Positions 1 to 64,000 of a stretch of DNA of 64,000 nucleotides are shown piece by piece (within the stretch, counting starts at the first letter, position 1; each line of letters starts with the position of its first letter). The stretch is from Pinibacter soli (lineage in GTDB: Bacteria > Bacteroidota > Bacteroidia > Chitinophagales > Chitinophagaceae), in the NCBI RefSeq assembly GCF_029961145.1, contig NZ_JASBRG010000007.1, forward strand, positions 598,155 through 662,154. Reading direction: 5' to 3'. The notes under the pieces were generated by a model. That model had not been told where the DNA came from and made no database searches. It saw only the letters and a program-made list of their open reading frames with translations. A program made the position numbers and the translations under genes.

Positions 1-1534
1 TTGCATCAAGGTTCACCCGGTTGAATTTATTGTAATTAGGAATGTTACCCATTGCGTTTACCGTGTCGAAAGTGATTGCTGAAAATACCTGGTCGGTATG
101 TTGTCTGAAATAATCTACACCACCCACAAAACGATTTTTCAAATTCCCTATTTTGTTTTCACCAATAAAATTCTGTTGCAATTCTATCACCTGGTCGCTA
201 CTGTTATCCGACCGGAAATCGTTCCTTGTAATATAGCCATTTCCAACATCGGACGGATTGCCACTGATGGCGGAGTTTGGTAATAAATATATGAATGTAG
301 AAGGCCCGTTAGATGCACTGTTGGTAATAGAGAAATTTGTTTGCGAACGCCATTTGCCAGAAAAATTGTAGTTCATCTGTCCAAAAAAGTTGGCAATATT
401 CGATGTCTGGTACAGATCGTTGGTCAGGTAAGAACGTTTGTAATCAACCTTCAACTGATCGGCTCTATTTGCTCCCAACGATGCGATGGGCGTGCCATAA
501 ATAAACGACCAAAGTGGTGCCGCGGTATTGCGTCCTGAATAAAACTCAGCATCAAATGAGAATGACAATTTATCATTCACTTTGTAGGAAAGACTTGGTG
601 CCAATACAATGTTTCTGCTGAAACCGGCATCCTGAAAACTGCCTTCATAGTTGTAAGCAGCGTTCACACGCAGCAACACATTGTGCGCAGAATCAAGCGG
701 AGTATTAACATCCGCACTAAAACGGTTGAAGTTATAGCTGCCACCTGCATAACTGATCTCACCACCAAACCTGTCATACGGTTTCTTGGTAATACGGTTG
801 ATCAAACCACCATACGAAGTCAACGTGCTACCAAACAATGTGGCAGAAGGCCCTTTGATCGCTTCTATTCTTTCAAGGTTCGCGGCATCTACCTGGTTGG
901 AAACATTGCCCGCAACACCATTGCGCAGTTTACTTTGCAATACAAAACCACGAGAATTGTAGTAAGTGCCCCCGTCGCCGCCGCGTCCTGTGGCCTGCCA
1001 CATCTTGCTGATGCCGGTTGCGTTTTTCATTCCCTCATCTACAGAAAAAATCAGCTGATCATCCATCAAAGCCTTTGTGATGGTAGTATAGACCTGGGGA
1101 TTCTCCATGTTTTTCAAAGGCATCTTTGAAACGTAATCGCTGGTTTTCCTGGTGAATTTATTTCTACCACCAACCACTATCACTTCCTGCAACTCTTTGC
1201 CGGAAGTAGTGAGTTGAATAGTTATGTGAACATCCTTATTCTCCACTTTTACCTGATGTGTAGCGGGACTGTGCCCAACCAATGAAACCTCCAGTTCGTA
1301 AGTGCCTGGAACTATATTGAAAAAAGAGAAAACACCATCGTCATCTGTAATGGCGCTTTTATTTGTCCCCTTCATTATTACGGTTACATAAGCGGCCGGC
1401 TTGTTGTCTGCTGTGGTAACCTTTCCTTTAATGGTTACTCCATTTTCGTTGCCCCCTGCATGGGCAAAAAGAAAGGCAAAAAGTAGTAAGCAGGCAGTTG
1501 ATAGTTTTGTGATAAATCGTGATACGGGGGTCAT
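1..1534 (-). CDS. TonB-dependent outer membrane receptor; 3' end runs off the window edge, so it is partial
   Basis: Own translation of the minus strand starts at the ATG whose reverse complement lies at 1532-1534: MTPVSRFITKLSTACLLLFAFLFAHAGG. This is a signal peptide. It is followed by a carboxypeptidase-regulatory-like segment (VTIKGKVTTADNKPAAYVTVIMKGTNKSAITDDDGVFSFFNIVPGTYELEVS) and a plug/barrel-like region (GFVLQSKLRNGV, IEAIKGPSATLFGS). It is absent from the ORF track because no stop falls inside the window. The plus-strand ORFs at 98-1129 are its antisense. Confidence 0.8.
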   Translation of the reverse strand, partial: MTPVSRFITKLSTACLLLFAFLFAHAGGNENGVTIKGKVTTADNKPAAYVTVIMKGTNKSAITDDDGVFSFFNIVPGTYELEVSLVGHSPATHQVKVENKDVHITIQLTTSGKELQEVIVVGGRNKFTRKTSDYVSKMPLKNMENPQVYTTITKALMDDQLIFSVDEGMKNATGISKMWQATGRGGDGGTYYNSRGFVLQSKLRNGVAGNVSNQVDAANLERIEAIKGPSATLFGSTLTSYGGLINRITKKPYDRFGGEISYAGGSYNFNRFSADVNTPLDSAHNVLLRVNAAYNYEGSFQDAGFSRNIVLAPSLSYKVNDKLSFSFDAEFYSGRNTAAPLWSFIYGTPIASLGANRADQLKVDYKRSYLTNDLYQTSNIANFFGQMNYNFSGKWRSQTNFSITNSASNGPSTFIYLLPNSAISGNPSDVGNGYITRNDFRSDNSSDQVIELQQNFIGENKIGNLKNRFVGGVDYFRQHTDQVFSAITFDTVNAMGNIPNYNKFNRVNLDA

Positions 1535-1757
1535 TCTTCTGAATTTGGGTGCAAAAGTCCTTAAAGTCAACTTATTACAACTCCGAAATAGGGAAAAAGG
1601 TTTTACGCAATGCGGAAAAAAGCAAACGCGTCAGGGTCAGGCGGCCTGACAATTAGCACCTACTCCTTTGATCGTTTTAAATTTTCGACAAAAACAATAG
1701 TAAATTGAAATTCAGTCTTTAGTGTGTGAGTGAAACATCTTTGGCTTTGCACATTCA

Positions 1758-1785
1758 GTAGAGACAAGGCACTGCCTTGTCTATG
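1758..1785. repeat. Palindromic repeat GACAAGGCA(N)TGCCTTGTC, copy 1
   Basis: gtagagacaaggcactgccttgtctatg. The core is a perfect palindrome. The same unit recurs at 1844-1872 and 12670-12697. Confidence 0.7.
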
Positions 1786-1843
1786 AAATTCAGGTTTTAA
1801 CCTTTGATCGCGATGTTATAGATATTTGCGCGAGGGTGCTGGC

Positions 1844-1872
1844 AAGACAAGGCAATGCCTTGTCTCTACTGG
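1844..1872. repeat. Palindromic repeat GACAAGGCAATGCCTTGTCTCTAC, copy 2; overlaps the coaE stop codon
   Basis: caagacaaggcaatgccttgtctctactgg. The CTA at 1866-1868 is the reverse-complemented TAG stop of coaE. It is in inverted orientation relative to copy 1, with about 60 bp between them. Confidence 0.7.
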
Positions 1873-2456
1873 CCACTGGCCGCCAAAAAATTCTCATGCA
1901 AACTTAGCACTTGCTCAATCACCGGATGCTGCTCATCGTTGATGATCACGTAGTCGCACAAACGCATTTTAATTTCTTCGTTGATTTGGTTTTGCATTCT
2001 TTTCAGCACTTCTTCGCGGGTTACATTATCACGCTGCATGATGCGGTGGATGCGCATTGCCTTGGGCGTGTACACTCCTATCATGATGTCGATACCTTCC
2101 TGAGAGCCGCTTTCGAAGAACAACGCGGCTTCTTTGATGGCGTACGGCGTGGTTTGTTTTTGCATCCATTCGCTGGCGTAGCGGATGGCTTCCGGATGCG
2201 TGACGCTGTTGAGGAAAGCTAGTTTTTCTTTATCGTTGAATACTTGGCTGGCAATGAATTTTCTATTGAGCACTTCGCCGGTATACGCTTCTGCTCCAAA
2301 ATATTCGCTGAGCTTTTGCCGGATAACCGGAGATTCGTTCATTATATTTTTTGTTGCATCATCTGCATAAAACACAGGAATACCAAGCACTTCGAAAATT
2401 TTCGAAGCAGTGCTTTTACCGCTTCCTATGCCACCAGTAATTCCGATTTTCAACAT
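1866..2456 (-). CDS. coaE: Dephospho-CoA kinase
   Basis: MLKIGITGGIGSGKST P-loop plus dephospho-CoA kinase fold (YADDATKNIM...; VTHPEAIRYA). The ORF track opens at 2534, but the conserved N-terminus begins at the internal Met, so start is about 2456. Confidence 0.85.
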   Translation of the reverse strand: MLKIGITGGIGSGKSTASKIFEVLGIPVFYADDATKNIMNESPVIRQKLSEYFGAEAYTGEVLNRKFIASQVFNDKEKLAFLNSVTHPEAIRYASEWMQKQTTPYAIKEAALFFESGSQEGIDIMIGVYTPKAMRIHRIMQRDNVTREEVLKRMQNQINEEIKMRLCDYVIINDEQHPVIEQVLSLHENFLAASGQ

Positions 2457-2651
2457 AGAATCTTTTTTAAAAGTTTGCCACTGAGACACAGAGAAAACTG
2501 AGAAATGATAATAAATATTACAGAACCCCAGCACGTCAACGGCATAAGCTTTCTGTTTTGAAAGTTTGCCAAGGAGGCACAGAGAAAAACGAATATGGAA
2601 TAAAGCTAAGAATATTAATAATTCCTCTGTTCCTCAGTGCTTCTGTGGCAA

Positions 2652-2684
2652 TAAAAAACCGGAACCACTCAAAGTAATTCCGGT
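2652..2684 (-). terminator. Rho-independent terminator downstream of yajC
   Basis: Minus strand reads ccggaattactttgagtggttccggttttttatt. Stem is ccggaa/ttccgg followed by a T-run. Confidence 0.5.
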
Positions 2685-2708
2685 CGATAATATAAAACTG
2701 CCGAGCAA

Positions 2709-3032
2709 TTATTTCGCTGGAGTTGGATTGTTCTGTTGTTTAGACCACTCAAGGCTGATAGCACTTTTCTCGATCTTCATAGTGCTTCCAGGGCTTGTTT
2801 CGATAATGATGGTGCCATCTTCGTTCACTTTATTTACAATACCGTGAATACCTGCAATGGTAACGATCTTGTCACCTTTCTGCATGCCTTCCTGGAATTT
2901 TTTTGCATCTTTTGCTTTTTTAGCCTGTGGGCGAATCATGAACAGCCAGAACACCAATATCATACCTCCCAATAAAACCAATTGAAGCGTGCCGCCTCCC
3001 GCTGGTGCCTGTAGTAAAGTCAGATTTGTCAT
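2709..3032 (-). CDS. yajC: Preprotein translocase subunit YajC
   Basis: 107 aa with one TM helix (LVLLGGMILVFWLFMIRPQ) and KKFQEGMQKGDKIVTIAGIHGIV, matching the YajC family. Confidence 0.85.
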   Translation of the reverse strand: MTNLTLLQAPAGGGTLQLVLLGGMILVFWLFMIRPQAKKAKDAKKFQEGMQKGDKIVTIAGIHGIVNKVNEDGTIIIETSPGSTMKIEKSAISLEWSKQQNNPTPAK

Positions 3033-3138
3033 TGTTTGTTTTATTTATTAATTCAAAATTCAAAAGTTAAAAGCCAAAATGTTGACCGCCTTGCAGCGAA
3101 ACACAGTTTTTGACTTCTTAATTTTTACTTTTTACTTT

Positions 3139-3603
3139 TTACTTTTTCTTTTCCACTTCTACTTCAAAAACCAACTCATGCTCCTGCGTGCCTTTCGTAT
3201 TTGCAGTTACATAAAGGGTTTTGTGTTGCATGCCGGATTTTCCTTCACTATTGAAAGAAGCTTTGATCAAACCTTCTGCTCCCGGAGCGATTGGCTCTTT
3301 CGGAGGGTCTGCCACTGTACAACCGCAGCTCGGCTGAACGCGTGAAATGACCAAAGGTTTGTCTCCTGTATTTTTAAAAGCGAAGCTTACATCCAGTTTT
3401 TGACCTTCTGTAATTTTGTCAAATTTCTTGTCCTGTTCTTTCCACTCTATAGTAGTAAACATCGCAGAATCCATTTTCAATGGGCCATTTTGTTTCATTC
3501 CGCCGGTCATATCGTGAGAGTGTGCCTCTTTCGATTTACAACCAACAGCCAGTAAGGTACAAACTGACATTATTAGCAAATAACGCATGGTGTTTTTTTG
3601 CAA
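3139..3603 (-). CDS. DUF1573-domain lipoprotein
   Basis: Signal peptide plus lipobox (LLAVGCKS) and PLVISRVQPSCGCTV, typical of DUF1573. The nusB/DUF1573/yajC neighbourhood is conserved in Bacteroidetes. Confidence 0.7.
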   Translation of the reverse strand: MQKNTMRYLLIMSVCTLLAVGCKSKEAHSHDMTGGMKQNGPLKMDSAMFTTIEWKEQDKKFDKITEGQKLDVSFAFKNTGDKPLVISRVQPSCGCTVADPPKEPIAPGAEGLIKASFNSEGKSGMQHKTLYVTANTKGTQEHELVFEVEVEKKK

Positions 3604-3626
3604 ATGTAATGGATTTGATTTTTCAA

Positions 3627-4550
3627 CTACTTCTTGAAGTTGACTTTGTGTAATTTGTTTTCCTTCACCAGATCTTTGTGAATATTGTCCAAAATACCGT
3701 TCACAAACTGGCCGCTTTGCGGGGTGCTGTATTCTTTCGCCAGGTCAATGTATTCATTGATTGTTACTTTGGCAGGAATGGTTTCAAAATACAAAAGTTC
3801 GCACACGCCCATCTGCATCATGATCATGTCCAAAGTGGCGATACGCTCAGGGTCCCAGTTCTTTAATTTTGGCGTGATAAGATCCATCGTCACGTCTTTT
3901 TTATCCAGAACAGTTTCGGTCAGACTCTTGGCATATTGCCATTTATCTTTCGAGAGCATTTCCTGAAAATTAAATGAACCAGGTTTTTGTATATAACTCA
4001 TAACTAGCATGTTGATCATATCACAATCATCATCCCAGTTGGAGAAAATCTCTTCTAAATGATCTGTATACGCTTCGTTTGGAAGCAATAAATCGCTGAA
4101 AATAAATTGCAGTATTTCTTTTTCAGACTTTGTTTGTCTGCCTTCTGCGTGAATATATTGTTGGTATTCCGGTTTTTCAACCAGCTCGAGGTAGAATTTG
4201 CGTACCACATTTTTATCCAGCATTGCAGCGATCATGTCTTCACTCAGTGCCTTTTGGTAGCTACTGTCCTCAATAATTTTCCAGATGATTTCGTTGCCCG
4301 CCAGCTTGGTATTTACATTCATGTCCTCTGCTGAAGGCAAATGTTTAGAAGCTTTTTGGTGAGCGTCTATTTCAGCATATCGCGCAAGTTCTGACAGGAA
4401 ATGGATGTTGTAAACTAATAATTGTCTCGTTAAATCAAATTGCTTTTGGAGTAGCCTCGCTGCTTCGCCGGGTTTAAGATCCTGATCTTTAGTATCTATC
4501 ACATAAAGCGTCTGCATGACTTTTACCCGGATATTTCTTCTACTGATCAT
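3627..4550 (-). CDS. nusB: Transcription antitermination factor NusB, long Bacteroidetes form
   Basis: MISRRNIRVKVMQTLYV... NusB N-terminal signature. The 307 aa length is typical of Bacteroidetes NusB. Confidence 0.8.
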   Translation of the reverse strand: MISRRNIRVKVMQTLYVIDTKDQDLKPGEAARLLQKQFDLTRQLLVYNIHFLSELARYAEIDAHQKASKHLPSAEDMNVNTKLAGNEIIWKIIEDSSYQKALSEDMIAAMLDKNVVRKFYLELVEKPEYQQYIHAEGRQTKSEKEILQFIFSDLLLPNEAYTDHLEEIFSNWDDDCDMINMLVMSYIQKPGSFNFQEMLSKDKWQYAKSLTETVLDKKDVTMDLITPKLKNWDPERIATLDMIMMQMGVCELLYFETIPAKVTINEYIDLAKEYSTPQSGQFVNGILDNIHKDLVKENKLHKVNFKK

Positions 4551-4600
4551 ATGCTGTAAGAACTATTTGAACGCGCAAAGCTAAGGCATAAAAGGCATAA

Positions 4601-4781
4601 TTTGAAAATGTGAAAATATGAAAATGTGAAAATGCTGAAAGTCCGATATTCATTATCCATGCTTGTACCCACACTATCATTTAATAATGACACCAAAGAA
4701 TAACCGCCATCTGAAGAAAATGACCAGCCTTCAGAATTTTCACATTTCTCACATTTTCATATTTCCACATTAACAGCAGGT
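4601..4781. repeat. Inverted arrays of the TGAAAAT(G/A) octamer flanking about 100 bp, in the nusB-groES divergent intergenic
   Basis: 4601-4637 reads tttgaaaatgtgaaaatatgaaaatgtgaaaatgctgaa. 4740-4781 reads tcagaattttcacatttctcacattttcatatttccacat. The two are reverse complements of each other with a few mismatches. Confidence 0.6.
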
Positions 4782-4950
4782 GCCAAAATTTCACATTCCC
4801 AAGTGCCTTTCCCACCCACAGAACTGCCAACTCTTCTTTTTTCCAACATTTTGAACCTATTGGCACGTAATTCGTTTAGTTTTGTGCCGAACCAAAAAAC
4901 AGGGCTAAACGGGCCCTTTGTAATAGTTTATCTATAAAAACACAAACATT

Positions 4951-5232
4951 ATGGCTAAGAAGCTAAGCATTACTCCTTTGCACGACAGAGTTGTTGTAAA
5001 ACCAGCTCCTGCTGAAGAAAAAACTGCCGGCGGCATCATTATCCCTGACACAGCGAAAGAAAAACCACAACGCGGAACCGTAGTGGCTGCGGGTCCTGGT
5101 AAAAAAGACGAGCCTGTAACTGTAAAAGTTGGCGATACTGTTTTGTATGGCAAATACGCAGGTACAGAATTGAGCGTGGAAGGTAATGACTACCTGATTA
5201 TGAGAGAGAGTGACATTTTGGCCATCGTTTAA
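4951..5232 (+). CDS. groES: Co-chaperonin GroES
   Basis: [50 protein letters not shown] is a canonical GroES sequence. Confidence 0.95.
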
Positions 5233-5255
5233 ACGATGCCCAAAAAATTGAAAAT

Positions 5256-5395
5256 GTGCTAATATGTAAATTTGAAAATGCTTTCTGTGTATCATTCCGG
5301 ATTCGTTCAAAGCTTCTCGAATTTCCAAAGCAATTTCAAATCATCTCGCACCTCAATTTTCAAATCTTCAAATTAAAAATTTTCAAATTACAAAT
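5256..5395. repeat. TGAAAAT/TTTCAAA repeat tract between groES and groEL
   Basis: Contains gaaaatgtgctaatatgtaaatttgaaaatgc, and further on ttttcaaatcttcaaattaaaaattttcaaattacaaat just before the groEL ATG. It carries the ATTAGCA-ATTTTCAA motif shared with the repeats that flank the RAYT. Confidence 0.5.
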
Positions 5396-7033
5396 ATGGC
5401 TAAGCAAATCTATTTCGATATCGAAGCTAGAAATAAAATGAAGAAAGGCGTTGACACTTTGGCCAACGCAGTTAAAGTAACACTTGGACCAAAAGGTCGC
5501 AACGTGGTAATCGAGAAAAAATTCGGTGCTCCTGCTATCACTAAAGATGGTGTAACGGTTGCAAAAGAAATTGAACTGGAAGACCCAATTGAAAACATGG
5601 GTGCTCAGATGGTGAAAGAAGTAGCATCTAAAACTGCTGATATTGCAGGTGACGGTACTACAACTGCTACTGTTCTTGCACAATCCATCATCAGCGAAGG
5701 TCTGAAAATGGTAGCTGCGGGTGCAAACCCAATGGACCTGAAACGCGGTATCGACAAAGCGGTGAAAGCTGTAGTTGAAAACCTCGTTAGCCAGAAAAAA
5801 GATGTTGGCAACAACAACAAAATGATCGAGCAGGTTGCTACTATTTCTGCTAACAATGATAGCGAAATTGGTAAGCTGATCGCTATGGCTATGCAGAAAG
5901 TAGGTAAAGAAGGCGTTATCACTGTAGAAGAAGCAAAAGGCACCGACACAACTGTAGACGTTGTAGAAGGTATGCAATTCGACCGTGGTTACATCTCTCC
6001 TTACTTCGTTACCAACAGCGAAAAAATGGAAGCTGAATTGCAGAACCCATACATTCTTATTTACGATAAGAAGATTGCTGCAATGAAAGACATCCTTCAC
6101 ATTTTGGAGAAAGTTGCACAAAGCGGTCGTCCGTTAGTGATCATCTCTGAAGATCTGGAAGGTGAAGCATTGGCTACATTGGTGGTAAACAAATTGCGTG
6201 GTACCATTAAGGTTGCTGCTGTTAAAGCTCCGGGCTTTGGCGACAGAAGAAAAGAAATGTTGAACGATATTGCTATCCTTACTGCAGGTACTGTAGTGAG
6301 CGAAGAGCAAGGCTTTAAACTGGAGAATGCTGACCTTACTTACTTGGGCCAGGCTTCTTCTATCACTATCGATAAAGACAACACTGTTATCGTAGGTGGC
6401 AAAGGTAAAAAAGCGGATATCACTTCTCGCATCAACCAAATTAAAGCGCAAATCGAAAACACAACATCTGACTACGATAAAGAAAAACTGCAAGAGCGTT
6501 TGGCTAAATTGAGTGGTGGTGTTGCTGTATTGTACGTAGGTGCTGCTACAGAGGTTGAAATGAAAGAAAAGAAAGACCGCGTAGACGACGCTTTACACGC
6601 TACACGTGCCGCTGTTGAAGAAGGCATCGTGCCAGGTGGTGGTGTTGCTTACATCCGTGCTATCGCAAGTTTGGAAAAACTGAAAGGTATTACCAACGCA
6701 GACGAAGCAACTGGTGTAAACATCGTTAAACGTGCTATTGAAGAGCCTCTTCGCCAGATCGTTTCTAACAGCGGTATCGAAGGTTCTATCGTGGTACAGG
6801 CGATTAAAGAAGGTGAAGCTGACTACGGTTTCAACGCTCGCACTGAAACTTATGAATATATGTTTAAAGCGGGTGTTATCGACCCAACTAAAGTGAGCCG
6901 CGTAGCATTGGAAAACGCTGCTTCTATCGCTGGTATGTTGCTGACTACAGAATGTGTAGTAGCTGACAAACCAGAACCTAAAGCTCCTGCTGGTCCTGCT
7001 ATGCCAGGCGGTATGGGTGACATGGGTTACTAA
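5396..7033 (+). CDS. groEL: Chaperonin GroEL
   Basis: 545 aa. [40 protein letters not shown], and a C-terminal GGM-type tail PGGMGDMGY. Confidence 0.97.
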
Positions 7034-7057
7034 GATTTACAGATTTGATTTTCATAT

Positions 7058-7090
7058 GGGCCGGATCCGAAAGGGTTCGGCTTTTTTTTG
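7058..7090 (+). terminator. Rho-independent terminator after groEL
   Basis: gggccggatccgaaagggttcggcttttttttg: a short GC hairpin followed by a T8 run. Confidence 0.6.
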
Positions 7091-7312
7091 TGGTCGACGG
7101 CACATCCGAATATTATTAGTACATTTTATTCTTCTTAAGGGTAAAACACTTATCTTCATCAAGTTAAAAGTTATCGCTTGCACGTGACTGTGACCATCAC
7201 CTACCGCCCAATTGAAATTTGTAAACACGAAAATTCTCCCATGACGATGTCGCGTGTTTAAAAATTCACCACGACACTACATTAAATTAACAACCTAAAT
7301 TTAACTTTAACC

Positions 7313-8107
7313 ATGGAATGCCTAAACTGCAACAATCAATTACCAGACAAAGGATTTTTTTGCCCGACCTGCTCGAATCAATTTAAGTGCAAAAGTTGCG
7401 ATGGATTACTGCTAAAAGATGCAAAAGTTTGTATCTTTTGTGGAGAACAAGTAAATGGAAATAAATCCACCATTTCGAACACCAACACTATAGAATTTTC
7501 AGAAACAGAAAACTCCAGAACGTTCAAAGCAAACTTCACAGATACAGTCGGTCAAAGTATAAGCGACTCCTTTGGAATGTTTATAATGAATAAAATTACT
7601 AGTAAAAAGCCAGCGACTTTAGGGCAACCCAAAAGCTACCCCAATAATAGACTGGATTTAAGTGAACAGGAAGAAGCAGAGATTATTGAAGAACCTTCTG
7701 ACACATTAGAATTAAGACAACTGAAAAGTATTTTTAAATCTGATGGTGACAAAACAACATTATCAGAAACTCGATTAAAAGCTACATCAAAAAGAGATTA
7801 TGGAATAAGACTCTCCATAATATTCCTTTATTATAAACTCGTATTAGGCACTGAAAACGTACCAAGAAAAGAACTCACAGCTATTTTAGACAATGCAAGT
7901 GTGGAAGATGGCAACTTACGATATTGGCTCACAAACAACCCATTAATTGGAGTGTCTGGAGACTTAGTCGAGTTAAAAGCCCCCGGGAAAGATGCTGCAA
8001 AAAAATATTTGTCAGAAATAGCTAATAAAGAACTAAAGGACAAATGGCAGATTGGCACCTATTCAAAGGTATCAAGAAAACCAAAGGAGAAAAAAGATAA
8101 AAAATGA
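7313..8107 (+). CDS. Double zinc-ribbon domain protein, function unknown; first gene of a two-gene cassette
   Basis: N-terminus carries CxxC pairs (CLNC...CPTC...CKSC...CIFC). Then comes an S/T/E-rich linker and an uncharacterised C-terminal domain of about 100 aa. The stop overlaps the downstream start by 4 bp (ATGA at 8104-8107). Local base composition is clearly more AT-rich than the flanking groEL and RAYT regions. Confidence 0.6.
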   Translation: MECLNCNNQLPDKGFFCPTCSNQFKCKSCDGLLLKDAKVCIFCGEQVNGNKSTISNTNTIEFSETENSRTFKANFTDTVGQSISDSFGMFIMNKITSKKPATLGQPKSYPNNRLDLSEQEEAEIIEEPSDTLELRQLKSIFKSDGDKTTLSETRLKATSKRDYGIRLSIIFLYYKLVLGTENVPRKELTAILDNASVEDGNLRYWLTNNPLIGVSGDLVELKAPGKDAAKKYLSEIANKELKDKWQIGTYSKVSRKPKEKKDKK

Positions 8108-8898
8108 GTGATTTCTTTAATGAATTCTGTGATATCGCCAAAATATCCGGAAAACCTAAGTTTGAGGTTGTTTTAGCATTTGTTTGGTTTAACCAATATA
8201 AAACTAAACAGCATGATATCTCAATGAAGCAAATTAATCAATACTTTGTGGATGCGCATTTATCTGCCTATAATCCGACGTATTTAAAGCGAGACCTCAA
8301 CAAAAGTTCTAAAATCACAAAAGGTACGCAGAGAGACACCTACAAACTTAATAGGAAAACACTTGATGAGTTAAATAAAATCTATTTGCCGCAAATCGAG
8401 ACCGAGGTCTCATTAACGGAGCGGGCAAACATTAAAGTCACCCCGTTTTTAAAATCAGCAGATATAGACGATGCCAAAAAAATGGCCGAATTGTATATAA
8501 TTCTACATTGTTTAGAAAATTCCGTGAGAAATTTTATAGATGATGTGCTAACAAAAAAACTAGGTCCAAATTGGTGGGACACGGCTAAAAATGCTGAATT
8601 AGAAAAAAAGTTTAAAGAAAGAAAAGAAAAAGAAGCAAAAAGCAAATGGCTGAGTCCGAGAGGAAAAGCGTCAGCTCTTTTTTACATAGACTGGGGAGAT
8701 CTGGTAAAAATTATTAGAAAGTTTGAAAATGACTTTAAGCCATATATCGATGAAATGAAATTTGTCGAACTTCGACTTGAAGAATTGGAAAAGGTAAGAA
8801 ATATCATTGCTCACAACGGAGTACTACCTTCCAGTGATGACTTTGATAGGTTAATCTTGCATTTTAAAGATTGGTGCAAACAAGTTAATGAGACCTAA
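8104..8898 (+). CDS. HEPN-domain protein (Swt1-like HEPN, R-x4-H motif); putative RNase or abortive-infection effector
   Basis: The C-terminal ...ELEKVRNIIAHNGVLPSSDDFDRL contains the RN-x3-H HEPN catalytic motif. Upstream helices (MAELYIILHCLENSVRNFIDDVLTKKLGPNWWD) resemble the Swt1/Abi-type HEPN fold. Translationally coupled to 7313-8107. Confidence 0.6.
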   Translation: MSDFFNEFCDIAKISGKPKFEVVLAFVWFNQYKTKQHDISMKQINQYFVDAHLSAYNPTYLKRDLNKSSKITKGTQRDTYKLNRKTLDELNKIYLPQIETEVSLTERANIKVTPFLKSADIDDAKKMAELYIILHCLENSVRNFIDDVLTKKLGPNWWDTAKNAELEKKFKERKEKEAKSKWLSPRGKASALFYIDWGDLVKIIRKFENDFKPYIDEMKFVELRLEELEKVRNIIAHNGVLPSSDDFDRLILHFKDWCKQVNET

Positions 8899-8955
8899 GC
8901 TTCAATGTATCAAGTTGTGAAGCAAATAAGATAAAATCATAATCAAATTAACTGC

Positions 8956-9225
8956 ATGAATAATATTCTAACTCAAGACGTACAGCAAATAGTAAAAAAC
9001 AGCAACGCTCGTTTTTTTCTTATCATTTGGTCTTCATCACAAGGAGCCTTTTTTATTTACGAAAATGGAAGCATTCAGAATATTGAGTGCGGCCACATGG
9101 CATCGCCGGCAATTCATCGAGAACAAGCAATTCTTGTTTATAAAAAAGCTGTAGCTAAAGCAGAAGATCACGCAGACATTAAAGACGGACAAATCGATAT
9201 CTTGCCTATCCCAAGCTTTAAATAA
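8956..9225 (+). CDS. Small hypothetical protein (89 aa), third co-directional gene of the low-GC islet
   Basis: ORF of 89 aa, 57 bp downstream of the HEPN gene, in the same AT-rich composition. No recognisable motif. Confidence 0.4.
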   Translation: MNNILTQDVQQIVKNSNARFFLIIWSSSQGAFFIYENGSIQNIECGHMASPAIHREQAILVYKKAVAKAEDHADIKDGQIDILPIPSFK

Positions 9226-9283
9226 TTGTCTTCATCAAGGTTATACAAGCATGAACTTTTGGAACTGGATCATGCTTGTATTT

Positions 9284-9472
9284 TTACATCAGCTGACCTC
9301 CCTCCATCAACTTCTCCAACCTCGCAATCATTTCCTCTTTCTCTTTAAGCATCCTTTCATAAAGAGCAATTTTCTCTTCATGCAGTTCAACTATTTTTTC
9401 AATGGGATGAAATGTAGGATTGTAATTGATGCCGTTTAAAATAGCACCATGATCAAAAGTATTGGAGATCAT
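9284..9472 (-). CDS. Small hypothetical coiled-coil protein (62 aa)
   Basis: ORF with heptad-like charged helix (KIVELHEEKIALYERMLKEKEEMIARLEKL). Convergent with the islet genes. Could be spurious. Confidence 0.3.
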   Translation of the reverse strand: MISNTFDHGAILNGINYNPTFHPIEKIVELHEEKIALYERMLKEKEEMIARLEKLMEGGQLM

Positions 9473-9516
9473 ATTTACCGCTTGCTCGTCATCCAGATTT
9501 TGTTACGCGAAATGAA

Positions 9517-9548
9517 CTTTCAAATTAGCATATTTTCAAATTTTCAAG
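9517..9548. repeat. Left copy of a roughly 28-bp direct repeat flanking the RAYT/REP module
   Basis: ctttcaaattagcatattttcaaattttcaag. Compare 10567-10596, attttcaaattagcgtattttcaatttcag. Confidence 0.6.
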
Positions 9549-9900
9549 TTTGGCTCGCAGGTGTGGCAGTCGGTAAGTTAGCGGGGCGGGTTTGTGTGCG
9601 AGGGGCGGGCGTTGGCACAGACACGCAGCGCTGCAAGGCTAAGCTGCATGTCTGCGCCAACGTGGCGACAGCGAGATCGTTCGCGGGCATTTTTGCAGGT
9701 GCAAGTTTCAAAAAAATGTCGCACGATACACACGACACGCTGCTGCACCTACACAATGTTGGCGCGGACATGCAGCCCAGCTTCCGTAGCCTGGCGTGTC
9801 TGTGCCGTGCACTTTCATCGTGGCAGCACTTTTCGCATGCATATCATAACCTATACCTATATTCGCAATTAACAATCTGCATTAGTAACCTGTGGCCAAC
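9549..9900. repeat. GC-rich cluster of imperfect palindromes (candidate REP/BIME-like cluster) directly upstream of the RAYT
   Basis: About 19-bp units in alternating orientation: gttggcacagacacgcagc (about 9612), gctgcatgtctgcgccaac (about 9640), gttggcgcggacatgcagc (about 9758), cgtgtctgtgccgtgcac (about 9800). This is a strongly GC-rich block in an AT-rich neighbourhood. Long ORFs are open in all frames here, which is typical of GC-rich non-coding DNA. Confidence 0.5.
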
Positions 9901-9930
9901 TTAAAAATCTACAATTAAGTTCAAAGCCAC

Positions 9931-10470
9931 ATGAGTAAAAAGTACAAATTCTTAGACAACGAAAAGCCTTACTTCGTCACATTTACTGTCGTTAATTGGA
10001 TCGATCTGTTTACAAGAAATATTTACAAAGACATCTTCCTGGATACCGTTAGATATTGCCAGCAAAACAAGGATCTCGACGTATTTGCGTGGGTCATTAT
10101 GACCAATCACGTGCACATGATAGTAGGCAGCAGAGGCAATCCATTAAGTAACATTATGCGAGATTTGAAACGGCACACATCAGAGAAATTGCATATCGCC
10201 CTTGAAGCTAACAAGAGGGAAAGCAGAAGAGAATGGATGCTGTGGCTGATGATGCGTGCAGGCAGTAAAATGGGTTTAAAATTTCAGCTTTGGCAGCCGG
10301 AAAGCCATCCAATGGAATTGAGCTCTCCTTTTATTGCAAATCAAAAGCTGCATTACCTGCATCAAAATCCTGTCAAAGCCGGCTTTGTTTCAAAAGAAGA
10401 AGAATGGACGTATAGTAGTGCAGGAGATTATCATGGCCGCAAGGGATTGCTGGAGGTAATACTAATTTGA
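9931..10470 (+). CDS. REP-associated tyrosine transposase (RAYT; IS200/IS605-like HuH TnpA family)
   Basis: HuH motif VIMTNHVHMIVG. C-terminal LWQPESHPMEL...HYLHQNPVKAGFVSKEEEWTYSS parallels E. coli YafM/RayT (IWQPRFWEH...YIYINPVKHGWV..W.FSS). Single gene, about 180 aa. Confidence 0.8.
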   Translation: MSKKYKFLDNEKPYFVTFTVVNWIDLFTRNIYKDIFLDTVRYCQQNKDLDVFAWVIMTNHVHMIVGSRGNPLSNIMRDLKRHTSEKLHIALEANKRESRREWMLWLMMRAGSKMGLKFQLWQPESHPMELSSPFIANQKLHYLHQNPVKAGFVSKEEEWTYSSAGDYHGRKGLLEVILI

Positions 10471-10566
10471 AAATTTTCAAATGCTTTGAGCGCAGGTTTC
10501 GTTATTGATTCTAAAATTGATCGAATGACAAGATAAATTTTATTGCGTAGAGCGATACACAGAATG

Positions 10567-10596
10567 CATTTTCAAATTAGCGTATTTTCAATTTCA
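10567..10596. repeat. Right copy of the direct repeat flanking the RAYT module
   Basis: attttcaaattagcgtattttcaatttcag. Confidence 0.6.
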
Positions 10597-10599
10597 GAT

Positions 10600-11082
10600 T
10601 TACGTCCTCGGCTTTGCAGAGATAAAAAATTCAACCCGCAATGCCGGATAGATATGCGAAGATTTATCCACGTTCTTGTAGTAAACGCCGGCATCTATAG
10701 TCATTCCATTTTTCTTTCTAAATACCAGGTCCTTGCCCACAGTTAGGTTAGCAGTGAATTGTTCGCCCGACACCTCATCCGGAAGATATGTACCACCCTG
10801 CCGGCAAAACCATGTTTTTTGTGCGAGTTTGGGATTCTTATTTCCAAAATATAACCTGTGCTCAAGGCTAATAGTCGGATATATTTCATCATAGGCAGGG
10901 GTCACCCCGGCATTTACCCCAAGTTGGCTCCAGCTGGCAAACCTGTAAGTTACACCCGCATGGATCAATTCAGGCAACGATAACCCGAGTACAAATCGTG
11001 TTTTGGATTCTTTTATTTCCTGCGCATAAGCGTGCTGTATAAAGGGGTATACCACCAAAACGAGTACAAATAGCGGCTTCAT
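10600..11082 (-). CDS. Hypothetical secreted protein, possibly a small beta-barrel or OMP-like fold
   Basis: Signal peptide MKPLFVLVLVVYPFIQHAYAQ, then alternating hydrophobic beta-strand-like segments. No recognised motif. Confidence 0.5.
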   Translation of the reverse strand: MKPLFVLVLVVYPFIQHAYAQEIKESKTRFVLGLSLPELIHAGVTYRFASWSQLGVNAGVTPAYDEIYPTISLEHRLYFGNKNPKLAQKTWFCRQGGTYLPDEVSGEQFTANLTVGKDLVFRKKNGMTIDAGVYYKNVDKSSHIYPALRVEFFISAKPRT

Positions 11083-11243
11083 ATAGACGGTTTTAGGATT
11101 TAATTATTGTTTTCACGACCCGGGGATTGGCGCTGTTGTATAAAACGCTGAGCTACGTTGAAGATATAAAAGTTCGGAGGCAATTGCAAAGCGATGGATG
11201 ATAATTTGAGGTTAATCTGGCAATTTTAAAATTCCCGGAACCT

Positions 11244-11486
11244 CTAATGTAAAGGAATCGTGTATATAATCTTGCCTTCCTGAATACCCTGATCCCATTT
11301 AATAATAAAAGCGCTTCTACCGTCCGATACGGCAAACACATCGGATGTGGTGTTATTTATTTTCGAGGGCAAATCCTTTGCCAGAGCAGTATTTGTCTTA
11401 ATTGCATAGATCAGAATTGCTACTGCAAATATTAATGACGAACAACTCATCATTAACTTGTACCAATTAGCGGATAAAAATTTCAT
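11244..11486 (-). CDS. Small hypothetical membrane protein (80 aa)
   Basis: One predicted TM helix (LMMSCSSLIFAVAILIYAI). Weak support. Confidence 0.3.
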   Translation of the reverse strand: MKFLSANWYKLMMSCSSLIFAVAILIYAIKTNTALAKDLPSKINNTTSDVFAVSDGRSAFIIKWDQGIQEGKIIYTIPLH

Positions 11487-11567
11487 GACTAAGTTTTTAA
11501 AAAATGATTAATCGTTCACCACATTTAGAAGGAATTGCGCATCTGGTGCATTTTCAATTTCTGCCCC

Positions 11568-12143
11568 TCACCCTACTTTCTCATCGAAAAAAACTTCAAA
11601 AGAATCCCGTACATAACGGCCGCAAGTTTTTTTGCTTTCGTTAATGGAAGTCACTTTGATGATATCATTATCACCATACCTCATCTCCAGGCAACATTTT
11701 TTGAAAGCTTTTTGCCATGTCATTAATGATGTTTTAACCCAGCTTCCATTCCTTGCAATTACTTCATGATTCTCTACATGGTCACCCAAATGATGCCAGA
11801 GACATCCGCTTGTTTTCCTGAATTCTTTCCTGATATTTTGCTTTACCTTATGAACTTTCACATAATAACCATCCCAATCAAAGGCATCAATATCTTCCTT
11901 TATTTTTTCTAATTCTTCAGCAGGTAATGTTTCGTCATACGCTGGCAATTTTGTTTTAGGAAACTGGTGAGGTTGAGTTTTAGGCAAACTTCCTATCAGG
12001 AAAAATTCCTGAACAGTATAAGGAAACGCATAGAATCCGCGAGGTGCGGGCGGTTTATGAAAGCCTCGTTCACCAAAACCTTGCTGCTTATTAAGATTTA
12101 ATGATCCAAAGCGAACAAAATGTGTGAGGTCCTTTTTCTTCAT
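11568..12143 (-). CDS. Hypothetical protein
   Basis: ORF runs to 12209. The likely start is the internal Met (MKKKDLTHF...) at 12143. Contains a His-rich segment WHHLGDHVENHEV. No recognised family. Confidence 0.45.
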   Translation of the reverse strand: MKKKDLTHFVRFGSLNLNKQQGFGERGFHKPPAPRGFYAFPYTVQEFFLIGSLPKTQPHQFPKTKLPAYDETLPAEELEKIKEDIDAFDWDGYYVKVHKVKQNIRKEFRKTSGCLWHHLGDHVENHEVIARNGSWVKTSLMTWQKAFKKCCLEMRYGDNDIIKVTSINESKKTCGRYVRDSFEVFFDEKVG

Positions 12144-12248
12144 GCAGAAAATAAACTTTAATATACAAAGGAAAGAACAAAAAATAAACGCACTTAATTT
12201 TGAAAGCATTAATTTGAAATGAAGAATAAAAATTATTAAAAGAGAATA

Positions 12249-12596
12249 ATGTTAGACAATAAGTTTTGCTGGTTTCTTGAACTCGAAATATCAAATGCCC
12301 TCGCTTCTTCTAAAGACGATAACTTAAAAGGCTTTTGGTGCGATGGTGTTTTGTTGCCAACTTTTGAAAATGACTATTCTAAAAAGTTTGTGAATGATAG
12401 CCGCCAAATAACTATGACTGCATTTATCGGTCTGACAGGTCAGGATCAATACGAGCTGATCCTGCGATTTGGCCCTACGGCACTAAGCAAGTATGCAAGA
12501 GATCTGGATATTTCTGAATGTATACCAAAAGACAAAACCGACGAGTGGTTTTACATCGACCTAAAGGAAAAGACAGTTATTATTCAAACGGATTAA
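12249..12596 (+). CDS. Hypothetical protein (115 aa)
   Basis: ORF only. No recognised motif. Confidence 0.35.
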   Translation: MLDNKFCWFLELEISNALASSKDDNLKGFWCDGVLLPTFENDYSKKFVNDSRQITMTAFIGLTGQDQYELILRFGPTALSKYARDLDISECIPKDKTDEWFYIDLKEKTVIIQTD

Positions 12597-12669
12597 AAGA
12601 AGAAAAAGCAATGGACGATGGACCGCCGAAATACAAAACGCTAAAGCAAAACGGCTATATTTATTACTC

Positions 12670-12697
12670 AGACAAGGCAATGCCTTGTCTCTACAGG
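12670..12697. repeat. Palindromic repeat GACAAGGCAATGCCTTGTCTCTAC, copy 3; supplies the stop codon of 12691-12900
   Basis: agacaaggcaatgccttgtctctacagg. The CTA at 12691-12693 is the reverse-complemented TAG stop of the minus-strand ORF. Confidence 0.7.
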
Positions 12698-12900
12698 ATT
12701 TCATCTTCCTCCAGTTCCTTGCCATTATAAACTGCATATTTCAATACCATTACCACCATCCATATTACCAGAAATGGAGCTAGTAAAAACATAATCATCA
12801 ACAGATTGACAGGAGTATTTTGGGCCTGTGTAAGTATGGTAAAAACCAACAAGTATAATGTTACAAACCCGGCGGCGAACTGATAATTTTTCATTACCAT
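12691..12900 (-). CDS. Small hypothetical two-TM membrane protein (69 aa)
   Basis: Two hydrophobic helices (FAAGFVTLYLLVFTILT; LMIMFLLAPFLVIWMVVMVL). Confidence 0.35.
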   Translation of the reverse strand: MVMKNYQFAAGFVTLYLLVFTILTQAQNTPVNLLMIMFLLAPFLVIWMVVMVLKYAVYNGKELEEDEIL

Positions 12901-13000
12901 AAGTTTGAACAGAAGATAATAAAATTGTGCCTCGAATCAAAGCGCTGCCTCTCCTTTTACCCAAAAAGATTACCGTAATTTTAGCGCGATTTTATCAGCT

Positions 13001-13852
13001 ATGAAACAAACAACGCAATCATTGCAGCCGGATAATACAGCAGTCAGAACAGCTTTATGGCGGGCATTACACGTGCAGGTGGACGCTACACCACACATCA
13101 TCGACGACAGACTCGGATTGCAGCTTGTGGCCCCTCCAGAGGGCTGGCAGGAACGTCCGGATATGAAGTTCACCAAACGCCTTCGAGCCTCTATTGTGGC
13201 CCGCGCAAGGTTTATCGAAGATCTGATCATTGAGCAAAGCAAAAAAGGCATTGAACAATATGTTATTCTTGGCGCAGGATTGGACACATTTGCGCAACGC
13301 AGGCCAGACATTTCCGCTCATTTGCAGATATTCGAAATCGATCAGCCGGATACATTGGCGTGGAAACAAATGCGGTTAACAGAACTCGGTTTCGGCGTTC
13401 CCGATTCTTTGCATTTTGTACAGGTAGATTTTGAAAAATCTTCATGGTGGACGGAATTATTGAAAGCGGGTTTCGCTAAAAACAAACCTGCTGTTGTTGC
13501 CTGCACCGGCGTTACGTTATATCTCACAAAAGATGCGATCATTTCCACTTTAAAACAAATCGCAGCGCTTGCAACCGGCTCAACACTTGCGATGACATTT
13601 TATCTACCCATAGATTTACTTGATGAGGAAGACCGGCCCATGCAGGAAATTGCAGACAAGGGCGCACGGGCTGCGGGCACGCCATTCGTGAGCTTTTTTG
13701 CACCGCAAGAAGTATTAGAACTCGCTCGTGAAGCTGGTTTTAAGGAAGCGAAGACTATCTCAACAAAAGACATGGAACAACTTTATTTTGCAGAAAGAAC
13801 GGATGGTTTAGTGCCGGCAAGCGGAGAATTGTTTCTTGTTGCAAACAGCTGA
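13001..13852 (+). CDS. Class I SAM-dependent methyltransferase (leucine carboxyl methyltransferase / TIGR00027-like family)
   Basis: YVILGAGLDTFAQR...IFEIDQPDTLAWK...VVACTGVTLYLTKDAI matches the LCM-type O-methyltransferase fold. Confidence 0.8.
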   Translation: MKQTTQSLQPDNTAVRTALWRALHVQVDATPHIIDDRLGLQLVAPPEGWQERPDMKFTKRLRASIVARARFIEDLIIEQSKKGIEQYVILGAGLDTFAQRRPDISAHLQIFEIDQPDTLAWKQMRLTELGFGVPDSLHFVQVDFEKSSWWTELLKAGFAKNKPAVVACTGVTLYLTKDAIISTLKQIAALATGSTLAMTFYLPIDLLDEEDRPMQEIADKGARAAGTPFVSFFAPQEVLELAREAGFKEAKTISTKDMEQLYFAERTDGLVPASGELFLVANS

Positions 13853-13957
13853 GTAAATGCGATCTACAGAAATCTTTTTTTATTTTGAACCAGTTTAATT
13901 TGAACAAGCATCATGAACCGAAATGTCGCGAAATAAAACATCAACCTAACATTTTTC

Positions 13958-14183
13958 GAGATTGCTTCGACCCATTCCCTAGACTTCAGAAATTGGTTTC
14001 CTTTTACAATCTCCATCCTCCGCGGGGTCTCGCAATGACGGCGCAACCATTTTGAGCTTTACCCAACAGCCTGTTACCTCAAAATTCGGGAATCAGCACG
14101 TCATTGCGAGCCCGAGCGGGGAATGAATGGTTGAATTATAACAAGTAAAATAAACAAACAAGAACCGGGCGAAGCAATCTCAT
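13958..14183. repeat. Nested inverted repeats forming a large potential stem-loop in a convergent intergenic
   Basis: Outer pair gagattgcttcg (13958-13969) and cgaagcaatctc (14172-14183). Inner pair ctcgcaatgacg (about 14024-14035) and cgtcattgcgag (about 14100-14111), flanking about 65 nt. Confidence 0.45.
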
Positions 14184-14219
14184 TCAAAAGAGGTGCTCTT
14201 AAGGAAACGACATTAATTC

Positions 14220-14708
14220 CTAATTCTTAATCACCTTCTTCTTTTTCATCTCCGCGATCACCAGTTTCAGCTTTCCTTCTGCAACCTGCCCTTCGACAAA
14301 TTTGCGATAGCCGGTTGCGTTATTTACAAACAAACTGGCGGGTATAGCACCGCTCCATTTTTTTTCGATAAGCGGGCAAAACAGATCGGCATTGGTTTCG
14401 TTAAGCCAGGCGATAGGTGCCGTGAACTTTTGTTTAGTGGCGAAATTGTCAATCTTCGCGGGATAGTAATCTGGCAAATCGAGGCTCACCAGTAGTAATT
14501 CTACGGTATCCTTTGCAGTCTGGGTTTGAAAGTATGGTATTTCCTTACAGCATGGAGTACAGAAAGTGGCCCAGAAACTCACGATTAGCGGCCCTTTCGA
14601 CTGCTGAATATAGTCCGCCAACTGTGTGATTCGTATTTTTTTGATTTTTTGAGCAAAAATGGCATCAAAAATGCAAAGCATCAAGATAAGGATAGTTACT
14701 TTTTTCAT
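14220..14708 (-). CDS. Thioredoxin-like (TlpA/redoxin family) protein
   Basis: Signal peptide, then an FWATFCTPCCKEIP CxxC redox motif in a thioredoxin-fold context. Confidence 0.75.
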   Translation of the reverse strand: MKKVTILILMLCIFDAIFAQKIKKIRITQLADYIQQSKGPLIVSFWATFCTPCCKEIPYFQTQTAKDTVELLLVSLDLPDYYPAKIDNFATKQKFTAPIAWLNETNADLFCPLIEKKWSGAIPASLFVNNATGYRKFVEGQVAEGKLKLVIAEMKKKKVIKN

Positions 14709-14856
14709 GATAGGTCAATTTACAAAATACTGAAACAAAATAATGTCCGTTTATGATATATTGTTTTCCATATTAGCATTTACTTGCAACGTTAGTGCCT
14801 TATTTTTGCGACTACTTAAAATTCAATTAAATAAAAACTAGAAAACCCGGATATCC

Positions 14857-17800
14857 ATGCTAAAGAAAACGCTAAAAATCGTTGGGATCATTTTGCTGGT
14901 ATTGATAGTGGTTGCCTTTGCGGCTCCGTTTATTTTTAAGAGTAAGATCCTTAAAATAGCAAAGACCGAGATCAACAAAACACTCAATGCGAAAACAGAA
15001 TTTTCCGATGTAGACATTTCGTTCTTCCGGCATTTCCCTCGCGTAGCAGTGGCGCTTGACAACCTCAGCATTACCGGCGTTGAAAGTTTCGAAAAAGACA
15101 CACTGATTGCTGCGAAAAGAATCGATCTGGCGCTAAACATCATGAGCGTTATCAAGGGCGACGAAATGAACATTTACTCCGTTACCATTGATGAACCGCG
15201 CATCCACGCCATTGTGAATAAAGATGGCAAGGCTAACTGGGATATTACTAAGCCTGATACGGCCAAAGTAGACACCAGCACCTCCCCTTCATCTTTTAAA
15301 ATGAAGCTGAACAAATACTCCATCAACAACGGTTACATCAGCTACAAAGATGAGCAGGGAAATATGAGCGCAGAGATCACAAATCTTAATCACGAAGGTA
15401 GCGGCGACTTCACGTCTGACCTTTTTACACTCGCAACAAAAACTGACGCAGACGAAGTAAACTTTAGCTACGGCGGCGTTCCATATTTAAACAGAACAAA
15501 AACTTCTATCGATCTGGATATACAGGTGGATAATAAAAACAGTAAATACACTTTTAAAACAGACAAGATCGCGTTGAATGATCTTAAGATCAGCTCAGAA
15601 GGTTTCTTTCAATTGGTGAATGACAGCACGTATGGAATGGATGTTAAATTCAATGCGCCTTCTACTGACTTCAAGTCAATTCTTTCTTTAATTCCTTCTA
15701 TTTATCAAACTGATTTTAATAAAATAAAAACCAGCGGTAGTGCACTTTTCAACGGTTTTGTAAAAGGGACTTATAGCCCTAAACAAATTCCTGCATACAA
15801 TCTTAACCTTGAGGTAAAGGATGGTTTCTTCCAATACCCTGACCTTCCAAAACCAGTTAAGAACATTAACCTTGCAGTAAAAATAGACAACCCTGATGGT
15901 GTTACAGACAACACGGTGGTTGATCTTTCCAGAGGTCATATTGAAATGGACAATATGCCGTTTGATTTCCGTTTGTTATTGAAGAAACCAATGACGGATC
16001 GCTATATCGATGCGGCAGCAAAAGGAAGACTTGATCTTTCACAGGTTACACAATTCGTAAAGCTGGATGGCTCTACAAAACTTGCAGGTGTGGTGGATGC
16101 AGATGTTGCAGGAAAAGGAAATCTCTCTGTGATCATGCAACAGAAACCAGGCGAATTCAGTGCAAAAGGATTTATTGATGTAAACAAATTGTACTATGCA
16201 TCAAAAGATTTTCCACAACCGATCCAAAATACCAGTGCGAAGATAATCATTGACAATCCTGATGGCGTACCGGATCACACAACAATACAAATTCCTGCGG
16301 CACACGTGGAAGTGGGCAAAGATTATGGCGATCTTACTTTGTCATTGAAAAATCCCGCTACCGATCCTGATTTTGATGGCACTGCAAAAATTGCATTCAA
16401 TCTGGCAAACGTTGCACAGTTCTACAAATTTGAACCGGGCACTTCTCTGGTGGGAAATTTGAATGCCAATGTGAGTTTTAAAGGGAAAAAATCATACATC
16501 GATAAATCGCAGTATGACGCTATTCAAATGGCGGGAACACTGGCAGCGAATAACATCGTGTACAAATCAAAAGATTACCCTGATGGCGTTGAACTGAAAA
16601 CATCTCAACTTACTTTCAATCCTAAAAACATAACGGTTAATAACCTTGCAGGAAATTTCCAGAAAACAAATTTCAATGCAAACGGCACGTTTGACAACCT
16701 GATTGGTTATTCGTTGAAAGACGAACCTTTGGCGGGAACATTAAATGTAGCTGCTGACAAAATTGATCTCAACAAATGGATGGGCACAACGCCGGCGACA
16801 GACACTGCTGCAGCTGCCGCTTCATCAGAACCCTTTGTTGTACCTGCGAACATTTCATTTGTATTAAATGCAAAAGCCGATCAGGTAAAATATGACAAAG
16901 TCGACTACAACAATGTTGCCGGAACGGTGATCATTAAAGATCAAACTGTAACATTGAAAAATGTAAGCACACAAGCATTGGATGGCTCTATCGCAATTGA
17001 CGGAAGCTATTCTACAAAAGCAAGTAAAAAGAATCCAGCGATCAGTCTTACATACGACGTAAACAATCTCGATATTCAAAAAACATTTTACGCTTTCAAT
17101 ACGGTACAGAAAATTATGCCTGTCGGCAAATTCATTTCCGGTAAAATGCAGTCTAAGCTGACCATGAATGGAACGTTGGGACAAGACATGATGCCAAATC
17201 TTGGAAGTCTTACAGGAAATGGCAATCTGTTATTATTGCAAGGTGTATTGAGCAAATTTGCGCCTGTAGACAAACTGGCTTCTACACTAAATGTAAGCGC
17301 TCTGCAAAACCTTTCGCTAAAAGACGTAAAAGCTTATTTTGATTTCGCCGGCGGTAAAGTATTGGTAAAACCGTTCAAGTTTAATGTAAGCAATATCGAC
17401 ATGGAAGTGGGTGGTACACACGGCCTTGATCAAACGATCGACTATGCGATCAATATGAAAGTACCGCGCAGCATGATGGGAAGCGCAGCCAATAACCTGA
17501 TCAACAACCTGTCCGCAGAAGCAGCGAAAAAAGGCGTTCCTGTTAACGTAGGTGACATTATTCCGCTGACAGTACACATGGGCGGCACTATAACAAACCC
17601 AACCATCAAAACGGACATGGCAAGCGGATCAAACAGTCTTGCCGACGAGATGAAAAAACAAGCAACCGACTTCGCTAAAGCAGCAGCTGATAGCGCGAAA
17701 ATTGCCATCAAAGATTCTGCAAAAGCGATCAAGAACCAGGTGATCAACGATGCGAAGAAAGAAATCACTGATAAGTTGTTTGGTCAAAAAGACACCACAA

Positions 17801-17895
17801 CAGCCACTCCAAATACAGTAGAAGACAACAAAAAGAGAATTGAAAACGCCGGCAAAAGTGTAATCAATGGTCTCTTCAAAAAGAAAGGCAGTTAA
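14857..17895 (+). CDS. AsmA-family outer-membrane assembly protein
   Basis: 1012 aa. N-terminal TM anchor MLKKTLKIVGIILLVLIVVAFAAPFIF, and a long repetitive beta-rich body (KIDLALNIMSVIKGDEMNIYSVTIDEPRIHAIVNKDGKANWDI) typical of AsmA/TamB-like proteins. Confidence 0.85.
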   Translation: MLKKTLKIVGIILLVLIVVAFAAPFIFKSKILKIAKTEINKTLNAKTEFSDVDISFFRHFPRVAVALDNLSITGVESFEKDTLIAAKRIDLALNIMSVIKGDEMNIYSVTIDEPRIHAIVNKDGKANWDITKPDTAKVDTSTSPSSFKMKLNKYSINNGYISYKDEQGNMSAEITNLNHEGSGDFTSDLFTLATKTDADEVNFSYGGVPYLNRTKTSIDLDIQVDNKNSKYTFKTDKIALNDLKISSEGFFQLVNDSTYGMDVKFNAPSTDFKSILSLIPSIYQTDFNKIKTSGSALFNGFVKGTYSPKQIPAYNLNLEVKDGFFQYPDLPKPVKNINLAVKIDNPDGVTDNTVVDLSRGHIEMDNMPFDFRLLLKKPMTDRYIDAAAKGRLDLSQVTQFVKLDGSTKLAGVVDADVAGKGNLSVIMQQKPGEFSAKGFIDVNKLYYASKDFPQPIQNTSAKIIIDNPDGVPDHTTIQIPAAHVEVGKDYGDLTLSLKNPATDPDFDGTAKIAFNLANVAQFYKFEPGTSLVGNLNANVSFKGKKSYIDKSQYDAIQMAGTLAANNIVYKSKDYPDGVELKTSQLTFNPKNITVNNLAGNFQKTNFNANGTFDNLIGYSLKDEPLAGTLNVAADKIDLNKWMGTTPATDTAAAAASSEPFVVPANISFVLNAKADQVKYDKVDYNNVAGTVIIKDQTVTLKNVSTQALDGSIAIDGSYSTKASKKNPAISLTYDVNNLDIQKTFYAFNTVQKIMPVGKFISGKMQSKLTMNGTLGQDMMPNLGSLTGNGNLLLLQGVLSKFAPVDKLASTLNVSALQNLSLKDVKAYFDFAGGKVLVKPFKFNVSNIDMEVGGTHGLDQTIDYAINMKVPRSMMGSAANNLINNLSAEAAKKGVPVNVGDIIPLTVHMGGTITNPTIKTDMASGSNSLADEMKKQATDFAKAAADSAKIAIKDSAKAIKNQVINDAKKEITDKLFGQKDTTTATPNTVEDNKKRIENAGKSVINGLFKKKGS

Positions 17896-17917
17896 TCAAA
17901 GACACTCAACATACTTC

Positions 17918-17955
17918 ACGACCCGTCGGCTTTCTGCTGGCGGGTCTTTTTATTT
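17918..17955 (+). terminator. Probable terminator after the asmA-family gene
   Basis: gacccgtcggctttctgctggcgggtcttttta: imperfect GC stem plus a T-run. Confidence 0.45.
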
Positions 17956-17956
17956 C

Positions 17957-18143
17957 ACGCAAAGGTGCAAAGGGAAAACAAAGGACGCAAAGGATATGAC
18001 GAATTCTGAAGAGCACTCTTGTAATCCAAAGCTTCTCAATTGTGCCTGAAACTTTTTTTATAGACGTTGCTGAGCCGAATATCAAAAATCCTTTGCGTCC
18101 TTTGTTTTCCCTTGGCGCCTTTGCGTGAAACCTTTGCATGAAA
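17957..18143. repeat. GCAAAGG-armed inverted-repeat element
   Basis: Left arm cacgcaaaggtgcaaagggaaaacaaaggacgcaaaggat. Right arm atcctttgcgtcctttgttttcccttggcgcctttgcgtg. These are reverse complements flanking about 90 bp. A related copy lies at 41321-41575. Confidence 0.65.
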
Positions 18144-18183
18144 TACCTGAAATCCTTATATTTAGTATTGAACACCCATTGAC

Positions 18184-18867
18184 ATGACCAGACTGCCGTT
18201 ATTATTTTTGCTTACTCTTGCAACCTCTGTCCACGCCCAAAGCAATTTCGTCACGCGGGACAGTGCGCATATTTTCTGGCAACCCGGAACCGTGCTCTCT
18301 CTTTCTGATTTTAAAGGAGACAGCACCGACAAATACAAAGAACCTCATGGCAGTTCCAATATAAAAGCCTTTGCCCATATTGTCATCTGGAGCATTTTGG
18401 ATGTACCAAAGAAAAAGAAAGACAGAGGCAGGAAACTGGAGAAAGCCTACATCGCTCCCGCTTTTGATATCACTGGGTCTTTTGCCCTTACAAGCGATGC
18501 CACGCAAATTGCCAAACAACAAATATATTTTGACATTGCAGAAGTCTGGGCAAGGTGGGGAAGGCAACAATTAAAATCATACCAGGAAACTGTTCCCGGT
18601 TATGGAATTGTTTTTAGCATGTACGCTACTGTTGTAAGAGATATGAAGGCCCAGCAGGCAAAAATGAACGACGATTACGCAAAAGAAATTTTTAACGGCA
18701 AATCGCCGGATGCGTTTACAAAATGGAGAAAATTGATTGATGACAAACTGGAAGAAACAAAGGCCTGGGCCACCACACCTCAAGAATGCTTCCGTTTCAT
18801 AAGTGACAAACCCGTTGAGGAGGATTACGAGCAATCACCGACAGTGATGAGCGCCATCCCACAATAA
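18184..18867 (+). CDS. Hypothetical secreted protein
   Basis: Signal peptide MTRLPLLFLLTLATSVHAQ. No recognised family. Confidence 0.5.
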   Translation: MTRLPLLFLLTLATSVHAQSNFVTRDSAHIFWQPGTVLSLSDFKGDSTDKYKEPHGSSNIKAFAHIVIWSILDVPKKKKDRGRKLEKAYIAPAFDITGSFALTSDATQIAKQQIYFDIAEVWARWGRQQLKSYQETVPGYGIVFSMYATVVRDMKAQQAKMNDDYAKEIFNGKSPDAFTKWRKLIDDKLEETKAWATTPQECFRFISDKPVEEDYEQSPTVMSAIPQ

Positions 18868-18878
18868 GAGAGCACGCA

Positions 18879-19158
18879 GATGACGCTGATTTAGCAGATT
18901 TACGCTGATTTTTAACCGCAAAGAACGCGAAGTGGACACAAAGACAACGAAGGTATTTTACAACTTCGAACATACTTTTAAATAGCTGCGTCATAAAAAG
19001 AAAGGGAACAAAGATATCTTACAACCTTCGCTCCCTTTACCGCCTGCTATCTATTTTGCTGCCAACTTCTTTGCCCTTTGCGGTTAGAAAAAGCAACTCC
19101 TGAATGCTATTACCCAGCAAACAAAAAATCAGCTCAAATCTGCTAAATCAGCGTCATC
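18879..19158. mobile_element. MITE-like element with 23-bp perfect terminal inverted repeats
   Basis: gatgacgctgatttagcagattt (18879-18901) is the exact reverse complement of aaatctgctaaatcagcgtcatc (about 19136-19158). The pair flanks about 235 bp with no ORF and internal CAAAGG-type subrepeats (aaccgcaaag ... ctttgccctttgcggtt). Confidence 0.6.
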
Positions 19159-19173
19159 TGTGTGCAAATCGTC

Positions 19174-19803
19174 TTATCCAATGTGCTTCTTAAACCACTC
19201 CACTGACAGCTGTATATCTTGTTGCGTTAAGCCATGACTTGTCTGTAAGTTGTAGTCTGCCACATCAAAGCCAGCTTTTTTCAATACATCAACATAACGT
19301 ACTGTTGCTGCTGGATCAATGGTTGGATCACTGGCACCATTGCTCATGAAGACAGGCGTTTTCTTTGTATTAACTACTGTGGCAGAAATTTCTTTAAACG
19401 GCTGCATGGGTCTGTACAATATTGCACCCGCTAAAAAATCGGGATATTGTAAAAGCGTGGAGCCTGCAATATTCGCTCCATTCGAATAGCCAAGTGCGAT
19501 GATTTTACCAGCATCAAAATTTTCCTTCACGGCCAAGTCCTTAATAAAATGCACCATTTCATCTGTTCTGAACGCAAGATCTTTCTCATCAAAAATGCCC
19601 ATTCCCAGACGTTTGAAAAACCTTGGCATTCCTCCTTCCGAAACATTCCCACGCAAACTGAGAATATTAAAATTGTCTCCGAAATATTTAGCTATCGGCA
19701 AAAGATCATTCTCATCTCCTCCGGTGCCATGTAAAAGTAACAGAGTGTTTTGTGTTTTCGTTTCGGCGGGTTGGTATATATATTTAAGTTCGCTATAGTT
19801 CAT
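19174..19803 (-). CDS. Alpha/beta hydrolase (phospholipase/carboxylesterase family)
   Basis: LLLLHGTGGDENDL...IIALGYSNGANIAGS (GxSxG nucleophile elbow)...FMSNGASDPTIDP. Confidence 0.8.
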   Translation of the reverse strand: MNYSELKYIYQPAETKTQNTLLLLHGTGGDENDLLPIAKYFGDNFNILSLRGNVSEGGMPRFFKRLGMGIFDEKDLAFRTDEMVHFIKDLAVKENFDAGKIIALGYSNGANIAGSTLLQYPDFLAGAILYRPMQPFKEISATVVNTKKTPVFMSNGASDPTIDPAATVRYVDVLKKAGFDVADYNLQTSHGLTQQDIQLSVEWFKKHIG

Positions 19804-19823
19804 GATTGTTTCCTTTTTTTTAA

Positions 19824-19924
19824 ATAACTGAATAATTGAATAATTGAATGTTCATATTCGAAAAGTCTCTTCGACTTTCAACCACTCAGTTTATTCAGTC
19901 ATTCAGTTATTCAATTATTAATTC
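19824..19924. repeat. AACTGAAT/AATTGAAT-armed inverted-repeat element; overlaps the stop of 19918-20856
   Basis: Left arm aactgaataattgaataattgaatg, right arm cattcagttattcaattattaatt, around the core hairpin aaagtctcttcgacttt. Family members also at 33605-33688 and 51541-51560. Confidence 0.6.
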
Positions 19925-20856
19925 AACGGCACTAAATGCGCTTCTATTTTCTTTCTCTGAGGTTCGTACTGAACAGGCAGTTTGAGGTTTTTACCCAATT
20001 CTTCTACCGGCTCATCTACTGTGAAACCAGGATTATCTGTGGCTATTTCAAACAACACACCACCAGGCTCTCTGAAGTATAATGAATGGAAATAGTTACG
20101 GTCTATTTGCGGTGTTATGTGTAAGCCAAGCGCTTCTATCTTCTCACGCAATTCCATTTGCGTAGCATCATCTTTTACACGGAAAGCGATGTGGTGTACT
20201 GTACCATTGGCGCCCAAGCCATGGTTTTCATTCGGCAGTTCCACGATATCTATTATGTTTGCTGTAGCTATTGCATCAGTAGCATAACGGTAGCGATTAC
20301 CTTCTTGCGCTATCAGTTTGTAGTCAAACACATTCGTCAATATTGACGCTGTTGGTTTAGCGTCATTCAATGTTAATGTAACATTATAAAAACCTTTTGT
20401 CGCAACATTCGCTTTTACTTCATCTGTTTCGAATGGCTTGCGGCTATCAGTGTCATCAGTTTCTATCAACTCAAGTTTCAAGCCATCCGGATCGAGGAAA
20501 GTAAGATAACGCGCACCGAATTTTTCTGCGATATTGTTATAAATAACGTTCTTTTCTTCAAAACGTTGTTTCCACCATTCTAGGCTTCCTTTTGGCACAG
20601 AATAACCGATCTCTGTTGCCATTCCTGCACCTCTGCGACCTTGTCTCACTGCACTTCCCCAAGGGAAGAATGTAAGGATGGTGCCGGGAGTTCCTTCGTA
20701 GTCACCGAAATAGAAGTGATATGTTTGTGGGTCGTCGAAATTTACTGTTTTCTTGATAAAACGTAGACCCAATACTTTGGTATAAAAATCAAAATTACGT
20801 TTTGCATCTCCAGCGATAGCTGTTATATGATGTAGTCCTAAAATTCTGTTTGTCAT
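19918..20856 (-). CDS. VOC-family ring-cleaving dioxygenase (glyoxalase/extradiol dioxygenase superfamily)
   Basis: Two tandem VOC modules (LGLHHITAIAGDAKRNFDFYTKVLGL; VHHIAFRVKDDATQMELREKIEALG). Confidence 0.8.
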   Translation of the reverse strand: MTNRILGLHHITAIAGDAKRNFDFYTKVLGLRFIKKTVNFDDPQTYHFYFGDYEGTPGTILTFFPWGSAVRQGRRGAGMATEIGYSVPKGSLEWWKQRFEEKNVIYNNIAEKFGARYLTFLDPDGLKLELIETDDTDSRKPFETDEVKANVATKGFYNVTLTLNDAKPTASILTNVFDYKLIAQEGNRYRYATDAIATANIIDIVELPNENHGLGANGTVHHIAFRVKDDATQMELREKIEALGLHITPQIDRNYFHSLYFREPGGVLFEIATDNPGFTVDEPVEELGKNLKLPVQYEPQRKKIEAHLVPLN

Positions 20857-20933
20857 ATAGTTTCCTTTTTTGATAACACAAAGTTCTAACAGCGATGAAA
20901 GATTTCCATTGAACTAGGACAAGAAATAAAGAA

Positions 20934-21242
20934 CTATTCTTTTTGGCTGAGTGCCTGCAGAATTTCCGTTTGTAGCAAGCCGCTTCCTCCGCCATAGTGC
21001 TGAATAACAATTACATCCTCGCAGCGGGAAGTAAAATACGAGCGTAGTCTTTTTTCGCTGGCCTCCTCTATTCCTGAGCCGAGCAAAATGATGTCGAAAT
21101 TATTCTCGCTGAATATCTCCATCGCCTGGTCGTCTGTCTGCACACCAACACCCTTCCAGTTTTCGGTTTTATTAATAACCCTCACCATAGTATCAACAAT
21201 ATCAGCGTTGCGGCAGATGTATAAAATGCTTATTTCTTTCAT
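20934..21242 (-). CDS. Hypothetical protein (102 aa)
   Basis: ORF only. Possible Rossmann-like small domain. No firm motif. Confidence 0.4.
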   Translation of the reverse strand: MKEISILYICRNADIVDTMVRVINKTENWKGVGVQTDDQAMEIFSENNFDIILLGSGIEEASEKRLRSYFTSRCEDVIVIQHYGGGSGLLQTEILQALSQKE

Positions 21243-21397
21243 GATTGTTATTTTGGTTACACTATAAAGAACACTTTACAGCGCTACAAAGTTGCTGCAC
21301 GAATAAGTTACAAACATTGAACCAGAACAAGAAATGGAGGAAGGTTAAATTTAAGGAAACAAAGAAAAAGGAATTCGTTTCTGCGCAGCATCAAGAT

Positions 21398-21516
21398 TTA
21401 CCACTAAGGCACTCAGGACACTAAGCTTCACTAAGAAATACCTTATAGATGACGACTATTCAAATAATTTAACTTCCCTTAGTGAAACTTAGTGTCCTCA
21501 GTGCCTTAGTGGTAAA
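21398..21516. repeat. CACTAAG-armed inverted-repeat element
   Basis: tttaccactaaggcactcaggacactaagcttcactaag and cttagtgaaacttagtgtcctcagtgccttagtggtaaa are reverse complements around about 40 bp. Confidence 0.65.
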
Positions 21517-21562
21517 GATTCGGGGCTTACCCAAAAGACCGCAGCACATCATACACTGGCAG

Positions 21563-22141
21563 TTATTTCCTAGACAGCTTAGTCCTCACCTTACTCAAAA
21601 ACTCAGGTGAAAAACCAAGGTAAGATGCAATATAATGCTGAGCCACCCGCTGGGGAATGGTCGGATAACGTTCAATAAAATCAAGGTATTTTTCTACCGC
21701 TGTTTTTGCAATGGTCTGAAAAAGCCGCTCCTGCAAACGTGATAAATTGCGCTGCACCATAATCCGAAACATCCTTTCAAAACATGGAGCTGCTCTAAGC
21801 AGTTTTTCTTTACTATCGGGAGTCAATATTAGCAGTTCACAATCTTCCAATGTCTCTATAAACATGCGACTCGGCTTTTGGTCGTGAAAACTTGCGATGT
21901 CGCTCACCCACCATTCTTCCGTTGCGAACTGAAGTGTAACCTCTGCTCCATTTTCATTAATGTAGTATGTTCTCGCACATCCCTTTTCAATGTACGCCTC
22001 GAAGCGGCAAATCTCACCCTCTTGTAAAAGCAACGTTTTTTTGGGAACAATTTTAGGCTGCAATAAAGAATTGAAGAGTGTCATTTCCTCCTTTGTAGCA
22101 GTAACGTATTTTGATGCATAGGAACTGATGTCGTGGGTCAT
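21563..22141 (-). CDS. Crp/Fnr-family transcriptional regulator
   Basis: cNMP-binding beta-roll (LLLQEGEICRFEAYIEKGCARTYYINENGAEVT) plus a C-terminal HTH (RVAQHYIASYLGFSPEFLSKVR). Start is probably the internal Met (MTHDISS). The ORF is open to 22177. Confidence 0.8.
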   Translation of the reverse strand: MTHDISSYASKYVTATKEEMTLFNSLLQPKIVPKKTLLLQEGEICRFEAYIEKGCARTYYINENGAEVTLQFATEEWWVSDIASFHDQKPSRMFIETLEDCELLILTPDSKEKLLRAAPCFERMFRIMVQRNLSRLQERLFQTIAKTAVEKYLDFIERYPTIPQRVAQHYIASYLGFSPEFLSKVRTKLSRK

Positions 22142-22248
22142 GGCACAAATATAGGGATGAACATGGAGATGTGGCATGTACGATGTAAGAAGTACGATTT
22201 GCGAAATTCGCTAGAATGATTCATCCTAAACACTATCGTACATCGCAA

Positions 22249-22857
22249 TCACTGATCAACAATTGTCCGAAAAGTCAGATTCACTCTCGGCGAAACAATC
22301 TTTTTAGATTTTGGCAAACTGTGCAGCCAATTGGTTTGCGTGGCGCCTTTCATTAAAAGCAGGCTACCGTTTTCAAGCAATATGGAATGCGATTCGCCGG
22401 TGCGTTTGTGTTTGAATGAAAATTTCCTCTCTGCACCAAAACTAAAAGAAGCAATACTCGTATTTACGCCAAGCGAGCTTTCATCATCGCTGTGCCAGGC
22501 CATGCCCTCGTTGCCATTGTGATATAAATTGAGCAGACAGGAATTATATTTGGTGCCAGTCAAATTCTCAGCGATAGTTTTTAATGCAAGTAATTCTTTT
22601 GTCCATGGCAAAGCTTGTTTTGTTGTGCCGGAATATGTGTATGAATAACTGGAATCGCCGTACCATGCTGCTTTTCGTTTTGTAATTATGTGCCTGCCAA
22701 AAATCACCGTCTCGTCATTCTTCCATTGAATTTCCTTTAAAAGCGTATGCAAATAATTGTTTGCTTCAGGTAACGGAATGATTCTTCCATAGTAAACTAC
22801 TTCACCATCATAAGGCAGAAGATTTTCTACGGTATCATTGTCAAACAAGGTTGTCAT
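22249..22857 (-). CDS. alkB: Alpha-ketoglutarate-dependent DNA dioxygenase AlkB
   Basis: 2OG-Fe(II) oxygenase motifs MAWHSDDE...HSILLENGSLLLMKGATQTNWLHSLPK...RVNLTFR. Confidence 0.85.
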   Translation of the reverse strand: MTTLFDNDTVENLLPYDGEVVYYGRIIPLPEANNYLHTLLKEIQWKNDETVIFGRHIITKRKAAWYGDSSYSYTYSGTTKQALPWTKELLALKTIAENLTGTKYNSCLLNLYHNGNEGMAWHSDDESSLGVNTSIASFSFGAERKFSFKHKRTGESHSILLENGSLLLMKGATQTNWLHSLPKSKKIVSPRVNLTFRTIVDQ

Positions 22858-23057
22858 AGTTTTTCAGCTTTCCATTTTTTATAGTCATCATACATGCATT
22901 GCGCACAGGGCCTGAAGCCATGGTCAATTGACTCTTCCACTGACTGGAAAAAAAATCTATTCGCTTTCTTCATCCGCTTTCCACTCTTGCAATCAAGCTT
23001 TCCATAAATTTTCAGCTTCACATTTCCACCGAAATTAATTTCATTCGCTCTTATCAT
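22854..23057 (-). CDS. Ada metal-binding (Ada_Zn_binding) domain protein
   Basis: KIYGKLDCKSGKRMKKANRFFFQSVEESIDHGFRPCAQCM is a Cys4 Ada N-terminal zinc motif. The ORF is open to 23189 and the true start is uncertain. A 4-bp overlap with alkB implies an operon. Confidence 0.55.
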   Translation of the reverse strand: MIRANEINFGGNVKLKIYGKLDCKSGKRMKKANRFFFQSVEESIDHGFRPCAQCMYDDYKKWKAEKL

Positions 23058-23223
23058 TTTGCGAAGATCAGAATCATTGACATCGCTATGTTTTATCAAA
23101 GCAGTTCTAATTATAGTTAATAAAGAATAATTAACAGGTGTAGCAAATAGAACGAGTGCAAACTTGCAGAAAATGCATGCTACAATCACCTTTAATCAGC
23201 AGCACAGAAAGCATTACTAATTT

Positions 23224-24075
23224 CTAATTTCTAATTCGCCTCCTCGCTGCTTCCCATCCAATCATCGCACTCTTTCTCGCACTTCCCCAATGATATTCGC
23301 CTGTTTCCCCGTTCATTCTGATTACGCGATGGCAGGGAATCAGAAATGCCACCGGGTTGCTGCCAATCGCCGAGCCTACAGCCCGTGACGCTGTTGGTGC
23401 GTCGATCAACTCTGCAATGCCTGAATATGTTTTCAATTCTCCAGCTGGTACTTTAATCAAAGCGTCCCATACTTTCAATTGAAATGCGGTGCCTTTCAGG
23501 TGCAATTTTATTTGCGACAATTTGCTCCAGTCTTGTGTAAAGATAAAAAGCGCCTGTTGCTGATTGGCGTCTACCAATTGGGAAAACTGTGCATTGGGAA
23601 AACTATTTTGCAATTCATTGAACGCCGCGCCTTGTCCATCATCCGCAAAAGCCATGTGGCAAATACCTTTTGGTGTAGATGCGACGATCATCTCACCAAA
23701 AGGCGTCTCTGCAAAACTATAATTGATTGTAAGTTCCCTCCCGCCGTTTTTAAATTCGCCCGGCGTCATCCCTTCTATTTTAATAAAAAGATCATGCAAT
23801 CTGCCTGTTCCTGAAAGTCCGGTATCGTAGGCTGTATCAATCAAAGACGATTTTGTCTCTTTCAAAATATCCTTCGCATACTCAATACTTAAATATTGTA
23901 AAAACTGCTTTGGAGTAATGCCTGCCCATTCTTTGAACATCTTTTGAAAATGAAAAGGGCTCAAATGCACATGTGCCGCTGCATCCTCAAGTGAAGGTTG
24001 CTGTTTGAAATTATCTTTATAGAAGTTGATTGCATCCGCAATTCTGTTGAAATTAATCTGCTCTTGCAATTCCAT
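23224..24075 (-). CDS. ada: Bifunctional Ada-like regulator: AraC-type HTH plus methylated-DNA-protein-cysteine methyltransferase
   Basis: AraC HTH (AAAHVHLSPFHFQKMFKEWAGITPKQFLQYL) and an MGMT active site (IPCHRVIRMNGETGEYHWG). Confidence 0.85.
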   Translation of the reverse strand: MELQEQINFNRIADAINFYKDNFKQQPSLEDAAAHVHLSPFHFQKMFKEWAGITPKQFLQYLSIEYAKDILKETKSSLIDTAYDTGLSGTGRLHDLFIKIEGMTPGEFKNGGRELTINYSFAETPFGEMIVASTPKGICHMAFADDGQGAAFNELQNSFPNAQFSQLVDANQQQALFIFTQDWSKLSQIKLHLKGTAFQLKVWDALIKVPAGELKTYSGIAELIDAPTASRAVGSAIGSNPVAFLIPCHRVIRMNGETGEYHWGSARKSAMIGWEAARRRIRN

Positions 24076-24233
24076 ACTTTTTTGTTTAATGGCTCAAAAT
24101 TACAAGCGGAATTGACGCCCGAAAACCCGATTCTTGCTTTGTTTATAAAATTATCTTTTTTTTGGAGACAAGCATTTGAACACTATTGAACATCCTTGCG
24201 TCGCACTCTTGAACTGATCAACAATGATGAGCA

Positions 24234-25124
24234 TTGAACTTTATTGCACAACTTTTGTTCAACAGAATAACAACCCAAACTCAGCGCCATATGCAAGCAA
24301 ACACCATTGATGAAGTCTTAACAACCCTTGAAGCAGTCATCGAAGAATCTATTACCACCAACAACCGAGCAGGCTACTTCGCAGCCCTGTATCACAAAGT
24401 AACCTATCAGGTGAAACTCGGCATCAAAAATGGAGAATTTGAAGATGGCGCAAGAATGGAACAGCTCGACGTAATGTTTGCAAATCGTTATCTCGCTGCA
24501 TATGAACAGTGGAAAAACAATATTAAACCAACGGGCTCCTGGGACATTGCTTTTACTACAGTCGGCAAGCGCCGAGCACTGGTATTGCAACATTTGTTAC
24601 TCGGCATTAACGCACACATCAATCTTGATCTTGGCGTTGCAGCAGTGCAAGCTTTAAATGGAGGGCCTTTGCCAAACATCCAAAAAGATTTCGCTGCTAT
24701 CAATAGCATCATTGCATCACTAACCTACGAGGTAATGAATGAAATAACACGCGTATCTCCACTGCTTTCATTGATGGGACTACATGCAACCAACTATAAC
24801 GCCATCATCATACAATTCAGCATTGCCAATGCTCGCGATGGTGCATGGTGCTTTGCGGAAGATCTTTATTCCAAACAGGGCGCGGTGTTCAACAGTTGTA
24901 TAACGGACCGCGACAAAACCATTACAAAACTTGCAGAAGGACTCGTAAGCGCAAAAGGTATTTTACGCTTCACGCTTTGGCTCATTCATTTGTTTGAATG
25001 GAAAAAACCATCAAGAGTTATCAAGGCTTTGTACACCTACAAAAAGAAAGACTTTAGTAAAATGGATATCGAGGCAAGTTCGAAGGTTGTCGCCAATAAA
25101 AAGGTTGTACCAAATCCGGCCTAG
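24234..25124 (+). CDS. Conserved hypothetical protein
   Basis: 296-aa ORF with ordinary composition. No motif I can name confidently. Confidence 0.5.
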   Translation: MNFIAQLLFNRITTQTQRHMQANTIDEVLTTLEAVIEESITTNNRAGYFAALYHKVTYQVKLGIKNGEFEDGARMEQLDVMFANRYLAAYEQWKNNIKPTGSWDIAFTTVGKRRALVLQHLLLGINAHINLDLGVAAVQALNGGPLPNIQKDFAAINSIIASLTYEVMNEITRVSPLLSLMGLHATNYNAIIIQFSIANARDGAWCFAEDLYSKQGAVFNSCITDRDKTITKLAEGLVSAKGILRFTLWLIHLFEWKKPSRVIKALYTYKKKDFSKMDIEASSKVVANKKVVPNPA

Positions 25125-25228
25125 TTTTTTCAACAACAGATGCAGCGAATACTCTATTTTAATCGATGATCAAGACCTGACAGGTTTTAAAACCTGTCAG
25201 ATCTATACAACATCCGAAATAAAACAGA

Positions 25229-25969
25229 CTAGTTTTTCTTTCCCGCTTCATATTCCTTTATCAACTCGATAGTATGATCAATTGACCGTTTATCTCTCCA
25301 GCCCTGATGCCCGGGAATTACAAATTGCGGATCAGGAAATTTTCGTTTAAGATTTTGCATTGTTGCCGGCCATGCTTTTACATTGGCGTCTTTGAGGTTT
25401 CCGAGATCAATAGCATCGGTGCTTTTGATCAGACATCCACCATACAATACTTTTTCTTTCGGAAACCAAATCACAATGTTATCGTTTGTATGACCTGCAC
25501 CGGCGTAGTAAGTTTGAATGGCGTATTCGCCTACATTAAACGTTGTATCTTTTGTGAAATAAAATTGCGGTTGTCGCCCTCCCCTCGTTTTGCATGAATC
25601 ATATGTCGTTCTGGAACAAAATGTCTTGACACCTTTTGTTTTCAAAAAATCAACACCAATGGTACGGTCATCATGAAAATGTGTTGATATACACAGTACC
25701 ACTTTTTTGTGATGCCTCGTTTGAATGCTTTCCAGCAATGGTTGAAACTGAGTTGTGTCCCAGGGCGTATCAATCATCACCACCCCTTTCGAAGTAACTA
25801 CATACATCGCGTTTGCGGGAAACCACGTATCACCTAACAGGCTATACGTGGTATAAACATACACGTTTCCCGCAAGGTGTTCTATTTGCAAAGGCTTGGG
25901 TTTTGCTTGCGAAAAAGCAAAACAATTTATTAAAACAAACAGACAGGCAACTGCAATTTTCCTGATCAT
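25229..25969 (-). CDS. Subclass B1 metallo-beta-lactamase
   Basis: Signal peptide, zinc-ligand motif ISTHFHDDRTIG (HxHxD), and later GHTNDNIVIWFPKEKVLYGGCLIKS (His and Cys ligands). Spacing and context match B1 enzymes such as BlaB/IND/CGB. Start is probably the Met at 25969; the ORF is open to 26014. Confidence 0.8.
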   Translation of the reverse strand: MIRKIAVACLFVLINCFAFSQAKPKPLQIEHLAGNVYVYTTYSLLGDTWFPANAMYVVTSKGVVMIDTPWDTTQFQPLLESIQTRHHKKVVLCISTHFHDDRTIGVDFLKTKGVKTFCSRTTYDSCKTRGGRQPQFYFTKDTTFNVGEYAIQTYYAGAGHTNDNIVIWFPKEKVLYGGCLIKSTDAIDLGNLKDANVKAWPATMQNLKRKFPDPQFVIPGHQGWRDKRSIDHTIELIKEYEAGKKN

Positions 25970-26109
25970 GGTGTAATTGATTTCAAGGCTCGAAGCAATA
26001 TAAGGACATTTCAAAACCGGAACAATTCTTATAAAAGATGCAATCGTCTACCGATTTTCATTTCGCGCCTTTTCGCTAATATTACATTGCAATTATAACA
26101 ACGCTTACT

Positions 26110-27069
26110 ATGGCCTTACATAAACTCAATCCTTTTTCCAAAACCAATAACGATACTGGTTTCGGAACAAATGCCAGTAACTATGGCGGTCGTTTTATTA
26201 ACAAAGATGGTAGTTTCAACCTGCAGAGAGAAGGAGTACCTTTTTTCAAACGCTTTAATGTTTATCACTTACTCATTAATATGCCCGGCTGGAAATTTGC
26301 AATTGTGCTCGTTGCATTTTTCATCACAATCAACCTGGCTTACACTCTGATATATGTGGCGATCGGCATCAATGGCTTGCAGGGATATTTAAGCGCAGAT
26401 AAATGGTCAAGGATAAAAGAGATTTTTTTCTTTAGTACCGAAACATTTACCACTGTTGGTTATGGCCGCGTAAATCCTATCAGCGACGGAACCAATATCG
26501 TTGCGGCTTTTGAGGCAATGACAGGTTTTCTTTCATTTGCCATAGCTACCGGTTTATTCTTTGGCCGTTTCGCCAAACCCAGGGCCTTTCTTTCATTTAG
26601 CGATAATGCTGTGATCGCTCCCTATCAGGATATTACAGGTTTAATGTTTCGCTTCGCGTGTTACAAAGACGGTCATACACTTACAAATGTGGAAGTAAGA
26701 GTTAGCCTCGCCTTGCTGTCGAATGAGAATGGCGAAAACGTCTACAAATTCTTCGACCTTCCATTGGAACGGAAACAGGCAGATTCTTTGCCGATGAATT
26801 TTACCGTGGTGCATCCCATCAACGACCAAAGTCCTATTTACGGTTTTACTTTAGATGATCTTAAGACTGCAGATTTTGAGATCTATGTGCACGTGAAAGC
26901 ATTCAACGATATTTATTCTACAAACGTTCTGCAACGTACTTCTTACACCTATGACGAAGTCAAATTTGACGTAAAATTTGTTCCAATGTATCGCGAAAGT
27001 AATGACGGGAAAAAAACCATTCTTGAAATGCATAAACTAAACACTTACGCAAAGGCAGCAAAAAAATAA
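26110..27069 (+). CDS. Inward-rectifier-type potassium channel (KirBac family)
   Basis: Two TM helices flank a pore helix with the selectivity filter TETFTTVGYG. Followed by a cytoplasmic Ig-like Kir C-terminal domain. Confidence 0.8.
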   Translation: MALHKLNPFSKTNNDTGFGTNASNYGGRFINKDGSFNLQREGVPFFKRFNVYHLLINMPGWKFAIVLVAFFITINLAYTLIYVAIGINGLQGYLSADKWSRIKEIFFFSTETFTTVGYGRVNPISDGTNIVAAFEAMTGFLSFAIATGLFFGRFAKPRAFLSFSDNAVIAPYQDITGLMFRFACYKDGHTLTNVEVRVSLALLSNENGENVYKFFDLPLERKQADSLPMNFTVVHPINDQSPIYGFTLDDLKTADFEIYVHVKAFNDIYSTNVLQRTSYTYDEVKFDVKFVPMYRESNDGKKTILEMHKLNTYAKAAKK

Positions 27070-27133
27070 AGGCCTTCAAATTACCTGCTGGCTTTCAAAA
27101 CATCTTAAATTGTGCGGATATCGCAAAACCAAC

Positions 27134-29410
27134 ATGATGAAAAACATTCTCGCTTCGGCAATCCTGACAATCAGTTTATTACAGTTACATGCACAAAGCA
27201 TCATTCCGGAACCCGCGGAAATCAAGGCTTCCAAGGCGGACTTTACAATCACTCCTTCCACAACCATCGTTATGCAAGGAACGGGTTTAGAGAATGCAGC
27301 TTCATTTTTCAACGCCTATCTGCAGAAATACTATGGCTTTCAACTGAAGGTTGCAAGCGGCAACAACACTGCTAAAAACAGCATTGTGCTGAACTATGAG
27401 AAAATGGAATATCCTGTTCCAGGAGCGTATGTCATGAATGTAAACAGCAAGAATGTCTACATCGCCGGCGATAATGCACAAGGCACTTTTTATGGCATAC
27501 AAACATTAATACAATTGCTTCCGCCGGTCGCATCAAAGTCTTTGAAAGTTCCGGCTGTTGATATCAACGATCATCCGCGCTTTGCTTATCGCGGAGCAAT
27601 GCTCGATGTTTGCCGTCACTTCTTCGATGTTGATTTTGTAAAACAGTACATCGATTATCTCGCTATGTACAAGATCAATACTTTTCACTGGCACTTAACA
27701 GATGATCAGGGTTGGCGCGTAGAAATAAAGAAATATCCAAAACTCACATCAGTGGGTGCATGGCGCGATGGCACCATCATTGGCCGTTATCCCGGCACCG
27801 GAAATGACAGCATTCATTATGGAGGATTCTATACACAAGAACAAATCAAAGAAGTAGTGAAATATGCTGCTGACCGCTACATCACCATCATTCCTGAAAT
27901 AGAAATGCCGGGTCACGCATCTGCAGCGCTAACAGCGTATCCAAATCTTGGCTGCACCGGCGGTCCTTACAAAGTGCAGCAGACATGGGGCGTTTTCGAT
28001 GATGTTTTTTGTGCGGGAAACGATAGCGTTTTTACATTCCTGCAGGATGTGTTGGATGAAGTCATTCCCTTGTTCCCCGCGGCATACGTGCATGTTGGTG
28101 GCGATGAATGCCCGAAAACAAGCTGGAAAAAATGTCCGAAATGTCAACAAAGAATCAAGGACCAACATTTAGCAGACGAGCATGCTTTACAAAGCTATTT
28201 TGTACAACGCATGGAAAAATACATCAACAGCAAAGGCAAAAAGATCATTGGCTGGGATGAAATTCTGGAAGGCGGCATCGCACCAAACGCAACCGTAATG
28301 AGCTGGCGCGGAGAAGAGGGCGGCATCAATGCAGCGAAGCAAAATCATGATGTGATCATGACGCCGAACACATATGTTTACTTTGATTACGCACAAACCA
28401 AAACTGAAGACTCAGTAACCATCGGCGGTTTTATTCCGTTGGAAAAAGTGTACAGTTACGAACCTATCCCAGCTGTTTTAGATGCATCACAACAAAAACA
28501 TGTATTGGGTGCACAGGCAAATTTGTGGACAGAATACATCGGCTATCCTTCAAAAGTTGAGTACCAGGAGTTCCCGCGTTATGCAGCACTAAGTGAAGTA
28601 CTATGGAGCCCTGCATCGAAAAGAGATTGGAAAAAATTCGAGCAAAAACTTCCTGATGTTTTTAAGAAACTGTCTTTTCAAAAAACAACCTTCAGCACAG
28701 CTTACTACGACATACAGACATCTGTTACGCCGGGTCCCGGAGGAAATGGCGTTTCATGGAAAGTATTCACCAATAACACAGCGGGAAAATTATTGGTGTA
28801 CAACGCAGACAAGACAACTGTTGAAAAAGCGACTGTGTACGAATCTCCTATTGTGGTAACGAATAATGCCACTATGGTCGCCGTAGTAAAAAACGCTGAT
28901 GGCACGCTTGGCAAAGAGGTGCGTCAAACTTTTTCTTTCAATAAAGCCACTGGCAAAAAAGTTACCATCACCAAAATACCTGACCCAAAATACAGTGGTA
29001 ATGGCGGAGCTTCCGGATTGGTGAACGGCGTGAAGGCACAACGAGACATCAACTCGCCTGAATGGCTCGGCTGGTTTGGTGGCGATTGTGACGCAACTAT
29101 AGATTTAGGAAAAACAGAAAACATTTCGAAAGTGAATGTTCACATATTGTATCAACCCGCGAGCTGGATCTATGCTCCCAAATATGTACAGGTACAGGTG
29201 AGCAGCGATGGAAAAAACTTCACCGATGCAGGACAATCTGCAAACGTTGTTTACGAAAGTTATAACATGGGCAACATCACCGTTAATTTTGCGAATACTA
29301 ATTGCCGTTATATACGGGTATTAGTAAAAAATTACGGCACCATCGAAGAAGGCAAACAAGGCGCGGGAAATAAGTCGTGGACGTTTGTTTCGGAGATAGA
29401 GGCGGATTAG
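27134..29410 (+). CDS. Beta-N-acetylhexosaminidase (GH20) with a C-terminal F5/8-type-C (discoidin) domain
   Basis: GH20 catalytic core: HWHLTDDQGWR...IIPEIEMPGHASAA...HVGGDECPK...WDE. Signal peptide MMKNILASAILTISLLQLHAQS. The ORF is open from 27110. Confidence 0.85.
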   Translation: MMKNILASAILTISLLQLHAQSIIPEPAEIKASKADFTITPSTTIVMQGTGLENAASFFNAYLQKYYGFQLKVASGNNTAKNSIVLNYEKMEYPVPGAYVMNVNSKNVYIAGDNAQGTFYGIQTLIQLLPPVASKSLKVPAVDINDHPRFAYRGAMLDVCRHFFDVDFVKQYIDYLAMYKINTFHWHLTDDQGWRVEIKKYPKLTSVGAWRDGTIIGRYPGTGNDSIHYGGFYTQEQIKEVVKYAADRYITIIPEIEMPGHASAALTAYPNLGCTGGPYKVQQTWGVFDDVFCAGNDSVFTFLQDVLDEVIPLFPAAYVHVGGDECPKTSWKKCPKCQQRIKDQHLADEHALQSYFVQRMEKYINSKGKKIIGWDEILEGGIAPNATVMSWRGEEGGINAAKQNHDVIMTPNTYVYFDYAQTKTEDSVTIGGFIPLEKVYSYEPIPAVLDASQQKHVLGAQANLWTEYIGYPSKVEYQEFPRYAALSEVLWSPASKRDWKKFEQKLPDVFKKLSFQKTTFSTAYYDIQTSVTPGPGGNGVSWKVFTNNTAGKLLVYNADKTTVEKATVYESPIVVTNNATMVAVVKNADGTLGKEVRQTFSFNKATGKKVTITKIPDPKYSGNGGASGLVNGVKAQRDINSPEWLGWFGGDCDATIDLGKTENISKVNVHILYQPASWIYAPKYVQVQVSSDGKNFTDAGQSANVVYESYNMGNITVNFANTNCRYIRVLVKNYGTIEEGKQGAGNKSWTFVSEIEAD

Positions 29411-29413
29411 AGC

Positions 29414-29497
29414 GATGAGTGATGAGTATGTTGCGAAACTCATCACTCATCACTCATCACTCATCACTCATCACTCATTACTCATTACTCATTACTC
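29414..29497. repeat. Heptanucleotide tandem repeat (CTCATCA)x5 then (CTCATTA)x3, with a short inverted arm
   Basis: gatgagtgatgagtatg ttgcgaa actcatcactcatcactcatcactcatcactcattactcattactcattactca. The arms are asymmetric, about 2.5 versus 8 units. It lies between convergent genes. Confidence 0.75.
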
Positions 29498-30203
29498 AAA
29501 CATAGCTCTCACTATAATTCTCAATACTCGCAAACAACTCCTCATAAGAGTTGATCACGTAATACACTTCCTGGTATTTGTCTTTGATATAAGGTGTATC
29601 TAAGATTGTATGCAGGTCATAAGGCACACGTTTAGGCTGATCAGAGAATAGCGAATATTTTGTTTCACCGATAGATGACAATATTCCGGCACCGTACGCT
29701 TTAAGCACACCGTTTTGTTTGATTAAACCAAACTCGACTGTGTACCAGTACAAGCGGCTCATTCTTTCGATGAAATCTTCGTCATCAATATTTTTCAAAG
29801 CAATTACTGCAAGATTGCTCAAGAAGCCTGTAAACTCATGATTGGTCAATAAAGGCACGTGACCGAATACATCATGGAACATATCTGGTTCTTCAAGATA
29901 ATCGAGTTGTTGCATGGTACGCAACCAGGTAGCACACGGGAATTTTTTAAGCGCCAGGTTTTCGAAGAAAAGTTTATTGTCGATCAAACCCGGTACAGCA
30001 TAGATCTCCCAGCCGGTAATGTGCGATAAATTTTCATTTACTTTTCTAAAGTCGGGAATTTCGTCTGCCCTGAAGCCGCATTGTTCCATACCATCAATAA
30101 CCGCTTGAGAAGCATACTGAACGATTTGTGGGTGCTGGCGTGTGTAAAGCTGTTTCCAAACTTCGCGATCTTCTGAAGTGTACAATTCATATTGTTGTTC
30201 CAT
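29496..30203 (-). CDS. phhA: Phenylalanine-4-hydroxylase (aromatic amino acid hydroxylase)
   Basis: Iron-ligand region EPDMFHDVFGHVPLL...ERMSRLYWYTVEFGL, characteristic of bacterial PhhA. Confidence 0.85.
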   Translation of the reverse strand: MEQQYELYTSEDREVWKQLYTRQHPQIVQYASQAVIDGMEQCGFRADEIPDFRKVNENLSHITGWEIYAVPGLIDNKLFFENLALKKFPCATWLRTMQQLDYLEEPDMFHDVFGHVPLLTNHEFTGFLSNLAVIALKNIDDEDFIERMSRLYWYTVEFGLIKQNGVLKAYGAGILSSIGETKYSLFSDQPKRVPYDLHTILDTPYIKDKYQEVYYVINSYEELFASIENYSESYV

Positions 30204-30962
30204 GGCAAGTTGTATTTTAATTATACTATCGTTTGTTAGTCAAATTAAAGATAGTTTTTGAGATGGCCCGGCAGCCTCATTATATGATATATTATAAAAG
30301 ATGAAATAGAAAAATAATTTCTAACAACCGCCATTTTCAACCATCAATTGTAAAACAAAAAGCAATTTATAATGGAAGAATAACAAATTTCAGGTCTGTT
30401 TTTCCTGCGATAATTATTGGTCAGGTGGAAAGCACGTTTTAGAGCCGGTACAGAAAAACGGGTGCATCGAGAAGACGCGTTCAACGAGTCTCTACAGGGC
30501 ACTCTAATTCCTATCTCCTAATTTCTAATTCCTATTGCTCCTCCCCGCTTATCCACCTATCACGCCCCCAACACCCCATATTTACCACTCATCACACATA
30601 CTTTTCCGCTCTTCACTAGGCGAGTCCCGCTGCTCCTTAAATCACTCACAATGAAGCGATAGCGCGATATATCTTTACATCATCAAACAAAAAAGGAGCA
30701 CCTCTCCTACGAATATGAAACATAATATTGCGGTTCTTTTCCCAAACGACGGTTCCCAAATACTACCTGCAATCACCTTCAGTTCCTGACAAAAATTTAA
30801 GGCAAAAAAAGTACAAGCTAGCTAACAACTATGCATAAGCGCATATGTGCAATGTTACCAAACAATGCATTATGTGGTGGGCAAGTTATTGCTGAAAGCC
30901 GAAACGCTGACTCTCATGATTTTGATTGTTGTCATGATTTTTAAACCCAATATTCAGGATCT

Positions 30963-30985
30963 TGACAAATCATGATAATCATGAT
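30963..30985. promoter_or_regulatory. Direct repeat ATCATGATAATCATGATAATC (Fur-box-like GATAAT hexamers) upstream of the flotillin gene
   Basis: caaatcatgataatcatgataatctg about 60 bp upstream of the ATG at 31044. The related tcatgattttgattgttgtcatgattttt sits just 5' of it. Confidence 0.3.
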
Positions 30986-31043
30986 AATCTGTGTTCCCAT
31001 CTCAATCAAACAATTATCAAACAATAAAAACAAAACACAAACA

Positions 31044-32957
31044 ATGAACATCCCAACCCTTTTTGCCAGTTATTGGTGGATAGCACTGATACTGATCTTT
31101 ATCCTGTTCTACAAGTTCATTTTACGAATGTTCTTCGGTATGGTAATCGTACCGGAAAACCGAATTGGATTGGTTACAAAAAAATTCGTGTTAGTGGGTG
31201 CCAACCGTGGCCTGCCAGACGGACGCATCATCGCCACAAAAGGTGAAGCCGGTTTCCAGGCGCAAACCCTCGCTCCCGGTCTTTACTGGGGCATGTGGCC
31301 ATGGCAGTACGGTGTCGAAATGCAACCCTTCATGATAATTCCGGAAGGCAAGATTGGCCTTGTGTTGGCAAACGACGGTGCGCAATTGCCTACAGGTAAC
31401 ATCCTTGGTCGCACAGTGGACAGCGATCACTTCCAGGATGCTGAGAAATTCCTTAGCAATGGTGGTCAGAAAGGTAGGCAGACAGCGCTGCTGACTGCAG
31501 GTACATATCGTATCAACAGCTATGCGTTCACTGTGACTATCGCCGACATGACCATCATCCATGAAAACAAAGTGGGTATCGTTACAACGCTGGACGGTGT
31601 GCCAATTAAAGCCGGACAAATCGCCGGTGAGCAAATTGAAGGTCACAACAACTTCCAGGACGTTGATGCCTTTTTGGTAAACGGAGGTAATCGTGGTCTG
31701 CAACCGCAGGTAATGCTGGCCGGTAGCTACTTTATCAACCAGTGGGCGATCCAGATCGAGGAGATACCAATGACCAACGTACCGATCGGTCAAGTAGGTG
31801 TTGTGATCTCTTACATCGGTGAAGATGGTAAGGATATGACGGGTGATACTTTTAAACATGGTAACATCGTAAGCAAAGGTTTCCGTGGTGTGTGGATGGA
31901 GCCGTTAGGTCCGGGCAAATATCCTGTTAACACTTATACGATGAAAGTTGAATTGGTACCAACGACCAACCTTGTGTTGAACTGGGCAAATGCGAGAAGT
32001 GAAGCGCATGACCTTGATAAAAATTTAAGTACGATCACTGTTCGTTCAAGAGACGGTTTCCCTTTTAATCTTGACGTGGCACAGATCATTCACGTTCCTG
32101 CGAATGAGGCCCCAAAAGTGATTGCACGATTCGGTAGCATGACTAACCTTGTGTCGCAAGTGCTGGAACCAACAATTGGTAACTATTTCCGTAACAGTGC
32201 GCAGGACAGCGATGTGATCAGTTTCTTAAGCACTCGTAAGGAGAGACAGAAGTCTGCAAGGGAACACATCAAAGAAGTGCTTGACGAGTACAACGTAAAC
32301 GCCGTGGATACTTTGATCGGAGACATTGTTCCTCCGGAAGCATTGATGAAAACCTTAACGGACAGAAAGATCGCGGAAGAGGAACAAAAAACCTATCAAA
32401 CGCAAAAGATGGCGCAGGAACAAAGACAGGGTATGGAAAAAGAAACGGCGATTGCAGACATGCAGAAAGAGATCGTAAAAGCGCAGCAAAGTGTTGAGAT
32501 CGCTCAACGCACCGCAGATGCGGCCGTTAAGAAAGCTGAGGGTGATGCGACTAGTTTGAAACTGCAGGTAAACGCAGAATCTGAAGCCACCAAAATGCGT
32601 GCAAATGCAGAAGCGGAAGCTACAAAAGCAAGAGCCGGTGCACAAGCCGAAGCGACAAAGATAAACGCCAGCGCCGATGCTGAAAAGATCAGTAAAACAG
32701 GTTTGGCGGAAGCTGAAAAAATCATGGCGATTGGTAAGTCTACCGCTGAAGCATATGAGTTGCAGGTTAAAGCCATGGGTGGCGACAACTTTACCAAATA
32801 TAAGATCACCGAGGAAATTGGTAAAGGCAACATCAAGATCATCCCTGACCTGATCGTAAGTGGTGGAAATGGCAGCGATGGAAGCTTGAGTGGATTGATG
32901 GGGTTGCAGTTGCTGCAGATGTTGAAGGAAAATAAGCAAGCTAATGGCAATAATTAA
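31044..32957 (+). CDS. SPFH/band-7 (flotillin-like, YqiK family) membrane protein
   Basis: N-terminal TM helix, SPFH domain, and a long Ala/Glu/Lys-rich coiled coil (AEAEATKARAGAQAEATKINASADAEK) typical of bacterial flotillins. The ORF is open from 30972. Confidence 0.8.
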   Translation: MNIPTLFASYWWIALILIFILFYKFILRMFFGMVIVPENRIGLVTKKFVLVGANRGLPDGRIIATKGEAGFQAQTLAPGLYWGMWPWQYGVEMQPFMIIPEGKIGLVLANDGAQLPTGNILGRTVDSDHFQDAEKFLSNGGQKGRQTALLTAGTYRINSYAFTVTIADMTIIHENKVGIVTTLDGVPIKAGQIAGEQIEGHNNFQDVDAFLVNGGNRGLQPQVMLAGSYFINQWAIQIEEIPMTNVPIGQVGVVISYIGEDGKDMTGDTFKHGNIVSKGFRGVWMEPLGPGKYPVNTYTMKVELVPTTNLVLNWANARSEAHDLDKNLSTITVRSRDGFPFNLDVAQIIHVPANEAPKVIARFGSMTNLVSQVLEPTIGNYFRNSAQDSDVISFLSTRKERQKSAREHIKEVLDEYNVNAVDTLIGDIVPPEALMKTLTDRKIAEEEQKTYQTQKMAQEQRQGMEKETAIADMQKEIVKAQQSVEIAQRTADAAVKKAEGDATSLKLQVNAESEATKMRANAEAEATKARAGAQAEATKINASADAEKISKTGLAEAEKIMAIGKSTAEAYELQVKAMGGDNFTKYKITEEIGKGNIKIIPDLIVSGGNGSDGSLSGLMGLQLLQMLKENKQANGNN

Positions 32958-33354
32958 TAATTAATAGGTGCGGCAGCGAGACAATAATCCCTACTCTAAT
33001 CTTGAAACCTTGCGGTTGCTTTTTCCAGAATAGCCCCTGTGAACGCAAGTGTTTATCATGTAGTAAACATTAGCCCCTAAATCCCCTTACCCAAGCCGGC
33101 AGCAATGCCGGCTTTTTTTAATTAATAATTAATAAGTACTGTTGCAAATGATATCTGCAAACTCAAAGTTCTCAAAATTGCAACTCTGTGCCGCTGCCCC
33201 GTCCATCTATATTCAAATGCTGAAGTGTGCGACGCAACGATGTTCACCTGAATTACCGATGCACACCTAACAAACAACGATGACCACATCTTTAGTTTGT
33301 TAAATTAAATAACGAATACAGCTCTATTAATTCTTAATTATTAATTATTAATTG
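32949..33354. repeat. Composite AATTAAT-armed element(s) overlapping the flotillin stop codon, with an embedded terminator
   Basis: Arms aataattaataattaatagg (32949-), aattaataattaataag (33120-33137) and tattaattcttaattattaattattaattg (33325-33354). The internal terminator is aagccggcagcaatgccggcttttttt. Confidence 0.55.
33094..33120 (+). terminator. Rho-independent terminator after the flotillin gene
   Basis: gccggc-agcaat-gccggc stem followed by T7. Confidence 0.65.
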
Positions 33355-33414
33355 TTTCTCACCCTGCCGACGGAATGAAGTTTGAAGTTATAGTTTGAAC
33401 AAAACTCATGGCAT

Positions 33415-33609
33415 ATGAAAAACGACAATAAGTTCCGGGTAAAGGATGAAAAACAGCCTACTTTACCGAATGAAGATTTTGAAGGTGAAGACAAAGCTCC
33501 TGGTGAAGAACAAGGCATGTCCGAACTAGTAACAGAACGAGATATTAAAGGCAAAAAGAACGACGGTGATCCTGAGTTAGAGAGCGATCAACCGGTGAAA
33601 CAACAATAA
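33415..33609 (+). CDS. Small acidic hypothetical protein (64 aa)
   Basis: Hydrophilic, charged ORF. Its stop TAA is overlapped by the AACTGAAT repeat arm. Weak support. Confidence 0.3.
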   Translation: MKNDNKFRVKDEKQPTLPNEDFEGEDKAPGEEQGMSELVTERDIKGKKNDGDPELESDQPVKQQ

Positions 33610-33688
33610 CTGAATAACTGATTAACTGAATAACTGAGTGGTCGAATGCTGAAGTGCATGATCGGATAGCTACCACTCAGTTATTCAA
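33605..33688. repeat. AACTGAAT-armed inverted-repeat element
   Basis: ataactgaataactgattaactgaataactgagtggt ... accactcagttattcaat. Confidence 0.6.
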
Positions 33689-33689
33689 T

Positions 33690-33722
33690 AAAAAAGGACA
33701 GTCCTAAGAGCTGTCCTTTTTA
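33690..33722. terminator. Bidirectional rho-independent terminator
   Basis: aaaaaaggacagtcctaagagctgtccttttt: a 6-8 bp stem with an A-run upstream and a T-run downstream. Confidence 0.65.
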
Positions 33723-34615
33723 TCACCAATAACCAACAAACTGCGATGAGGTTAATTTTCCATTGCTGAAAAATAGAATCCCTCCTCACTTAAAACAAAA
33801 CCAGTAGAGACATAGAAAAATAATGAACGATGCATGATATCTTTTGCAGCCTGTAAATATGAACCCCCTAATTCCGGAGTTCGTTGAGCATATTTCACGC
33901 TTTGTATTTTTAATAATCCGATCTGGCTATTGTATCTTACTTGAATCTCTTTCATTTGAAAATCGGCAGCCAGTTCCGCTTGTGAGTTTGTTAGAATAGC
34001 GTCCATAACGAGATATTGGTTTTAAATAGAATATTAATATTAGAACGTATGTTTTTTCAAAAAATTGTTTAAATAAAAAACCACGGTAAAACACGTTTTC
34101 AGCGTCGTACCATGGTTAATAGATGTGAGATGCGAGGTCTCCGTTGTATATGTATATGTTTACACTTACATATTAGCAGTTTTTAATAAATCATTTGCTT
34201 TTCTTCGGCTATGCATTGCTCTTTTTCAGCTACTTAAAAGAATGCCCGTGCTGAAATCGTTTCGCGGAATAAATAATGTGCCGGATCCCTCTGCTGCGGT
34301 CCATTACGCTTAAACTTCCGTTTTCTTCGCCGTTTTTTAGCCTTTTTATAAAATAATAAGAAGCGGCTCCGGCAGCGATAGCGCCTAAAGCTATGGCTGG
34401 AATTATTTTTCTTTTTTTCATAAATTTTCTTTAGTTATTAATAATCAATTCATATGCCGCGCCAAATGTGGTTTACAGTCTGTTTGCCAGCGGATGTTTT
34501 TACATTAAAAATCAATGCTTTTTGATAATAGTTGCTTTAGGCAATTTTTTATTTTCAGGGTTATACATTAAAATTGCACGACACTAAAACCGTTTTTGGT
34601 ATATAATAATATAGT

Positions 34616-37216
34616 ATGGCAAAGAATTTACTGATTGTGGAGAGCCCGGCAAAAGCTAAAACCATTGAAAAAATCCTGGGGAAAGATTTCGAGGTGAAGA
34701 GCTCTTTTGGTCATATTCGTGACCTGGAGAAGGACGATATGGGGATTGACATAAACAATAATTTTCAACCTAGATATATAGTTCCCGAAGATAAAGAGAG
34801 AGTGGTTCGCGACTTGAAGAGCCTTGCGAAGAAAGCCGATGAGGTTTGGCTCGCTTCGGATGAGGACCGCGAAGGTGAAAGCATCAGCTGGCACTTAGCG
34901 GAAGTTCTCGGCCTGGATCCTAAAACCACCAAACGTATTGTTTTCAACGAGATTACTGCACCTGCCATCAGAAAAGCGGTGCAAAATCCCCGCACCATAG
35001 ATATGAACCTGGTAGATGCGCAGCAGGCCCGCCGCGTACTCGACAGGATCGTAGGTTTTGAATTGAGCCCTGTGCTGTGGAGAAAGATCGGTATGCAGCG
35101 TAGTCTGAGTGCCGGCCGTGTACAAAGTGTGGCGGTAAGATTGATCGTGGAAAGAGAAAGAGAGATTAACCAGTTTAGCGCAGTAAGCAGCTATAAAATC
35201 GATGCCTATTTTGTAGCAAACGATATAACAGGCAAGAAAGTAACTTTCAAGGCAGAGGGCCCCTCAAAAATTGATAGCGCCCAGGATGCACAAAAGTTCC
35301 TGGAAAGCTGCAAAGGGGCCAACTATACGGTTACGGACATTACCGTAAGGCCAACCAAACGTTCTCCTGCCGCACCTTTTACCACTTCAACACTACAACA
35401 GGAAGCGAGCCGGAAACTGGGTTATGGTGTAAGCCGTACAATGTTACTCGCACAGCGTTTATACGAAAGCGGTAAGATAACGTATATGCGTACTGACAGT
35501 GTGAACCTTAGCGACACCGCGATGGGCGAAATCAGAAACGAGGTTACAAGCAGCTACGGAGCTAAATACCACCAGCCACGTAAATACAAGAACAAAAACG
35601 AAAGTGCACAGGAAGCGCACGAAGCGATACGACCCACTTATATGGAAAACCATACTGTGGATGATCCCGATGCAAAACGTTTGTATGAGCTGATCTGGAA
35701 ACGTACCATTGCATCGCAAATGAGCGACGCCGAGTTTGAAAAGACTACAGCTAAAATTGACATTTCTACCAATAAGGATACACTAACCGCAACCGGCGAA
35801 GTGATGAAGTTTGACGGCTTCCTGAAAGTGTACCTTGAAGGAAAAGACGAGGAAGACGGTGATGACGAAAACGACAGCATCCTGCCTCCATTGCAGGTAA
35901 AACAGCAACTTGAATTTAAAGAGATGCTGGCCGCCGAAAGGTATACCCGCCCTGCACCACGTTACACAGAAGCATCGCTTATCAAAAAACTAGAGGAATT
36001 GGGTATTGGCCGTCCGAGTACGTACGCCCCGACAATTTCTACCGTCCAAAAAAGAAATTACGTCGAGAAACGCGATAAAGACGGCGTTTTAAGACAACTG
36101 AATATTCTTCATCTCGATAAGAAGAACGATATCTCTAAAGAAACTAAAACCGAGACCACCGGTGCAGAAAAAGGAAAGCTGTTCCCTACCGATCTGGGTA
36201 TGCTGGTAACCGACTTTTTAAAGCAGCATTTTAAAACGGTAATGGACTACGGTTTTACGGCTGAAATAGAAAGCGACTTTGATAAAATTGCCGAAGGCAA
36301 AATGAAGTGGAATAAAATGATAGATGAATTCTATTCGCCATTTCATAACAGTATAGAAGTAACACTTGAAACAGCAGAAAGAGCAAAAGGTGAACGTGAA
36401 TTGGGTGTTGAATCTGCAAGCGGCAAACAAGTAATTGCACGTATGGGGCGTTATGGCCCAATGGTGCAAATTGGTAGCGCCGACGACGAAGAGAAACCTC
36501 GTTTTGCACGCCTGAAATCCAATCAAAGCATCGAGACCATTTCATTTGACGAGGCAATGGATCTCTTTAAACTACCACTTACATTGGGTGAGTTTGAAGG
36601 AAAAGAAGTATCGGTAAACGTTGGCCGCTTTGGTCCTTATGTAAAATGGGGTGAAGACTTTATCTCCATTCCAAAAGGCGAAGATCCGCTAACTGTTGAT
36701 ATGGACAGAGCAATGGCCATTATTAACGTAAAACAGGTTGCTGATGCTCCTATCGCTTCTTATGAAGGCAAGCCAGTTACAAAAGGCAAAGGTCGTTTTG
36801 GTCCGTTCATTAAGTGGAACGACATTTTTATTAACGTACCAAGAGCCTACAATTTCGATACGCTTACACAGGCGCAATGCGAGGAACTGATCCAAAAGAA
36901 AATGGAAAAAGAGGCCAACCGTTATATACAACAGTGGCCGGAAGAAAAGATTTCTATTGAAAATGGTCGCTGGGGCGCATTCATACGCTTCCAAAAGAAA
37001 ATGTTGAAGCTGGGCAGAAAGGCTGATGGCACAAAATATAGTGAAGAAGAAGCGGCAGCCATTTCATTGGAAGATGTAAAGAAAATGATCGTAGAGCAGG
37101 TACCTAATGCTTTTGCAAAGAAAGCTGCCGCAAAGAAAACCGCAGCGAAAAAAACGGCCGCCAAGACTGCCACTAAAAAAGCAGCACCGAAGAAGGCCGC
37201 GCCAAAGAAAAAATAG
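34616..37216 (+). CDS. topA: DNA topoisomerase I with a Lys/Ala-rich histone-H1-like C-terminal tail
   Basis: TOPRIM (LLIVESPAKAKTIEKILG...ASDEDREGE), an active-site Tyr region, and C-terminal Zn-ribbon-like repeats. Tail is KKAAAKKTAAKKTAAKTATKKAAPKKAAPKKK. Confidence 0.95.
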   Translation: MAKNLLIVESPAKAKTIEKILGKDFEVKSSFGHIRDLEKDDMGIDINNNFQPRYIVPEDKERVVRDLKSLAKKADEVWLASDEDREGESISWHLAEVLGLDPKTTKRIVFNEITAPAIRKAVQNPRTIDMNLVDAQQARRVLDRIVGFELSPVLWRKIGMQRSLSAGRVQSVAVRLIVEREREINQFSAVSSYKIDAYFVANDITGKKVTFKAEGPSKIDSAQDAQKFLESCKGANYTVTDITVRPTKRSPAAPFTTSTLQQEASRKLGYGVSRTMLLAQRLYESGKITYMRTDSVNLSDTAMGEIRNEVTSSYGAKYHQPRKYKNKNESAQEAHEAIRPTYMENHTVDDPDAKRLYELIWKRTIASQMSDAEFEKTTAKIDISTNKDTLTATGEVMKFDGFLKVYLEGKDEEDGDDENDSILPPLQVKQQLEFKEMLAAERYTRPAPRYTEASLIKKLEELGIGRPSTYAPTISTVQKRNYVEKRDKDGVLRQLNILHLDKKNDISKETKTETTGAEKGKLFPTDLGMLVTDFLKQHFKTVMDYGFTAEIESDFDKIAEGKMKWNKMIDEFYSPFHNSIEVTLETAERAKGERELGVESASGKQVIARMGRYGPMVQIGSADDEEKPRFARLKSNQSIETISFDEAMDLFKLPLTLGEFEGKEVSVNVGRFGPYVKWGEDFISIPKGEDPLTVDMDRAMAIINVKQVADAPIASYEGKPVTKGKGRFGPFIKWNDIFINVPRAYNFDTLTQAQCEELIQKKMEKEANRYIQQWPEEKISIENGRWGAFIRFQKKMLKLGRKADGTKYSEEEAAAISLEDVKKMIVEQVPNAFAKKAAAKKTAAKKTAAKTATKKAAPKKAAPKKK

Positions 37217-37333
37217 GAGAATTTGAAAATTTGAAGATTTGAAAATGGTTGGTGCTAGTCTCTAACACGCCTGAGTGACTTCAGTCGGGCAGGAACTAAG
37301 AACTTCGAACCAACAACTATCAACTAATTAAAC

Positions 37334-37918
37334 ATGGAACGCATTACTCAGGTAAAAGAGATCATTCAATCATCAATTGATACAAAACAGCAAATTCTAC
37401 AGGATCAGGCAATGCTTGAAAGAATGCTGGAAGTTGTTGATGCCATCGTAAACGCATTTCAAAACGGTAAACGCATTTATTTTTGTGGAAATGGTGGTAG
37501 TGCTGCAGACGCACAACACCTCGCTGCCGAGTTCAGCGGACGTTTTTATAAAAACAGGCGAGCATTACCTGCTGAAGCACTGCATTGCAATACCTCATAC
37601 TTGACAGCCGTAGCAAATGATTACAGCTATAACGATATTTATTCTCGCCTCGTTGACGGCATCATGGTGAAAGGCGATGTATTGATCGGTCTTTCTACAT
37701 CAGGCAATTCAGCCAACATAGTAAGTGCATTTGAAGTTGCGAGAGAGAAAGGCGTCATCACCGTTGGCTTCACTGGCATTACCGGCGGCATCATGCATTC
37801 ATTAAGTGATTATTTATTCAATGTACCATCTTCCATAACACCACGCATCCAGGAAAGCCATATTACCATAGGGCATATTATTTGTGAGCTGGTGGAAGAG
37901 AAATATTTCTCAATTTGA
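37334..37918 (+). CDS. gmhA: D-sedoheptulose-7-phosphate isomerase (SIS domain)
   Basis: FCGNGGSAADAQHLAAEF...GLSTSGNSANIV are GmhA SIS motifs. Confidence 0.85.
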   Translation: MERITQVKEIIQSSIDTKQQILQDQAMLERMLEVVDAIVNAFQNGKRIYFCGNGGSAADAQHLAAEFSGRFYKNRRALPAEALHCNTSYLTAVANDYSYNDIYSRLVDGIMVKGDVLIGLSTSGNSANIVSAFEVAREKGVITVGFTGITGGIMHSLSDYLFNVPSSITPRIQESHITIGHIICELVEEKYFSI

Positions 37919-38085
37919 AAATTTGAAAATTTGAAAATTCGTTTGGTGTATCATTCATGATTTATTGTTGGCAACCCAAGAGGCTGATAATTATTGATAA
38001 CAAATGTTCGGCCTAAAGCATTTTCAAATTCTCAAATCTTCAAATTTTCAAATTGCATCTCTCATTTTCATATTTTCAAATCATG
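37913..38085. repeat. TGAAAAT/TTTCAAA repeat tract between gmhA and gmhB
   Basis: tttgaaaatttgaaaatttgaaaattcg ... gcattttcaaattctcaaatcttcaaattttcaaattgcatctctcattttcatattttcaaatc. Confidence 0.55.
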
Positions 38086-38634
38086 TCTTTCACCCTTTCC
38101 GATATAGATAAAAACTGGACACTATTCCTGGACCGTGATGGTGTTATCAACCATGAAAAAGTGGAGGACTACATTTATCATTATGGAGAGTTTACTTTTT
38201 ATAAAGGGGCTATAGAGGCTATCAAAATACTTGCTCAGAAATTTCCACGAATCATTTTAGTGACCAATCAAAAAGGTGTTGGCAAGGGGTTGATGACAGA
38301 AGAAAGTCTACAGGATATTCATAAAAACATGCTGGAAGAAATAACAATAGCCGGCGGCCGCATCGACTCTATTTATTATTGCATTGCTTTGGATAGCAGT
38401 CACTCCCACCGCAAACCTAATCCCGGCATGGCTTTCCAGGCGAAGCAGGATTTTCCCGAAATTGATTTCTCCAAATCATTGATGGTGGGCAACAACATCA
38501 GCGATATGGAATTTGGAAGAAATGCGGGTATGCGCACAGTATTTGTAAAAACGACAAAGCCTGAACAAGTACTTCCCCACCCTGCTATTGATTTTGCGTT
38601 TGATGACCTGCTGGATTTTGCGAAGGCTCTGTAA
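38083..38634 (+). CDS. gmhB: D,D-heptose 1,7-bisphosphate phosphatase (HAD-IIIA)
   Basis: LFLDRDGVIN (HAD motif I)...LVTNQ...GNNISDMEFG. The ORF is open from 38053. Confidence 0.8.
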   Translation: MSFTLSDIDKNWTLFLDRDGVINHEKVEDYIYHYGEFTFYKGAIEAIKILAQKFPRIILVTNQKGVGKGLMTEESLQDIHKNMLEEITIAGGRIDSIYYCIALDSSHSHRKPNPGMAFQAKQDFPEIDFSKSLMVGNNISDMEFGRNAGMRTVFVKTTKPEQVLPHPAIDFAFDDLLDFAKAL

Positions 38635-38683
38635 TTACTATCCCATTACCTGATGACCATCTTTAAAAGCTTGCCTTTTTTAG

Positions 38684-38929
38684 ATGCAGCTTGATAAGTA
38701 TGAGATGAAGGTTTCTTCATCGTTACGGCGATTTGAGTTGGTGAGTACAGGCCCGAAAGGAGAAATACACAAAAAGATAGAATTTAATTTGTTCCCAACA
38801 ACACCGAACGTTTACAATCTCGGTTTTGGAGATGTCACCGGGCACGGCGACATAAACAATCTTATTGTTACTGACAATGGCGATAGCAAAAAGGTGTTCT
38901 CTGAACCTAAAAGTGTGCTGCTTTGTTAA
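38684..38929 (+). CDS. Hypothetical protein (81 aa)
   Basis: ORF only. Confidence 0.3.
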   Translation: MQLDKYEMKVSSSLRRFELVSTGPKGEIHKKIEFNLFPTTPNVYNLGFGDVTGHGDINNLIVTDNGDSKKVFSEPKSVLLC

Positions 38930-38977
38930 ATACCCATGTATAGCTGCTGAACGATTTTAGAACCAAGCCCTACATTT

Positions 38978-39418
38978 ATGCAAAAAACATTTTCCCTTTT
39001 CTTGTTTATAAGCATCTGTTTATTCGCAAAGGCACAAAAAGAACCTGTTGAAAGAGTGTGGTATAATCAGGAAAAGACATCAAAAATCCAAGTTTACAAA
39101 GGAACAGATGGCTTGTTTTATGGAAAACTGGTTTGGCTGGCTGAGCCAAAAGATGCGTCGGGTATTCCCAAAACTGATGTTAAAAATCCAGAAGAAAATA
39201 AGAGGAACACTCCCCTCCAAAATCTCCTTATACTTAAGTCTTTTAAAAAAAGCACGGGCAATGCCAACCAGTTTGAAGGCGGAACTGTGTACGATCCCGT
39301 CTCAGGGAAAACTTATTGCGGAAAGATCAATGTTTCCGGCAAAGAACTAAAACTTAAGGGGTATATATGCAGTTTTTCAATGCTTGGCCGAACAAGCACC
39401 TGGACGCTCGCCGAATAA
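38978..39418 (+). CDS. DUF2147-domain periplasmic protein
   Basis: Signal peptide, then GKLVWLAEPKD...NPEENKRNTPLQNLLILKSF...GGTVYDPVSGKTYCGKI matching the DUF2147 pattern. Confidence 0.7.
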   Translation: MQKTFSLFLFISICLFAKAQKEPVERVWYNQEKTSKIQVYKGTDGLFYGKLVWLAEPKDASGIPKTDVKNPEENKRNTPLQNLLILKSFKKSTGNANQFEGGTVYDPVSGKTYCGKINVSGKELKLKGYICSFSMLGRTSTWTLAE

Positions 39419-39559
39419 CTCGCAGGGCTAATTCAATCCGCCACTACATTTTAACTTTCTATTTTACAATAGATAAAATTTCCTACGGTTAATTTCGTTT
39501 AACATTTATTCGCTTAATATTTGCAGTTTTGCAATTCGGAATAACCGGCAGAGATAATT

Positions 39560-40522
39560 ATGTATAAATTAATCATTTCGATATCATTCGTCTTAATCGC
39601 ACGCCTTTCTTTTGGTCAACGTATTTCAAAATCTGACGTAAAAGCGCTTCATCTTAAGCAGGACACCTTAAGAAAATATGCAGATGATATGATCAATGCG
39701 CAGGAGCCGTCTGACCGTTTTATAGCCGACAGTCTTTTTGTGCGGGGTCTTGTGCGTGCATTGAAAACGCACAACTCATTCTACTACCCTTTTGATTCAC
39801 TCCAGACAGTTTCTAAATTGTATCCGCCGGATAGCACTTTCAGAATCTTTACGTGGCAGATGAAAAAGGATGAATATTTCTATTTGCAAAAAGGTGCCAT
39901 TCAATACTGCACCGCGAATGGCGAGTTAAAACTGGTTCCGCTGTTTGATCAATCGATGTTTACATCAAAACCGCAGGACTCCATACGCACCAACAGAAAC
40001 TGGATCGGTGCGGTCTATTATCGCATCATTGAAAAAACTTACAACAATAAAAAGTATTACACTTTGATTGGTTTTGACGGCTACACGGTGAGCAGTAACC
40101 GAAAATGGATCGATGTACTCACATTTGATGATAAAACAGGAGAACCAATATTTGGGGGCAGCTATTTTACCTTCAAAAATGATACTGCGAAGAAAGCGCC
40201 GCAAAGCCGTTTCTATATTGAATATAAAAAAGAGGCGGGAACAACTTTTAACTACAATCCGGAACTGGATATGATCATCTATGATCACCTGACCTCTGAA
40301 ACAGACGAGCCGGAAAGAAAAGAAACTTATGTTCCTGATGGCGATTTTGAAGGCTTTAAATGGGAAAAGGGCCAATGGGTGCATGTTGACAAAGTATTCA
40401 ACTTTAAACTAAAAGAGGGAGAAGAACCCGTTGAGCAAACCATTCGTGATGCCAACGGCAACATTAACGAACAAAAACTATTGGAACAATCCCAAAAGAA
40501 CGAAAAGAAAAAACCGCACTAG
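39560..40522 (+). CDS. Hypothetical secreted protein
   Basis: Signal peptide MYKLIISISFVLIARLSFGQ and ordinary composition. No named family. Confidence 0.55.
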   Translation: MYKLIISISFVLIARLSFGQRISKSDVKALHLKQDTLRKYADDMINAQEPSDRFIADSLFVRGLVRALKTHNSFYYPFDSLQTVSKLYPPDSTFRIFTWQMKKDEYFYLQKGAIQYCTANGELKLVPLFDQSMFTSKPQDSIRTNRNWIGAVYYRIIEKTYNNKKYYTLIGFDGYTVSSNRKWIDVLTFDDKTGEPIFGGSYFTFKNDTAKKAPQSRFYIEYKKEAGTTFNYNPELDMIIYDHLTSETDEPERKETYVPDGDFEGFKWEKGQWVHVDKVFNFKLKEGEEPVEQTIRDANGNINEQKLLEQSQKNEKKKPH

Positions 40523-40533
40523 ACATACGATGT

Positions 40534-40603
40534 AAGGTTTGCGGTGTACGAAAGTCATTAGAAGCAACACTCTAATGACTTTCGTACACCGTAAACCTTT
40601 TTT
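40534..40603. terminator. Very long near-perfect hairpin (29-bp stem) followed by a T-run
   Basis: aaggtttgcggtgtacgaaagtcattaga-agcaacac-tctaatgactttcgtacaccgtaaacctt tttt. One G/A mismatch in 29 bp. Confidence 0.7.
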
Positions 40604-40796
40604 AACGAGCTCTGTTCCCCCGCCTCTACTCCTCACTTTCTAAAAATTTTCTTCCTCTTAGTTAACAAAATGAAGGATTGCATTGTTATCCATTTGCTTA
40701 TGCAATAATGGCCCGGCTCGTTATGCATACGGGTGTATTATTTACCGTAACGTAACTCACAAAAACTTCTGATAATTTGAATTAAATCTCACTATT

Positions 40797-41297
40797 ATGA
40801 AAAAAACATTTTTTGTACTGGCGGCTTGTTTTATAACGGCAACAACTTTCGCGCAAGATGCTGTGTCAAAAGAAGACATCGATGTAATACAATCAGTTTT
40901 TGGAAAAGAAAAGAAAGAACTGGTTCAACAATACATGACTTTGCCAGCCGATCAAAGTGCCAAATTCTGGACACTTTATGATGAGTATGAAGTAAAACGC
41001 AAAGACCTGAACAGGGAAAGAATAGGCATCATACAGGACTATGCCAGTGCTTATGACAAACTCGATAATACAAAAGCTGATAATTTAGCAAAACGTGCAT
41101 TGGAGAATGAAATCAATCTGGACAAATTGCACTTACAATACTACAAGAAGATATCTACAGCTGTTGGCGGGGTAAATGCAGCGAAATTCTTTCAACTGGA
41201 AGGTTATCTGCAAACAATCATCAAGGCACATATCATGGATCAAATTCCATTCATAGGCGAACTCGACAAAACCAAAAAGCCTACAAACCAAATGTGA
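40797..41297 (+). CDS. Hypothetical periplasmic protein
   Basis: Signal peptide MKKTFFVLAACFITATTFAQ. Helical, charged. Confidence 0.5.
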   Translation: MKKTFFVLAACFITATTFAQDAVSKEDIDVIQSVFGKEKKELVQQYMTLPADQSAKFWTLYDEYEVKRKDLNRERIGIIQDYASAYDKLDNTKADNLAKRALENEINLDKLHLQYYKKISTAVGGVNAAKFFQLEGYLQTIIKAHIMDQIPFIGELDKTKKPTNQM

Positions 41298-41320
41298 GAC
41301 CGGTTTCGTGTGCCAGAAAT

Positions 41321-41575
41321 ATTTCACGCAAAGGCGCAAAGGGTATTTTTTCGTGCGGAGAAACTGAGTTGTTTCACACAGCGAACGCAGCGAATAAGCG
41401 ACGCAAAGAGTTCGCGAACGTCGGAATGTTATTTTAGGTTTTAAACAGATTGATGTGCACCTGATAAGAAAATTGCAGACCTAAACCAACAAGCTCCTGC
41501 CGCGCCGCCGCTTCATTGCGGTGACCGCGAGAAGTCTTTGCGTCCTTTGACTTTCCTTTGCGCCTTTGCGGGAAA
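41321..41575. repeat. GCAAAGG-armed inverted-repeat element, second copy of the family
   Basis: atttcacgcaaaggcgcaaagggtat ... gtctttgcgtcctttgactttcctttgcgcctttgcggg. Confidence 0.6.
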
Positions 41576-41623
41576 TTTTGCTAACTTCAGCGCTGAAACA
41601 TCTCTGACCACAAATAACGTGAC

Positions 41624-42832
41624 ATGAAAAGCCTACCGATTTTATATACTTACACACTTACTGCTTTTGCGTTTAGTTTTATATCGTGCAACAACTCGGC
41701 AGGTAATAACTCAGGACGTTCTATTTCGGAACTAACAAAAGCAAAAGTCGATGGCGCGGTTTCATGTACAGTTAATGGTCTCACAGTTGCCGACAGCTCA
41801 ATTTACGCCAACAATGGTGGCAATGAATTCAAACCTACGGTTGTCAACACAGTTAACTTTGATGCAGCCCCTGAAGGAATGGTAAAAATTCCCGGTGGTG
41901 AATTCAGCATGGGCGGTGTGAACCCCACCGGTATGCAGGATGGTGGCCACGAAGCGATGAATGACGCAAGGCCTATTCACAGGGTGTATGTGAATCCATT
42001 TTATATGGACGAAACAGAGGTTACCAATGCAGAATATGCAAAATTTGTTGCTTCAACCAGCTATATTACGGTGGCCGAAAAAAAGCCTACAAAAGAAGAA
42101 TTTCCGGATGCACCGGAAGAAAACCTGGTGGCCGGCTCAGTTGTATTTACCCCTCCTTCTCACGAAGTTCCATTGAACGACCATTATCAATGGTGGAACT
42201 ATGTGAAAGGAGCGAATTGGAGACATCCGACAGGCCCGGATAGTGATATTAAAGGCAAGGATAATTACCCCGTGGTACAAATAGCTTACGAAGATGCCGT
42301 TGCGTATGCAAACTGGGCGGGAAAAAGATTGCCAACAGAGGCAGAGTGGGAATTTGCTGCACGAGGCGGAAAAGCGGGAGAAATGTACGCATGGGGCAAC
42401 CAGCTAAAACCAAATGATAAATGGATGGCTAATACATTCCAGGGACATTTTCCAAACAATGACCAGGGTAGCGATGGCTTTGTAGGCATTGCGCCCATTA
42501 AACAATTTTCGCCGAACATATATGGTCTTTATGATGTGGCTGGCAACGTTTGGGAATGGTGCAATGACTGGTACAGATCAGATTATTACCAAGAACTTTC
42601 CAGACAAGCCGTTACAAGAAACCCACAAGGCCCCACAACATCTTTCGATCCTTCTGAGCCAGGCACCGAAAAGAAAGTGCAAAGAGGTGGCTCTTTTCTT
42701 TGTACAGATCAATATTGCACAAGATATATGGTAGGTACTCGCGGCAAAGGCGAGTTCAGTTCTGCCAGTAATCACATTGGTTTCCGCTGCGTAAAAGACG
42801 TTTCGAAGAAAACAATGCTGGCGAAAAAATAG
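41624..42832 (+). CDS. Formylglycine-generating enzyme family protein (SUMF1/FGE-sulfatase domain)
   Basis: RVYVNPFYMDETEVTNAEY...WAGKRLPTEAEWEFAARGG...YGLYDVAGNVWEWCNDWY...RGGSF are FGE hallmarks. Confidence 0.85.
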   Translation: MKSLPILYTYTLTAFAFSFISCNNSAGNNSGRSISELTKAKVDGAVSCTVNGLTVADSSIYANNGGNEFKPTVVNTVNFDAAPEGMVKIPGGEFSMGGVNPTGMQDGGHEAMNDARPIHRVYVNPFYMDETEVTNAEYAKFVASTSYITVAEKKPTKEEFPDAPEENLVAGSVVFTPPSHEVPLNDHYQWWNYVKGANWRHPTGPDSDIKGKDNYPVVQIAYEDAVAYANWAGKRLPTEAEWEFAARGGKAGEMYAWGNQLKPNDKWMANTFQGHFPNNDQGSDGFVGIAPIKQFSPNIYGLYDVAGNVWEWCNDWYRSDYYQELSRQAVTRNPQGPTTSFDPSEPGTEKKVQRGGSFLCTDQYCTRYMVGTRGKGEFSSASNHIGFRCVKDVSKKTMLAKK

Positions 42833-43001
42833 GAATCAGGAGTGTGGAACTAGGAATTAGAAGATGCTCGAACAAGTTATTAGTTAATAATTGCTGGTTT
42901 GTAGACTTTAGAGCTGGAATTTCTGCATTTCCCTACAACTAAATACCTACTAGCCTTCTACGACGCAGTCCTCCAAACTTCTAATTCCTAACCCTAGTTT
43001 C
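42832..43001. repeat. TAATTCC/AGGAATT-armed inverted-repeat element
   Basis: ggaactaggaattagaag ... cttctaattcctaaccctagtttcc. Related arms at 23215-23240, 30505-30535 and 45447-45475. Confidence 0.5.
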
Positions 43002-43044
43002 CCCGGCATAATTTTTTCAATACAGTAGAACAAAACTTACTTGT

Positions 43045-43812
43045 ATGAAAAAAGTACTCTCTGCATGCCTTGTATGTTTTACAGTCGTCGCTGTTATGTC
43101 ATGCGGCACAGGCAAAAAACTGAAATCAGCCAATGCTGAAATCCAGCGTCTCGATAGCGTAAACAACTCACTCAATCAGCAAATAGCAGGTCTTAAAGAC
43201 AACATGAATGATCTCAATGCACAAAAAGATGCATTGAACGCTAACCTTAATAATGCCAAACAGGGCATGGCAAATCAGCAGAAGCAAATGCAATCCTTGC
43301 AAAGTTCACTGCAATCACAAAGAAAAGCGATGGAAGATCTCCGCGCAAAGATCGCCGACGCTTTGAATGGGTTTAAGTCAGATGAGGTGCAGGTTACATA
43401 CAAGGACGGTCTGGTGTATGTATCTTTGCAGGACAAACTGTTATTCAAATCAGGTAGTGCGATTCTTGATGAACGCGGTAAACAAGCATTGGGAACGGTA
43501 GCATCGGTGCTCAACCAGGACACCAGCATTAAAATAATGGTAGTTGGTCACACAGACTCGGTTGCTTTTAAAAAATCCTATAAAGACAACTGGCAGTTGA
43601 GCACAGAAAGAGCCAATACCATTGTTCGCATTCTTCGTGATAGTTATAGCGTGGATCCAGCCCGTCTGACTGCAGCGGGCCGAAGCAAGTACTCTCCTGT
43701 CGCAGACAATGCTACACCAGAAGGGCGAGCCAGCAATCGCCGGACAGAAATAGTTTTAACACCGGATCTATCCGAGGTTTGGAACCTTGTGAATGCATCG
43801 TCGCAGCAGTAG
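43045..43812 (+). CDS. OmpA-family protein with an N-terminal coiled coil
   Basis: Lipoprotein-like signal (VMSCGT), Q/N-rich coiled coil, and a C-terminal OmpA/MotB domain (MVVGHTDSV...NWQLSTERANTIVRIL...NRRTEIVLTP). Confidence 0.85.
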   Translation: MKKVLSACLVCFTVVAVMSCGTGKKLKSANAEIQRLDSVNNSLNQQIAGLKDNMNDLNAQKDALNANLNNAKQGMANQQKQMQSLQSSLQSQRKAMEDLRAKIADALNGFKSDEVQVTYKDGLVYVSLQDKLLFKSGSAILDERGKQALGTVASVLNQDTSIKIMVVGHTDSVAFKKSYKDNWQLSTERANTIVRILRDSYSVDPARLTAAGRSKYSPVADNATPEGRASNRRTEIVLTPDLSEVWNLVNASSQQ

Positions 43813-44360
43813 AAAGCTTAACGCCTGATGCGAAATGCTTAACGCTTAAAGTGTAACTTTTGAGGTTATACTTTAAGCGTTTTATTAATCAACCCTTTAC
43901 ACATAAATTGTGTTAAGCTTTAGGCATTTAGCTTTAAACTCTTCCGGGCACAACATTTTCTGTAATAATCCCTCGAATAACAACCAGATAACATTTATTA
44001 CTGATTTTTGCCGCAGGCCTTATTTATACAGGCAGCAGTAAAACGATTTTCCAGAATCCGGCTCAGATATGGTCAAAGGAGCCACGGGTATAATTTCCGC
44101 TCATCCTAATGTTCAACCGTTAAAGGAGCAAAACTTTCTATATTTGGCCTCATCCGAAAAAACGGAAAAGTTTTTTTACCCGATGACGTCTAAGGGTTAA
44201 GAAAAAATAAAAAGTAAAAAAACTCCGGTGCAGCTAGTTCTATGTTCTGGAAAATGTAAATCAACAAAAAGCTGGAGTATTTTTTGGGGCAAATTTTTTA
44301 TTTTTTCCTTTTTGCTTATTGCCGATATTTTTCATTGAAATATTTCATAAATCTCAGTCA

Positions 44361-45446
44361 ATGTATTTGCTACCAAAAAAATTACATTTCTTCTGTTTCG
44401 TCACTTTTTCCGCTATTATGGTTGTTGCCTGCGGAGATAAAAAGCAGGAAGCAGCTTCGAAAGACAGACAAAAATCATCCGGTCCTGCCGAAGTGGATGT
44501 TATTATTGCCGCTTCCCAAAGCATCAGCAATATCGTGGAGGCAAACGGAACCGTTGTCGCGAATGAATATGTTGAACTGAGACCTGAGGTGACAGGCAGA
44601 CTTATCTACCTCAACGTACCAGAAGGGAAATTTGTAAACAAAGGAACTGTGATCGCCCGAATCAACGATGCGGACCTACAAGCCCAAATCGCAAAAAGCA
44701 AAGTACAACTCGACCTGGCTGAAAAAACCGTTGACCGATACAAGCAATTGCTCGCAGTGAACGGCATGAACCAAAGCGACTACGATGTGGCTTTGAATCA
44801 AATGAACGGATATAAAGCAGACATTGCATACTACCAGGCGTTAATTGATAAAACAGTTATCAAAGCACCATTTAGCGGCATTGTGGGCCTGCGCCAGGTG
44901 AGCCCCGGAGCTTATGTTTCTTCGACAAACATCATCGCCACAATTCAGCAACTGGATAAAATAAAAATTGATTTCACCATACCTGAGAACTATAACAGCA
45001 TTATTAAGATGGGCGGTACGGTTCGTATAAAGGTGGATGAAAATGAACAGAGCGATTTAAAAGCAACCATCATAGCGATCGAGCCGCAGGTAACCGCAGC
45101 AACACGCAATCTGAAAGTAAGAACGGTATTGCAAAATGGCAAACCGAATCCAGGCGCTTTCGTAAAAGTGTTCATCAACGCCAGTACCGAAAAAAAAGCG
45201 ATCATGGTGCCTACCAACTGCATCATACCGGATGACAAAAACAAACAACTGGTATTGGTAAAAAATGGTCATGCAAACTTTGTAAATGTTGAAACCGGCG
45301 ACAGAGAAGCCAGCAACGTAGAAATAACAAAAGGCGTAAATCCAGGAGACTCCGTTGTTGTTACCGGTGTACTGTTTGCCCGCCCGAAATCTCCGGTGCA
45401 TATACGTTCAGTTAAGAAACTGGACCAGTCGGTAGCGACTCAGTAA
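44361..45446 (+). CDS. RND efflux periplasmic adaptor (membrane fusion protein)
   Basis: Lipobox (VVACGD), then an HlyD-like fold (ELRPEVTGRLIYLNVPEGKFVNKGTVIARIND...KAPFSGIVGLRQVSPGAYV). The ORF is open from 44319. Confidence 0.85.
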   Translation: MYLLPKKLHFFCFVTFSAIMVVACGDKKQEAASKDRQKSSGPAEVDVIIAASQSISNIVEANGTVVANEYVELRPEVTGRLIYLNVPEGKFVNKGTVIARINDADLQAQIAKSKVQLDLAEKTVDRYKQLLAVNGMNQSDYDVALNQMNGYKADIAYYQALIDKTVIKAPFSGIVGLRQVSPGAYVSSTNIIATIQQLDKIKIDFTIPENYNSIIKMGGTVRIKVDENEQSDLKATIIAIEPQVTAATRNLKVRTVLQNGKPNPGAFVKVFINASTEKKAIMVPTNCIIPDDKNKQLVLVKNGHANFVNVETGDREASNVEITKGVNPGDSVVVTGVLFARPKSPVHIRSVKKLDQSVATQ

Positions 45447-45477
45447 TCAGGAGTTAGAAATTAGGAATTAAGATGGT

Positions 45478-45540
45478 GTACGATTCGTGATTCAAGTTTC
45501 TCGTCCAATTTTCAATTTTCAACTTTCAACTTTCAATTAG
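45478..45540. repeat. TTTCAA repeat tract between the MFP and RND permease genes
   Basis: caagtttctcgtccaattttcaattttcaactttcaactttcaattagattc directly upstream of the ATG at 45545. Confidence 0.5.
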
Positions 45541-45544
45541 ATTC

Positions 45545-48500
45545 ATGAACATATCTGAGTTATCGTTAAAGCGGCCGGTATTTGCTACGGTGATGAACCT
45601 TGCAATTATCCTGTTTGGTATAGTCGGATTCAACTTTCTTGCAGTAAGAGATTACCCTGCAATTGATCCGCCGATTATTACAGTTACGACTTCATACACA
45701 GGTGCCAATCCTGATATTATTGAGAGCCAGATCACAGAGCCATTGGAGAAACAGATCAATGGTATTCCCGGCATTCGTACCATTACTTCATCAAGCTCTC
45801 TGGGTTCCAGCCAGATCACCGTTGAGTTTAACCTTGGCGTGGAACTGGAAGCTGCTGCGAGTGACGTACGCGATAAAGTGAGCCAGGCGCAACGTAGCTT
45901 ACCACTGGATATCGACGCACCTCCTGTGGTTGCAAAAGCAGATGCCAACAGTGACCCGATTCTGATCCTTGCAGTGCAAAGCCGCTCCAAAGGTTTGATG
46001 GAGTTGAGCGAGTATGCTGAAAACGTTTTGCAACAACAATTGCAAACGGTAAACGATGTAAGCTCCGTGGGCATTTTTGGGCAGAAGCGTTATGCAATGC
46101 GCATTTGGTTGAACCCCGATAAAATGAGTGCATTCAATGTTTCATTCAATGATATACGTACTGCATTAAACAGCGAAAACGTAGAACTTCCTCCGGGAAA
46201 GATCTACGGTAATAACACAGAGCTTACCATTCGCACATTGGGTCGCCTTACATCAGAACAGCAATTCCGTGATCTGTTAATTCGCGAAGATTCCAGCGGC
46301 ATTGTCAGATTGAGCGATATCGCACGTGTAGAGCTTGGCCCGGAAGCATTGGAGCAAAGCTGGAAATACAATGGCGTGAATGCCGTTGGTCTTGCCGTGA
46401 TTCCACAACCGGGCGCCAATAACATTGCCATTGCAGATGAAGTGTACAAACGTCTGGATGAAATTAAAAAAGAAAACAAATCAGGTATAGAAGTAAGTGT
46501 CCTGATCGATAATACGCAAAACATCCGTAACTCACTAAGCGAGGTTGAAGAAACATTGCTGATTGCTTTTGCACTGGTGGTATTGGTCATCTTCTTCTTC
46601 TTCCGCAACTGGTTAATCGCCATCAGGCCACTGATCGATATTCCTATTTCACTCGTTGCTACTTTCTTCATCATGTATATAGCGGGCTTCTCCATCAACA
46701 TCCTTACCATGCTGGGTATTGTACTGGCAACGGGCCTTGTGGTGGATGACGGCATCGTTGTCACGGAAAATATTTTCCGCAAACTTGAAGAAGGCATGCC
46801 AATACACAAAGCGGCATTGGAAGGCAGTAAGGAAATTTTCTTTGCCGTTATTTCCACGTCTATCACATTGGCAGTTGTGTTCCTGCCTGTGATATTCCTT
46901 CAAGGATTCGTGGGACGATTGTTCCGTGAATTTGGTGTGGTATTGGCCGCAGCCGTATTGATCTCAGCCTTTGTATCACTTACCATCACTCCGGTACTGA
47001 ATGTCTATTTAACGCGTAAAAACAGTTCTCACGGTAAATTTTATCTGGCTACAGAACCCTTCTTTACCGGCATGGAAAATGGCTACAGAAGAATACTGGA
47101 AGGATTCTTAAAAATAAGATGGATGGCATGGGTGATCATTGTAGTGTGCGTTGGAATTATCATTTTCGTGTTTACACATCTTCAAAGTGAAATTGCCCCG
47201 CTGGAAGACAGAAGCAGCATTCGTTTCACAGCTACCGGCGCAGAAGGTATGAGCTTTGGAGCCATGAATGCTCTTACTGATAAGGTCTCTAACTATTTAT
47301 ACGATTCAGTTCCTGAAAGAGATTTCGTTTTCGCGAGAACTCCGGCAGGAACAAGCGTGAACACTTCACAACCTCGTATCGGCCTCGTCGATCCCCGTGA
47401 TCGCAAAAGAAGTCAGAACGAAATTGCAAACGATCTGCAAAAGAAATTATCACGCTTTAATGATGCGCGGATATTTGCCATCCAGGAGCAAACCATCTCC
47501 GTGGGTTCCGGTTCAAGAACAAGTTTGCCCGTACAGTTTGTATTGCAGAATCAGGATTTAAATAAACTTAAAGCTGCCATTCCAAAGTTCCTCGACGAAG
47601 CGAGAAAAGATAAAACTTTCTCTAACGTTGATGTGAATCTGAAATTTAACAAACCAGAATTGCAGATCACCGTGGATCGTATGAAAGTAAAAGATCTTGG
47701 TCTCTCTACCCAGGATGTTATTTCGGCTATGCAATCGGCATTCAGTGGTGGCCGTTTGGCATATTTCATCATGAATGGTTACCAGTACCAGGTAATAGCA
47801 CAGGTAGACAGGCAGGACAGAAACAAGCCAATTGACATTTCAAACCTGTATGTAAAAAATGCAAGTGGTCAAAATATACCATTGAGTGCAGTAGTGCACA
47901 TGGAAGAAAGCACCAACCCATCAACCTTGTTTCACTTCAACAGATATAAAGCTGCCACCATCCAGGCTTCTTTGTCAGAAGGCAGAACCATTGGCGATGG
48001 CATTAAAGCAATGGATTCAATTGCAGCCAAAGTACTGGACCCAACCTTCCAGACAGCATTGAGCGGGTCTTCACGTGATTATGCGGAAAGCTCCTCCAAC
48101 ATTCTGTTTGCGCTTGGGCTGGCAATTATATTGATCTATCTTGTGTTGTCTGCACAGTTCGAGAGCTTTATTGATCCGATAGGCATCATACTTACCGTTC
48201 CATTGGCATTCGCCGGCGCCTTGTTGAGCCTTTGGGCATTTCATCAGACACTCAACATATTCTCTGAGATTGGTATGATCATGCTGGTAGGTCTCGTTAC
48301 CAAAAACGGTATCCTGATCGTTGAGTTTGCCAACCAGAAAAGAGCGCTCGGGCTTCCAAAATTTGAAGCCGTAACTGAAGCGGCACAACAAAGGCTAAGA
48401 CCAATCCTGATGACGAGTCTTGCCACATCACTTGGAGCATTGCCAATTGCCATGAGTCTTGGTGCAGCTTCTACCAGCCGTATTCCTTTGGGTATTGTAG

Positions 48501-48610
48501 TAGTAGGAGGCATCTTGTTCTCGTTAATATTAACGTTGCTGGTAATTCCGGCGGTATACACATACTTGTCGGGTAAACACAAAGCACATGTTACGCAAAT
48601 TAACGAGTAG
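45545..48610 (+). CDS. RND efflux transporter permease (AcrB/CzcA superfamily)
   Basis: 1021 aa with 12-TM RND topology and a conserved N-terminus MNISELSLKRPVFATVMNLAIILFGIVGF...PAIDPP. Confidence 0.95.
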   Translation: MNISELSLKRPVFATVMNLAIILFGIVGFNFLAVRDYPAIDPPIITVTTSYTGANPDIIESQITEPLEKQINGIPGIRTITSSSSLGSSQITVEFNLGVELEAAASDVRDKVSQAQRSLPLDIDAPPVVAKADANSDPILILAVQSRSKGLMELSEYAENVLQQQLQTVNDVSSVGIFGQKRYAMRIWLNPDKMSAFNVSFNDIRTALNSENVELPPGKIYGNNTELTIRTLGRLTSEQQFRDLLIREDSSGIVRLSDIARVELGPEALEQSWKYNGVNAVGLAVIPQPGANNIAIADEVYKRLDEIKKENKSGIEVSVLIDNTQNIRNSLSEVEETLLIAFALVVLVIFFFFRNWLIAIRPLIDIPISLVATFFIMYIAGFSINILTMLGIVLATGLVVDDGIVVTENIFRKLEEGMPIHKAALEGSKEIFFAVISTSITLAVVFLPVIFLQGFVGRLFREFGVVLAAAVLISAFVSLTITPVLNVYLTRKNSSHGKFYLATEPFFTGMENGYRRILEGFLKIRWMAWVIIVVCVGIIIFVFTHLQSEIAPLEDRSSIRFTATGAEGMSFGAMNALTDKVSNYLYDSVPERDFVFARTPAGTSVNTSQPRIGLVDPRDRKRSQNEIANDLQKKLSRFNDARIFAIQEQTISVGSGSRTSLPVQFVLQNQDLNKLKAAIPKFLDEARKDKTFSNVDVNLKFNKPELQITVDRMKVKDLGLSTQDVISAMQSAFSGGRLAYFIMNGYQYQVIAQVDRQDRNKPIDISNLYVKNASGQNIPLSAVVHMEESTNPSTLFHFNRYKAATIQASLSEGRTIGDGIKAMDSIAAKVLDPTFQTALSGSSRDYAESSSNILFALGLAIILIYLVLSAQFESFIDPIGIILTVPLAFAGALLSLWAFHQTLNIFSEIGMIMLVGLVTKNGILIVEFANQKRALGLPKFEAVTEAAQQRLRPILMTSLATSLGALPIAMSLGAASTSRIPLGIVVVGGILFSLILTLLVIPAVYTYLSGKHKAHVTQINE

Positions 48611-48809
48611 TTGAAAATTGAAAATGATTCGCAGGGGCGAATTGCATTCGCACTCTTCGCATATCGCGAAACACGATTAACATTATCGCAAACGGACCAT
48701 CGTTAAATATTTTGTTTTAATTATGATGTCAGCAGTAGTACTTCTATTAAGCATTGGTTGCGTCGCACTCTTCAGCGGCAGGAAGTTGATTGAGCGTATT
48801 TTTATAAAC

Positions 48810-50126
48810 ATGAATGTGTCCCCTTTCATTAAAAAAGGTGTTGCAATTACTTGTACTCTTTTCATATGCGGCTATTCATTTTCCCAAAACCTTACATTGG
48901 AAGATGCCGTAAACATTGCGTTAAAAAATAGCCTTGATATACAGCTCGCTAAAAACAATGTAACCGTTAACGATATCAACAATTACATTGGCATCGCCGG
49001 AGGATTGCCGGTAATATCAGGGACGGCGACTGACGCAGAGCAGCTTTCCAACATTAATCAAAAGTATGCAGATCCGAAGCGTGATGTTGAAAAAAGAGGC
49101 GTTGCCACTAACAACCTTAGTGGAAACATACAAGCAAGCTATTTGTTATTTAACGGAATGCGTGTTGTTACGACCAGGAAAAGACTAAACGAATTGCTCA
49201 ACCAAAGTAAGGAGCAATTGAACTCACAGGTTCAAAACATCATCGCTTCAGTGATGACATCTTACTATGATGTCATTCGTCAGCAGAACTATATCAAAAC
49301 GATAGATCAATCACTAGTTGTATCTCAGCAAAAGCTCGACATCGTTAAAACACAACAGGCAGTTGGGATGGCAAACAATGCAGATCTGTTCCAGGCACAA
49401 GTAGATTATAACACGCTTTTACAATCGCACCAGTCACAGCAACTGGCAATTGACCAGGCTAAAACGGAATTGCTACGGTTACTTACCTTAAAAGCAGATT
49501 CTGTCATTACTATTTCAGATACTATTTTGGTGGATCATTCACTTGTATTGGGAACCGTTTTGGACAATCTTCCTAACAACCCTGATTTACGGGCGGCAGA
49601 GGACCAGGTGAGGATCAATGAATTTATCGTAAAAGAAACAGCGGCGCAGCGCTATCCTTCCCTGCGTTTGAATGGCGGTTACAGCTTCGTGTACAATAGC
49701 AGCGCCGCGGGTGACACCCGCTTGAACAACAGCTACGGTCCAACCATTGGCGTTGGGGTTGGCGTTCCTATTTACAATGGTTCTATATATAAACGGCAAC
49801 AAAAAATTGCAGAAATGAATGTTAACTCTGCAGAACTCAGTAAAGACATTATCGTAAGAGATTATTCTGCGAACATCATCAAAACATACCAGGCCTACAC
49901 TAGCACATTAAAGCAACTTGAAACGCAAAGAAAAAACTACGAGTTGTCAAAACAATTGGTTGATCTGATACTTCAAAAATTCCAATTGCACCAGGCAACT
50001 ATTATTGACGTAAGAACGGCACAACAAAGTTTTGAACTTGCAGGCTATAGCCTTATCAACTTGAGCTTCTCCGCCAAATCAGCAGAGATCGAATTGAAAA
50101 GAGTGAGCAATCAATTGAAACCATAG
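48810..50126 (+). CDS. TolC-family outer membrane efflux protein
   Basis: Signal peptide, then the TolC-like repeat structure (LTLEDAVNIALKNSLDIQLAKNN...). The ORF is open from 48723. Confidence 0.85.
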   Translation: MNVSPFIKKGVAITCTLFICGYSFSQNLTLEDAVNIALKNSLDIQLAKNNVTVNDINNYIGIAGGLPVISGTATDAEQLSNINQKYADPKRDVEKRGVATNNLSGNIQASYLLFNGMRVVTTRKRLNELLNQSKEQLNSQVQNIIASVMTSYYDVIRQQNYIKTIDQSLVVSQQKLDIVKTQQAVGMANNADLFQAQVDYNTLLQSHQSQQLAIDQAKTELLRLLTLKADSVITISDTILVDHSLVLGTVLDNLPNNPDLRAAEDQVRINEFIVKETAAQRYPSLRLNGGYSFVYNSSAAGDTRLNNSYGPTIGVGVGVPIYNGSIYKRQQKIAEMNVNSAELSKDIIVRDYSANIIKTYQAYTSTLKQLETQRKNYELSKQLVDLILQKFQLHQATIIDVRTAQQSFELAGYSLINLSFSAKSAEIELKRVSNQLKP

Positions 50127-50147
50127 TTAGTGCAGCGTTCGGAAATA

Positions 50148-50279
50148 GAAATTAATAATTAACAATTAATAGGTGTAGCATCTGGATAAGAACACTGCTT
50201 AACTATGTTCGACATACAATAGGGCAACATTCTGTCGTGAATGTTGCCCTATTAATTTTTAATTATTAATTATTAATTT
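50148..50279. repeat. AATTAAT-armed element with a conserved-structure hairpin-terminator core
   Basis: Left arm gaaattaataattaacaattaatagg. Then ggtgtagca plus about 45 nt. Then a perfect hairpin agggcaacattc-tgtcgt-gaatgttgccct. Then the right arm attaatttttaattattaattattaatt. Paralogous copies at 62853-62984, 52254-52390 and 51585-51677. Confidence 0.7.
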
Positions 50280-50285
50280 CCCGCA

Positions 50286-51065
50286 ATGCTTCCACATGAA
50301 CTCATCCTTCTTTGTTGCGCGGCTTTTGCGGCGGGTTTTATCGATGCTATTGTAGGCGGAGGCGGACTTGTACAAACGCCTGCAACACTGATCATTTTGC
50401 CGCAATATCCTGTTGCTACATTATTGGGCACTATAAAAATTCCTTCATTTTCCGGCACCAGTATTGCAGCATGGCAATATACAAGACGTGTAAAGCTTGA
50501 TATGCGCTTGCTGGCAGGCGTATCAATCTGTGCCTTTTTTGCGGCACTGTTCGGCTCAGCCATGGCCAGCAAATTAAGCAATGCTGTTTTTAAACCTGTC
50601 ATATTAATATTGCTGATTGGCGTTGCCATCTATACGTATAGTAACAAAAAATTCGGGCAAAGCGAACATGAGTTAAAGGAAACAAAAAATGCGCTGGCCT
50701 ATGGCATTTCATTTGGCCTCCTGCTAGGTTTCTATGATGGCTTCATCGGTCCGGGAACAGGTAGTTTTCTTATTCTCCTCTTTGTAAGTGTATTAGGTCA
50801 GGACTTTCTGCATGCCAGCGCTTACGCGAAAATCATTAACCTTGCCACGAATTGTGCATCGATCATCTACTTCAGCAGCACCGGTCATATTTTGTATCAT
50901 TATGCAATCCCCATGGCGGTATTTAATGTTTGCGGCTCATTCGTTGGTGCGAGGCTAGCCTTGCTAAAAGGTAATCGTTTTATACGCATCGTCTTTTTAA
51001 TCGTGGTAACGGGCATGATCATACGTTTTGCGTGGGATGTAGCGAAGCTGGCGATAAGAGGTTAG
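50286..51065 (+). CDS. Sulfite exporter TauE/SafE-family (TSUP) membrane protein
   Basis: Two 4-TM repeats each with Gly-rich motifs (AAGFIDAIVGGGG...; GFYDGFIGPGTGSFL). Confidence 0.8.
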   Translation: MLPHELILLCCAAFAAGFIDAIVGGGGLVQTPATLIILPQYPVATLLGTIKIPSFSGTSIAAWQYTRRVKLDMRLLAGVSICAFFAALFGSAMASKLSNAVFKPVILILLIGVAIYTYSNKKFGQSEHELKETKNALAYGISFGLLLGFYDGFIGPGTGSFLILLFVSVLGQDFLHASAYAKIINLATNCASIIYFSSTGHILYHYAIPMAVFNVCGSFVGARLALLKGNRFIRIVFLIVVTGMIIRFAWDVAKLAIRG

Positions 51066-51584
51066 CTGCTAGTTATTGGTTATTAGCCATCAATTTTGAC
51101 TAGCGGAGACTAAAGCAGAACAACCAACAATCCACTAAGTGTATCCCCTTAGATCCGAAAAATTTTCTTCAATAAAATTGGATTATATTATTTTGACATT
51201 TAATTTAACATATCCATAGCAGTTAGACTGCTTTTAAACCTTCTCCTTAGTTAACAAAGATGTAATACACAAACTGAACATTTCGTTGAAAGTTTCAAGA
51301 TATTTGCATTGTCAAGTTACAATATCCAATTAGAAAAAAACCAATAGTCCATTAGTCCAAAAAACCGAGTCCACGTCCAATGAACAAACAAGCATCACAA
51401 CCTTTTCTATGAAGTAATTATCCACCAATCCATGTGAAGACCAGGTAATATATCCGATCCTAGCAGTCAAGATTTATCCACCTTTATTATATTACCTAAT
51501 TTTAAAAAAGCTGTTCTAACGAACGGCTTTTTTTATTCTTAGTAACTGAATAACTGAGTTTTCAAGTCAAGATGTTCGAAAAAA

Positions 51585-51677
51585 AATTAATAATTAATAA
51601 TTAAAAATTAACAGGGCATTGTCGATTATAATTTTGAGGGCAACACTATTAATTCTTAATTATTAATTATTAATTGA
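51585..51677. repeat. AATTAAT-armed element, degenerate copy
   Basis: aaaaattaataattaataattaaaaattaacagggcattgtcg...gagggcaacactattaattcttaattattaattattaattg. Confidence 0.55.
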
Positions 51678-51855
51678 ATTGGTGCCAGGCGTTATCAGAC
51701 ATTCATTTTATAAAGCAAGTCTGACACTTACCTGGACTTAGTTATTTGTATTGGATGTTTTCGTTTTTGCCCATGCAAATTTATCAATCCTTGTACCACG
51801 CAGTATTAAGGAGTAGTTAACTTAGCGTTGTTGAATTGATTTTAACAAAATCAAT

Positions 51856-52173
51856 TTATGACTCCAGACCCTTATCATCAAAGAGAGCGAGTATCTGTTG
51901 TGATTTAATTTCTGTGTCGGCATTCTGCAGCATACAATGCAGATGCATCAGTTCTTTTTCAGTTAAAACAATGTGGACAATATTACCCGGTGTAGGAAGA
52001 ACGATATATTTCAACTTATCATCAATGGGAACAAGCGTTTCACAACGCGCCGTTACTAACTCAATAAAAGTTTCGAAATTATTTTTATCAAGTATCAGCA
52101 TCGTTGTGCCAAATGTTACCTGGTAAATGTTACAAGCATGATCGTCAAAATGCCATGATTTGAAATTGCACAT
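51856..52173 (-). CDS. Hypothetical protein (105 aa)
   Basis: ORF only. Confidence 0.35.
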   Translation of the reverse strand: MCNFKSWHFDDHACNIYQVTFGTTMLILDKNNFETFIELVTARCETLVPIDDKLKYIVLPTPGNIVHIVLTEKELMHLHCMLQNADTEIKSQQILALFDDKGLES

Positions 52174-52253
52174 ATTGGAAGTTTATGGTGCAAATGAAAT
52201 ACGGAGTGTTGAGAGATCGGTTATAGATTAGGGAATTCGGTTTGCGAGAGAGA

Positions 52254-52390
52254 AAAATTAATAATTAAGAATTAAGAATTAATAGTGTGCATTCGAAATC
52301 ATAGTCGCCGTTCATGACTAGTCAAAAAAATAGGGAATCATCGAATAAACGACTGATGCCCTATTAATTTTTAATTATTAATTATTAATT
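52254..52390. repeat. AATTAAT-armed element with a bidirectional terminator hairpin
   Basis: aaaattaataattaagaattaagaattaatagtg...aaaaaaatagggaatcatcgaataaacgactgatgccctattaatttttaattattaattattaatt. Ends 4 bp before the stop of the MFS gene. Confidence 0.65.
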
Positions 52391-52393
52391 ACC

Positions 52394-53653
52394 TCAATGT
52401 CTCACCGCCACCGCTTCACTCGCCACATGTTTATGTTTGAAAAATACGGCGAACAAAACCGCTACGATTAAGGCATATATAGAGAATGCCATCCAGATGC
52501 CGTGCCAGTTCTTGGTACCGTCCATTGAAGTGTAGTATTCCTGAATTATAAATCCGCTAATGGTACTTCCTGCAACGGCTCCTACTCCATTTGTCATCAT
52601 CATAAACATTCCCTGTGCACTTGACCTGATATGAGGTGTAGTGGACGTTTCCACAAATAGCGAACCGGAAACGTTGAAGAAATCGAATGCCATTCCATAA
52701 ACAATGCAGGACAAAATAATAAGACTTACTCCAACCGGTGAAGGATCGCCATACGCAAACAGCCCAAACCTGAACACCCAGGCCAGCATACTTATAAGCA
52801 TAACATTCTTAATACCAAAGCGTCTCAGGAAAAATGGAATCGCAAGAATGAAAGCTGTTTCAGAAAACTGAGAGATAGACATGATGATGGTTGACCTTTT
52901 CACCACGAATGAATTCGCATATTCGGGAACCTTACTGAACTCGCCCAGAAAAACGTCTCCATAAGCATTCGTCAGTTGCAACGCCGCTCCAAGAAACATG
53001 GAGAAAATAAAGAAGAGCGCCATTTTCTTATCCTTGAATAAAGCCAAAGCATCAAGACCCAATATCTGTCCCCAACTCTTTTTCCCGGTTTGTTTACCCA
53101 ATGGCGGACATGCCGGCAACGTAAATGAATACAGGCCCAGTATAAACGATGCTATTGCTGCGATATAAAATTGGTTGGCAGACGCCTTATTTCCGCTGAG
53201 ATTGGTGGTCCACATTGCTGCTATGAAGCCTATAGTTCCAAAAACACGAATTGGCGGAAAGTCAAGCACTACATCAAACTGGTTATTTTTTAACCCGGTA
53301 TAACCTATGGAATTGGCAAGCGCTATGGTAGGCATGTAGAAAATCATAGCCAATAAGATTCCCCAAAAAAACTGAGAAGGATCATTGATCTGCGGGATCA
53401 GGCATAAGGACATACCGCTTAATACGTGGAGAAATCCGTACAGTTTCTCGGCATTCACCCAGCGATCCGCCACCACTCCCATCAATGCCGGCATAAATAA
53501 GGATGCGATTCCCATTGTTGAAAAAATAACTCCAAACTTTCCTCCATCCCATCCTTTTGTGCTAAACCAGTAATTGCCAATTGTGATTAGCCATGAACCC
53601 CAAACAAAAAATTGCAGGAAACTCATTATCGTCAGGCGGAACTTAATACTCAT
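52394..53653 (-). CDS. MFS transporter, nucleoside:H+ symporter (NupG/XapB-like) family
   Basis: 12 TM helices. N-terminus MSIKFRLTIMSFLQFFVWGSWLITIGNYW is typical of the NHS family. Confidence 0.75.
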   Translation of the reverse strand: MSIKFRLTIMSFLQFFVWGSWLITIGNYWFSTKGWDGGKFGVIFSTMGIASLFMPALMGVVADRWVNAEKLYGFLHVLSGMSLCLIPQINDPSQFFWGILLAMIFYMPTIALANSIGYTGLKNNQFDVVLDFPPIRVFGTIGFIAAMWTTNLSGNKASANQFYIAAIASFILGLYSFTLPACPPLGKQTGKKSWGQILGLDALALFKDKKMALFFIFSMFLGAALQLTNAYGDVFLGEFSKVPEYANSFVVKRSTIIMSISQFSETAFILAIPFFLRRFGIKNVMLISMLAWVFRFGLFAYGDPSPVGVSLIILSCIVYGMAFDFFNVSGSLFVETSTTPHIRSSAQGMFMMMTNGVGAVAGSTISGFIIQEYYTSMDGTKNWHGIWMAFSIYALIVAVLFAVFFKHKHVASEAVAVRH

Positions 53654-53929
53654 GTATGCAGATTAATAGAATAAAGGGGTCAAGATAGTAAATAATGGGA
53701 AATGGGAAAAAAAAGACGATGTACGGTGCAAGAAAGCCGTCACGAGGCCGTTTTCAAAAGCATTTCGTAAATCGTATTTCGTATATCGTACTCAACAATC
53801 CACAGGCGGCTCTCTACTGCCTACCGGTAACCGGCTACTGGCTACTGACATTTGTCAACCCACCTGCCCTCAATAACCACCATCAACGATCAATTAAATC
53901 CCGTAATTTCGCCCCAGAAAAAGCTTTAC

Positions 53930-55117
53930 AAGATGATTATTACAGACTCAACAATTTCTATACAAAAGATTATAGAAGCAGAAAAAGAAAAAGCTCTTCG
54001 AAGCATTGGCGAGAAAATTATCCATAAGGAAAGAATAACCGGGGAAGAAGGCGTTTTACTTTTTGAAAAAGGGAGCCTGCCTTTTGTGGGCGCTTTGGCG
54101 AATCATGTTCGCGAAAGACTGCATGGCAATAAAACATATTTCAACCGCAATTTCCATATTGAACCAACAAACGTTTGCGTGTTCTCCTGCAAGTTCTGCT
54201 CCTACTCACGCTTGTATGCACATCGTGAAGAGGGTTGGGAACTGAGTACAGACGACATGCTGAACATCGTTAAAAAATACGATGGCAAACCGGTTACGGA
54301 AGTACACATCGTTGGTGGCGTTCACCCGAAATTGAATCTTAATTTCTTCGCAGACCTTTTGCAAAAAATAAAGGCTCATCGCCCGGACCTGCACGTAAAG
54401 GGCTTTACAGCTGTGGAGCTTGATTACATGTTCCGCAAGGCGAAAATGACGATCGACGAAGGAATGAAATTTCTTCATGAAGCAGGTTTGCAATCATTGC
54501 CGGGTGGTGGCGCAGAGATATTTGCCCCTGAGATACGCACACAGATCTGCGAGGACAAAGTTGACGCAGCGGGCTGGCTGGCTATTCATGAAGCAGCACA
54601 CAAACTGGGCATGCATTCGAATGCGACCATGTTATATGGTCACATTGAAAAATTCCATCACCGCATTGATCACATGGAAAGATTGCGCAGCCTGCAGGAC
54701 AAAACGGGTGGTTTCAACACCTTTATTCCGCTGAAGTTCCGCAATAAACAAAATGACATGAGCGATGTGCCGGAAAGCTCGGTAACGGAAGATATGAGGC
54801 TTTATGCGATTGCAAGATTATACATGGACAACTTCCCTCACCTGAAAGCATACTGGCCAATGCTGGGCCGCAAAAACGCCCAGTTAAGCCTAGCCTTCGG
54901 CGTAAACGATATCGATGGCACCATCGACGATTCTACAAAGATATATTCAATGGCAGGCAGCGAAGAGCAAACGCCTGTAATGAGCACCGCTGAAATGGTG
55001 GCGTTGATCAAACAGGTAAAACGTCAGCCTGTTGAGCGTGATACTTTATACAATGAAATCAGAGATTATTCTGACATTGATATCAAAGAGATTGAAGTAA
55101 ATCCGCTGTTGAATTAA
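53930..55117 (+). CDS. Radical SAM menaquinone-biosynthesis enzyme of the futalosine pathway (MqnE/MqnC family)
   Basis: CxxxCxxC cluster motif NVCVFSCKFCSYSR within the FO-synthase/MqnC/MqnE-like fold (VHIVGGVHP...). The ORF is open from 53852. Subtype not resolved. Confidence 0.7.
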   Translation, partial: KMIITDSTISIQKIIEAEKEKALRSIGEKIIHKERITGEEGVLLFEKGSLPFVGALANHVRERLHGNKTYFNRNFHIEPTNVCVFSCKFCSYSRLYAHREEGWELSTDDMLNIVKKYDGKPVTEVHIVGGVHPKLNLNFFADLLQKIKAHRPDLHVKGFTAVELDYMFRKAKMTIDEGMKFLHEAGLQSLPGGGAEIFAPEIRTQICEDKVDAAGWLAIHEAAHKLGMHSNATMLYGHIEKFHHRIDHMERLRSLQDKTGGFNTFIPLKFRNKQNDMSDVPESSVTEDMRLYAIARLYMDNFPHLKAYWPMLGRKNAQLSLAFGVNDIDGTIDDSTKIYSMAGSEEQTPVMSTAEMVALIKQVKRQPVERDTLYNEIRDYSDIDIKEIEVNPLLN

Positions 55118-55135
55118 AAGTAAAAAATAAAAAGT

Positions 55136-55171
55136 AAAAAGGGAGCCCGGCTTACATCGGGCTCCCTTTTT
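55136..55171 (+). terminator. Rho-independent terminator for the mqn gene
   Basis: aaaaagggagcccg-gcttacatc-gggctcccttttt. Confidence 0.75.
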
Positions 55172-55228
55172 ACTTTGAGGCTTTAAGAAAGTTTTGAGTA
55201 GTAAAACCCTCATAACGTTTATCAAATA

Positions 55229-55262
55229 AAAAAGCGTTCGATACATTTCGAACGCCTTTTTA
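55229..55262 (-). terminator. Rho-independent terminator for the 55285-57615 gene
   Basis: Minus strand: aggcgttcgaaatgtatcgaacgctttttt. Stem gcgttcga/tcgaacgc. Confidence 0.7.
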
Positions 55263-55284
55263 TTTTTTATTTTTTACTTATTCG

Positions 55285-57615
55285 CTACTGCTTTAAAAAC
55301 CTTATCAAACCTGTTCTTTCACCGTTCATATAACCGAACACCTGGTAAACACCTGCGCTCAGGTCAGACAGATCAAGCTGTTGCTCGTTGTTGCCGGTAG
55401 AAACCTGCACGCCGAATTTACGCCATACCTTTCCTGACATATCTGTAATATACAGATCCATCGTGCCACCAGAACCGCTATTAACACTCAGCTTCACACT
55501 TCTTGTAACCAATGTTGGTGCGAAACCTGTGATCGCAAATCCATTTGCCTGGTTAAGAATGGCGGCCACTTTACTATAAGTGACAGAACCGTCTTTATCG
55601 ATTAATCGCAAACGATAGTAATTATTGCCGTCACTTAAAGCATCGGCGTAGTTGTAGTTTGTAACCCCTTCACGACCCGGTACGCTGCCCACTTTGGTAA
55701 AGTCGCGACCATTGTTTGATTTCAATACTTCAACCGATTGAGGAATGTCAACCTCATCAACGGTCCATTTCAGGTTAGCAGAAGAACCCGATTTTGTGGC
55801 AGTGAAATCGAGTAATATAACTGGTAGCGGCGCACCGATAAGGCCGAACGTAAACAAGTTAAAACCGCTGAGTACGGCTGATGTTGCCGTTCCATTTACC
55901 GAATTACCCGGAGAAATAGAAATGCCGGTGCCACCCTGCGCACTGGTCCATTGTGAACCACTATTAGAGGCCACAACCAGTGCACTGTTGGCAGGAGCGC
56001 CGGGAACCGCCTGGCCAAACAATAAAAGCTGCACAGATGCATCACTTCCAAAAGCCCTTCCTATTGACCAGTATTCCGCACTGGAAATTCCCTGCAGCGG
56101 TGCCGCAACCGGAGAGCCGTTGGCTGTCCTGAAATAATTTGCAGTGTAAGAAGAAATCGTTGTTGAATTTGGAGCCACTTCAATTGGCCTGTAGAAGCCG
56201 TTGCTTCCAGTAGGGAACCTATATACGTTGGTTGTATTTGTGCTTCTTGTTACGGGTCCTGAAACATAACTGCTGTTATTGGCACTGGTCACACCCTGGG
56301 CGTATTCAGTACTCCTGACAGTAATCGTTCTGGCAACAGTGGTTGTAAGCACACCAGACGTCAAATCCAATCTTCCTACCTGAAGCGCATTATTTAAACT
56401 TACACCTCCAGATGTATTATTAAGGCGCAATGCCACTTGATTGTTGGCATTATCGATTACGCCGGAACTGCTGGTGATTGTTTGCGCTGCGTTGCCGTTA
56501 AGCTCCACAACAAACAGATTCTTTGATGAACTGGTTGCAATGCTGCTGCTTGTAAACTGTCCGCCTGTTTGATTAAAATTACCTTTGATACCCAGTTTAC
56601 TTGTCCCTGTTACATTATCATTTTCCTGTAAAGAAAATGTACCCGTAGACTGTACATAGTTGCCGTTTACCTGCAAAGTATAATCTGCGTCCTTGGTACC
56701 GTCATTTTCTGTCGAAGAAAGCTGCACGGTGGCGTTTGTACTAAGAACAAAATTCTTATTGACTGTAACTAAATTGGTCGGGCTACCCGAGTTGGCCAAT
56801 AAAATCACTGTAAGACTATTGAAACCCAATACCTGTAAATCACCCTTTATTGTTGTATTGTCATACAAATGCAAATTGTATGAGTAAGGGAAAGCATTAA
56901 GTATATTAGGGCAGTTAATATACAGATTTCCCAATGACAAATTGGTTCCGGGAAAAGTCGGCAAATCATTTATTGATCCGGTCACTTGTATCGTAGAAGC
57001 CACATCCCATGTAGCCTGGGGAATCAGTCCGCGGTCTCTGGCATGAATATAATTAGAACCTGCATTAAAAGAAACATTGGTCCCTGTAGTCTCAAGAAAC
57101 AGACCATGAGGATTCACTGTAACAGTACCATTTACTGCCAACGTAGCACCACTATTGACTGACAGGGTTGATCCAAAGTTAGCAACTGGATCTGTGTCAG
57201 CTTCCATGATAAAAGTTCCGTTGATAACACCGGATGCACCACTCACAAGACTTACATGCAGCTCGTTGTCGCCACTGGTAAATATTTTTAATGAAGAGCC
57301 ACTACCTACTGCCAAAGCGTTGGTACTAGCCGAAACATTGATATCGGTAATTGCGTTACTCGTAAAAACAACTGTGCTGTTACTCGTCACATTCAGTGAT
57401 GCAATATTAATTAACAGGCCATTCATAACAACCGTTACGCTTGTATTAAATGTAACATTGTCGCCTGAGCCGGGAACGCTTGCTGTTGACCAGTTTGAGG
57501 CAACATTCCAACTTCCGCCGGTGGCACCTGTCCACGTGATATTTGCAGCCAGCAGCGATGAGGAATGTAAAGTGAAAAATGATAAGCACAGTAGTAAGAA
57601 GTATAATTTCCTCAT
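55285..57615 (-). CDS. Large secreted repetitive beta-rich protein with a T9SS C-terminal sorting domain
   Basis: Signal peptide MRKLYFLLLCLSFFTLHSSSLLA, an S/T/N/G-rich body, and a C-terminal roughly 80 aa (...GVYQVFGYMNGERTGLIRFLKQ) typical of the Por/T9SS CTD. Confidence 0.8.
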   Translation of the reverse strand: MRKLYFLLLCLSFFTLHSSSLLAANITWTGATGGSWNVASNWSTASVPGSGDNVTFNTSVTVVMNGLLINIASLNVTSNSTVVFTSNAITDINVSASTNALAVGSGSSLKIFTSGDNELHVSLVSGASGVINGTFIMEADTDPVANFGSTLSVNSGATLAVNGTVTVNPHGLFLETTGTNVSFNAGSNYIHARDRGLIPQATWDVASTIQVTGSINDLPTFPGTNLSLGNLYINCPNILNAFPYSYNLHLYDNTTIKGDLQVLGFNSLTVILLANSGSPTNLVTVNKNFVLSTNATVQLSSTENDGTKDADYTLQVNGNYVQSTGTFSLQENDNVTGTSKLGIKGNFNQTGGQFTSSSIATSSSKNLFVVELNGNAAQTITSSSGVIDNANNQVALRLNNTSGGVSLNNALQVGRLDLTSGVLTTTVARTITVRSTEYAQGVTSANNSSYVSGPVTRSTNTTNVYRFPTGSNGFYRPIEVAPNSTTISSYTANYFRTANGSPVAAPLQGISSAEYWSIGRAFGSDASVQLLLFGQAVPGAPANSALVVASNSGSQWTSAQGGTGISISPGNSVNGTATSAVLSGFNLFTFGLIGAPLPVILLDFTATKSGSSANLKWTVDEVDIPQSVEVLKSNNGRDFTKVGSVPGREGVTNYNYADALSDGNNYYRLRLIDKDGSVTYSKVAAILNQANGFAITGFAPTLVTRSVKLSVNSGSGGTMDLYITDMSGKVWRKFGVQVSTGNNEQQLDLSDLSAGVYQVFGYMNGERTGLIRFLKQ

Positions 57616-58015
57616 ACCAAAAATTTTATAAGCATTAATAGGGACACAGGACGTGGATAAAGTTAAATTTTGGTTTTTTTACTAGGAAATTTGAAGCTGC
57701 TACAAAATACAATTTTTTGACCTACATCAAAATAGTTGAATTTTTATTTTACCCGTCGTAAACAATAAAAATCAATAGAAAAGTGTCAAACCGTGTAATG
57801 GTGACGCAAAAAAACAACAATTCATGTAAATGTTATTGTTTGGTTACGACAATATTTTTACAGTGGGTATTTTCAACTTTCCCAGCAACACAATACCCAC
57901 ATCTTAAATTCATCGAATCACAAGCTCCCATAAAAAAGCATACCCCTGTTAAAGGATATGCTTTATAAGTTGGAAAGGTTTAATGCCTAATCAGTATTAA
58001 TAAATGTTACACCGA

Positions 58016-58408
58016 CTACCAAAAAAGTTCGGGGCGTTCATCCTTTGCCCTGTTTATCTGCTTTCCATGTTCATTTTGCTCTTGAAGCGTCCACTTATTT
58101 GTTAGTGTGGTCTCGCGCCATAGCCTGCCTGCCTTGCGGAACACCTGTACGGGAAGACTGAAATCTTTTACAAGTGAAGACTCAAATTGTTCAACCGTCA
58201 TGCTGGAAGTAACTTCCAATTCCCCCTCTTCGTGCGATTTACGCACATCGCAAACACATTGGTTCCCTGTTTCGACAAGATGGGTTTTTGAAAGCTGCCT
58301 GTCACTATGCTTTTTCTTAAAAAACTCAATTTTCAAAAATGGAAATGTCTTGCTGAATTCGAGTTGCAAATCGTGCAACCTGCGGTTGTCATTAATTTGT
58401 ATAGTCAT
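58016..58408 (-). CDS. Hypothetical protein (130 aa)
   Basis: ORF only. No motif. Confidence 0.4.
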   Translation of the reverse strand: MTIQINDNRRLHDLQLEFSKTFPFLKIEFFKKKHSDRQLSKTHLVETGNQCVCDVRKSHEEGELEVTSSMTVEQFESSLVKDFSLPVQVFRKAGRLWRETTLTNKWTLQEQNEHGKQINRAKDERPELFW

Positions 58409-58592
58409 AGTGTTTATTTTTCACATTAAGAGAATAGAAAACGTCGTTTCCAAGACAGTACGGGTAAATAAAACAGGAGACTATAGCCGGCAAATCGTTA
58501 TTGTAAATGTTGTATGTAAATCTAGAAACTAAAGTGTGATAATTTGGTTAAACAGGCCGGTTTAACAATAGGTTTTACTAAGTTAATAAATC

Positions 58593-59162
58593 TTATTCAT
58601 GATGCACATGACTTTCGTAACTTTTAATATTTACCAAAGAAATTAACACTCCGACCATCAAAATGATCAATGCAACATAGCCTATCATAAACGGATAATT
58701 ATAAATGGATAAGGGCATTCTGTGCGGCACTTTTTTACCCGGACGGGCAAAAGGAGCTGCATCGGCTACCGGATTTTTTTCTTCCGTTTTTATATATTCC
58801 ACTATGCTTTCTATCTGGCTGTTATTTAAATCCGGGTGGTCGGGCATAACAATCTGGTTGTGCTTGTTAAACAGTTCCAGCGCTTCCTTATCCCCGCTTT
58901 TTACCATAGACTGGGAGCCCTTCACAAAGCTGATTATCCATGGCATGGTATGGCGCTCATACACTTTTGCCAGTGCGGGCCCCGTCAGCGTTTTGTTCAC
59001 ATTGTGACAGGATGCGCAGCGCCCCTGGAAGAGTTTTTTACCCTCATCGGCATTTACATCTTGTGCAACCGAATGCACTCTTACACAAAACAAAAAGCAA
59101 ACAGCCATTACTCTTAATGTTGCAAAATATTTGCGCGAAAAATACTTTGAAGCTTTAATCAT
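58593..59162 (-). CDS. Membrane-anchored c-type cytochrome
   Basis: Heme-binding CASCH motif (KKLFQGRCASCHNVN) and a C-terminal TM helix. Confidence 0.7.
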   Translation of the reverse strand: MIKASKYFSRKYFATLRVMAVCFLFCVRVHSVAQDVNADEGKKLFQGRCASCHNVNKTLTGPALAKVYERHTMPWIISFVKGSQSMVKSGDKEALELFNKHNQIVMPDHPDLNNSQIESIVEYIKTEEKNPVADAAPFARPGKKVPHRMPLSIYNYPFMIGYVALIILMVGVLISLVNIKSYESHVHHE

Positions 59163-59808
59163 TTTCCAGCTTTTTAATATCGTTAATCAGCAATTGGATG
59201 TCTTTGTCGGACGTTCCATCATAATAACCACGAATGAATTGATCCTTGTCCATCAGCACCAACCTGTCGCTATGAATAAAATCCTCCGGTCCCCCGTCCC
59301 CTTCCGTTGCTGTAATGTAGAAGCCTTTGCGTGCAAGGCGGTACAGCTCTTTTTTATCACCCGTTAATAATTTCCATTGACAGGGATCGATCCCGTTCAA
59401 TTTTCCGTAAACAGCCAGTTTTTCCGGCGTATCACGTTCGGGGTCCACTGTAAAGGAAATGAACCGCACATCATCAGTATTTGCATACGCCGTGCTCACC
59501 TTTTTAATGTGCCTGAACATATCCGGACATATGGTTGGGCAAGATGAAAAAAAGAAATTCGCCACAGTGATTTTTCCTTTGATCGCGCCGGAACCATAAA
59601 CTTGATGCTGTTGATCGCTGAATGAAAACGGCATTAAGGCAATGGCATTTTTCTTGCTTACCCAAGTATCGTTATAACCTTTGTATGGCAACGGACTGTA
59701 TTTATTTTCCAGCCAGTTTACAACGGTATAAGCCAGTAGCGGTACCACCAAAACCAGCACCAGAAAGGCTTTCCACGAACTTAATATGTACCTGAGCAAC
59801 TTTTTCAT
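59155..59808 (-). CDS. SCO1/SenC-family copper chaperone
   Basis: N-terminal TM helix and thioredoxin fold with CPTICP (CxxxC). Overlaps both neighbours by 4 to 8 bp, implying an operon. Confidence 0.8.
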   Translation of the reverse strand: MKKLLRYILSSWKAFLVLVLVVPLLAYTVVNWLENKYSPLPYKGYNDTWVSKKNAIALMPFSFSDQQHQVYGSGAIKGKITVANFFFSSCPTICPDMFRHIKKVSTAYANTDDVRFISFTVDPERDTPEKLAVYGKLNGIDPCQWKLLTGDKKELYRLARKGFYITATEGDGGPEDFIHSDRLVLMDKDQFIRGYYDGTSDKDIQLLINDIKKLEND

Positions 59809-61493
59809 TTCTTTTCACTCGTAGATATTACCGGTGCCGGATCCGTTGGCAAATATGGCGGCGCACCCTTTCGATTGTTATTCAACGTGTCCATAATGGC
59901 CGGCAGATAAGCCATAAACAATATGATCGCCATAGCTATGAGCCACGGACGGAAAGTATCGAATATGGGTATCCGTTTTTCTGTATGATAAACTTCACTA
60001 ACCGGAAAATCAATAACAGGCTCTGCCGTGCGTTTGCTAAAAAATGTGCCGAAGAAAACGACGAAATACAACAGTCCCGCAGTGAACATAATACCGCCGC
60101 CTGCAAGACCGAGCATTGTTGTGATCACCCAATAGGGATTGTACAATTCGCTTTCAGGATTGAGATAAGTGAGCCCAAGATTCGTTCTGCGCGGTTCGCC
60201 CAAAAGCCCACCCCACATGAGTCCTGTAGAGAAAATCAAAACGCCCACTGTCCATAAATAAGGAACGATTGTATTGATCTTTGGTAGAAAAATTTTCTTA
60301 CCTGTAAGTTGTGATGTCATGAAAATCGACATACCCAATATCGCCAGAAACACCGGTCCGGCAACAGTTAGGTGAAAGTGCCCCGGCACCCACGCCGTGT
60401 TATGAATAACGTTATTGAGCGAATAAGATGCGTTCACCAAACCTGTCAATCCACCAAAAATAAATAGTATCAAACCATTGATGAGATAGCCAAACAGGTA
60501 AACATTTTTATCGAAGAAAGGAAGTTTCCAAACCCAGTTCCACAAACCCTTTGCGCCTCTTTTCCTTCCTGCGTACTCAAGCGAAGCGGCAATGGTAAAA
60601 GCTGTGATAAAACTCGGAATGGCAACGCCAAATGTGAGAATACCTTGGGTAAGCTTGATGCCTCTTCCAATAGCGGGATCGCCAAACTGGTGATGCACCC
60701 CTATGGGAATCGACAATAACAAGAACACAAAAAAAGCAATGCGACCGGCAAGCTCAGAGTATAATTTGCCACCGGCTACTTTTGGTAAAATGGTATAGAA
60801 CATAATGTAAGCCGGTAACAACCAGAAGTATACTAATGCATGTCCGAAAAACCAGAACAATGTTCTTGTAAGCGAAACGTTGACTGTAGGCGTCCAACCC
60901 ATGGACCACGGAATTAGCAGGACGAGCACTTCGTACGCAACCGCCAGTGTACAAACAAACCATATGGTGAAGTTGATAAGGGTTCCCAAAACAGCCAGTG
61001 GCGTGTTTACTTCGCGATTATCTTTTTTCCATTTTAAATAAATGGTTACCCAGTCAAAAAATGCAACCCATGAACCAACAATAAGCAGAGCAGTTCCAAG
61101 ATAAAACAACGGGTGCGCTTTTAACGGAGCATAAAACGTATATAACACAGAAGCCTTGCCCGCAAGCATTGCCCACGCAGCCATTAATGTTCCACCTACC
61201 ATTAAACACAGTGACAACATGGAGGCTTTATAGTTCGGTTCTCTTTTTAAATGAAAGGCAACTGTGGCATGGCCAAATGCTACCGCAAAAAAAGTAGTCA
61301 GCACGATCGCATTGATCACGCCGTGCAAGGTTAATCCCTGGTAATAATCAAGTTTTGCAAATGAAGACTGGTGAATAACTCCCGCCCTGTATATTACCTG
61401 CATCAAGCCATGATAAATGCCGATGGTCAGCAACAAAACAGGAACAAAAAGCTCTATGAGAATAATGTTTCTAATAGGTTTACTTATGTGCAT
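59805..61493 (-). CDS. Heme-copper oxidase subunit I, B-family (ba3-like)
   Basis: 562 aa polytopic protein. His ligand regions (FGHALVYFWLLPAYIMFYTILPK; NTAWVPGHFHLTVAG). Confidence 0.8.
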   Translation of the reverse strand: MHISKPIRNIILIELFVPVLLLTIGIYHGLMQVIYRAGVIHQSSFAKLDYYQGLTLHGVINAIVLTTFFAVAFGHATVAFHLKREPNYKASMLSLCLMVGGTLMAAWAMLAGKASVLYTFYAPLKAHPLFYLGTALLIVGSWVAFFDWVTIYLKWKKDNREVNTPLAVLGTLINFTIWFVCTLAVAYEVLVLLIPWSMGWTPTVNVSLTRTLFWFFGHALVYFWLLPAYIMFYTILPKVAGGKLYSELAGRIAFFVFLLLSIPIGVHHQFGDPAIGRGIKLTQGILTFGVAIPSFITAFTIAASLEYAGRKRGAKGLWNWVWKLPFFDKNVYLFGYLINGLILFIFGGLTGLVNASYSLNNVIHNTAWVPGHFHLTVAGPVFLAILGMSIFMTSQLTGKKIFLPKINTIVPYLWTVGVLIFSTGLMWGGLLGEPRRTNLGLTYLNPESELYNPYWVITTMLGLAGGGIMFTAGLLYFVVFFGTFFSKRTAEPVIDFPVSEVYHTEKRIPIFDTFRPWLIAMAIILFMAYLPAIMDTLNNNRKGAPPYLPTDPAPVISTSEKK

Positions 61494-61500
61494 GATCGGA

Positions 61501-61953
61501 TTATTTTGTGGGATAGTTAACGATTACTTCGGCCTGCATGTTCTGGTGGCCGGTGCCACAGAATTCGTGACAGGTTATTTTGTATACGCCGGGTTTGTCA
61601 AACTTCACGGTTGTTTTCGCTACGGCGCCCTGTACGCCCATCAGGTTCACATTTTTCTCAGATATATCAAAGCCATGCACCACATCTTTTGATGTAACAA
61701 AAAAATCAACCTCACTGCCTACAGGAATGTAAACCACAGAAGGCTCGAAGTTCCACATGCGGGCAACATAAAAGATTTGGTAAGTGTTCTTATCTACCTG
61801 GTTCACCCTTGCATCTTCATATGATTTATCGTAAGGAAGGCATTCGGTCACATCTCCTTTTTTGGCGCCCATAGCATACAGAAGGCTAAATATGAACAGC
61901 GCCGATACCAGCAACGCCACTCCGATTACTGTTCTTTCAAATTTATCCAGCAT
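61501..61953 (-). CDS. Cytochrome c oxidase subunit II, cupredoxin CuA domain
   Basis: CuA motif HGFDI...CHEFCGTGHQNM, with a single N-terminal TM helix. The ORF is open to 62004. Confidence 0.8.
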   Translation of the reverse strand: MLDKFERTVIGVALLVSALFIFSLLYAMGAKKGDVTECLPYDKSYEDARVNQVDKNTYQIFYVARMWNFEPSVVYIPVGSEVDFFVTSKDVVHGFDISEKNVNLMGVQGAVAKTTVKFDKPGVYKITCHEFCGTGHQNMQAEVIVNYPTK

Positions 61954-61964
61954 AATAAATTGTT

Positions 61965-62093
61965 TTAGCTGCGGTAAAGCATAATAAAATATATGGTAAA
62001 CCAAATAATAAGGCCCAAAGCAACGAGCAGGGCAAAGAAAGCAACAGCGCCTCGGGGGACAAATTTTTCAGGCAGGTCTTGATTAGAATCCAT
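61965..62093 (-). CDS. Small single-TM peptide upstream of subunit II; possible ba3-type subunit IIa
   Basis: Own translation gives MDSNQDLPEKFVPRGAVAFFALLVALGLIIWFTIYFIMLYRS, 42 aa. It is missing from the ORF track, which only lists ORFs of 60 aa or more. It sits where subunit IIa sits in B-type oxidase operons. Confidence 0.4.
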   Translation of the reverse strand: MDSNQDLPEKFVPRGAVAFFALLVALGLIIWFTIYFIMLYRS

Positions 62094-62335
62094 AAGTAAG
62101 TTTTAAATTTTGAGTTCTTAGTTTTGACTTTTATAAGCCCTAAAACCAGTATCGGTATCCGATAATTGTACATTTTATTTTGGCTAAATTGCAACGCGAA
62201 TCGACTCCCCGTTTGACAGTAACAAAAAACCTCCCGAACAGTTCACAGTTTTTCAATTTTTTCTCAAAAAGATTAACGGATATAATAAACCTAAAATTTA
62301 CTTATTTGGTTATATTGTTTTATAAAAACTAACCC

Positions 62336-62848
62336 ATGCTATCACAAACAATGCAAGAGGCCCTAAACAGGCAGGTACAACTGGAAGCCGAAAGTTCACA
62401 GGCATATCTGGCAATGGCCAGCTGGGCAGAGATACAACCGGGACTTGACGGCGTTACAAACTTCTTTTACACCCAGTCCGATGAGGAAAGAATGCACATG
62501 TTAAAACTGATCCGTTACATTAATGAACGCGGCGGTTTTGCGATCGTTCCCGCACTGGAGCAACCTATCATTACCTTTCTCTCCCTTCAACGTGTGTTCG
62601 AAGAGTTTTTAAAACATGAGATCATTGTTTCGACAAATATTAACGAGCTGGTGGGAATGGCGCTCACTGAAAGGGATTACGCCACACACAACTTCCTGCA
62701 ATGGTACGTGAATGAGCAGATTGAAGAAGAGCATCTCGCCAGAACCTTAAATGACAAGCTGGTACTTGTAGGCGAAGACAAAGGCGGCATTTATCTTTTT
62801 GACAGAGATATTATGTTGCACAGAGGAAATGAGGGGAAGAAGAGGTAG
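62336..62848 (+). CDS. Ferritin-like protein (bacterial non-heme ferritin)
   Basis: Ferroxidase-centre residues in LEAESSQAYLAMASWA...EERMHMLKLIRYINERGG...ERDYATHNFLQWYVNEQIEEE. Confidence 0.85.
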   Translation: MLSQTMQEALNRQVQLEAESSQAYLAMASWAEIQPGLDGVTNFFYTQSDEERMHMLKLIRYINERGGFAIVPALEQPIITFLSLQRVFEEFLKHEIIVSTNINELVGMALTERDYATHNFLQWYVNEQIEEEHLARTLNDKLVLVGEDKGGIYLFDRDIMLHRGNEGKKR

Positions 62849-62852
62849 GGAG

Positions 62853-62984
62853 CAATTAATAATTAAAAATTAATAGGTGTAGCACAGTGATGAGAGAATA
62901 GCATATCATCTGCTCTACAAACAACAGGGCCGCATTCACTCAAGAATGTGGCCCTGTTAATTATCAATTATTAATTATTAATTT
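62853..62984. repeat. AATTAAT-armed element with a hairpin core showing compensatory changes relative to 50148-50279
   Basis: gcaattaataattaaaaattaataggtgtagca ... agggccgcattc-actcaa-gaatgtggccct gttaattatcaattattaattattaatt. Compare agggcaacattc...gaatgttgccct in the 50.2 kb copy. Confidence 0.7.
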
Positions 62985-62988
62985 TACA

Positions 62989-63420
62989 CTACTTCTTCCC
63001 ATTCACTTTATCAATCTTCATATTCTCTTTCACTGTATCCCAATATTCCTTTCCGTAAGACACGAAGATCTCTGAGCCTGCAGGAATATCTTTCAATGAT
63101 TTTATATAAACAGCTTTCCCTTGCTTCTCGTACTCGCTATTATTAATAATACCTTTTACGCGTTGCAAACCTTTTGCATCGTTGGCGTACCGTGCAAGTT
63201 CTTCTGGCGTTTCGCTGGCATCAATCACGTGATTGCGATTTACAAAAAATATATAACCGTTGTTTCCCTCGTCATGATCGACCTCTTTCCAGGTGGTGAA
63301 TTTGCCCCTGTATTCAATGATTCGGGTGCCTTTCGGTATCGGCTTTTTTGTATATAACCCTTTTCCGGCGTTAGGTAACCCGGATTTTTTTACCATTAAG
63401 TGCTCTTCTAGTAATGCCAT
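62989..63420 (-). CDS. SET-domain protein (putative lysine N-methyltransferase)
   Basis: GLPNAGKGLYTKKPIPKGTRIIEYRG...NHVIDAS...NHS...EIFVSYG pattern of the SET fold. Confidence 0.75.
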   Translation of the reverse strand: MALLEEHLMVKKSGLPNAGKGLYTKKPIPKGTRIIEYRGKFTTWKEVDHDEGNNGYIFFVNRNHVIDASETPEELARYANDAKGLQRVKGIINNSEYEKQGKAVYIKSLKDIPAGSEIFVSYGKEYWDTVKENMKIDKVNGKK

Positions 63421-63508
63421 ATAAATGTTATGAACTTATTTGAAGCAAGATAATTATTTTCAACATTCCTTTAAAATGCTGTTTTATTAATAAATAACTT
63501 TTTGACAA

Positions 63509-64000
63509 TTATTTTCTTTGCGCGAGCATTTTGATAATAGCATCGGTAGTATCAATCTCACTGATCCGCGGAAAGATGGTATGCACGCTATGTTCGTAAG
63601 CGGAGGCGATCCTGTCGGTTGTTGCGTCAGAAGCAAGGGTAATATTATAACCCAACTCGCTGGCAGCCCTTGCAGTACCCTCCACGCCCACACTTGTAGA
63701 AACGCCGCCCAATACAATGCCGGTAACATTTCTCTTTTGCAGCTCGTCGTGTAAGCCCGTTTCGAAGAAAGCGTTCCATGTTTTTTTAGTTACCAGCAAG
63801 TCGCCGGGTTGCAATACAATTTCGGGCACAATGGTAAAGAACCCATCCTCCTGCATTTTTGCCTCCGCCGCCTTTTGCCCCTCTTCGTCTGCCGGAATCA
63901 TACTCACCTGCTTCCGCGTCTTTGTCCAGGGCGCACCAAGGGGGTTCACATGCACGATCACTACCGGCAACCCTTCGTTTCTGAAAGCGTCTATGAGTTT
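63509..64000 (-). CDS. Isochorismatase-family cysteine hydrolase; N-terminus lies beyond the window end
   Basis: ...GLPVVIVHVN...VTGIVLGGVSTSVGVEGTARAASELGY is the isochorismatase fold. The reading frame continues past position 64000. Confidence 0.7.
   Translation of the reverse strand, partial: KLIDAFRNEGLPVVIVHVNPLGAPWTKTRKQVSMIPADEEGQKAAEAKMQEDGFFTIVPEIVLQPGDLLVTKKTWNAFFETGLHDELQKRNVTGIVLGGVSTSVGVEGTARAASELGYNITLASDATTDRIASAYEHSVHTIFPRISEIDTTDAIIKMLAQRK

Follow-up and report, generated by a model that had tools for sequence, protein, structure and literature searches.

The question raised by this 64,000-nucleotide stretch of Pinibacter soli DNA (hereafter the window) is whether its many intergenic hairpins with arms made of tandem 7-8-mers form a genuine class of elements, and by what process such elements could arise. 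Tandem arrays were called by TRF, inverted repeats were searched separately and the blocks were also read by eye; the sequence base was the window of about 64 kb together with about 140 kb of sister sequence. We have confirmed that these hairpins are a real class in the P. soli window. The merged tandem arrays with periods of 6-9 were nearly all intergenic (34 of 37) in a window which is 78% ORF and 22% non-coding. A hairpin score of at least 28 was reached in 20 of the 46 gaps measuring 40 nt or more and a score of at least 40 in 13 of them, whereas dinucleotide shuffles (n = 6) gave 0-1 gaps and no gap at these two thresholds, respectively; AT-rich composition thus does not account for the motifs. 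The RNA fold z-scores of nine elements ranged from -3 to -14.7. All the blocks listed in the original prediction were found by sequence, TRF and inverted-repeat search to hold the units ascribed to them, and its description of a window-wide class with many unit families was borne out. The claim that nearly every gap contains an element was overstated, since an array or a hairpin was present in about half of the gaps (about 20 of 46).

A complete element (Table 1) consists of an arm of 30-45 nt with an internal period of 7 or 8 nt, a core of 30-210 nt, which is often a terminator or another small hairpin, and the inverted arm. More than 10 unrelated units occur in this single genome. The arms are not pure microsatellites, and many of them carry fixed irregularities (TGAAAATGTGCTAATTTGAAAAT, or ACCACTAAG-GCACTCAG-GACACTAAG-CTTCACTAAG). 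In the GC-containing families GCAAAGG, CACTAAG and ACGCTGATTT, the arms are 93-95% complementary over 39-43 nt. The blocks had been described throughout as inverted pairs of arms; this proved right for the strong paired hairpins but not for five single arrays without a partner arm, or for arrays that are non-complementary. The strong hairpins with paired arms lie at 4598-4772, 5245-5389, 17953-18130, 18872-19165, 19820-19923, 21397-21516, 37911-38055, 41315-41582, 50141-50281, 51585-51675, 52256-52390, 55118-55279 and 62854-62983.

Table 1 Tandem-arm elements and arrays in the window (L numbers denote the sequences compared)
Position	Strand	Element	Fold z	Further features
3050-3152	-	DUF1573-yajC gap arrays: (AAAAGTA)n from stop codon, (TTTTGAA/TTTTAAC)n ahead of start codon	-1.9	Weak complementarity; GTTGTTAG-unit hairpin in the orthologous gap of three sister species
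4598-4772	.	Hairpin upstream of groES promoter, arms (GTGAAAAT)n / (ATTTTCAC)n, 42-43 nt		90-nt core opening with GCTGAAAGTC; TTTGAAAAT arms in orthologues; CATGATT-unit hairpin at this site in Chitinophagaceae bacterium 26-R-25 (L003)
5245-5389	+	Hairpin filling groES-groEL spacer, unit TGAAAAT/TTTTCAAA	-3.05	Left arm 13 nt past groES stop; right arm stops 6 nt ahead of groEL ATG
9517-9550	+	Right-arm remnant (TTTCAAATTAGCATATTTTCAAATTTTCAAG), TGAAAAT family, upstream of RAYT		Partner arm absent; full version in P. aurantiacus (L001, 15211-15365)
10465-10596	+	TGAAAAT-family element directly 3' of RAYT stop		Left arm degenerate; intact in L001 and L002
17953-18130	.	GCAAAGG-family hairpin, 43-nt arms, 95% complementary, opens TTTCAC		Past canonical terminator of upstream RND-type gene
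18872-19165	.	Nested element, outer ACGCTGATTT-type arms, 42 nt, 93% complementary		Inner hairpin ~18914-19085 with GCAAAG/CGAAGG-type arms
19820-19923	-	AACTGAAT/AATTGAAT-unit hairpin, gap of two minus-strand genes	-7.0	One arm includes stop codon of upstream gene
21397-21516	.	CACTAAG-family hairpin, 39-nt arms TTTACCACTAAGGCACTCAGGACACTAAGCTTCACTAAG, 95% complementary	-14.7	RNA fold -69 kcal/mol
23213-23236	.	Single (CTAATTT)3 array		Partner arm absent
29410-29498	.	Asymmetric CTCATCA hairpin, left ~2.5 GATGAGT units, right 8.7 ACTCATC units		Right array is the longest in the window (TRF score 101)
30504-30616	.	Single TAATTCC-type array (30504-30534) and arm fragment (30577-30616)		Partner arm of array absent; fragment TTTACCAC-TCATCAC, opening terminus same as CACTAAG family
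32949-33353	+	Composite AATTAAT-family element; left arm begins in upstream stop codon, then GGTGCGGCAG		Internal terminator with extra arm at 33119; right arm 33324-33353
33605-33688	+	AATAACTG-unit element, four left and ~1.5 right units	-5.8	Followed by a separate terminator
37217-37250	+	Single (AATTTGAA)3 array directly 3' of topoisomerase stop codon		Partner arm absent
37911-38082	+	Hairpin filling gmhA-gmhB spacer	-4.75	gmhA TGA stop is first unit of left arm; right-arm units reach 2 nt short of likely gmhB ATG at 38085
41315-41582	+	Hairpin, GCAAAGG units in both arms, 212-nt core
42832-43005	+	TAGGAAT/TAATTCC-unit hairpin, from FGE-sulfatase stop codon
44198-44318	+	AAAAGTA/AAAAAAT-type hairpin upstream of MFP gene
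45447-45540	+	Two-array element filling MFP-RND spacer; core opens GGTGTAC	+0.1	(TTAGGAA)n past stop codon, (TTTCAAC)n ahead of ATG; arms non-complementary
48611-48626	+	(TTGAAAA)2 array directly 3' of RND stop codon, then REP-like GGGGCGAATTGCATTCGC hairpin		Partner arm absent
50141-50281	+	AATTAAT-family element: A-rich left arm, GGTGTAGCA, spacer, GC-rich terminator hairpin	-7.7	Terminator hairpin 50218-50253, its U-rich tail being the right arm; ends 4 nt before TauE ATG
51541-51675	+	Short AACTGAAT array (51541-51560), then AATTAAT-family hairpin (51585-51675)	-7.8
52256-52390	.	AATTAAT-family hairpin between two minus-strand genes	-5.6
53694-53847	.	Three unpaired 7-mer arrays (AATGGGA; TCGTATA/ATTTCGTAAATCGT; CTACTGG), divergent promoter gap		CTACTGG array is right half of a CCAGTAG hairpin, intact in L123
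55118-55279	.	AAAAGTA/TTTTTAC arms around two terminator hairpins, convergent genes		Orthologues keep terminators, arms vary; duplication in L123
62854-62983	+	AATTAAT-family element, GGTGTAGCA start, terminator-like inner hairpin	-7.5	Homologous end to end with 50141-50281

In the sequences compared, Pinibacter carries the class at high density, the rest of Chitinophagaceae have it sparsely and other Bacteroidota hardly at all. Arrays of period 7 were found at 19 per 100 kb in the clade versus 3.6 in other Bacteroidota (1.26 Mb; about 5-fold) and those of period 8 at 31 versus 2.0 (about 15-fold); periods 6, 9 and 10 showed no enrichment in the same comparison. The window has 8 TRF-defined inverted array pairs, and sister genomes have 3-7 per 10-20 kb. 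The 1.26 Mb from other Bacteroidota contained 7 such pairs at 5 of 80 loci, three of them Chitinophagaceae, and the copies in other Chitinophagaceae were sparse and had units of their own. As originally proposed, the elements are a class distinct from the classical REP/BIME. To call their architecture unlike anything known was too strong, since the little-understood STRR heptamer hairpins of filamentous cyanobacteria, which are their closest relatives in this respect, share the same design (PMC2670836; the precedent is also described in PMC2408588).

The orthologous gaps of sister species differ in unit copy number, in whether an element is there at all, in nesting and in the family that occupies the site, and in some elements the two arms have changed in parallel. 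The CACTAAG element of the MFS|rSAM gap is present in two of four species. In the OEP|TauE gap (the site of 50141-50281) the arms are of the GAGAGTT unit in L122 and of TTGAAAA in both L123 and L124, which together with the window makes three families, and the FGE|OmpA gap (the site of 42832-43005) has the REP doublet GGGGCGAATCGCATTCGCCC instead in L122 and L124. At 41315-41582, L122 and L124 retain the core but have no GCAAAGG units in the arms, which indicates that the window lineage gained these units on both arms in parallel. Five of the 35 pairs in the nusB|groES element (4598-4772) were altered on both sides; no such pair was found in the groES-groEL element, the hairpin of which all five Pinibacter-clade sequences possess. 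Identity between sisters was 49-72% in cores, 60-92% in arms, 75-92% at four-fold sites and 86-92% in the groES promoter, and by this measure the element sequence was shown to diverge faster than four-fold degenerate sites. No within-species polymorphism was seen among the few near-identical samples compared.

Such turnover could reflect a purely local and immobile process, a 7-8-nt replication stutter at the stem base on both strands by which each site acquires its own unit. The period is indeed sharply 7-8 nt and the units vary by site; the array in the RND|OEP gap has 2 units in the window and L124 versus 5 in L122 and L123; stems run past the family arms with species-specific sequence; and the units of one site drift from CACTAAG through CACTGAG to CACAGAG with the other arm changing to match. 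Moreover, arrays often seem to grow from native sequence, which favours an in situ origin of at least some arms: the groES-groEL spacers of 33-54 nt in relatives contain no hairpin but one native TTTTCAAAT-like motif of the groEL leader, and at the DUF1573 gene the first unit matches the context of the stop codon. However, the 39-nt CACTAAG arm with its four idiosyncratic units recurs in three unrelated gaps (21397-21516, the CoaE|YajC gap of L002, L003 and L005, and, in L122 and L124, the MFS|radical-SAM gap). Five AATTAAT copies have a near-identical right arm, CCCTATTAATT[T/C]TTAATTATTAATTATTAATT, the cores of the TGAAAAT copies of L001, L002 and L003 are 82-91% identical, and the termini TTTACCAC and TTTCAC are common to different families. 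Independent origin of identical irregular 30-39-nt arms at unrelated loci in different species is impossible, and the families are therefore dispersed repeats and not products of local slippage alone. Each family is shown, as judged from this shared sequence, to descend from a common sequence copied around the genome. Whole elements including their cores have also been exchanged at orthologous sites between species only about 10-20% diverged at silent sites, so that copying between sites must occur as well, and insertion and nesting polymorphisms are present. The slippage invoked in the original prediction is thus supported by the unit numbers after the RND gene but is insufficient by itself, and an exclusively local origin is unlikely.

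It is less probable still that the elements are conserved cis-regulatory RNA structures selected site by site, such as an RNA thermometer or a processing site in groES-groEL. The stable folds, the compensatory changes in nusB|groES, the stem bases adjoining stop and start codons and the orientation of all six GGTGYR-type cores as the upstream gene are in agreement with this proposal, but the same operon junctions lack elements in related genera, the sequences evolve faster than silent sites and G.U versus A.C mismatches within the elements show no bias to the transcribed strand. The architecture was also found between convergent and divergent genes, and no Rfam family matches the elements.

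A little below this in probability we place the possibility that a sequence-specific protein binding RNA or DNA (of cold-shock, S1 or Csr type) uses the arrays as multi-site landing pads, the hairpin being secondary. The footprint of the cold-shock domain matches the 7-nt step. The arrays adjoin stop and start codons, and the non-complementary array pair of the MFP-RND spacer has the same layout in all four species compared, which means that pairing alone is an insufficient explanation. Landing pads were proposed earlier for repeats of the heptamer TAACTGA in Beggiatoaceae, cyanobacteria and a small number of Bacteroidetes (PMC4679880); TAACTGA belongs to the AACTGAAT family of the window, and TTGTTAG units are present both in L002 and in Nostoc (PMC2408588). 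A fixed binding specificity would nevertheless not tolerate the switches of units between sisters at orthologous sites, and more than 10 unrelated units stand side by side in one genome. In addition, relatives manage without arrays at the same genes and arm complementarity is usually far above chance.

The RAYT was originally suspected to be the generating machinery, the elements being REPINs, i.e. hairpin doublets copied by the protein encoded at 9931-10470. This protein is a true RAYT (NCBIfam NF047646, 99 bits), TGAAAAT-family copies lie on either side of its gene in the window, L001 and L002 (the two copies in L001 having 89% identical cores), the layout is that of an inverted doublet forming a hairpin and the motif AGGTGCGGCAG begins the RAYT leader as well as several element cores. 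Nevertheless, the elements were shown to be distinct from the REPs that belong to this RAYT. GC-rich REP hairpins GGCGCAGATATGC...GCGTATCTGTGCC adjoin five homologues of the protein (57-65% identity), four of them on either side and one downstream alone, the REP type being that of the GC-rich doublet at 9614-9806 directly upstream of the window RAYT; none of the five is flanked by 7-8-mer arms or arrays, and no tandem-arm hairpin was found within 20 kb at four of the five RAYT-bearing relative loci sampled. Single arms are not palindromic and lack a GTAG or CGTC tag, whereas GTAG-tagged REPs occur separately in these genomes, and more than 10 unrelated unit families cannot all suit one enzyme specific for both sequence and structure. 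As about one element in three belongs to the TGAAAAT family, it is not unlikely for the RAYT to be flanked by chance, and these copies are ordinary members of the family. The REPIN reading is thus largely refuted and very improbable. An artefact of AT-rich composition or assembly, compatible with AT-rich, low-complexity arms and with short-read contigs ending inside arms, is refuted by the shuffles (0-1 hairpins against 20 observed), by the GC-containing arms and by the independent NCBI, JGI, ENA and Logan assemblies containing the same elements, and its probability is practically negligible.

The explanation that we favour, with confidence evenly balanced, is that the elements are non-coding foldback, MITE-like hairpin repeats, the Chitinophagaceae counterpart of the cyanobacterial STRR hairpins. 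Replication slippage in 7-8-nt steps would lengthen and shorten the arrays, and the likeness of the arms may be upheld through quasipalindrome correction, in which an intrastrand template switch across the hairpin copies one arm from the other, through selection for pairing, or through a combination of the two. Spread and overwriting could proceed via a trans-acting enzyme or via ectopic gene conversion that starts within the repetitive arms, and would favour gene ends and the interior of existing hairpins. The window and the approximately 140 kb of sister sequence yielded neither a transposase nor an autonomous element whose ends match, and no target-site duplication was definable in the AT-rich flanks.

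Several copies are operon-internal (groES-groEL, gmhA-gmhB and MFP-RND), just as was originally noticed. Elements make up the tails of some terminators, and some fill an operon junction all the way from the stop codon of one gene to the start codon of the next. Roles at the RNA level are dispensable at any given site, as close relatives have no element or a different one there. The RNA stems of 25-45 bp would extend terminator stems and provide U-rich tails, and the double-stranded RNA would be of sufficient length for a processing site. In operons, the base of the stem would put the upstream stop codon beside the downstream start codon, and this juxtaposition could serve to couple or gate translation, the lineage having no Shine-Dalgarno sites.

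The intergenic hairpins with arms of tandem 7-8-nt units form a real and statistically solid class, which is expanded in one lineage. In the window, which has a G+C content of 41%, Tandem Repeats Finder (TRF) returned 65 rows, with a period of 7 or 8 in nearly all of them. A scan for inverted repeats gave 87 pairs, the longest of which show 85-97% complementarity over arms of 30-43 nt; these arms lie 30-210 nt apart and visibly consist of repeated 7-8-mers. After overlapping arrays had been merged (period 6-9, at least 2.5 copies), 34 of the 37 arrays were located outside long ORFs, that is, in a share of 22% of the window. Of the gaps, 46 are 40 nt or longer, and a gapped hairpin scan over these gave a score of at least 28 in 20 and of at least 40 in 13, compared with 0-1 and 0 gaps, respectively, in six dinucleotide-preserving shuffles. 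The motifs are thus more than a product of AT-rich composition. The sequence blocks listed in the original prediction were all recovered on reading the sequence, and the intergenic character of the class was confirmed, but about half of the gaps are occupied rather than nearly every one. Similarly, many of the listed items are indeed inverted pairs, whereas several are single arrays or pairs of non-complementary arms. RNA folding gave z-scores from −3 to −14.7 for nine of 11 elements; the two weak folders are given in the table. More than ten unit families belong to the class. A core common to all of them was ruled out, as only subsets share core motifs; TGAAAGTCGA-like cores are common to one such subset. 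The window gave no match to Rfam 15 at the gathering score, the sub-threshold matches of the long hairpins to miRNA and sRNA models being meaningless, and no tRNA gene was detected in the window by a tRNA scan.

The window and four sister sequences together contain 19 period-7 and 31 period-8 arrays per 100 kb, compared with 3.6 and 2.0, respectively, in 1.26 Mb of other Bacteroidota, and periods 6, 9 and 10 showed no enrichment in the same comparison. When the census was based on TRF-defined inverted array pairs, 8 were counted in the window, and the sister sequences have 3-7 per 10-20 kb. Other Bacteroidota had seven pairs, in 5 of 80 loci, three of these loci being from Chitinophagaceae. 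In more distant Chitinophagaceae, elements of this design are found sporadically and have their own units (CTAAAAA, GTACGAA, CGTGAAA, AGCTATC, and ACGAATT around a terminator), and in Chitinophaga silvatica GCAAAG arms flank a terminator. Since these counts are accompanied by sparse elements with different units elsewhere, the class is thinly spread over the Chitinophagaceae and expanded in Pinibacter. Literature searches gave no account of such elements for either the family or the genus.

Exact-protein look-ups with GmhA and ferritin matched only short contigs from the same sample. Three Logan contigs of the same organism (L008, L120 and L121) end inside element arms. The closest TauE relative is on a contig of about 1 kb, as are many of the more than 1,000 homologues of the REP-associated tyrosine transposase (RAYT). 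These repeats fragment short-read assemblies.

Turnover of the elements was followed in two syntenic blocks, CoaE-YajC-DUF1573-NusB/GroES-GroEL, kept in about 30 Chitinophagaceae loci, and h166-FGE-OmpA-MFP-RND-OEP-TauE...MFS-rSAM, kept in three sister species. The comparison of sixteen orthologous gaps revealed five kinds of change. Firstly, the number of units varies: the (TTGAAAA) array 3' of the RND gene has two units in two species and five in two others, and the groES-groEL arms differ between species by one or two units. Secondly, both arms change in parallel. Between nusB and groES, the window has GTGAAAAT/ATTTTCAC and the sisters TTTGAAAAT/ATTTTCAAA, with 5 of 35 pairs altered on both sides. 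Between CoaE and YajC, the unit passes from CACTAAG via CACTGAG to CACAGAG, the right arm changing to match, and the stem base changes from A-T to G-C. In one further element, the core is kept in two sisters and GCAAAGG/CCTTTGC units are present only in the window, on both arms. Thirdly, one family is replaced by another. The YajC-DUF1573 gap is occupied by AAAAGTA-type arrays in two species and, in three, by a GTTGTTAG hairpin whose core is unrelated, the OEP-TauE gap by an AATTAAT, GAGAGTT or TTGAAAA element depending on the species, and the AAA-PepSY and PepSY-TonB gaps by hairpins of AACTGAAT or TAACGC. Between FGE and OmpA, the window has a TAATTCC hairpin where two sisters carry a REP doublet. 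Fourthly, elements are inserted, missing or nested. The MFS-rSAM gap contains a CACTAAG element in P. aurantiacus (L122, GCA_019130065.1) and in the sister sequence L124 and no such element in the window or in Chitinophagaceae bacterium 26-R-25 (L123, GCA_029906195.1). Nesting is seen in L003 (also bacterium 26-R-25), where a CTCTGTG-armed element lies within a CACTAAG element, and at one site in the window. Finally, elements are lacking in other genera. The spacer between groES and groEL measures no more than 33-54 nt in seven relatives, and the longer spacers of other relatives gave no whole-spacer hairpin on folding.

Between the window and its sisters, identity is 75-92% at the four-fold degenerate sites of groEL, nusB and yajC and 86-92% in the groES promoter region, whereas the cores of orthologous elements are 49-72% and their arms 60-92% identical. 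Since the cores fall below the four-fold sites, the elements change faster than silent sites while their architecture persists. Among the near-identical samples available, no within-species difference was found inside elements. In bacterium 26-R-25, a 1012-aa HYR-domain gene is inserted between OEP and TauE, with a TTGAAAA hairpin on one side and an AATTAAG/AATTAAT element on the other; it parts two elements that share a single gap in other species.

Coordinates of the elements, repeats and neighbouring features
Feature	Sequence	Positions	Description
RAYT gene	window	9931-10470	
REP doublet 5' of RAYT	window	9614-9806	GGCACAGACACGC...GCATGTCTGCGCC and inverted copy 96 nt apart
GTAG-tagged REPs	window	1756-1871, 12672-12698, 30450-30495	two types, GTAGAGACAAGGCAnTGCCTTGTCT and GTAGAGACGCATnnnATGCGTCTC; also in L001-L005
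REP-like GGGGCGAATCGCATTCGCCC, single copy	window	48627-48650	3' of RND gene
groEL-RAYT island	window	7313-8898	double zinc-ribbon protein and HEPN_Swt1/Abi-like protein
groEL-RAYT island	P. aurantiacus (L001)		TIR_2, ThsB-TIR, SLATT
groEL-RAYT island	L002, Pinibacter clade		Abi_alpha
groEL-RAYT island	L005, Pinibacter clade		CAP12-PCTIR TIR
groEL-RAYT island	bacterium 26-R-25 (L003)		unrelated genes
Nested inverted repeat	window	13960-14190	outer GAGATTGCTTCG...CGAAGCAATCTC, inner GGGGTCTCGCAATGACG...CGTCATTGCGAGCCC
GGTGYR motif	window	32965, 37945, 44222, 45475, 50171, 62875	
GGTGYR motif	window, RAYT leader	9553	
GGTGYR motif	P. aurantiacus (L001)	15175, 15372	
Elements whose cores have a GC stem-loop and U tract	window	50141-50281, 55118-55279, 62854-62983	
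Terminator-like stem-loops in AATTAAT/AAAAGTA elements	window	50218-50253, 55131-55176, 55234-55255	
Stem without tandem units	window	40534-40599	29-bp stem, 8-nt loop, T run; 3' of gene ending 40522
Weakly folding element	window	45447-45540	arms non-complementary, z = +0.1
Weakly folding element	window	3050-3152	z = −1.9
Element with window-only GCAAAGG units	window	41315-41582	
TAATTCC hairpin, FGE-OmpA gap	window	42832-43005	
Nested element	window	18872-19165	
Ends of Logan contigs in arms	window	4605, 33613, 37941, 52363	
Region of HYR-domain gene and adjoining elements	bacterium 26-R-25 (L123)	6018-10000	
Region around inserted CACTAAG element	P. aurantiacus (L122)	14640-14976	
Region around inserted CACTAAG element	L124, sister sequence	14668-15053	
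TTGTTAG unit	L002, Pinibacter clade	8089-8178	

The possibility that each family is a single local duplication is contradicted by irregular arms that recur at unrelated gaps. The AATTAAT right arm, CCCTATTAATT[T/C]TTAATTATTAATTATTAATT, is near-identical in five copies. The elements starting at 50141 and 62854 both begin with GGTGTAGCA and align end to end, with a compensated change from A-T to C-G in the inner GC hairpin. An irregular four-unit CACTAAG arm is present at three unrelated gaps in different species, and TGAAAAT copies have cores that are 82-91% identical. The element termini are conserved (TTTACCAC...GTGGTAAA, TTTCACGCAAAGG, CCCTATTAATT); the terminus TTTACCAC is common to the CACTAAG and CTCATCA families, and GCAAAGG arms open with TTTCAC. 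Signs of local growth were also detected. Relatives without the groES-groEL hairpin have a single TTTTCAAAT-like motif 5' of the groEL start, the first array unit 3' of the DUF1573 gene overlaps the stop codon in both unit families, and species-specific sequence extends stems beyond the family arms. Both copying and local growth have thus left traces. The stem of the inserted CACTAAG element runs on outward into sequence that differs between species, GCTGGA...TCCAGC in one of L122 and L124 and GTGGGCAAGA...TCTCACACCCAC in the other. Elements may be inserted into the middle of older hairpins, or hairpins may lengthen outward through inverted copying of flanking sequence.

Of 12 co-directional gene pairs, six have both arms ending no more than 17 nt from the stop and start codons, so that folding at these junctions would place the two codons close together. 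This effect was also proposed for the hairpins in the cyanobacterial hupS-hupL spacer (PMC2670836). A GGTGYR motif, often AGGTG[CT][AG]GCA, is found at most about 6 nt from the left arm of six elements that belong to three arm families, and in all six it is on the same strand as the upstream gene; together with one minus-strand copy at a right arm, there are seven such motifs, where about 0.5 would be expected. The leader of the RAYT gene opens with a longer form, AGGTGCGGCAGTGGGTAAGTTAGCG, which is duplicated in P. aurantiacus. Strand-biased G.U wobbles, which would have pointed to RNA-level selection, were ruled out, as there is no bias relative to gene orientation. The lack of this bias, the lack of compensatory change in the groES-groEL element and the dispensability of the elements in relatives argue against strong RNA-level selection. 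Three-frame stop codons were considered as the purpose of the arms and dropped: most units contain TAA, TAG or TGA reading inward and about as many reading outward, and frequent stops are unremarkable because AT-rich 7-mers are expected to contain such codons often.

The nearest described phenomenon is the short tandemly repeated repetitive (STRR) heptamers of heterocystous cyanobacteria. Like the Pinibacter elements, these are non-coding tandem 7-nt units of several unrelated families per genome, intergenic and often within operons, and opposed arrays are predicted to form a hairpin, for instance in the hupS-hupL spacer and upstream of hoxW. The analogy has its limits. The present elements are found in Pinibacter soli, of the Chitinophagaceae (Bacteroidota), and not in filamentous cyanobacteria; 8-nt units are as common as 7-nt ones; the arms show fixed irregularities, have conserved termini and lie on either side of a core of 30-210 nt. 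The exchange of one unit family for another at orthologous sites is documented here, and we know of no report of it for STRR. The STRR sequences have no known function, and roles in transcript stability, termination or translational coupling have been proposed (PMC2670836). Published unit lists include coinciding units (PMC2408588): TTGTTAG is present both in a Pinibacter-clade sequence and among the STRR units of Nostoc PCC 7120 (PMC2408588, Table 3), and TAACTGA, another component of STRR units, sits inside the AACTGAAT family. The coincidence may be due to chance, to a common constraint or to transfer.

The class also shows most of the features of bacterial miniature elements (MITEs) such as Correia/NEMIS of Neisseria, Nezha of cyanobacteria, ERIC and RUP. 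These are non-coding sequences of 90-300 bp whose core is less conserved than the terminal inverted repeats; they form dispersed families in intergenic DNA and operons, differ in presence or absence at orthologous sites, nest and can carry terminators. In contrast to MITEs, the terminal repeats here are internally periodic (7-8 nt) and change in unit number, and there are far more families per genome, which evolve faster than silent sites. No consistent target-site duplication was found at the AATTAAT or CACTAAG copies, whose flanks are AT-rich and often taken into the stems. Near the elements in the window and the sister loci, no autonomous parent and no transposase sharing their ends was found; the only transposase there is the RAYT, which has other ends.

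Tandem heptamers have been described in a few Bacteroidetes as intergenic TAACTGA direct repeats, often beside start codons (MacGregor 2015; PMC4679880), and among long simple-sequence repeats with units of 5-11 nt heptamers are favoured (PMC4679880, summarising Mrazek 2007). These reports concern direct arrays of a single unit, with one indirect repeat in 170 sets, whereas inverted pairing and many units define the present class. TAACTGA occurs here only within an 8-nt unit (AATAACTG), which mostly follows directly on a stop codon and pairs with an inverted arm.

Part of the class resembles intrinsic, including bidirectional, terminators. The AATTAAT and AAAAGTA families hold a GC stem-loop for which the arms provide the U-rich tail and the A-rich leader, and the strongest terminator-like sites between 44 and 64 kb coincide with element cores. 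However, the arms run 25-40 nt past any requirement of a terminator. The TGAAAAT, GCAAAGG and CACTAAG elements do not combine a GC stem-loop with a U tract, and the operon-internal TGAAAAT copies have neither. A near-perfect stem (97% complementary) followed by a T run, which has no tandem units, looks like a strong terminator (table).

Foldback (FB) transposons of Drosophila and other eukaryotes likewise have long inverted terminal arms of short tandem repeats and variable arm length; they are of kilobase scale with arm repeat units of 10-31 bp, and the analogy is one of architecture only. MIRUs of Mycobacterium similarly fill operon-internal spacers from stop to start codon with tandem units in strain-variable number, but they are direct repeats of 40-100 bp with short ORFs inside and no hairpin architecture.

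REP, BIME and REPIN sequences are, like the present elements, high-copy intergenic hairpin repeats in inverted doublets around a spacer, and TGAAAAT copies adjoin the RAYT of the window (NF047646, 99 bits; weak similarity to TnpA-REP 4ER8). The original prediction had proposed this RAYT as a possible generator of the elements. The common arrangement, two inverted units with a spacer (here 30-210 nt) forming a hairpin, is a trait of many element types. A REP is an imperfect palindrome of 20-40 bp with a GTAG/CGTC tag at one end, whereas the single arm here is an array of tandem 7-8-mers that does not fold on its own and carries no such tag. Five RAYT homologues were fetched with their flanks, and in all five the flanks carry GC-rich hairpin repeats of the type GGCGCAGATATGCGGC...GCGTATCTGTGCC, which are inverted on both sides in four loci, downstream only in L117 and tandemly multiplied upstream in L116. 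The doublet directly 5' of the RAYT in the window is of the same GC-rich type. Tandem-arm hairpins were absent from four of the five homologue loci, so that they are not conserved as cognate REPs flanking RAYT genes. The RAYT can therefore be dismissed as the generating machinery. Because the homologue REPs are GC-rich, the same doublet is present here and four of five loci are free of the hairpins, the TGAAAAT copies beside the RAYT are its neighbours and not its substrates; a repeat adjoining a RAYT need not be that RAYT's REP. The CRISPR arrangement of 24-48-nt direct repeats with unique spacers of like length does not apply to contiguous 7-8-nt units in inverted arms.

Several other repeats were observed along the way. 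Canonical GTAG-tagged REPs of two types, often inverted doublets similar to REPINs, are dispersed through all Pinibacter-clade sequences. In the REP-like GGGGCGAATCGCATTCGCCC family every unit is itself palindromic; it forms a doublet between FGE and OmpA in L122 and L124, and a single copy lies 3' of the RND gene in all four sequences. The interval between groEL and RAYT differs in every relative, looks like an anti-phage defence island from its genes, and has TGAAAAT-family elements at its edges. A nested inverted repeat unlike the 7-8-mer class may represent another dispersed family (table).

To our knowledge, bacterial heptamer repeats (STRR, long simple-sequence repeats and TAACTGA sets) have been noted for 35 years and have no accepted origin or function. 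The Pinibacter lineage provides an unusually clean comparative system, with several sequenced sisters about 10-20% diverged at silent sites, in which the same gaps show unit gain, joint arm change and family swaps. Since the sisters show gaps in the course of change, the origin of inverted tandem arms and their complementarity become directly testable, as do the mobility of the elements and the effect of 25-45-bp stop-to-start stems on termination, RNA processing and translational coupling. We infer that slippage, arm-to-arm templating and copying between sites together generate the elements. It is unlikely that Pinibacter, to a lesser extent other Chitinophagaceae, and independently the filamentous cyanobacteria possess a dedicated process which builds and rewrites hairpins of 7-8-nt units at gene boundaries; candidates would be an activity that copies or repairs with the hairpin as template, or the enzyme of an unrecognised mobile element. 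If such a process did operate, these genomes would contain a self-renewing layer of foldback microsatellites with a turnover faster than that of silent sites and a preserved architecture. Shine-Dalgarno sites are not used in Bacteroidota; were the stems to gate termination and stop-to-start coupling as well, this layer would be a fast-evolving, genome-wide regulator of operons in bacteria lacking such sites.

Follow-up and report, generated by a model that had tools for sequence, protein, structure and literature searches.

Two overlapping genes of Pinibacter soli, here called A and B, probably constitute (with a likelihood estimated at about 60%) a self-contained two-gene module of the toxin–antitoxin or abortive-infection kind, in which protein A controls the HEPN RNase B. 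Judged from sequence, the pair looks like an undescribed family of candidate anti-phage or toxin–antitoxin systems, with a defence role that is proposed on computational grounds. As a system, A+B is absent from Pfam, NCBIfam and PADLOC, and no description of a pairing of this type was found in the literature searched. An earlier note on the same DNA had failed to match the pair to any named system, and this still holds, the only part recognised by PADLOC being the HEPN domain of B, as the candidate PDC-M34B.

Organization of the locus

The window, i.e., the whole stretch of 64,000 nucleotides that was analysed, contains genes A (7313..8107) and B (8104..8898) on its + strand, each encoding 264 amino acids according to the ORF list. 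Both genes are co-directional and the stop codon of A overlaps the start codon of B in the 4-bp sequence ATGA (8104..8107, +), exactly as first reported. Upstream of A, an intergenic region presumed to harbour the promoter (7084..7312, +) follows a terminator-like site (7058-7083) located 3' of groEL. A 14-nt inverted repeat occurring in this region (7216-7229/7253-7266) was considered as an operator and dropped, since the repeat is not conserved 5' of A in the nine relatives compared; nor was any other conserved operator found upstream of A in these nine relatives.

With a GC content of 0.347 compared to a mean of 0.413 for the window (sd 0.024, segments of the same size), A+B represents the lowest-GC stretch of the window, in agreement with the previous description of a cassette richer in AT than its flanks. 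Only 1.5% of the segments of the same size reach such a low value, nearly all of them overlapping A+B, and 0.24% are as poor in GC as the islet extending from 7084 to 9225. The pair is flanked upstream by groES and groEL, and downstream by an orphan ORF followed by a Y1 transposase gene; groEL and a RAYT-like gene are the only neighbours, no defence gene adjoins the pair in its own window, and no further copies of the A or B modules occur along the 64 kb. The orphan, ORF C (8956..9225, 89 aa), had been mentioned as a third small ORF following the pair. It does exist, but its membership in the unit was rejected, since a search of 5.8 billion proteins returned no match other than itself and it is absent from all the other loci containing relatives of A+B. 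The downstream gene (9931..10470) matches Y1_Tnp (E 4.7e-7, 30.4 bits for a cutoff of 23) and is immediately preceded by a cluster of three to four copies of a GC-rich palindrome (9611-9806), devoid of copies in the rest of the 64-kb window. The RAYT/REP mobile module announced beside the cassette is consistent with the Y1_Tnp match, but not "immediately next" to it, the gene being located about 1 kb past the stop codon of B.

The association of both genes is not restricted to Pinibacter. All of the full-length B homologues that were examined, in about 27 loci from at least five phyla, lie beside a tightly coupled partner gene, so that the co-occurrence which the earlier note had proposed to look for in other genomes was found in all the loci examined, and homologues of A adjoin B in all of the Bacteroidota loci. 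When the partner is located upstream, the two genes of the Swt1-type loci overlap by up to 20 nt or are separated by up to 27 nt. In this respect, A and B are adjacent, co-directional and tightly coupled small genes, as expected for type II toxin–antitoxin systems. The nucleotide similarity to the closest relatives spans exactly A+B and begins only at 7290/7313. In two Mucilaginibacter loci the gene order is flipped, B preceding its partner, an arrangement uncommon among classic type II toxin–antitoxin systems.

The HEPN protein B

Protein B, the putative effector (8104..8898, +), possesses more than 137 homologues and is named "Swt1 family HEPN domain-containing protein" by NCBI. It consists of an N-terminal winged-helix module (residues 1-105; 8104..8418, +), which is related to domains of the partner proteins and also precedes other effector domains, and of a HEPN domain of the Abi2/Swt1 clade (residues 118-262; 8455..8889, +). 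The AlphaFold model (pLDDT 91) displays with confidence the all-α fold of HEPN proteins, AbiF and HEPN toxins being the nearest to it; no sequence relatives of the proteins occur among solved structures. The match with HEPN_Swt1 (PF18731) that had been anticipated for the second protein was obtained (E 8.9e-13, 49.0 bits, above the gathering cutoff of 27.5), residues 134-262 of B aligning with positions 3-115 of the 115 positions of the model.

Two motifs dominate the HEPN domain. The motif E138-N-S-V-R142 occurs in the first HEPN helix (8515..8529, +; codons GAA AAT TCC GTG AGA), and its residues E138, N139, S140 and R142, together with C136, are invariant across 75 B homologues. The motif R232-N-I-I-A-H237 (8797..8814, +; codons AGA AAT ATC ATT GCT CAC) corresponds to the R-x4-H catalytic signature of HEPN RNases; its residues R232, N233, A236 and H237 are equally invariant in the 75 homologues, at identities down to 41%, so that the RN-x3-H conservation requested by the earlier note is fully observed. 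The gene had also been described as ending in KVRNIIAHNG, which is correct for the motif and incorrect for its position, since 27 residues follow. From its sequence, B is predicted to be an RNA-cutting HEPN toxin of the Swt1 type.

The partner protein A

Gene A (7313..8107, +) encodes the partner of 264 amino acids, for which 60 homologues were collected and an AlphaFold model of mean pLDDT 72 was obtained; NCBI names it "zinc ribbon domain-containing protein". From the N- to the C-terminus, it comprises a Cys8 double zinc ribbon, a β-hairpin followed by a helix, a disordered linker and a winged-helix domain. The double zinc ribbon (residues 1-46; 7313..7450, +) is predicted as short strands with a pLDDT of about 80 and contains the four CxxC pairs previously noticed (C3/C6, C17/C20, C26/C29 and C40/C43), all eight cysteines being kept in every A homologue that possesses the N-terminus (35-36 out of 37). 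The Pfam family DZR (PF12773) matches A below threshold (E 5.4e-4, 20.5 bits for a cutoff of 27.3) and exceeds the cutoff in a long A homologue (L010, 34.1 bits). The earlier note had described the HEPN partner as a zinc-ribbon protein. The four CxxC pairs are present in A, but the ribbon does not define the partners as a group, some of which (including the L035 partner and P0161) are devoid of it.

The most conserved part of A consists of the β-hairpin (residues 57-64 and 69-76) and the helix (residues 81-94) which follow the ribbon (residues 57-94; 7481..7594, +; NTIEFSETENSRTFKANFTDTVGQSISDSFG). Over this segment the majority residue accounts on average for a fraction of 0.79, 16 of the 38 columns are conserved at 90% or more, and residues N58, E64, R69, F71, K72, A73, F75, V79 and G80 are invariant. 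Yet the pLDDT of the segment reaches only 50-58 in the model of the monomer, a combination that would suit a segment folding upon a partner. The linker (residues 95-128; 7595..7696, +) is predicted to be disordered (pLDDT below 50 over residues 94-128) and is poorly conserved (0.35, without any column at 90% or above). It leads to the winged-helix domain (residues 129-240; 7697..8032, +).

A winged-helix module shared by partner and effector

Most types of partner have a winged-helix module in common, of which a more distant version is found at the N-terminus of B. In the long forms of A, domain 2 matches the C-terminus of the partners from Bacillota and Stahlbacteria (98.9%), domain 1 of the same long forms (92%) and the N-terminus of B (83.9%, E 7.8e-6), and domain 1 is in turn matched by the C-terminus of the short A forms (42.6%, E 2.5e-4). 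The direct match of the short-A C-terminal domain with the N-terminus of B is weak (15.8%, E 1.6e-3) and the link is made through the long forms. The small partners from Dehalococcoidia could not be linked to A as homologues, neither local hhalign nor hmmsearch giving anything significant against A or the module; they are alike in layout only, with a hairpin and a helix, a basic linker and a C-terminal domain.

Depending on the protein, the N-terminal module of B is fused to HEPN domains of the Swt1, DUF4145 or Ymh type, to two further R...H classes, or to two types of TIR domains, i.e., the CAP12/Pycsar-type TIR and TIR_2. The largest class comprises the DUF4145-like HEPN domains, the HEPN family of RAZR. 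Partners bearing the module are located directly upstream in the HEPN and TIR variants too, the assessment of partners leaving aside the Ymh-type variant L040, whose contig is too short. HEPN and TIR effectors both rely on self-association, which makes their control via a shared module plausible. One may tentatively go further and regard the pair as belonging to a large and hitherto undescribed family of modular immune systems made of two genes. In such systems, the winged-helix module of partner and effector would couple variable inputs (double zinc ribbon with hairpin, hairpin alone, or helical) to swappable toxic domains, comprising two TIR types and no fewer than three HEPN families. As a decoy subunit, the partner would control the self-assembly of the effector, the only step shared by HEPN and TIR effectors. 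This wider view is possible rather than probable.

Proposed mode of action

According to the preferred reading, B would be the effector, a metal-independent HEPN endoribonuclease of the Abi2/Swt1 clade, active only when its R-x4-H motifs pair across a dimer as in other HEPN enzymes. Protein A, made in fixed proportion to B from the same transcript with its overlapping stop and start codons, would dock on B via its winged-helix domain and/or the conserved β-hairpin and helix, and would leave the HEPN active site of B unformed or occluded. The zinc ribbon, where present, might serve as the input end, to which a protein or nucleic acid of phage origin binds; another possibility is that A is simply lost through its disordered linker upon shut-off of host gene expression. 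Once freed, B would cut RNA and halt growth. Several features of A are typical of antitoxins, namely its usually upstream position, its winged helix, its long disordered linker and its conserved but poorly predicted segment. The antitoxin of AbiE also carries a winged-helix domain.

It is rather unlikely that A works in the opposite direction as a sensor-activator, B being inactive alone and the shared module gathering B into active HEPN dimers once the ribbon and hairpin have bound a phage structure, which would amount to the RAZR principle distributed over two polypeptides. The precedent of RAZR, where a Cys4 ribbon is the phage-sensing end driving HEPN assembly, the conservation of both ribbon and hairpin in A, the flipped gene order in some loci and the reuse of the module with TIR domains, themselves active only once assembled, would all suit an activator. 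However, the ribbon is missing in many partners, so that sensing by the ribbon cannot be the general mechanism, and the tight coupling, the usually upstream partner and the disordered linker suit neutralisation better. In addition, the winged-helix protein inhibits the HEPN protein in the only pair of this kind that has been studied.

Distribution and genomic neighbourhood

A pattern-limited scan of 185,579 species representatives recovered 30 loci, a very sparse and patchy distribution. The genomic site of the pair differs among related genera, and relics of B of 49-74 bp persist in three genomes, which indicates gain and loss. Carriage by phages or plasmids was rejected: phages and viral contigs yielded no relative, and the survey of 72,556 plasmids a single one, which is distant, related by its HEPN domain only, and carried by a cyanobacterial plasmid. 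Several relatives lie directly beside recognised defence genes, which is what the earlier note had suggested to check, e.g., an AbiLi-like ATPase and a LmuA-like protease (L007), Tmn (L010), DndB/DpdB-like and GIY-YIG proteins (L005), and Drt2, a KAP NTPase and a GASH/DO-GTPase (L015). The surveyed neighbours (n=141) are mostly ordinary genes.

These data bear on two other readings of the pair. That A+B would be a plain addiction-type toxin–antitoxin module, stabilising its own DNA and playing no role in phage defence, is quite improbable. It would fit a two-gene, overlapping and horizontally mobile cassette of deviant composition, adjoined in some loci by transposases, PemK and integrases, and also the housekeeping surroundings of the pair in Dehalococcoidia. 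However, the near absence of relatives from plasmids and their absence from phages speak against it, and the reuse of the module with TIR and several HEPN families, together with the AbiL-like, Tmn, DRT2 and DndB-like neighbours, points to immunity. Both readings overlap in part, since many toxin–antitoxin systems do both.

Still much less probable is a housekeeping pair made of a DNA/RNA-binding regulator (A) and an RNA-processing enzyme of the normal RNA metabolism (B). Such a role would be in line with the winged-helix domains of both proteins, with the eukaryotic Swt1 and Las1, in which HEPN domains serve RNA surveillance or processing, with the stable, syntenic position of the pair beside mutS in Dehalococcoidia and with the RtcB RNA ligase adjoining the pair in Mucilaginibacter. 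It is at odds with the sparse and patchy spread just described (30 loci in the pattern-limited scan), the variable sites among related genera, the deviant GC content and the gene relics, and the swapping of effectors with TIR domains is ill-suited to a conserved housekeeping function.

If the preferred reading is true, A+B represents a compact RNase-based module of 1.6 kb, serving immunity or acting as a toxin system, which occurs in Bacteroidota (gut Bacteroidales among them), Bacillota, Chloroflexota and further phyla, and the winged-helix module a reusable adaptor between sensor or antitoxin proteins and effectors of the HEPN or TIR type. Such an adaptor would bear on how small self-assembling effectors stay silent and are then released. 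Because the module is invisible to Pfam, NCBIfam and PADLOC, such systems are missed in defence censuses.

Comparison with known systems

The HEPN domain of B fits the PDC-M34B models of PADLOC (E 8e-44 to 1e-23; best model PDLC04592, E 8.2e-44), which cover residues 107-262 only and thus lack the N-terminal module. PDC-M34 is a cassette of two families, of which PDC-M34A corresponds to FAM_01148/FAM_01657, and neither A nor nine other partner proteins matched any PADLOC model at E values up to 1, so that the pair was not assigned to PDC-M34. The literature searched contained nothing naming PDC-M34, and Swt1-family HEPN matched only Anantharaman et al. 2013. Although the PDC candidates are defined solely by their occurrence inside loci of known systems (RM type I, BREX or DISARM), and HEPN domains of the Abi2/Swt1 clade frequently lie within R-M operons, it is hardly tenable that A+B represents PDC-M34 or supplies an accessory RNase to a BREX or restriction-modification system, considering the partners without PADLOC match, the uncovered N-terminal module and the flanks made of groEL, ORF C and the Y1 transposase gene.

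Among the Abi systems, AbiD/F is tied to a non-coding RNA. The partner of B is a protein, unlike in AbiF/AbiD (Abi_2) and PD-T4-5, and B matches Abi_2 below threshold over residues 194-241 only (E 0.0014, 19.3 bits for a cutoff of 25.6). An RNA antitoxin similar to those of AbiF or ToxIN was rejected, no tandem repeats occurring near A or B and no relevant match being found in the Rfam scan of positions 6900-10000 at E values up to 1. The HEPN-MNT systems differ by their HEPN family and by their partner, A being devoid of any nucleotidyltransferase domain (no MNT match). To our knowledge, a homologous module shared by effector and partner is not a feature of HEPN-MNT or other type II/IV toxin–antitoxin pairs.

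RAZR (PD-T7-4, the ring-activated zinc-finger RNase) resembles A+B by the combination of a zinc ribbon with a HEPN domain, the Cys4 ribbon being the phage-sensing end of an RNase that acts by abortive infection. However, in RAZR the ribbon and a DUF4145 HEPN domain share one polypeptide, which has no winged-helix module, whereas in A+B the ribbon and the Swt1-type HEPN domain are located on two proteins and the ribbon is dispensable in some members. B gave no match with DUF4145 and PADLOC no match with PD-T7-4, which sets the pair apart from RAZR.

The type IX retron Retron-Kva2 also associates, by description, a HEPN RNase with a separate protein of the winged-helix type. In this system, the winged-helix protein alone mitigates the toxicity of the HEPN protein, wraps the HEPN dimer and blocks the access of the substrate, while the abortive defence needs the reverse transcriptase and msDNA. 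The differences are numerous: the HEPN protein of Retron-Kva2 is devoid of the canonical Rx4-6H motif whereas B is of the canonical Swt1 type, B itself bears a winged-helix module, and the winged-helix protein of the retron possesses α-β-β-α-β domains whereas A has a zinc ribbon and a hairpin. The A+B locus contains neither a reverse transcriptase nor a non-coding RNA (the Rfam scan revealed none of the retron type), and with groES/groEL, the orphan ORF and the Y1 transposase as its flanks, a type IX retron was discarded as its identity. By analogy, Retron-Kva2 nevertheless offers the closest mechanistic precedent for the restraint of B by A, and A+B, if the preferred reading is true, would be a two-polypeptide counterpart both to RAZR and to the HEPN and winged-helix pair of the type IX retrons.

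Organization of the locus

In Pinibacter soli (Chitinophagaceae, Bacteroidota), two co-directional open reading frames of 264 residues each, the partner gene A (7313-8107) and the predicted HEPN effector gene B (8104-8898), are coupled by an ATGA stop/start overlap, as the earlier note had described. They lie downstream of groES (4951-5232) and groEL (5396-7033), the latter followed by a terminator-like hairpin (7058-7083). Their products are 100% identical to the NCBI records "zinc ribbon domain-containing protein" (A) and "Swt1 family HEPN domain-containing protein" (B). The low-GC character attributed to this islet was borne out, the GC content being 0.347 in the pair and 0.413 in the window as a whole; no more than 1.5% of the same-size windows are as GC-poor, and nearly all of these overlap the pair. 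The sole other stretch of similar composition in the window (about 0.345; ~50750-52750) comprises a 259-aa membrane-protein ORF (50286-51065), a 105-aa ORF (51856-52173) and the beginning of a transporter-like ORF of 419 aa, and is not matched by the module profiles described below.

The neighbours of the pair in the window are groEL and a RAYT-like Y1-transposase gene (9931-10470), which is indeed close to the cassette but about 1 kb away instead of immediately adjacent. Directly 5' of the transposase gene, a GC-rich palindrome cluster (9611-9806) consists of a GCTGCATGTCTGCGCCAAC-like 19-mer, present three times, and a GGCACAGACACGC inverted pair, in what appears to be a REP/BIME-like arrangement; no further copies of these palindromes occur elsewhere in the 64-kb window.

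The third ORF counted in the cassette, ORF C (8956-9225; 89 aa, GC 0.367; "hypothetical protein" in NCBI), exists but does not belong to the module: no homologue accompanies the pair at any other locus examined, and a search of 5.8 billion proteins returned the self-match only, so that ORF C may not be a real gene. On its 3' side occurs a perfect 12-nt palindrome (9243-9254/9270-9281). A 62-aa ORF on the minus strand (9284-9472), located after ORF C and before the palindrome cluster, encodes a coiled-coil-like peptide containing …EKIALYERMLKEKEEMIARLEKLMEGG… and may be a gene fragment. BLASTN similarity to the closest relatives, the loci L004 and L005 (74-75% identity), spans positions 7290/7313-8885, i.e., exactly A and B, with nothing on either flank. 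The two genes make up one unit, which is obligatory and mobile.

The predicted HEPN effector and its partner

According to its profile, motif and fold, B is a member of the Swt1-like family of the HEPN superfamily. As anticipated, it matches the Pfam family HEPN_Swt1 (PF18731; residues 134-262) with an E value of 8.9e-13 and 49 bits (cutoff 27.5), together with sub-threshold matches to Abi_2 and HEPN_SAV2148; among the PADLOC models it matches PDC-M34B (E 8.2e-44, residues 107-262) and, weakly and partially, PD-T4-5. The RNIIAH motif is present at residues 232-237 and not at the C-terminal end, where it had been placed. Residues C136, E138, N139, S140, R142, R232, N233, A236 and H237 are invariant in 75 homologues of at least 41% identity, and both the R-x4-H signature and the helix-1 E-N-S-x-R motif are therefore strictly constrained. 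The HEPN catalytic signature of B is intact.

Some cyanobacterial relatives (L021:7716-8459, L028 and L037:6716-7465) have only the HEPN domain in common with B (54-60% identity to residues 106-262; PDC-M34B E 1.6e-41), their N-terminal region and upstream genes being unlike those of B. One of them sits on a conjugative plasmid of Sphaerospermopsis, and the group may be closer to PDC-M34 proper.

The structure model of A (mean pLDDT 72) is built up from five parts. The N-terminal double zinc ribbon (residues 1-46, pLDDT ~80) keeps all eight cysteines wherever a homologue has the region. It is followed by a β-hairpin (57-76) and a helix (81-94), modelled with a pLDDT of 50-58 and showing the highest majority fraction of A (0.79), a linker (94-128; pLDDT <50, conservation 0.35), a C-terminal domain (129-240; pLDDT ~90, conservation 0.70) and a Lys-rich tail (241-264; low confidence, conservation 0.62). 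The idea of a zinc-ribbon partner for the HEPN protein holds in the window but not in general: at locus L035 the partner is a ribbon-less A, in which both the hairpin (E 8e-24) and the C-terminal domain (E 2e-52) are recognised. For this reason the zinc ribbon is regarded as accessory.

A winged-helix module shared by partner and effector

Relationships between modules were examined by local profile-profile comparisons (hhalign). Domain 2 of the long A forms (homologues of 364-408 aa) is related to the C-terminal domain of the small partners of Bacillus and Stahlbacteria (probability 98.9%, E 3e-17), to domain 1 of the same long forms (92%, E 7e-7) and to the N-terminal domain of B (83.9%, E 7.8e-6), while domain 1 aligns in register over 87 columns with the C-terminal domain of the short A of the window (42.6%, E 2.5e-4). 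With hmmsearch, in-register matches of domain 2 to several N-termini of B were also obtained (E 3e-4 to 2e-2). Compared directly, short A and B give a weak match (probability 15.8%). From these comparisons, the recurrent element of most partner types is a winged-helix module that also occurs at the N-terminus of the effector, for which no Pfam, NCBIfam or PADLOC model was found. The small partners of Dehalococcoidia have a layout like that of A, but profile comparisons linked them significantly neither to A nor to the module.

Interchangeable effectors

A profile of the N-terminal module of B (alignment A6), searched against 1.84 billion representative proteins, retrieved 310 clusters at E ≤1e-3. 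Among the best 149, a Swt1-type HEPN occurs in only 9 of the 89 full-length matches. Sorted by motif, the same 89 comprise 48 DUF4145-like clusters ("FRxLGNFSAH", the family of the RAZR HEPN; Pfam DUF4145 just sub-threshold), seven each of the "RRNxCGHP" and "SRKIADxxLH" classes, both devoid of Pfam matches in the scan, seven that carry RNxxAH (Swt1 or Ymh), and a remainder of 20. Individual C-terminal domains include a Hypoth_Ymh HEPN (P0307, E 1e-33, also matched by the PD-Lambda-3_B and pAgo-associated HEPN models), a CAP12/Pycsar-type TIR (P0253, E 4e-30, and E 2e-44 to the CBASS TIR-effector model), a TIR_2 (P0278, E 1e-12) and TPR families of Pfam (P0195).

At four loci with swapped effectors, a gene for the partner module again lies directly 5' of the effector, of the DUF4145 type in L039 (E 1.8e-28 to the partner module, 4-nt overlap), the TIR type in L038 (E 1.8e-6), the RRNxCGHP class in L041 (E 6e-8, overlapping) and the SRKIAD class in L042 (E 0.004). 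The combination of one unchanging regulatory module with a choice of toxic domains is well established as a hallmark of conflict systems in prokaryotes. L038 also contains a second partner-like ORF (2948-3391), which overlaps the stop of the TIR effector by 4 nt and runs into the contig end; its hairpin-type N-terminus (VTTYRLRVAFEGKEIEVES…) resembles that of the Dehalococcoidia small partners.

Distribution and genomic context

In the loci drawn from a one-genome-per-species scan (30 loci) and from contig look-ups, every full-length B is accompanied by an adjacent partner gene, in agreement with the co-occurrence expected for the pair. A-type partners occur upstream in Chitinophagaceae, Bacteroidales, Arenibacter and others, and long A forms occur upstream in Fluviicola, Pedobacter and Arcticibacterium and downstream in two Mucilaginibacter genomes. 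Dehalococcoidia, Bacillus, Ca. Stahlbacteria and Tepidisphaeraceae have small partners of 137-219 aa that are devoid of a zinc ribbon. Upstream partners either overlap B by up to 20 nt or are separated from it by up to 27 nt.

The genomic site of the pair varies among related genera. Three Bacteroidota genomes (L030:6070-6142, L031:8001-8075 and L032:8030-8078) retain only 49-74 bp (25-28 codons) of a B-like 3' end, with up to 84% nucleotide identity to positions 8815-8887, and these fragments are relics of lost copies. Searches of 50,697 phage records and of IMG/VR contigs gave no relative, and the plasmid search yielded a single relative, a HEPN-only protein on a cyanobacterial plasmid.

In the closest relatives L005, L007, L010 and L015, the pair directly adjoins recognised defence genes, namely those for a DndB/DpdB-like protein and a GIY-YIG nuclease (L005), an AbiLi-like AAA_21 ATPase (E 1e-70) and a trypsin-like/LmuA-like protease (L007), Tmn (E 2e-80; L010), and Drt2 (E 8e-132), a KAP NTPase and GASH/DO-GTPase (L015). 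Integrases, transposases or a PemK toxin occur at other loci. On the other hand, the Dehalococcoidia pairs are syntenic and adjoin mutS, the window has groEL and the RAYT-like gene at this place, and most of the 141 neighbours surveyed are ordinary genes; an enrichment near defence genes is at most suggested by this raw survey. In L010 (Pedobacter yulinensis), the long zinc-ribbon partner is preceded by a third gene (5872-6807) whose 311-aa product has a hairpin-like N-terminus, no zinc ribbon and both partner domains (domain 1 E 9e-30, domain 2 E 4e-23), so that two tandem partner paralogues precede B, followed by Tmn.

In both Mucilaginibacter loci with the zinc-ribbon partner 3' of B, a gene for the RNA ligase RtcB (L011:6422-7924, L008:53-1723; Pfam RtcB, E 1e-82) lies directly 5' of the HEPN gene on the same strand. 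RtcB joins 2',3'-cyclic-phosphate and 5'-OH ends, the products expected of a HEPN RNase, which hints at a damage-and-repair pairing, but the two adjacencies probably reflect a single evolutionary event.

Proposed mode of action

The pairing of A and B is obligatory and their coupling tight, and the partner and effector families are connected by a homologous module. The active site of HEPN RNases is formed across a dimer; TIR effectors, for their part, act upon assembly. A probably docks on B via the related winged-helix module and/or the conserved hairpin-helix, and would thereby keep the RNase silent. Release could occur either when the variable N-terminal end of A, a zinc ribbon in the window, recognises a phage component, or when a labile A is lost. 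Two precedents lend plausibility to such silencing and triggered release. In Retron-Kva2, the WH protein is by itself sufficient to mitigate the toxicity of the HEPN protein, whose dimer it occludes; the HEPN RNase of RAZR is activated when its Cys4 zinc ribbon docks on phage portal or recombinase rings. The main rival reading is that A activates B instead of inhibiting it. Further readings, namely plain addiction, a housekeeping function and affiliation with the PADLOC candidate system PDC-M34 or with an R-M system, are less likely than either silencing or activation by A.

Comparison with known systems

PDC-M34 as modelled by PADLOC is ruled out, no match to PDC-M34A being found, and so are AbiF/D with its ncRNA (sub-threshold Abi_2 match, no RNA element) and a type IX retron (no RT or msDNA locus). 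RAZR is likewise excluded as a single polypeptide with a DUF4145 HEPN: it carries zinc ribbon and HEPN on one chain, whereas these are split over two proteins in A and B. No description of the A/B pairing was found in the literature searched. Systems in which a small partner controls a HEPN effector are already known; what appears to be new, from the sequences compared, is the split zinc-ribbon/HEPN arrangement, and a module common to partner and effector, with swapped effectors.

What the first reader, a model, noticed from the sequence alone, without database searches (positions are those of the whole stretch)
9517..10596. RAYT gene with an upstream GC-rich REP-like palindrome cluster, bounded by a 28-bp direct repeat
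The 179-aa protein has the HuH motif (NHVHMIVG) and the LWQPE...HYLHQNPVKAGFV...W C-terminus, which parallels E. coli RayT/YafM. Directly upstream is a roughly 350-bp GC-rich block (9549-9900) made of about 19-bp units in alternating orientation: gttggcacagacacgcagc, gctgcatgtctgcgccaac, gttggcgcggacatgcagc. This is the organisation expected of REP/BIME clusters, which RAYTs recognise. The module is flanked by near-identical direct repeats: ctttcaaattagcatattttcaaatttt and attttcaaattagcgtattttcaattt. This could be a target duplication, or the module may have inserted into a copy of the genome's abundant TTTCAAA repeat. The GC-rich palindromes occur only once in this window, so they are not simply the common intergenic repeats.
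Basis: partly seen in the sequence, partly recalled or inferred. Interest (0 to 1): 0.6.

Follow-up and report, generated by a model that had tools for sequence, protein, structure and literature searches.

The report
RAYT transposase gene with its REP hairpins
This is a domesticated single-copy tyrosine transposase gene (a RAYT) sitting next to two copies of the GC-rich DNA hairpin it probably recognises, an already described kind of system in Bacteroidota, so it is real but ordinary.

Summary
ORF 9931-10470(+) encodes a 179-aa HUH/Tyr protein. It passes NCBI's REP-associated tyrosine transposase model (99 bits, cutoff 80) and fails the IS200 model. Its best solved relative, by sequence and by fold, is E. 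coli TnpAREP (4ER8).

The GC-rich block holds two inverted copies of one imperfect hairpin, at 9611-9661 and 9758-9806. The same hairpin lies within about 1 kb of the gene in 16 related loci (RAYT 56% identical or more). In metagenome contigs it also occurs far from any RAYT: 80 of 104 clusters, and 26 of the 30 best-flanked ones lie outside long ORFs. It is therefore a dispersed REP/REPIN family.

The gene is single-copy in the window, under purifying selection, and at the same chromosomal site in four Pinibacter-clade genomes. That fits a RAYT, not an insertion sequence. Protein motifs and hairpin architecture (CT[AG]G foot, G.T wobble at the stem base, no GTAG) match TnpAREP subclass 2.6 / RAYT group 5, already described for Bacteroidetes.

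The flanking direct repeat is not a target duplication. It is two copies of an AT-rich element common in this genome, and Pinibacter aurantiacus has it too.

I could not test dispersal in the window's own genome beyond 64 kb, where I found none. Verdict: a new member of a known kind.

The parts
9931..10470 (+). RAYT / TnpAREP gene, 179 aa. HuH motif at H60-V-H62. Catalytic Tyr candidate Y142 lies in YLHQNP.
   Evidence: NCBIfam NF047646 REP_Tyr_transpos scores 99.4 bits (cutoff 80), while the IS200 model scores 24 bits (cutoff 55). Pfam Y1_Tnp matches. phmmer against 4ER8 aligns HVH with HMH and Y142 with Y115. The best Foldseek match is 4er8_A. Differences from four orthologues fall mostly at third codon positions, e.g. 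15/5/51.
9611..9661 (.). REP hairpin 1, arms A...B'. GTTGGCACAGACACGCAGC, a 13-nt loop, then GCTGCATGTCTGCGCCAAC. The stem carries two A.C mismatches on the + strand and two G.T wobbles on the - strand.
   Evidence: (I2). Folded as DNA it gives -19.8 kcal/mol on the + strand and -23.3 kcal/mol (z -5.8) on the - strand.
9758..9806 (.). REP hairpin 2, arms B...A', the inverted copy of hairpin 1. GTTGGCGCGGACATGCAGC, loop, GCGTGTCTGTGCC. It occupies the conserved gene-proximal position and orientation.
   Evidence: (I1, I6). On its own it is weak: -11.2 kcal/mol, z -1.25.
9600..9815 (.). REPIN-like doublet. The two hairpins together form one long imperfect palindrome, with A pairing to A' and B' to B.
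   Evidence: DNA fold -61.3 kcal/mol, z -4.7. RNA fold of 9540-9930 has z -6.6. The doublet is conserved in four relatives with compensatory C-G to T-A changes.
9555..9610 (.). G-rich segment (GGTGTGGCAGTCGGTAAGTTAGCGGGGCGGGTTTGTGTGCGAGGGGCGGGC), probably a degenerate REP remnant. It marks the left limit of the block conserved among relatives.
   Evidence: Homology with L003, L004 and L087 begins here. The segment resembles the foot plus loop of L002 and L106 units. The remnant reading is an inference.
9840..9930 (+). Highly conserved 90-nt leader directly upstream of the ATG. It includes a hairpin at 9891-9931 (GTGGCC AACTTAA ... TTAAGTT ... GCCACA) that ends inside the start codon. Presumed promoter and 5' UTR.
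   Evidence: Nearly invariant in five relatives and better conserved than the REP block. The hairpin folds at -6.6 kcal/mol, z -3.3. The function is inferred.
9504..9554 (+). Left copy of the 'direct repeat'. It is the truncated right half of an AT-rich 8-mer-array element (TTTCAAAT x4).
   Evidence: (D3). It is homologous to L004 10622-10675, and the full element is present at L004 9419-9575.
10459..10600 (+). Complete AT-rich paired-array element: TTTGAAAA-type array, spacer of about 90 nt, then TTTTCAAA-type array. It contains the right copy of the direct repeat (10556-10594) and supplies the RAYT stop codon.
   Evidence: I7, D3. It matches L004 9436-9573 at 78% and 5269-5293 at 96%. The protein ends 5-7 aa earlier than the family consensus.
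9449..9904 (+). 151-aa ORF across the GC-rich block. A spurious ORF, not part of the system.
   Evidence: No Pfam family. Relatives give only 33-44% aa matches, split over different frames and found on both strands alike.

Best explanation
The locus is a REPtron: a domesticated, vertically inherited HUH single-strand-DNA endonuclease/ligase (RAYT, TnpAREP subclass 2.6 / Bertels group 5) together with copies of its cognate REP hairpin.

**The REP unit.** It is about 45-55 nt: a CT[AG]G-type foot (TTGG here), a 12-16-bp GC-rich stem and a loop of 13-22 nt. Its two arms always differ at two positions. They are GCGCAGAYATGC and GCACAGAYACGC. One DNA strand therefore folds with two G.T wobbles, and the other folds with two A.C mismatches.

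**Arrangement.** In the window two units lie in inverted orientation upstream of the gene and form a REPIN-like long palindrome. In most relatives one unit flanks each side of the gene with the feet pointing outward. Gene-less doublets of the same polarity, and also singletons, are scattered in extragenic DNA.

**Proposed mechanism.** This part is inferred by analogy with E. coli TnpAREP and is not shown here. When the DNA is single-stranded, for example at the replication fork, the RAYT binds the folded hairpin and reads the foot and the asymmetric stem. It cleaves through Y142 with the HuH-bound metal and rejoins the ends. In this way it excises and re-inserts REP/REPIN units while itself staying single-copy.

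**Shown:** protein family, catalytic motifs, purifying selection, synteny, gene-hairpin association, and dispersal of the hairpin in related genomes.

**Inferred:** catalysis, which strand is used, and current activity in this genome.
For: **Protein**
- NF047646 scores 99 bits, above its cutoff of 80. The IS200 model is below its cutoff.
- The best PDB sequence hit and the best fold hit are both 4ER8, TnpAREP bound to a REP.
- HuH, WQ and Y..NP are invariant in 23 homologues.
- Differences from orthologues are mostly at third codon positions.

**Single copy and vertical inheritance**
- There is one copy in the window.
- The flanks are the same in P. aurantiacus (L004), L087 and L103.
- P0015 sits at one place in 7 contigs.

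**Association with the hairpin**
- The half-site GC[AG]CAGA[CT]A[CT]GC lies within about 1 kb of the gene in 16 loci whose RAYT is 56% identical or more. Flanks beyond about 2 kb lack it, and so do loci whose RAYT is less than 56% identical.
- L006 shows the minimal form, CTGG-hairpin-RAYT-hairpin-CCAG.

**Dispersal**
- Of 104 clusters, 80 have no RAYT nearby. Thirty of those have at least 1.5 kb of sequence on both sides, and 26 of the 30 lie outside ORFs of 150 aa or more.
- Single long contigs carry one RAYT plus RAYT-free copies, for example L125/L135/L138.
- There are no hits in viral contigs.

**Hairpin constraint**
- 37 of 42 hairpins in loci fetched by protein are heterotypic A/B, and none is homotypic.
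- Compensatory C-G to T-A changes occur among close relatives.

**Match to the literature**
- Subclass 2.6 is described as 179 aa with NH[LIV]H, WQ and YIH[QN]NP, found in Bacteroidetes, flanked by atypical structures without GT[AG]G and with copies elsewhere in the genome (PMC6006769).
- Its listed Aequorivita REP, GCTGG-CGCGGGCG-TCC-CGCCCGTG, has the same foot and G.T wobble. So do the hairpins flanking RAYTs 50-60% identical to this one.
Against: - No second copy of the unit occurs in the window's 64 kb or in the 20 kb around the P. aurantiacus orthologue. Dispersal in this genome is unproven, and the family may be very low-copy or extinct here.
- Hairpin 2 alone folds no better than shuffled sequence.
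- The window has no REP downstream of the gene. Its doublet has the opposite polarity (A-B' then B-A') to the dispersed doublets, which are all B-A' then A-B'.
- The foot is TTGG rather than the family's CT[AG]G, and there is no GTAG.
- RAYT-free metagenome copies cannot be assigned with certainty to the same genomes as the RAYTs.
- No biochemical activity has been shown for any subclass 2.6 protein, as far as the papers read here report.
Confidence: 0.85

Rival explanations
1. Relic REPtron. The RAYT is retained, but its REP family has died out in the Pinibacter lineage. The two upstream hairpins would then be the only copies left and would no longer be mobilised.
For: There are no other units in the 64-kb window or in the 20 kb of L004. 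Hairpin 2 is weak. The downstream REP has been replaced by an AT-rich element that also clips the C-terminus.
Against: The gene is under purifying selection and the hairpins keep compensatory changes. The number of A' units differs among L004, L087 and L103. L103 has an extra REP 1 kb downstream that the window lacks. L106, from the same sample as the 92%-identical RAYT of L087, carries a RAYT-free unit of the same GACA subtype.
Confidence: 0.2
2. Autonomous IS200/IS605-type insertion sequence. The hairpins would be its left and right ends, and the direct repeat would mark the insertion.
For: The Pfam hit is to Y1_Tnp, 'Transposase IS200 like'. Many homologues sit on contigs of about 1 kb, as repeats often do. 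In L006 the gene is tightly bracketed by the two hairpins.
Against: The IS200 model scores 24 bits against a cutoff of 55. The Tyr motif is Y..NP, not the Y...Q of class 1. The flanking hairpins are inverted with respect to each other, not on the same strand. The gene is at one site shared by four genomes and in one place in 7 contigs for P0015. Most hairpin copies lack the gene. The direct repeat is an unrelated AT-rich element.
Confidence: 0.04
3. The GC-rich block is a structured RNA, either a leader or regulatory element or an sRNA, specific to this gene rather than a DNA repeat.
For: The + strand folds better than the - strand as RNA, -162 versus -146 kcal/mol. A conserved leader hairpin reaches the ATG.
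Against: No Rfam family matches. The same hairpin occurs upstream or downstream of the gene, in both orientations, and mostly without the gene. Unit number varies between close relatives. A secondary effect on transcription or mRNA stability is not excluded, since REPs are known to have such effects (PMC6006769).
Confidence: 0.05
4. The block is protein-coding: ORF 9449-9904, called as a gene in the Logan assembly.
For: It is an open frame of 151 aa and was called as a gene in L001.
Against: It has no family. Relatives match at only 33-44% aa, in shifting frames and equally on the opposite strand. Indels between relatives are not multiples of three.
Confidence: 0.01

Closest known systems
TnpAREP subclass 2.6 REPtrons of Bacteroidetes (Quentin et al. 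2018, PMC6006769), equivalent to RAYT group 5 of Bertels et al. 2017 (PMC5581495)
   Same: The length is 179 aa. The motifs are NHVH, WQ and Y-L-H-Q-N-P, with about 80 aa between HuH and Tyr and a predicted extra helix (100-114) between the core elements. The host phylum matches. The gene is flanked by non-GTAG hairpins with copies elsewhere, is low-copy and is vertically inherited. The hairpin foot and basal G.T wobble match the Aequorivita entry in their Table S1.
   Different: This clade's REP has a longer stem (12-16 bp) and a large loop (13-22 nt), where the listed unit has 8 bp and a 3-nt loop. Its exact sequence is not in their table. In the window both units lie upstream as one long palindrome, and the foot is TTGG.
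E. coli TnpAREP (YafM/RayT) with its REP/BIME system, PDB 4ER8
   Same: It is the best sequence and fold match. It shares the HUH plus Tyr(Y..NP) chemistry and the single-copy gene next to inverted REP pairs. Its REP subtypes combine as heterodimers (Y/Z2), which parallels the A/B arms here.
   Different: Identity is only about 15%. The E. coli REPs carry a 5' GTAG foot and number in the hundreds, whereas here the foot is CT[AG]G/TTGG and the density appears low. E. coli TnpAREP belongs to subclass 2.2.
REPINs of Pseudomonas fluorescens (Bertels and Rainey 2011, PMC3116915)
   Same: Two REPs in inverted orientation form a hairpin and are dispersed as doublets and singletons in extragenic space. 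They are thought to derive from the ends of a RAYT-containing ancestor. Here [B-A']-RAYT-[A-B'] and the gene-less [B-A'][A-B'] share polarity.
   Different: The RAYT group differs (3 versus 5), as do the sequence and foot. Abundance is far lower, and replication has not been observed.
IS200/IS605 family TnpA (IS608, ISDra2)
   Same: It shares the HUH/Y1 fold and recognises subterminal DNA hairpins in single-stranded DNA (ranks 2-20).
   Different: Its Tyr motif is Y...Q and its end hairpins lie on the same strand. It is multi-copy and horizontally mobile. The curated IS200 model is not met here.

Membership tests
RAYT / TnpAREP (class 2 TnpAY1) | HUH motif plus a catalytic Tyr in a Y---NP motif, and a score above the curated family model cutoff | tested here: met
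   NHVH at residues 59-62 and Y142-LHQ-NP. NF047646 scores 99.4 bits against a cutoff of 80. These residues are invariant in 23 homologues. Y142 aligns with Y115 of 4ER8.
RAYT / TnpAREP (class 2 TnpAY1) | Y1 HUH fold like 4ER8 | tested here: inconclusive
   The AlphaFold model has low confidence, pLDDT 54.8. Even so, 4er8_A is the top Foldseek hit, E 1.2e-5, TM 0.56/0.61.
RAYT / TnpAREP (class 2 TnpAY1) | Single or low copy number, with vertical inheritance | tested here: met
   There is one copy in the 64-kb window. The site is orthologous in the window, L004, L087 and L103. The copy number in the whole source genome could not be tested.
RAYT / TnpAREP (class 2 TnpAY1) | Gene flanked by cognate palindromic REP units | tested here: met
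   Two units lie upstream in the window. Units lie within about 1 kb of the gene in 16 related loci.
RAYT / TnpAREP (class 2 TnpAY1) | The same REP dispersed in extragenic DNA of the host genome | tested here: inconclusive
   This is met in related genomes and metagenome contigs: 80 of 104 clusters are RAYT-free, and 26 of the 30 well-flanked ones are extragenic. It was not seen in the window's own 64 kb, and the whole genome was not available.
Canonical GTAG-tagged REP (subclasses 2.2, 2.4, 2.5, 2.7, 2.8) | 5' GT[AG]G tetranucleotide at the foot of the hairpin | tested here: not met
   The foot is C(81%)-A(95%)-G(88%) on the A-B' strand, which reads CT[AG]G on the other strand. In the window it is TTGG.
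TnpAREP subclass 2.6 (Quentin 2018) / RAYT group 5 | About 179 aa, with NH[LIV]H, WQ and YIH[QN]NP, a HuH-Tyr distance of about 82 aa, Bacteroidetes hosts, and atypical non-GTAG flanking hairpins | tested here: met
   Searches compared with the table read. One deviation: L replaces I in the Tyr motif. The hairpin foot and wobble are shared with their Table S1 entry. I did not run a phylogenetic placement with their sequences.
IS200/IS605 insertion sequence | TnpA passing the IS200 model, with a Y...Q Tyr motif | tested here: not met
   NF033573 scores 24.4 bits against a cutoff of 55. The motif is Y..NP.
IS200/IS605 insertion sequence | Left and right end hairpins on the same strand, with multiple identical copies per genome | tested here: not met
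   The flanking hairpins are reverse complements of each other. The gene has a single syntenic copy.
REPIN | Two REPs in inverted orientation that fold into one long hairpin and are present as dispersed doublets | tested here: met
   The window doublet folds with z -4.7. Dispersed B-A'/A-B' doublets occur in relatives. The window's own doublet has the opposite polarity and a 96-nt spacer.

The most novel reading that the evidence does not exclude
The strictly heterotypic arms of this REP give two G.T wobbles on one strand and two A.C mismatches on the other. They are conserved from the 8-bp Aequorivita-type units to the 16-bp units here. They could act as a built-in strand selector, so that the subclass 2.6 RAYT would recognise and cut only one of the two possible single-stranded hairpins. 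On that reading the CT[AG]G foot replaces GTAG as the guide or cleavage tag. This would turn the 'atypical secondary structures' reported for Bacteroidetes RAYTs into a defined third tagged REP super-family beside GTAG and CGTC.
Probability: 0.3. Interest if true: 0.45.

Novelty: new member of a known kind. Interest (0 to 1): 0.3.

Why it matters
The practical gain is correct annotation. The gene should be labelled a RAYT (TnpAREP subclass 2.6), not an IS200 transposase. The 151-aa ORF over the GC-rich block should be dropped.

The analysis also gives a concrete consensus for a Chitinophagaceae REP family:
- foot CT[AG]G;
- arms GCGCAGAYATGC and GCACAGAYACGC;
- loop 13-22 nt.

It shows that the supposedly 'atypical' hairpins of Bacteroidetes RAYTs share a regular architecture. 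That gives a ready substrate design for the first biochemical test of a subclass 2.6 enzyme. It does not change how RAYT/REP systems are understood.

Tried and rejected
- **Rfam.** The whole window at gathering thresholds and 9200-10700 at E up to 5 gave nothing credible.
- **Target-site duplication.** Rejected. The repeat is 39 nt and imperfect. It belongs to an AT-rich array element with other copies in the window, and P. aurantiacus has full copies of about 140-155 nt on both sides.
- **Recent insertion or an empty site.** Four related genomes all carry the module at the same place, so I found no empty site. I first read L003 as a different insertion site. Its upstream flank is in fact shared with L004, and only the downstream side differs.
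- **Filled versus empty comparison.** The extra REP in L103 could not be used for this, because the adjoining sequence has no counterpart in the window.
- **Coding potential of ORF 9449-9904.** Rejected.
- **Structure prediction.** The alignment of 23 sequences gave only pLDDT 55, so I treat the fold match as supporting evidence only.
- **Viral contigs.** A scan for the hairpin gave zero hits.
- **Published REP table.** A search of the Quentin 2018 supplement for this exact REP sequence found nothing.
- **Sigma-70 promoter and terminator scan.** No more sites than in shuffled sequence, and it is not informative for Bacteroidota.
Full report
**1. Observation**

The sequence is as described.
- ORF 9931-10470(+) encodes 179 aa with NHVHMIVG, LWQPE and HYLHQNPVKAGFV.
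- The 300 bases from 9500 to 9800 are 54-59% GC in a 31-41% background.
- The 19-nt unit GTTGGCRCRGACAYGCAGC occurs three times, against 0.06 expected, all between 9611 and 9776 and in alternating orientation. It occurs nowhere else in the 64 kb.
The block is therefore two hairpins, 9611-9661 and 9758-9806, that are reverse complements of each other.
- Together they fold into one long palindrome: DNA fold of 9600-9815 -61 kcal/mol, z -4.7; RNA fold of 9540-9930 z -6.6.
- The flanking direct repeat is real. It is 39 nt at 82% identity, 9504-9542 versus 10556-10594, and its 23-mer core occurs twice against 0.01 expected.

**2. The protein**

- Pfam gives only Y1_Tnp at 30 bits.
- NCBI's curated REP-associated tyrosine transposase model is passed (99.4 bits, cutoff 80). 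The IS200 model is failed (24 bits, cutoff 55).
- The only solved relative by sequence is E. coli TnpAREP (4ER8). The HuH histidines align, and Y142 aligns with the catalytic Y115.
- An AlphaFold model is of low confidence, pLDDT 55. It still finds 4er8_A first, ahead of the IS200/IS605 transposases.
- In 23 homologues the HuH, WQ and Y..NP residues are invariant.
- Against four orthologues most differences fall at third codon positions, for example 15/5/51, so the gene is under purifying selection.
- The 151-aa ORF over the GC-rich block has no family. Relatives match it only weakly, in shifting frames and on both strands. I treat it as spurious.

**3. Inheritance**

- The window is syntenic with Pinibacter aurantiacus MAH-26 (L004; Chitinophagaceae). 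The groES/groEL side is 92% identical and the methyltransferase side 81-85% identical. The RAYT module lies at the same place, with 93% protein identity.
- Two metagenome contigs, L087 and L103, share the site as well.
- The exact protein of a 63%-identical homologue, P0015, sits at one place in seven contigs.
- This is a stable, single-copy, vertically inherited gene. That is the behaviour described for RAYTs and not for insertion sequences (PMC5581495).

**4. The hairpin travels with the gene**

- The half-site GC[AG]CAGA[CT]A[CT]GC comes in two types, A (GCACAGAYACGC) and B (GCGCAGAYATGC).
- Among loci fetched by protein similarity alone, it lies within about 1 kb of the gene in 16 loci whose RAYT is 56% identical or more. 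A few further copies lie 1.5-1.9 kb away.
- Flanks beyond about 2 kb lack it, and so do loci whose RAYT is less than 56% identical.
- The commonest layout is one hairpin on each side with the conserved foot outward. L006 shows this at its most compact: CTGG-[B...A']-10 nt-ATG...TAA-4 nt-[A...B']-CCAG.
- More distant family members (50-60% identity) are flanked by related hairpins of the form CT[AG]G-CGCAAG...CTTGTGC. Protein and hairpin therefore co-vary, as expected of a RAYT and its cognate REP.

**5. The hairpin is dispersed without the gene**

By my own estimate fewer than one chance match would be expected for 24 specified bases.
- Of 104 hairpin clusters in the 80 loci that were fetched, 24 are next to a RAYT and 80 are not.
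- Thirty of the RAYT-free clusters have at least 1.5 kb of sequence on both sides, often 4-11 kb. Twenty-six of these lie outside any ORF of 150 aa or more.
- Single long contigs carry one RAYT plus separate RAYT-free copies, for example L138 with L125 and L135 on a 127-kb contig.
- Gene-less doublets are always B-A' followed by A-B'. That is the polarity of the pair that brackets the gene, which fits the REPIN idea that doublets derive from the ends of a RAYT unit.
- No viral contig carries the motif.
- L106 comes from the same sample as the 92%-identical RAYT of L087. It has a RAYT-free unit of the window's own GACA subtype between two genes.
- L103 has an extra unit 1 kb downstream that the window lacks.
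- The number of A' arms differs among the close relatives.
- The window itself, and the 20 kb around the P. aurantiacus gene, contain no further copy. In this lineage the family is either low-density or nearly extinct, and I could not scan the whole genome.

**6. Hairpin architecture**

- In 128 distinct units the stem is flanked by G on one side and by C-A-G (81/95/88%) on the other. The loop is 17-22 nt outside the 12-nt cores. Read on the other strand the foot is CT[AG]G. The window has TTGG.
- In loci chosen without reference to the motif, 37 of 42 hairpins pair an A arm with a B arm, and none is A/A or B/B. One strand therefore folds with two G.T wobbles and the complementary strand with two A.C mismatches.
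- The wobble strand is the more stable for both window hairpins: -23.3 versus -19.8 kcal/mol, and -11.2 versus -8.7 kcal/mol.
- Between close relatives the stem position Y/R changes together, C-G to T-A.

**7. The direct repeat**

- It is not a target duplication. Both copies belong to an AT-rich element: an array of TTTGAAAA-type octamers, a spacer of about 90 nt, then the inverted array.
- This element has relatives in other intergenic regions of the window.
- In P. aurantiacus complete copies of about 140-155 nt flank the module on both sides. In the window the left copy is cut down to its last 50 nt or so.
- The right copy overlaps the end of the gene and supplies its stop codon. This leaves the protein 5-7 residues shorter than the family consensus.

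**8. Mechanism**

Shown: a conserved HUH/Tyr protein of the TnpAREP type, a cognate hairpin that co-varies with it, and dispersal of that hairpin in related genomes.

Inferred from E. coli TnpAREP, which cleaves and rejoins REPs (PMC6006769): the protein binds the hairpin in single-stranded DNA, reads the foot and the asymmetric stem, and cleaves and rejoins through Y142. It thereby moves REP/REPIN units while remaining single-copy. Which strand is used and where it is cut are unknown.

**9. Comparison with the known**

- Quentin et al. 2018 define TnpAREP subclass 2.6, which equals Bertels group 5. It averages 179 aa and has the motifs NH[LIV]H, WQ and YIH[QN]NP, with a HuH-Tyr spacing of about 82 aa. 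It also carries an extra helix-forming insertion.
- They find it mostly in Bacteroidetes. [quoted passage not shown]
- Every one of these features is met here.
- Their Table S1 lists an Aequorivita unit, GCTGG-CGCGGGCG-TCC-CGCCCGTG, with the same foot and the same G.T wobble at the stem base.
- The present REP is a long-stem, long-loop variant that their table does not list.
- Membership of the canonical GTAG REP super-family is not met. Membership of IS200/IS605 is not met on model score, Tyr motif, hairpin orientation or copy number.

**10. Verdict**

This is a new member of a known kind. The modest additions are a defined REP consensus for a Chitinophagaceae clade and the observation that subclass 2.6 hairpins share a regular foot-plus-wobble design. 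Interest 0.3.

Noticed in passing
window 4599-4771, 5245-5395, 19823-19923, 37912-38054, 41327-41570, 50150-50278, 51585-51675, 52256-52391, 55112-55276, 62854-62983, 10459-10600: At least eleven intergenic regions hold a short tandem array of a 7-8-nt AT-rich unit. After 35-210 nt the reverse-complement array follows. The unit sequence differs from site to site (AATTTGAA, AATGTGAA, AATAATTG, AATTAAT, AATAAAA, CGCAAAGG). L003 has an (AAGAATTA)n array at the corresponding place. I did not establish what these paired arrays are.
   Followed up: partly
window 7093-9500 versus L004 6349-9524: The segment between groEL and the RAYT module is not homologous between the two genomes. The window has a double-zinc-ribbon protein (7313-8107) and a Swt1-like HEPN protein (8104-8898). 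P. aurantiacus instead has two TIR-domain proteins (TIR_2, ThsB_TIR), a SLATT effector and an HTH protein. It looks like a variable defence-gene slot next to the repeat-rich REPtron.
   Followed up: partly
window 10455-10470: The RAYT stop codon lies inside the AT-rich array element (ctaatTTGAaaat). The Pinibacter-clade proteins end at ...LLEVILI, 5-7 residues before the family's usual ...LEPLII end.
   Followed up: partly
window 9840-9930: The 90 nt before the ATG are nearly invariant in five relatives, better conserved than the coding sequence. They contain a hairpin (9891-9931) that ends inside the start codon. This could be a promoter with a translation-occluding leader.
   Followed up: partly
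L004 9380-9420 and L003 25-60: A second copy of the module's left end (GGTGCGGTAGYCGGTAAGTTAGCG) lies upstream of the AT-rich element in both P. aurantiacus and L003. This suggests an old tandem duplication with internal deletion around the REPtron.
   Followed up: no
L002 3566-3930 and 5060-5460: Downstream of a 63%-identical RAYT, a unit of about 180 bp holding one B-A' and one A-B' hairpin is tandemly duplicated. Three further hairpins lie 1.5-1.9 kb away.
   Followed up: no
L115 2246-2777 and L159 2027-2558: Two metagenome RAYT homologues match as two pieces. In L115 the pieces overlap by about 20 nt, and in L159 they are separated by a gap of about 13 nt. These could be frameshifted pseudogenes or small insertions within the gene.
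   Followed up: no
one search hit table: Many close homologues are known only from contigs of 0.6-2 kb. The source-assembly contig L001 begins about 620 bp upstream of the RAYT start, roughly 300 bp before REP hairpin 1. That would be expected if the long palindromes and AT-rich arrays break short-read assemblies.
   Followed up: no
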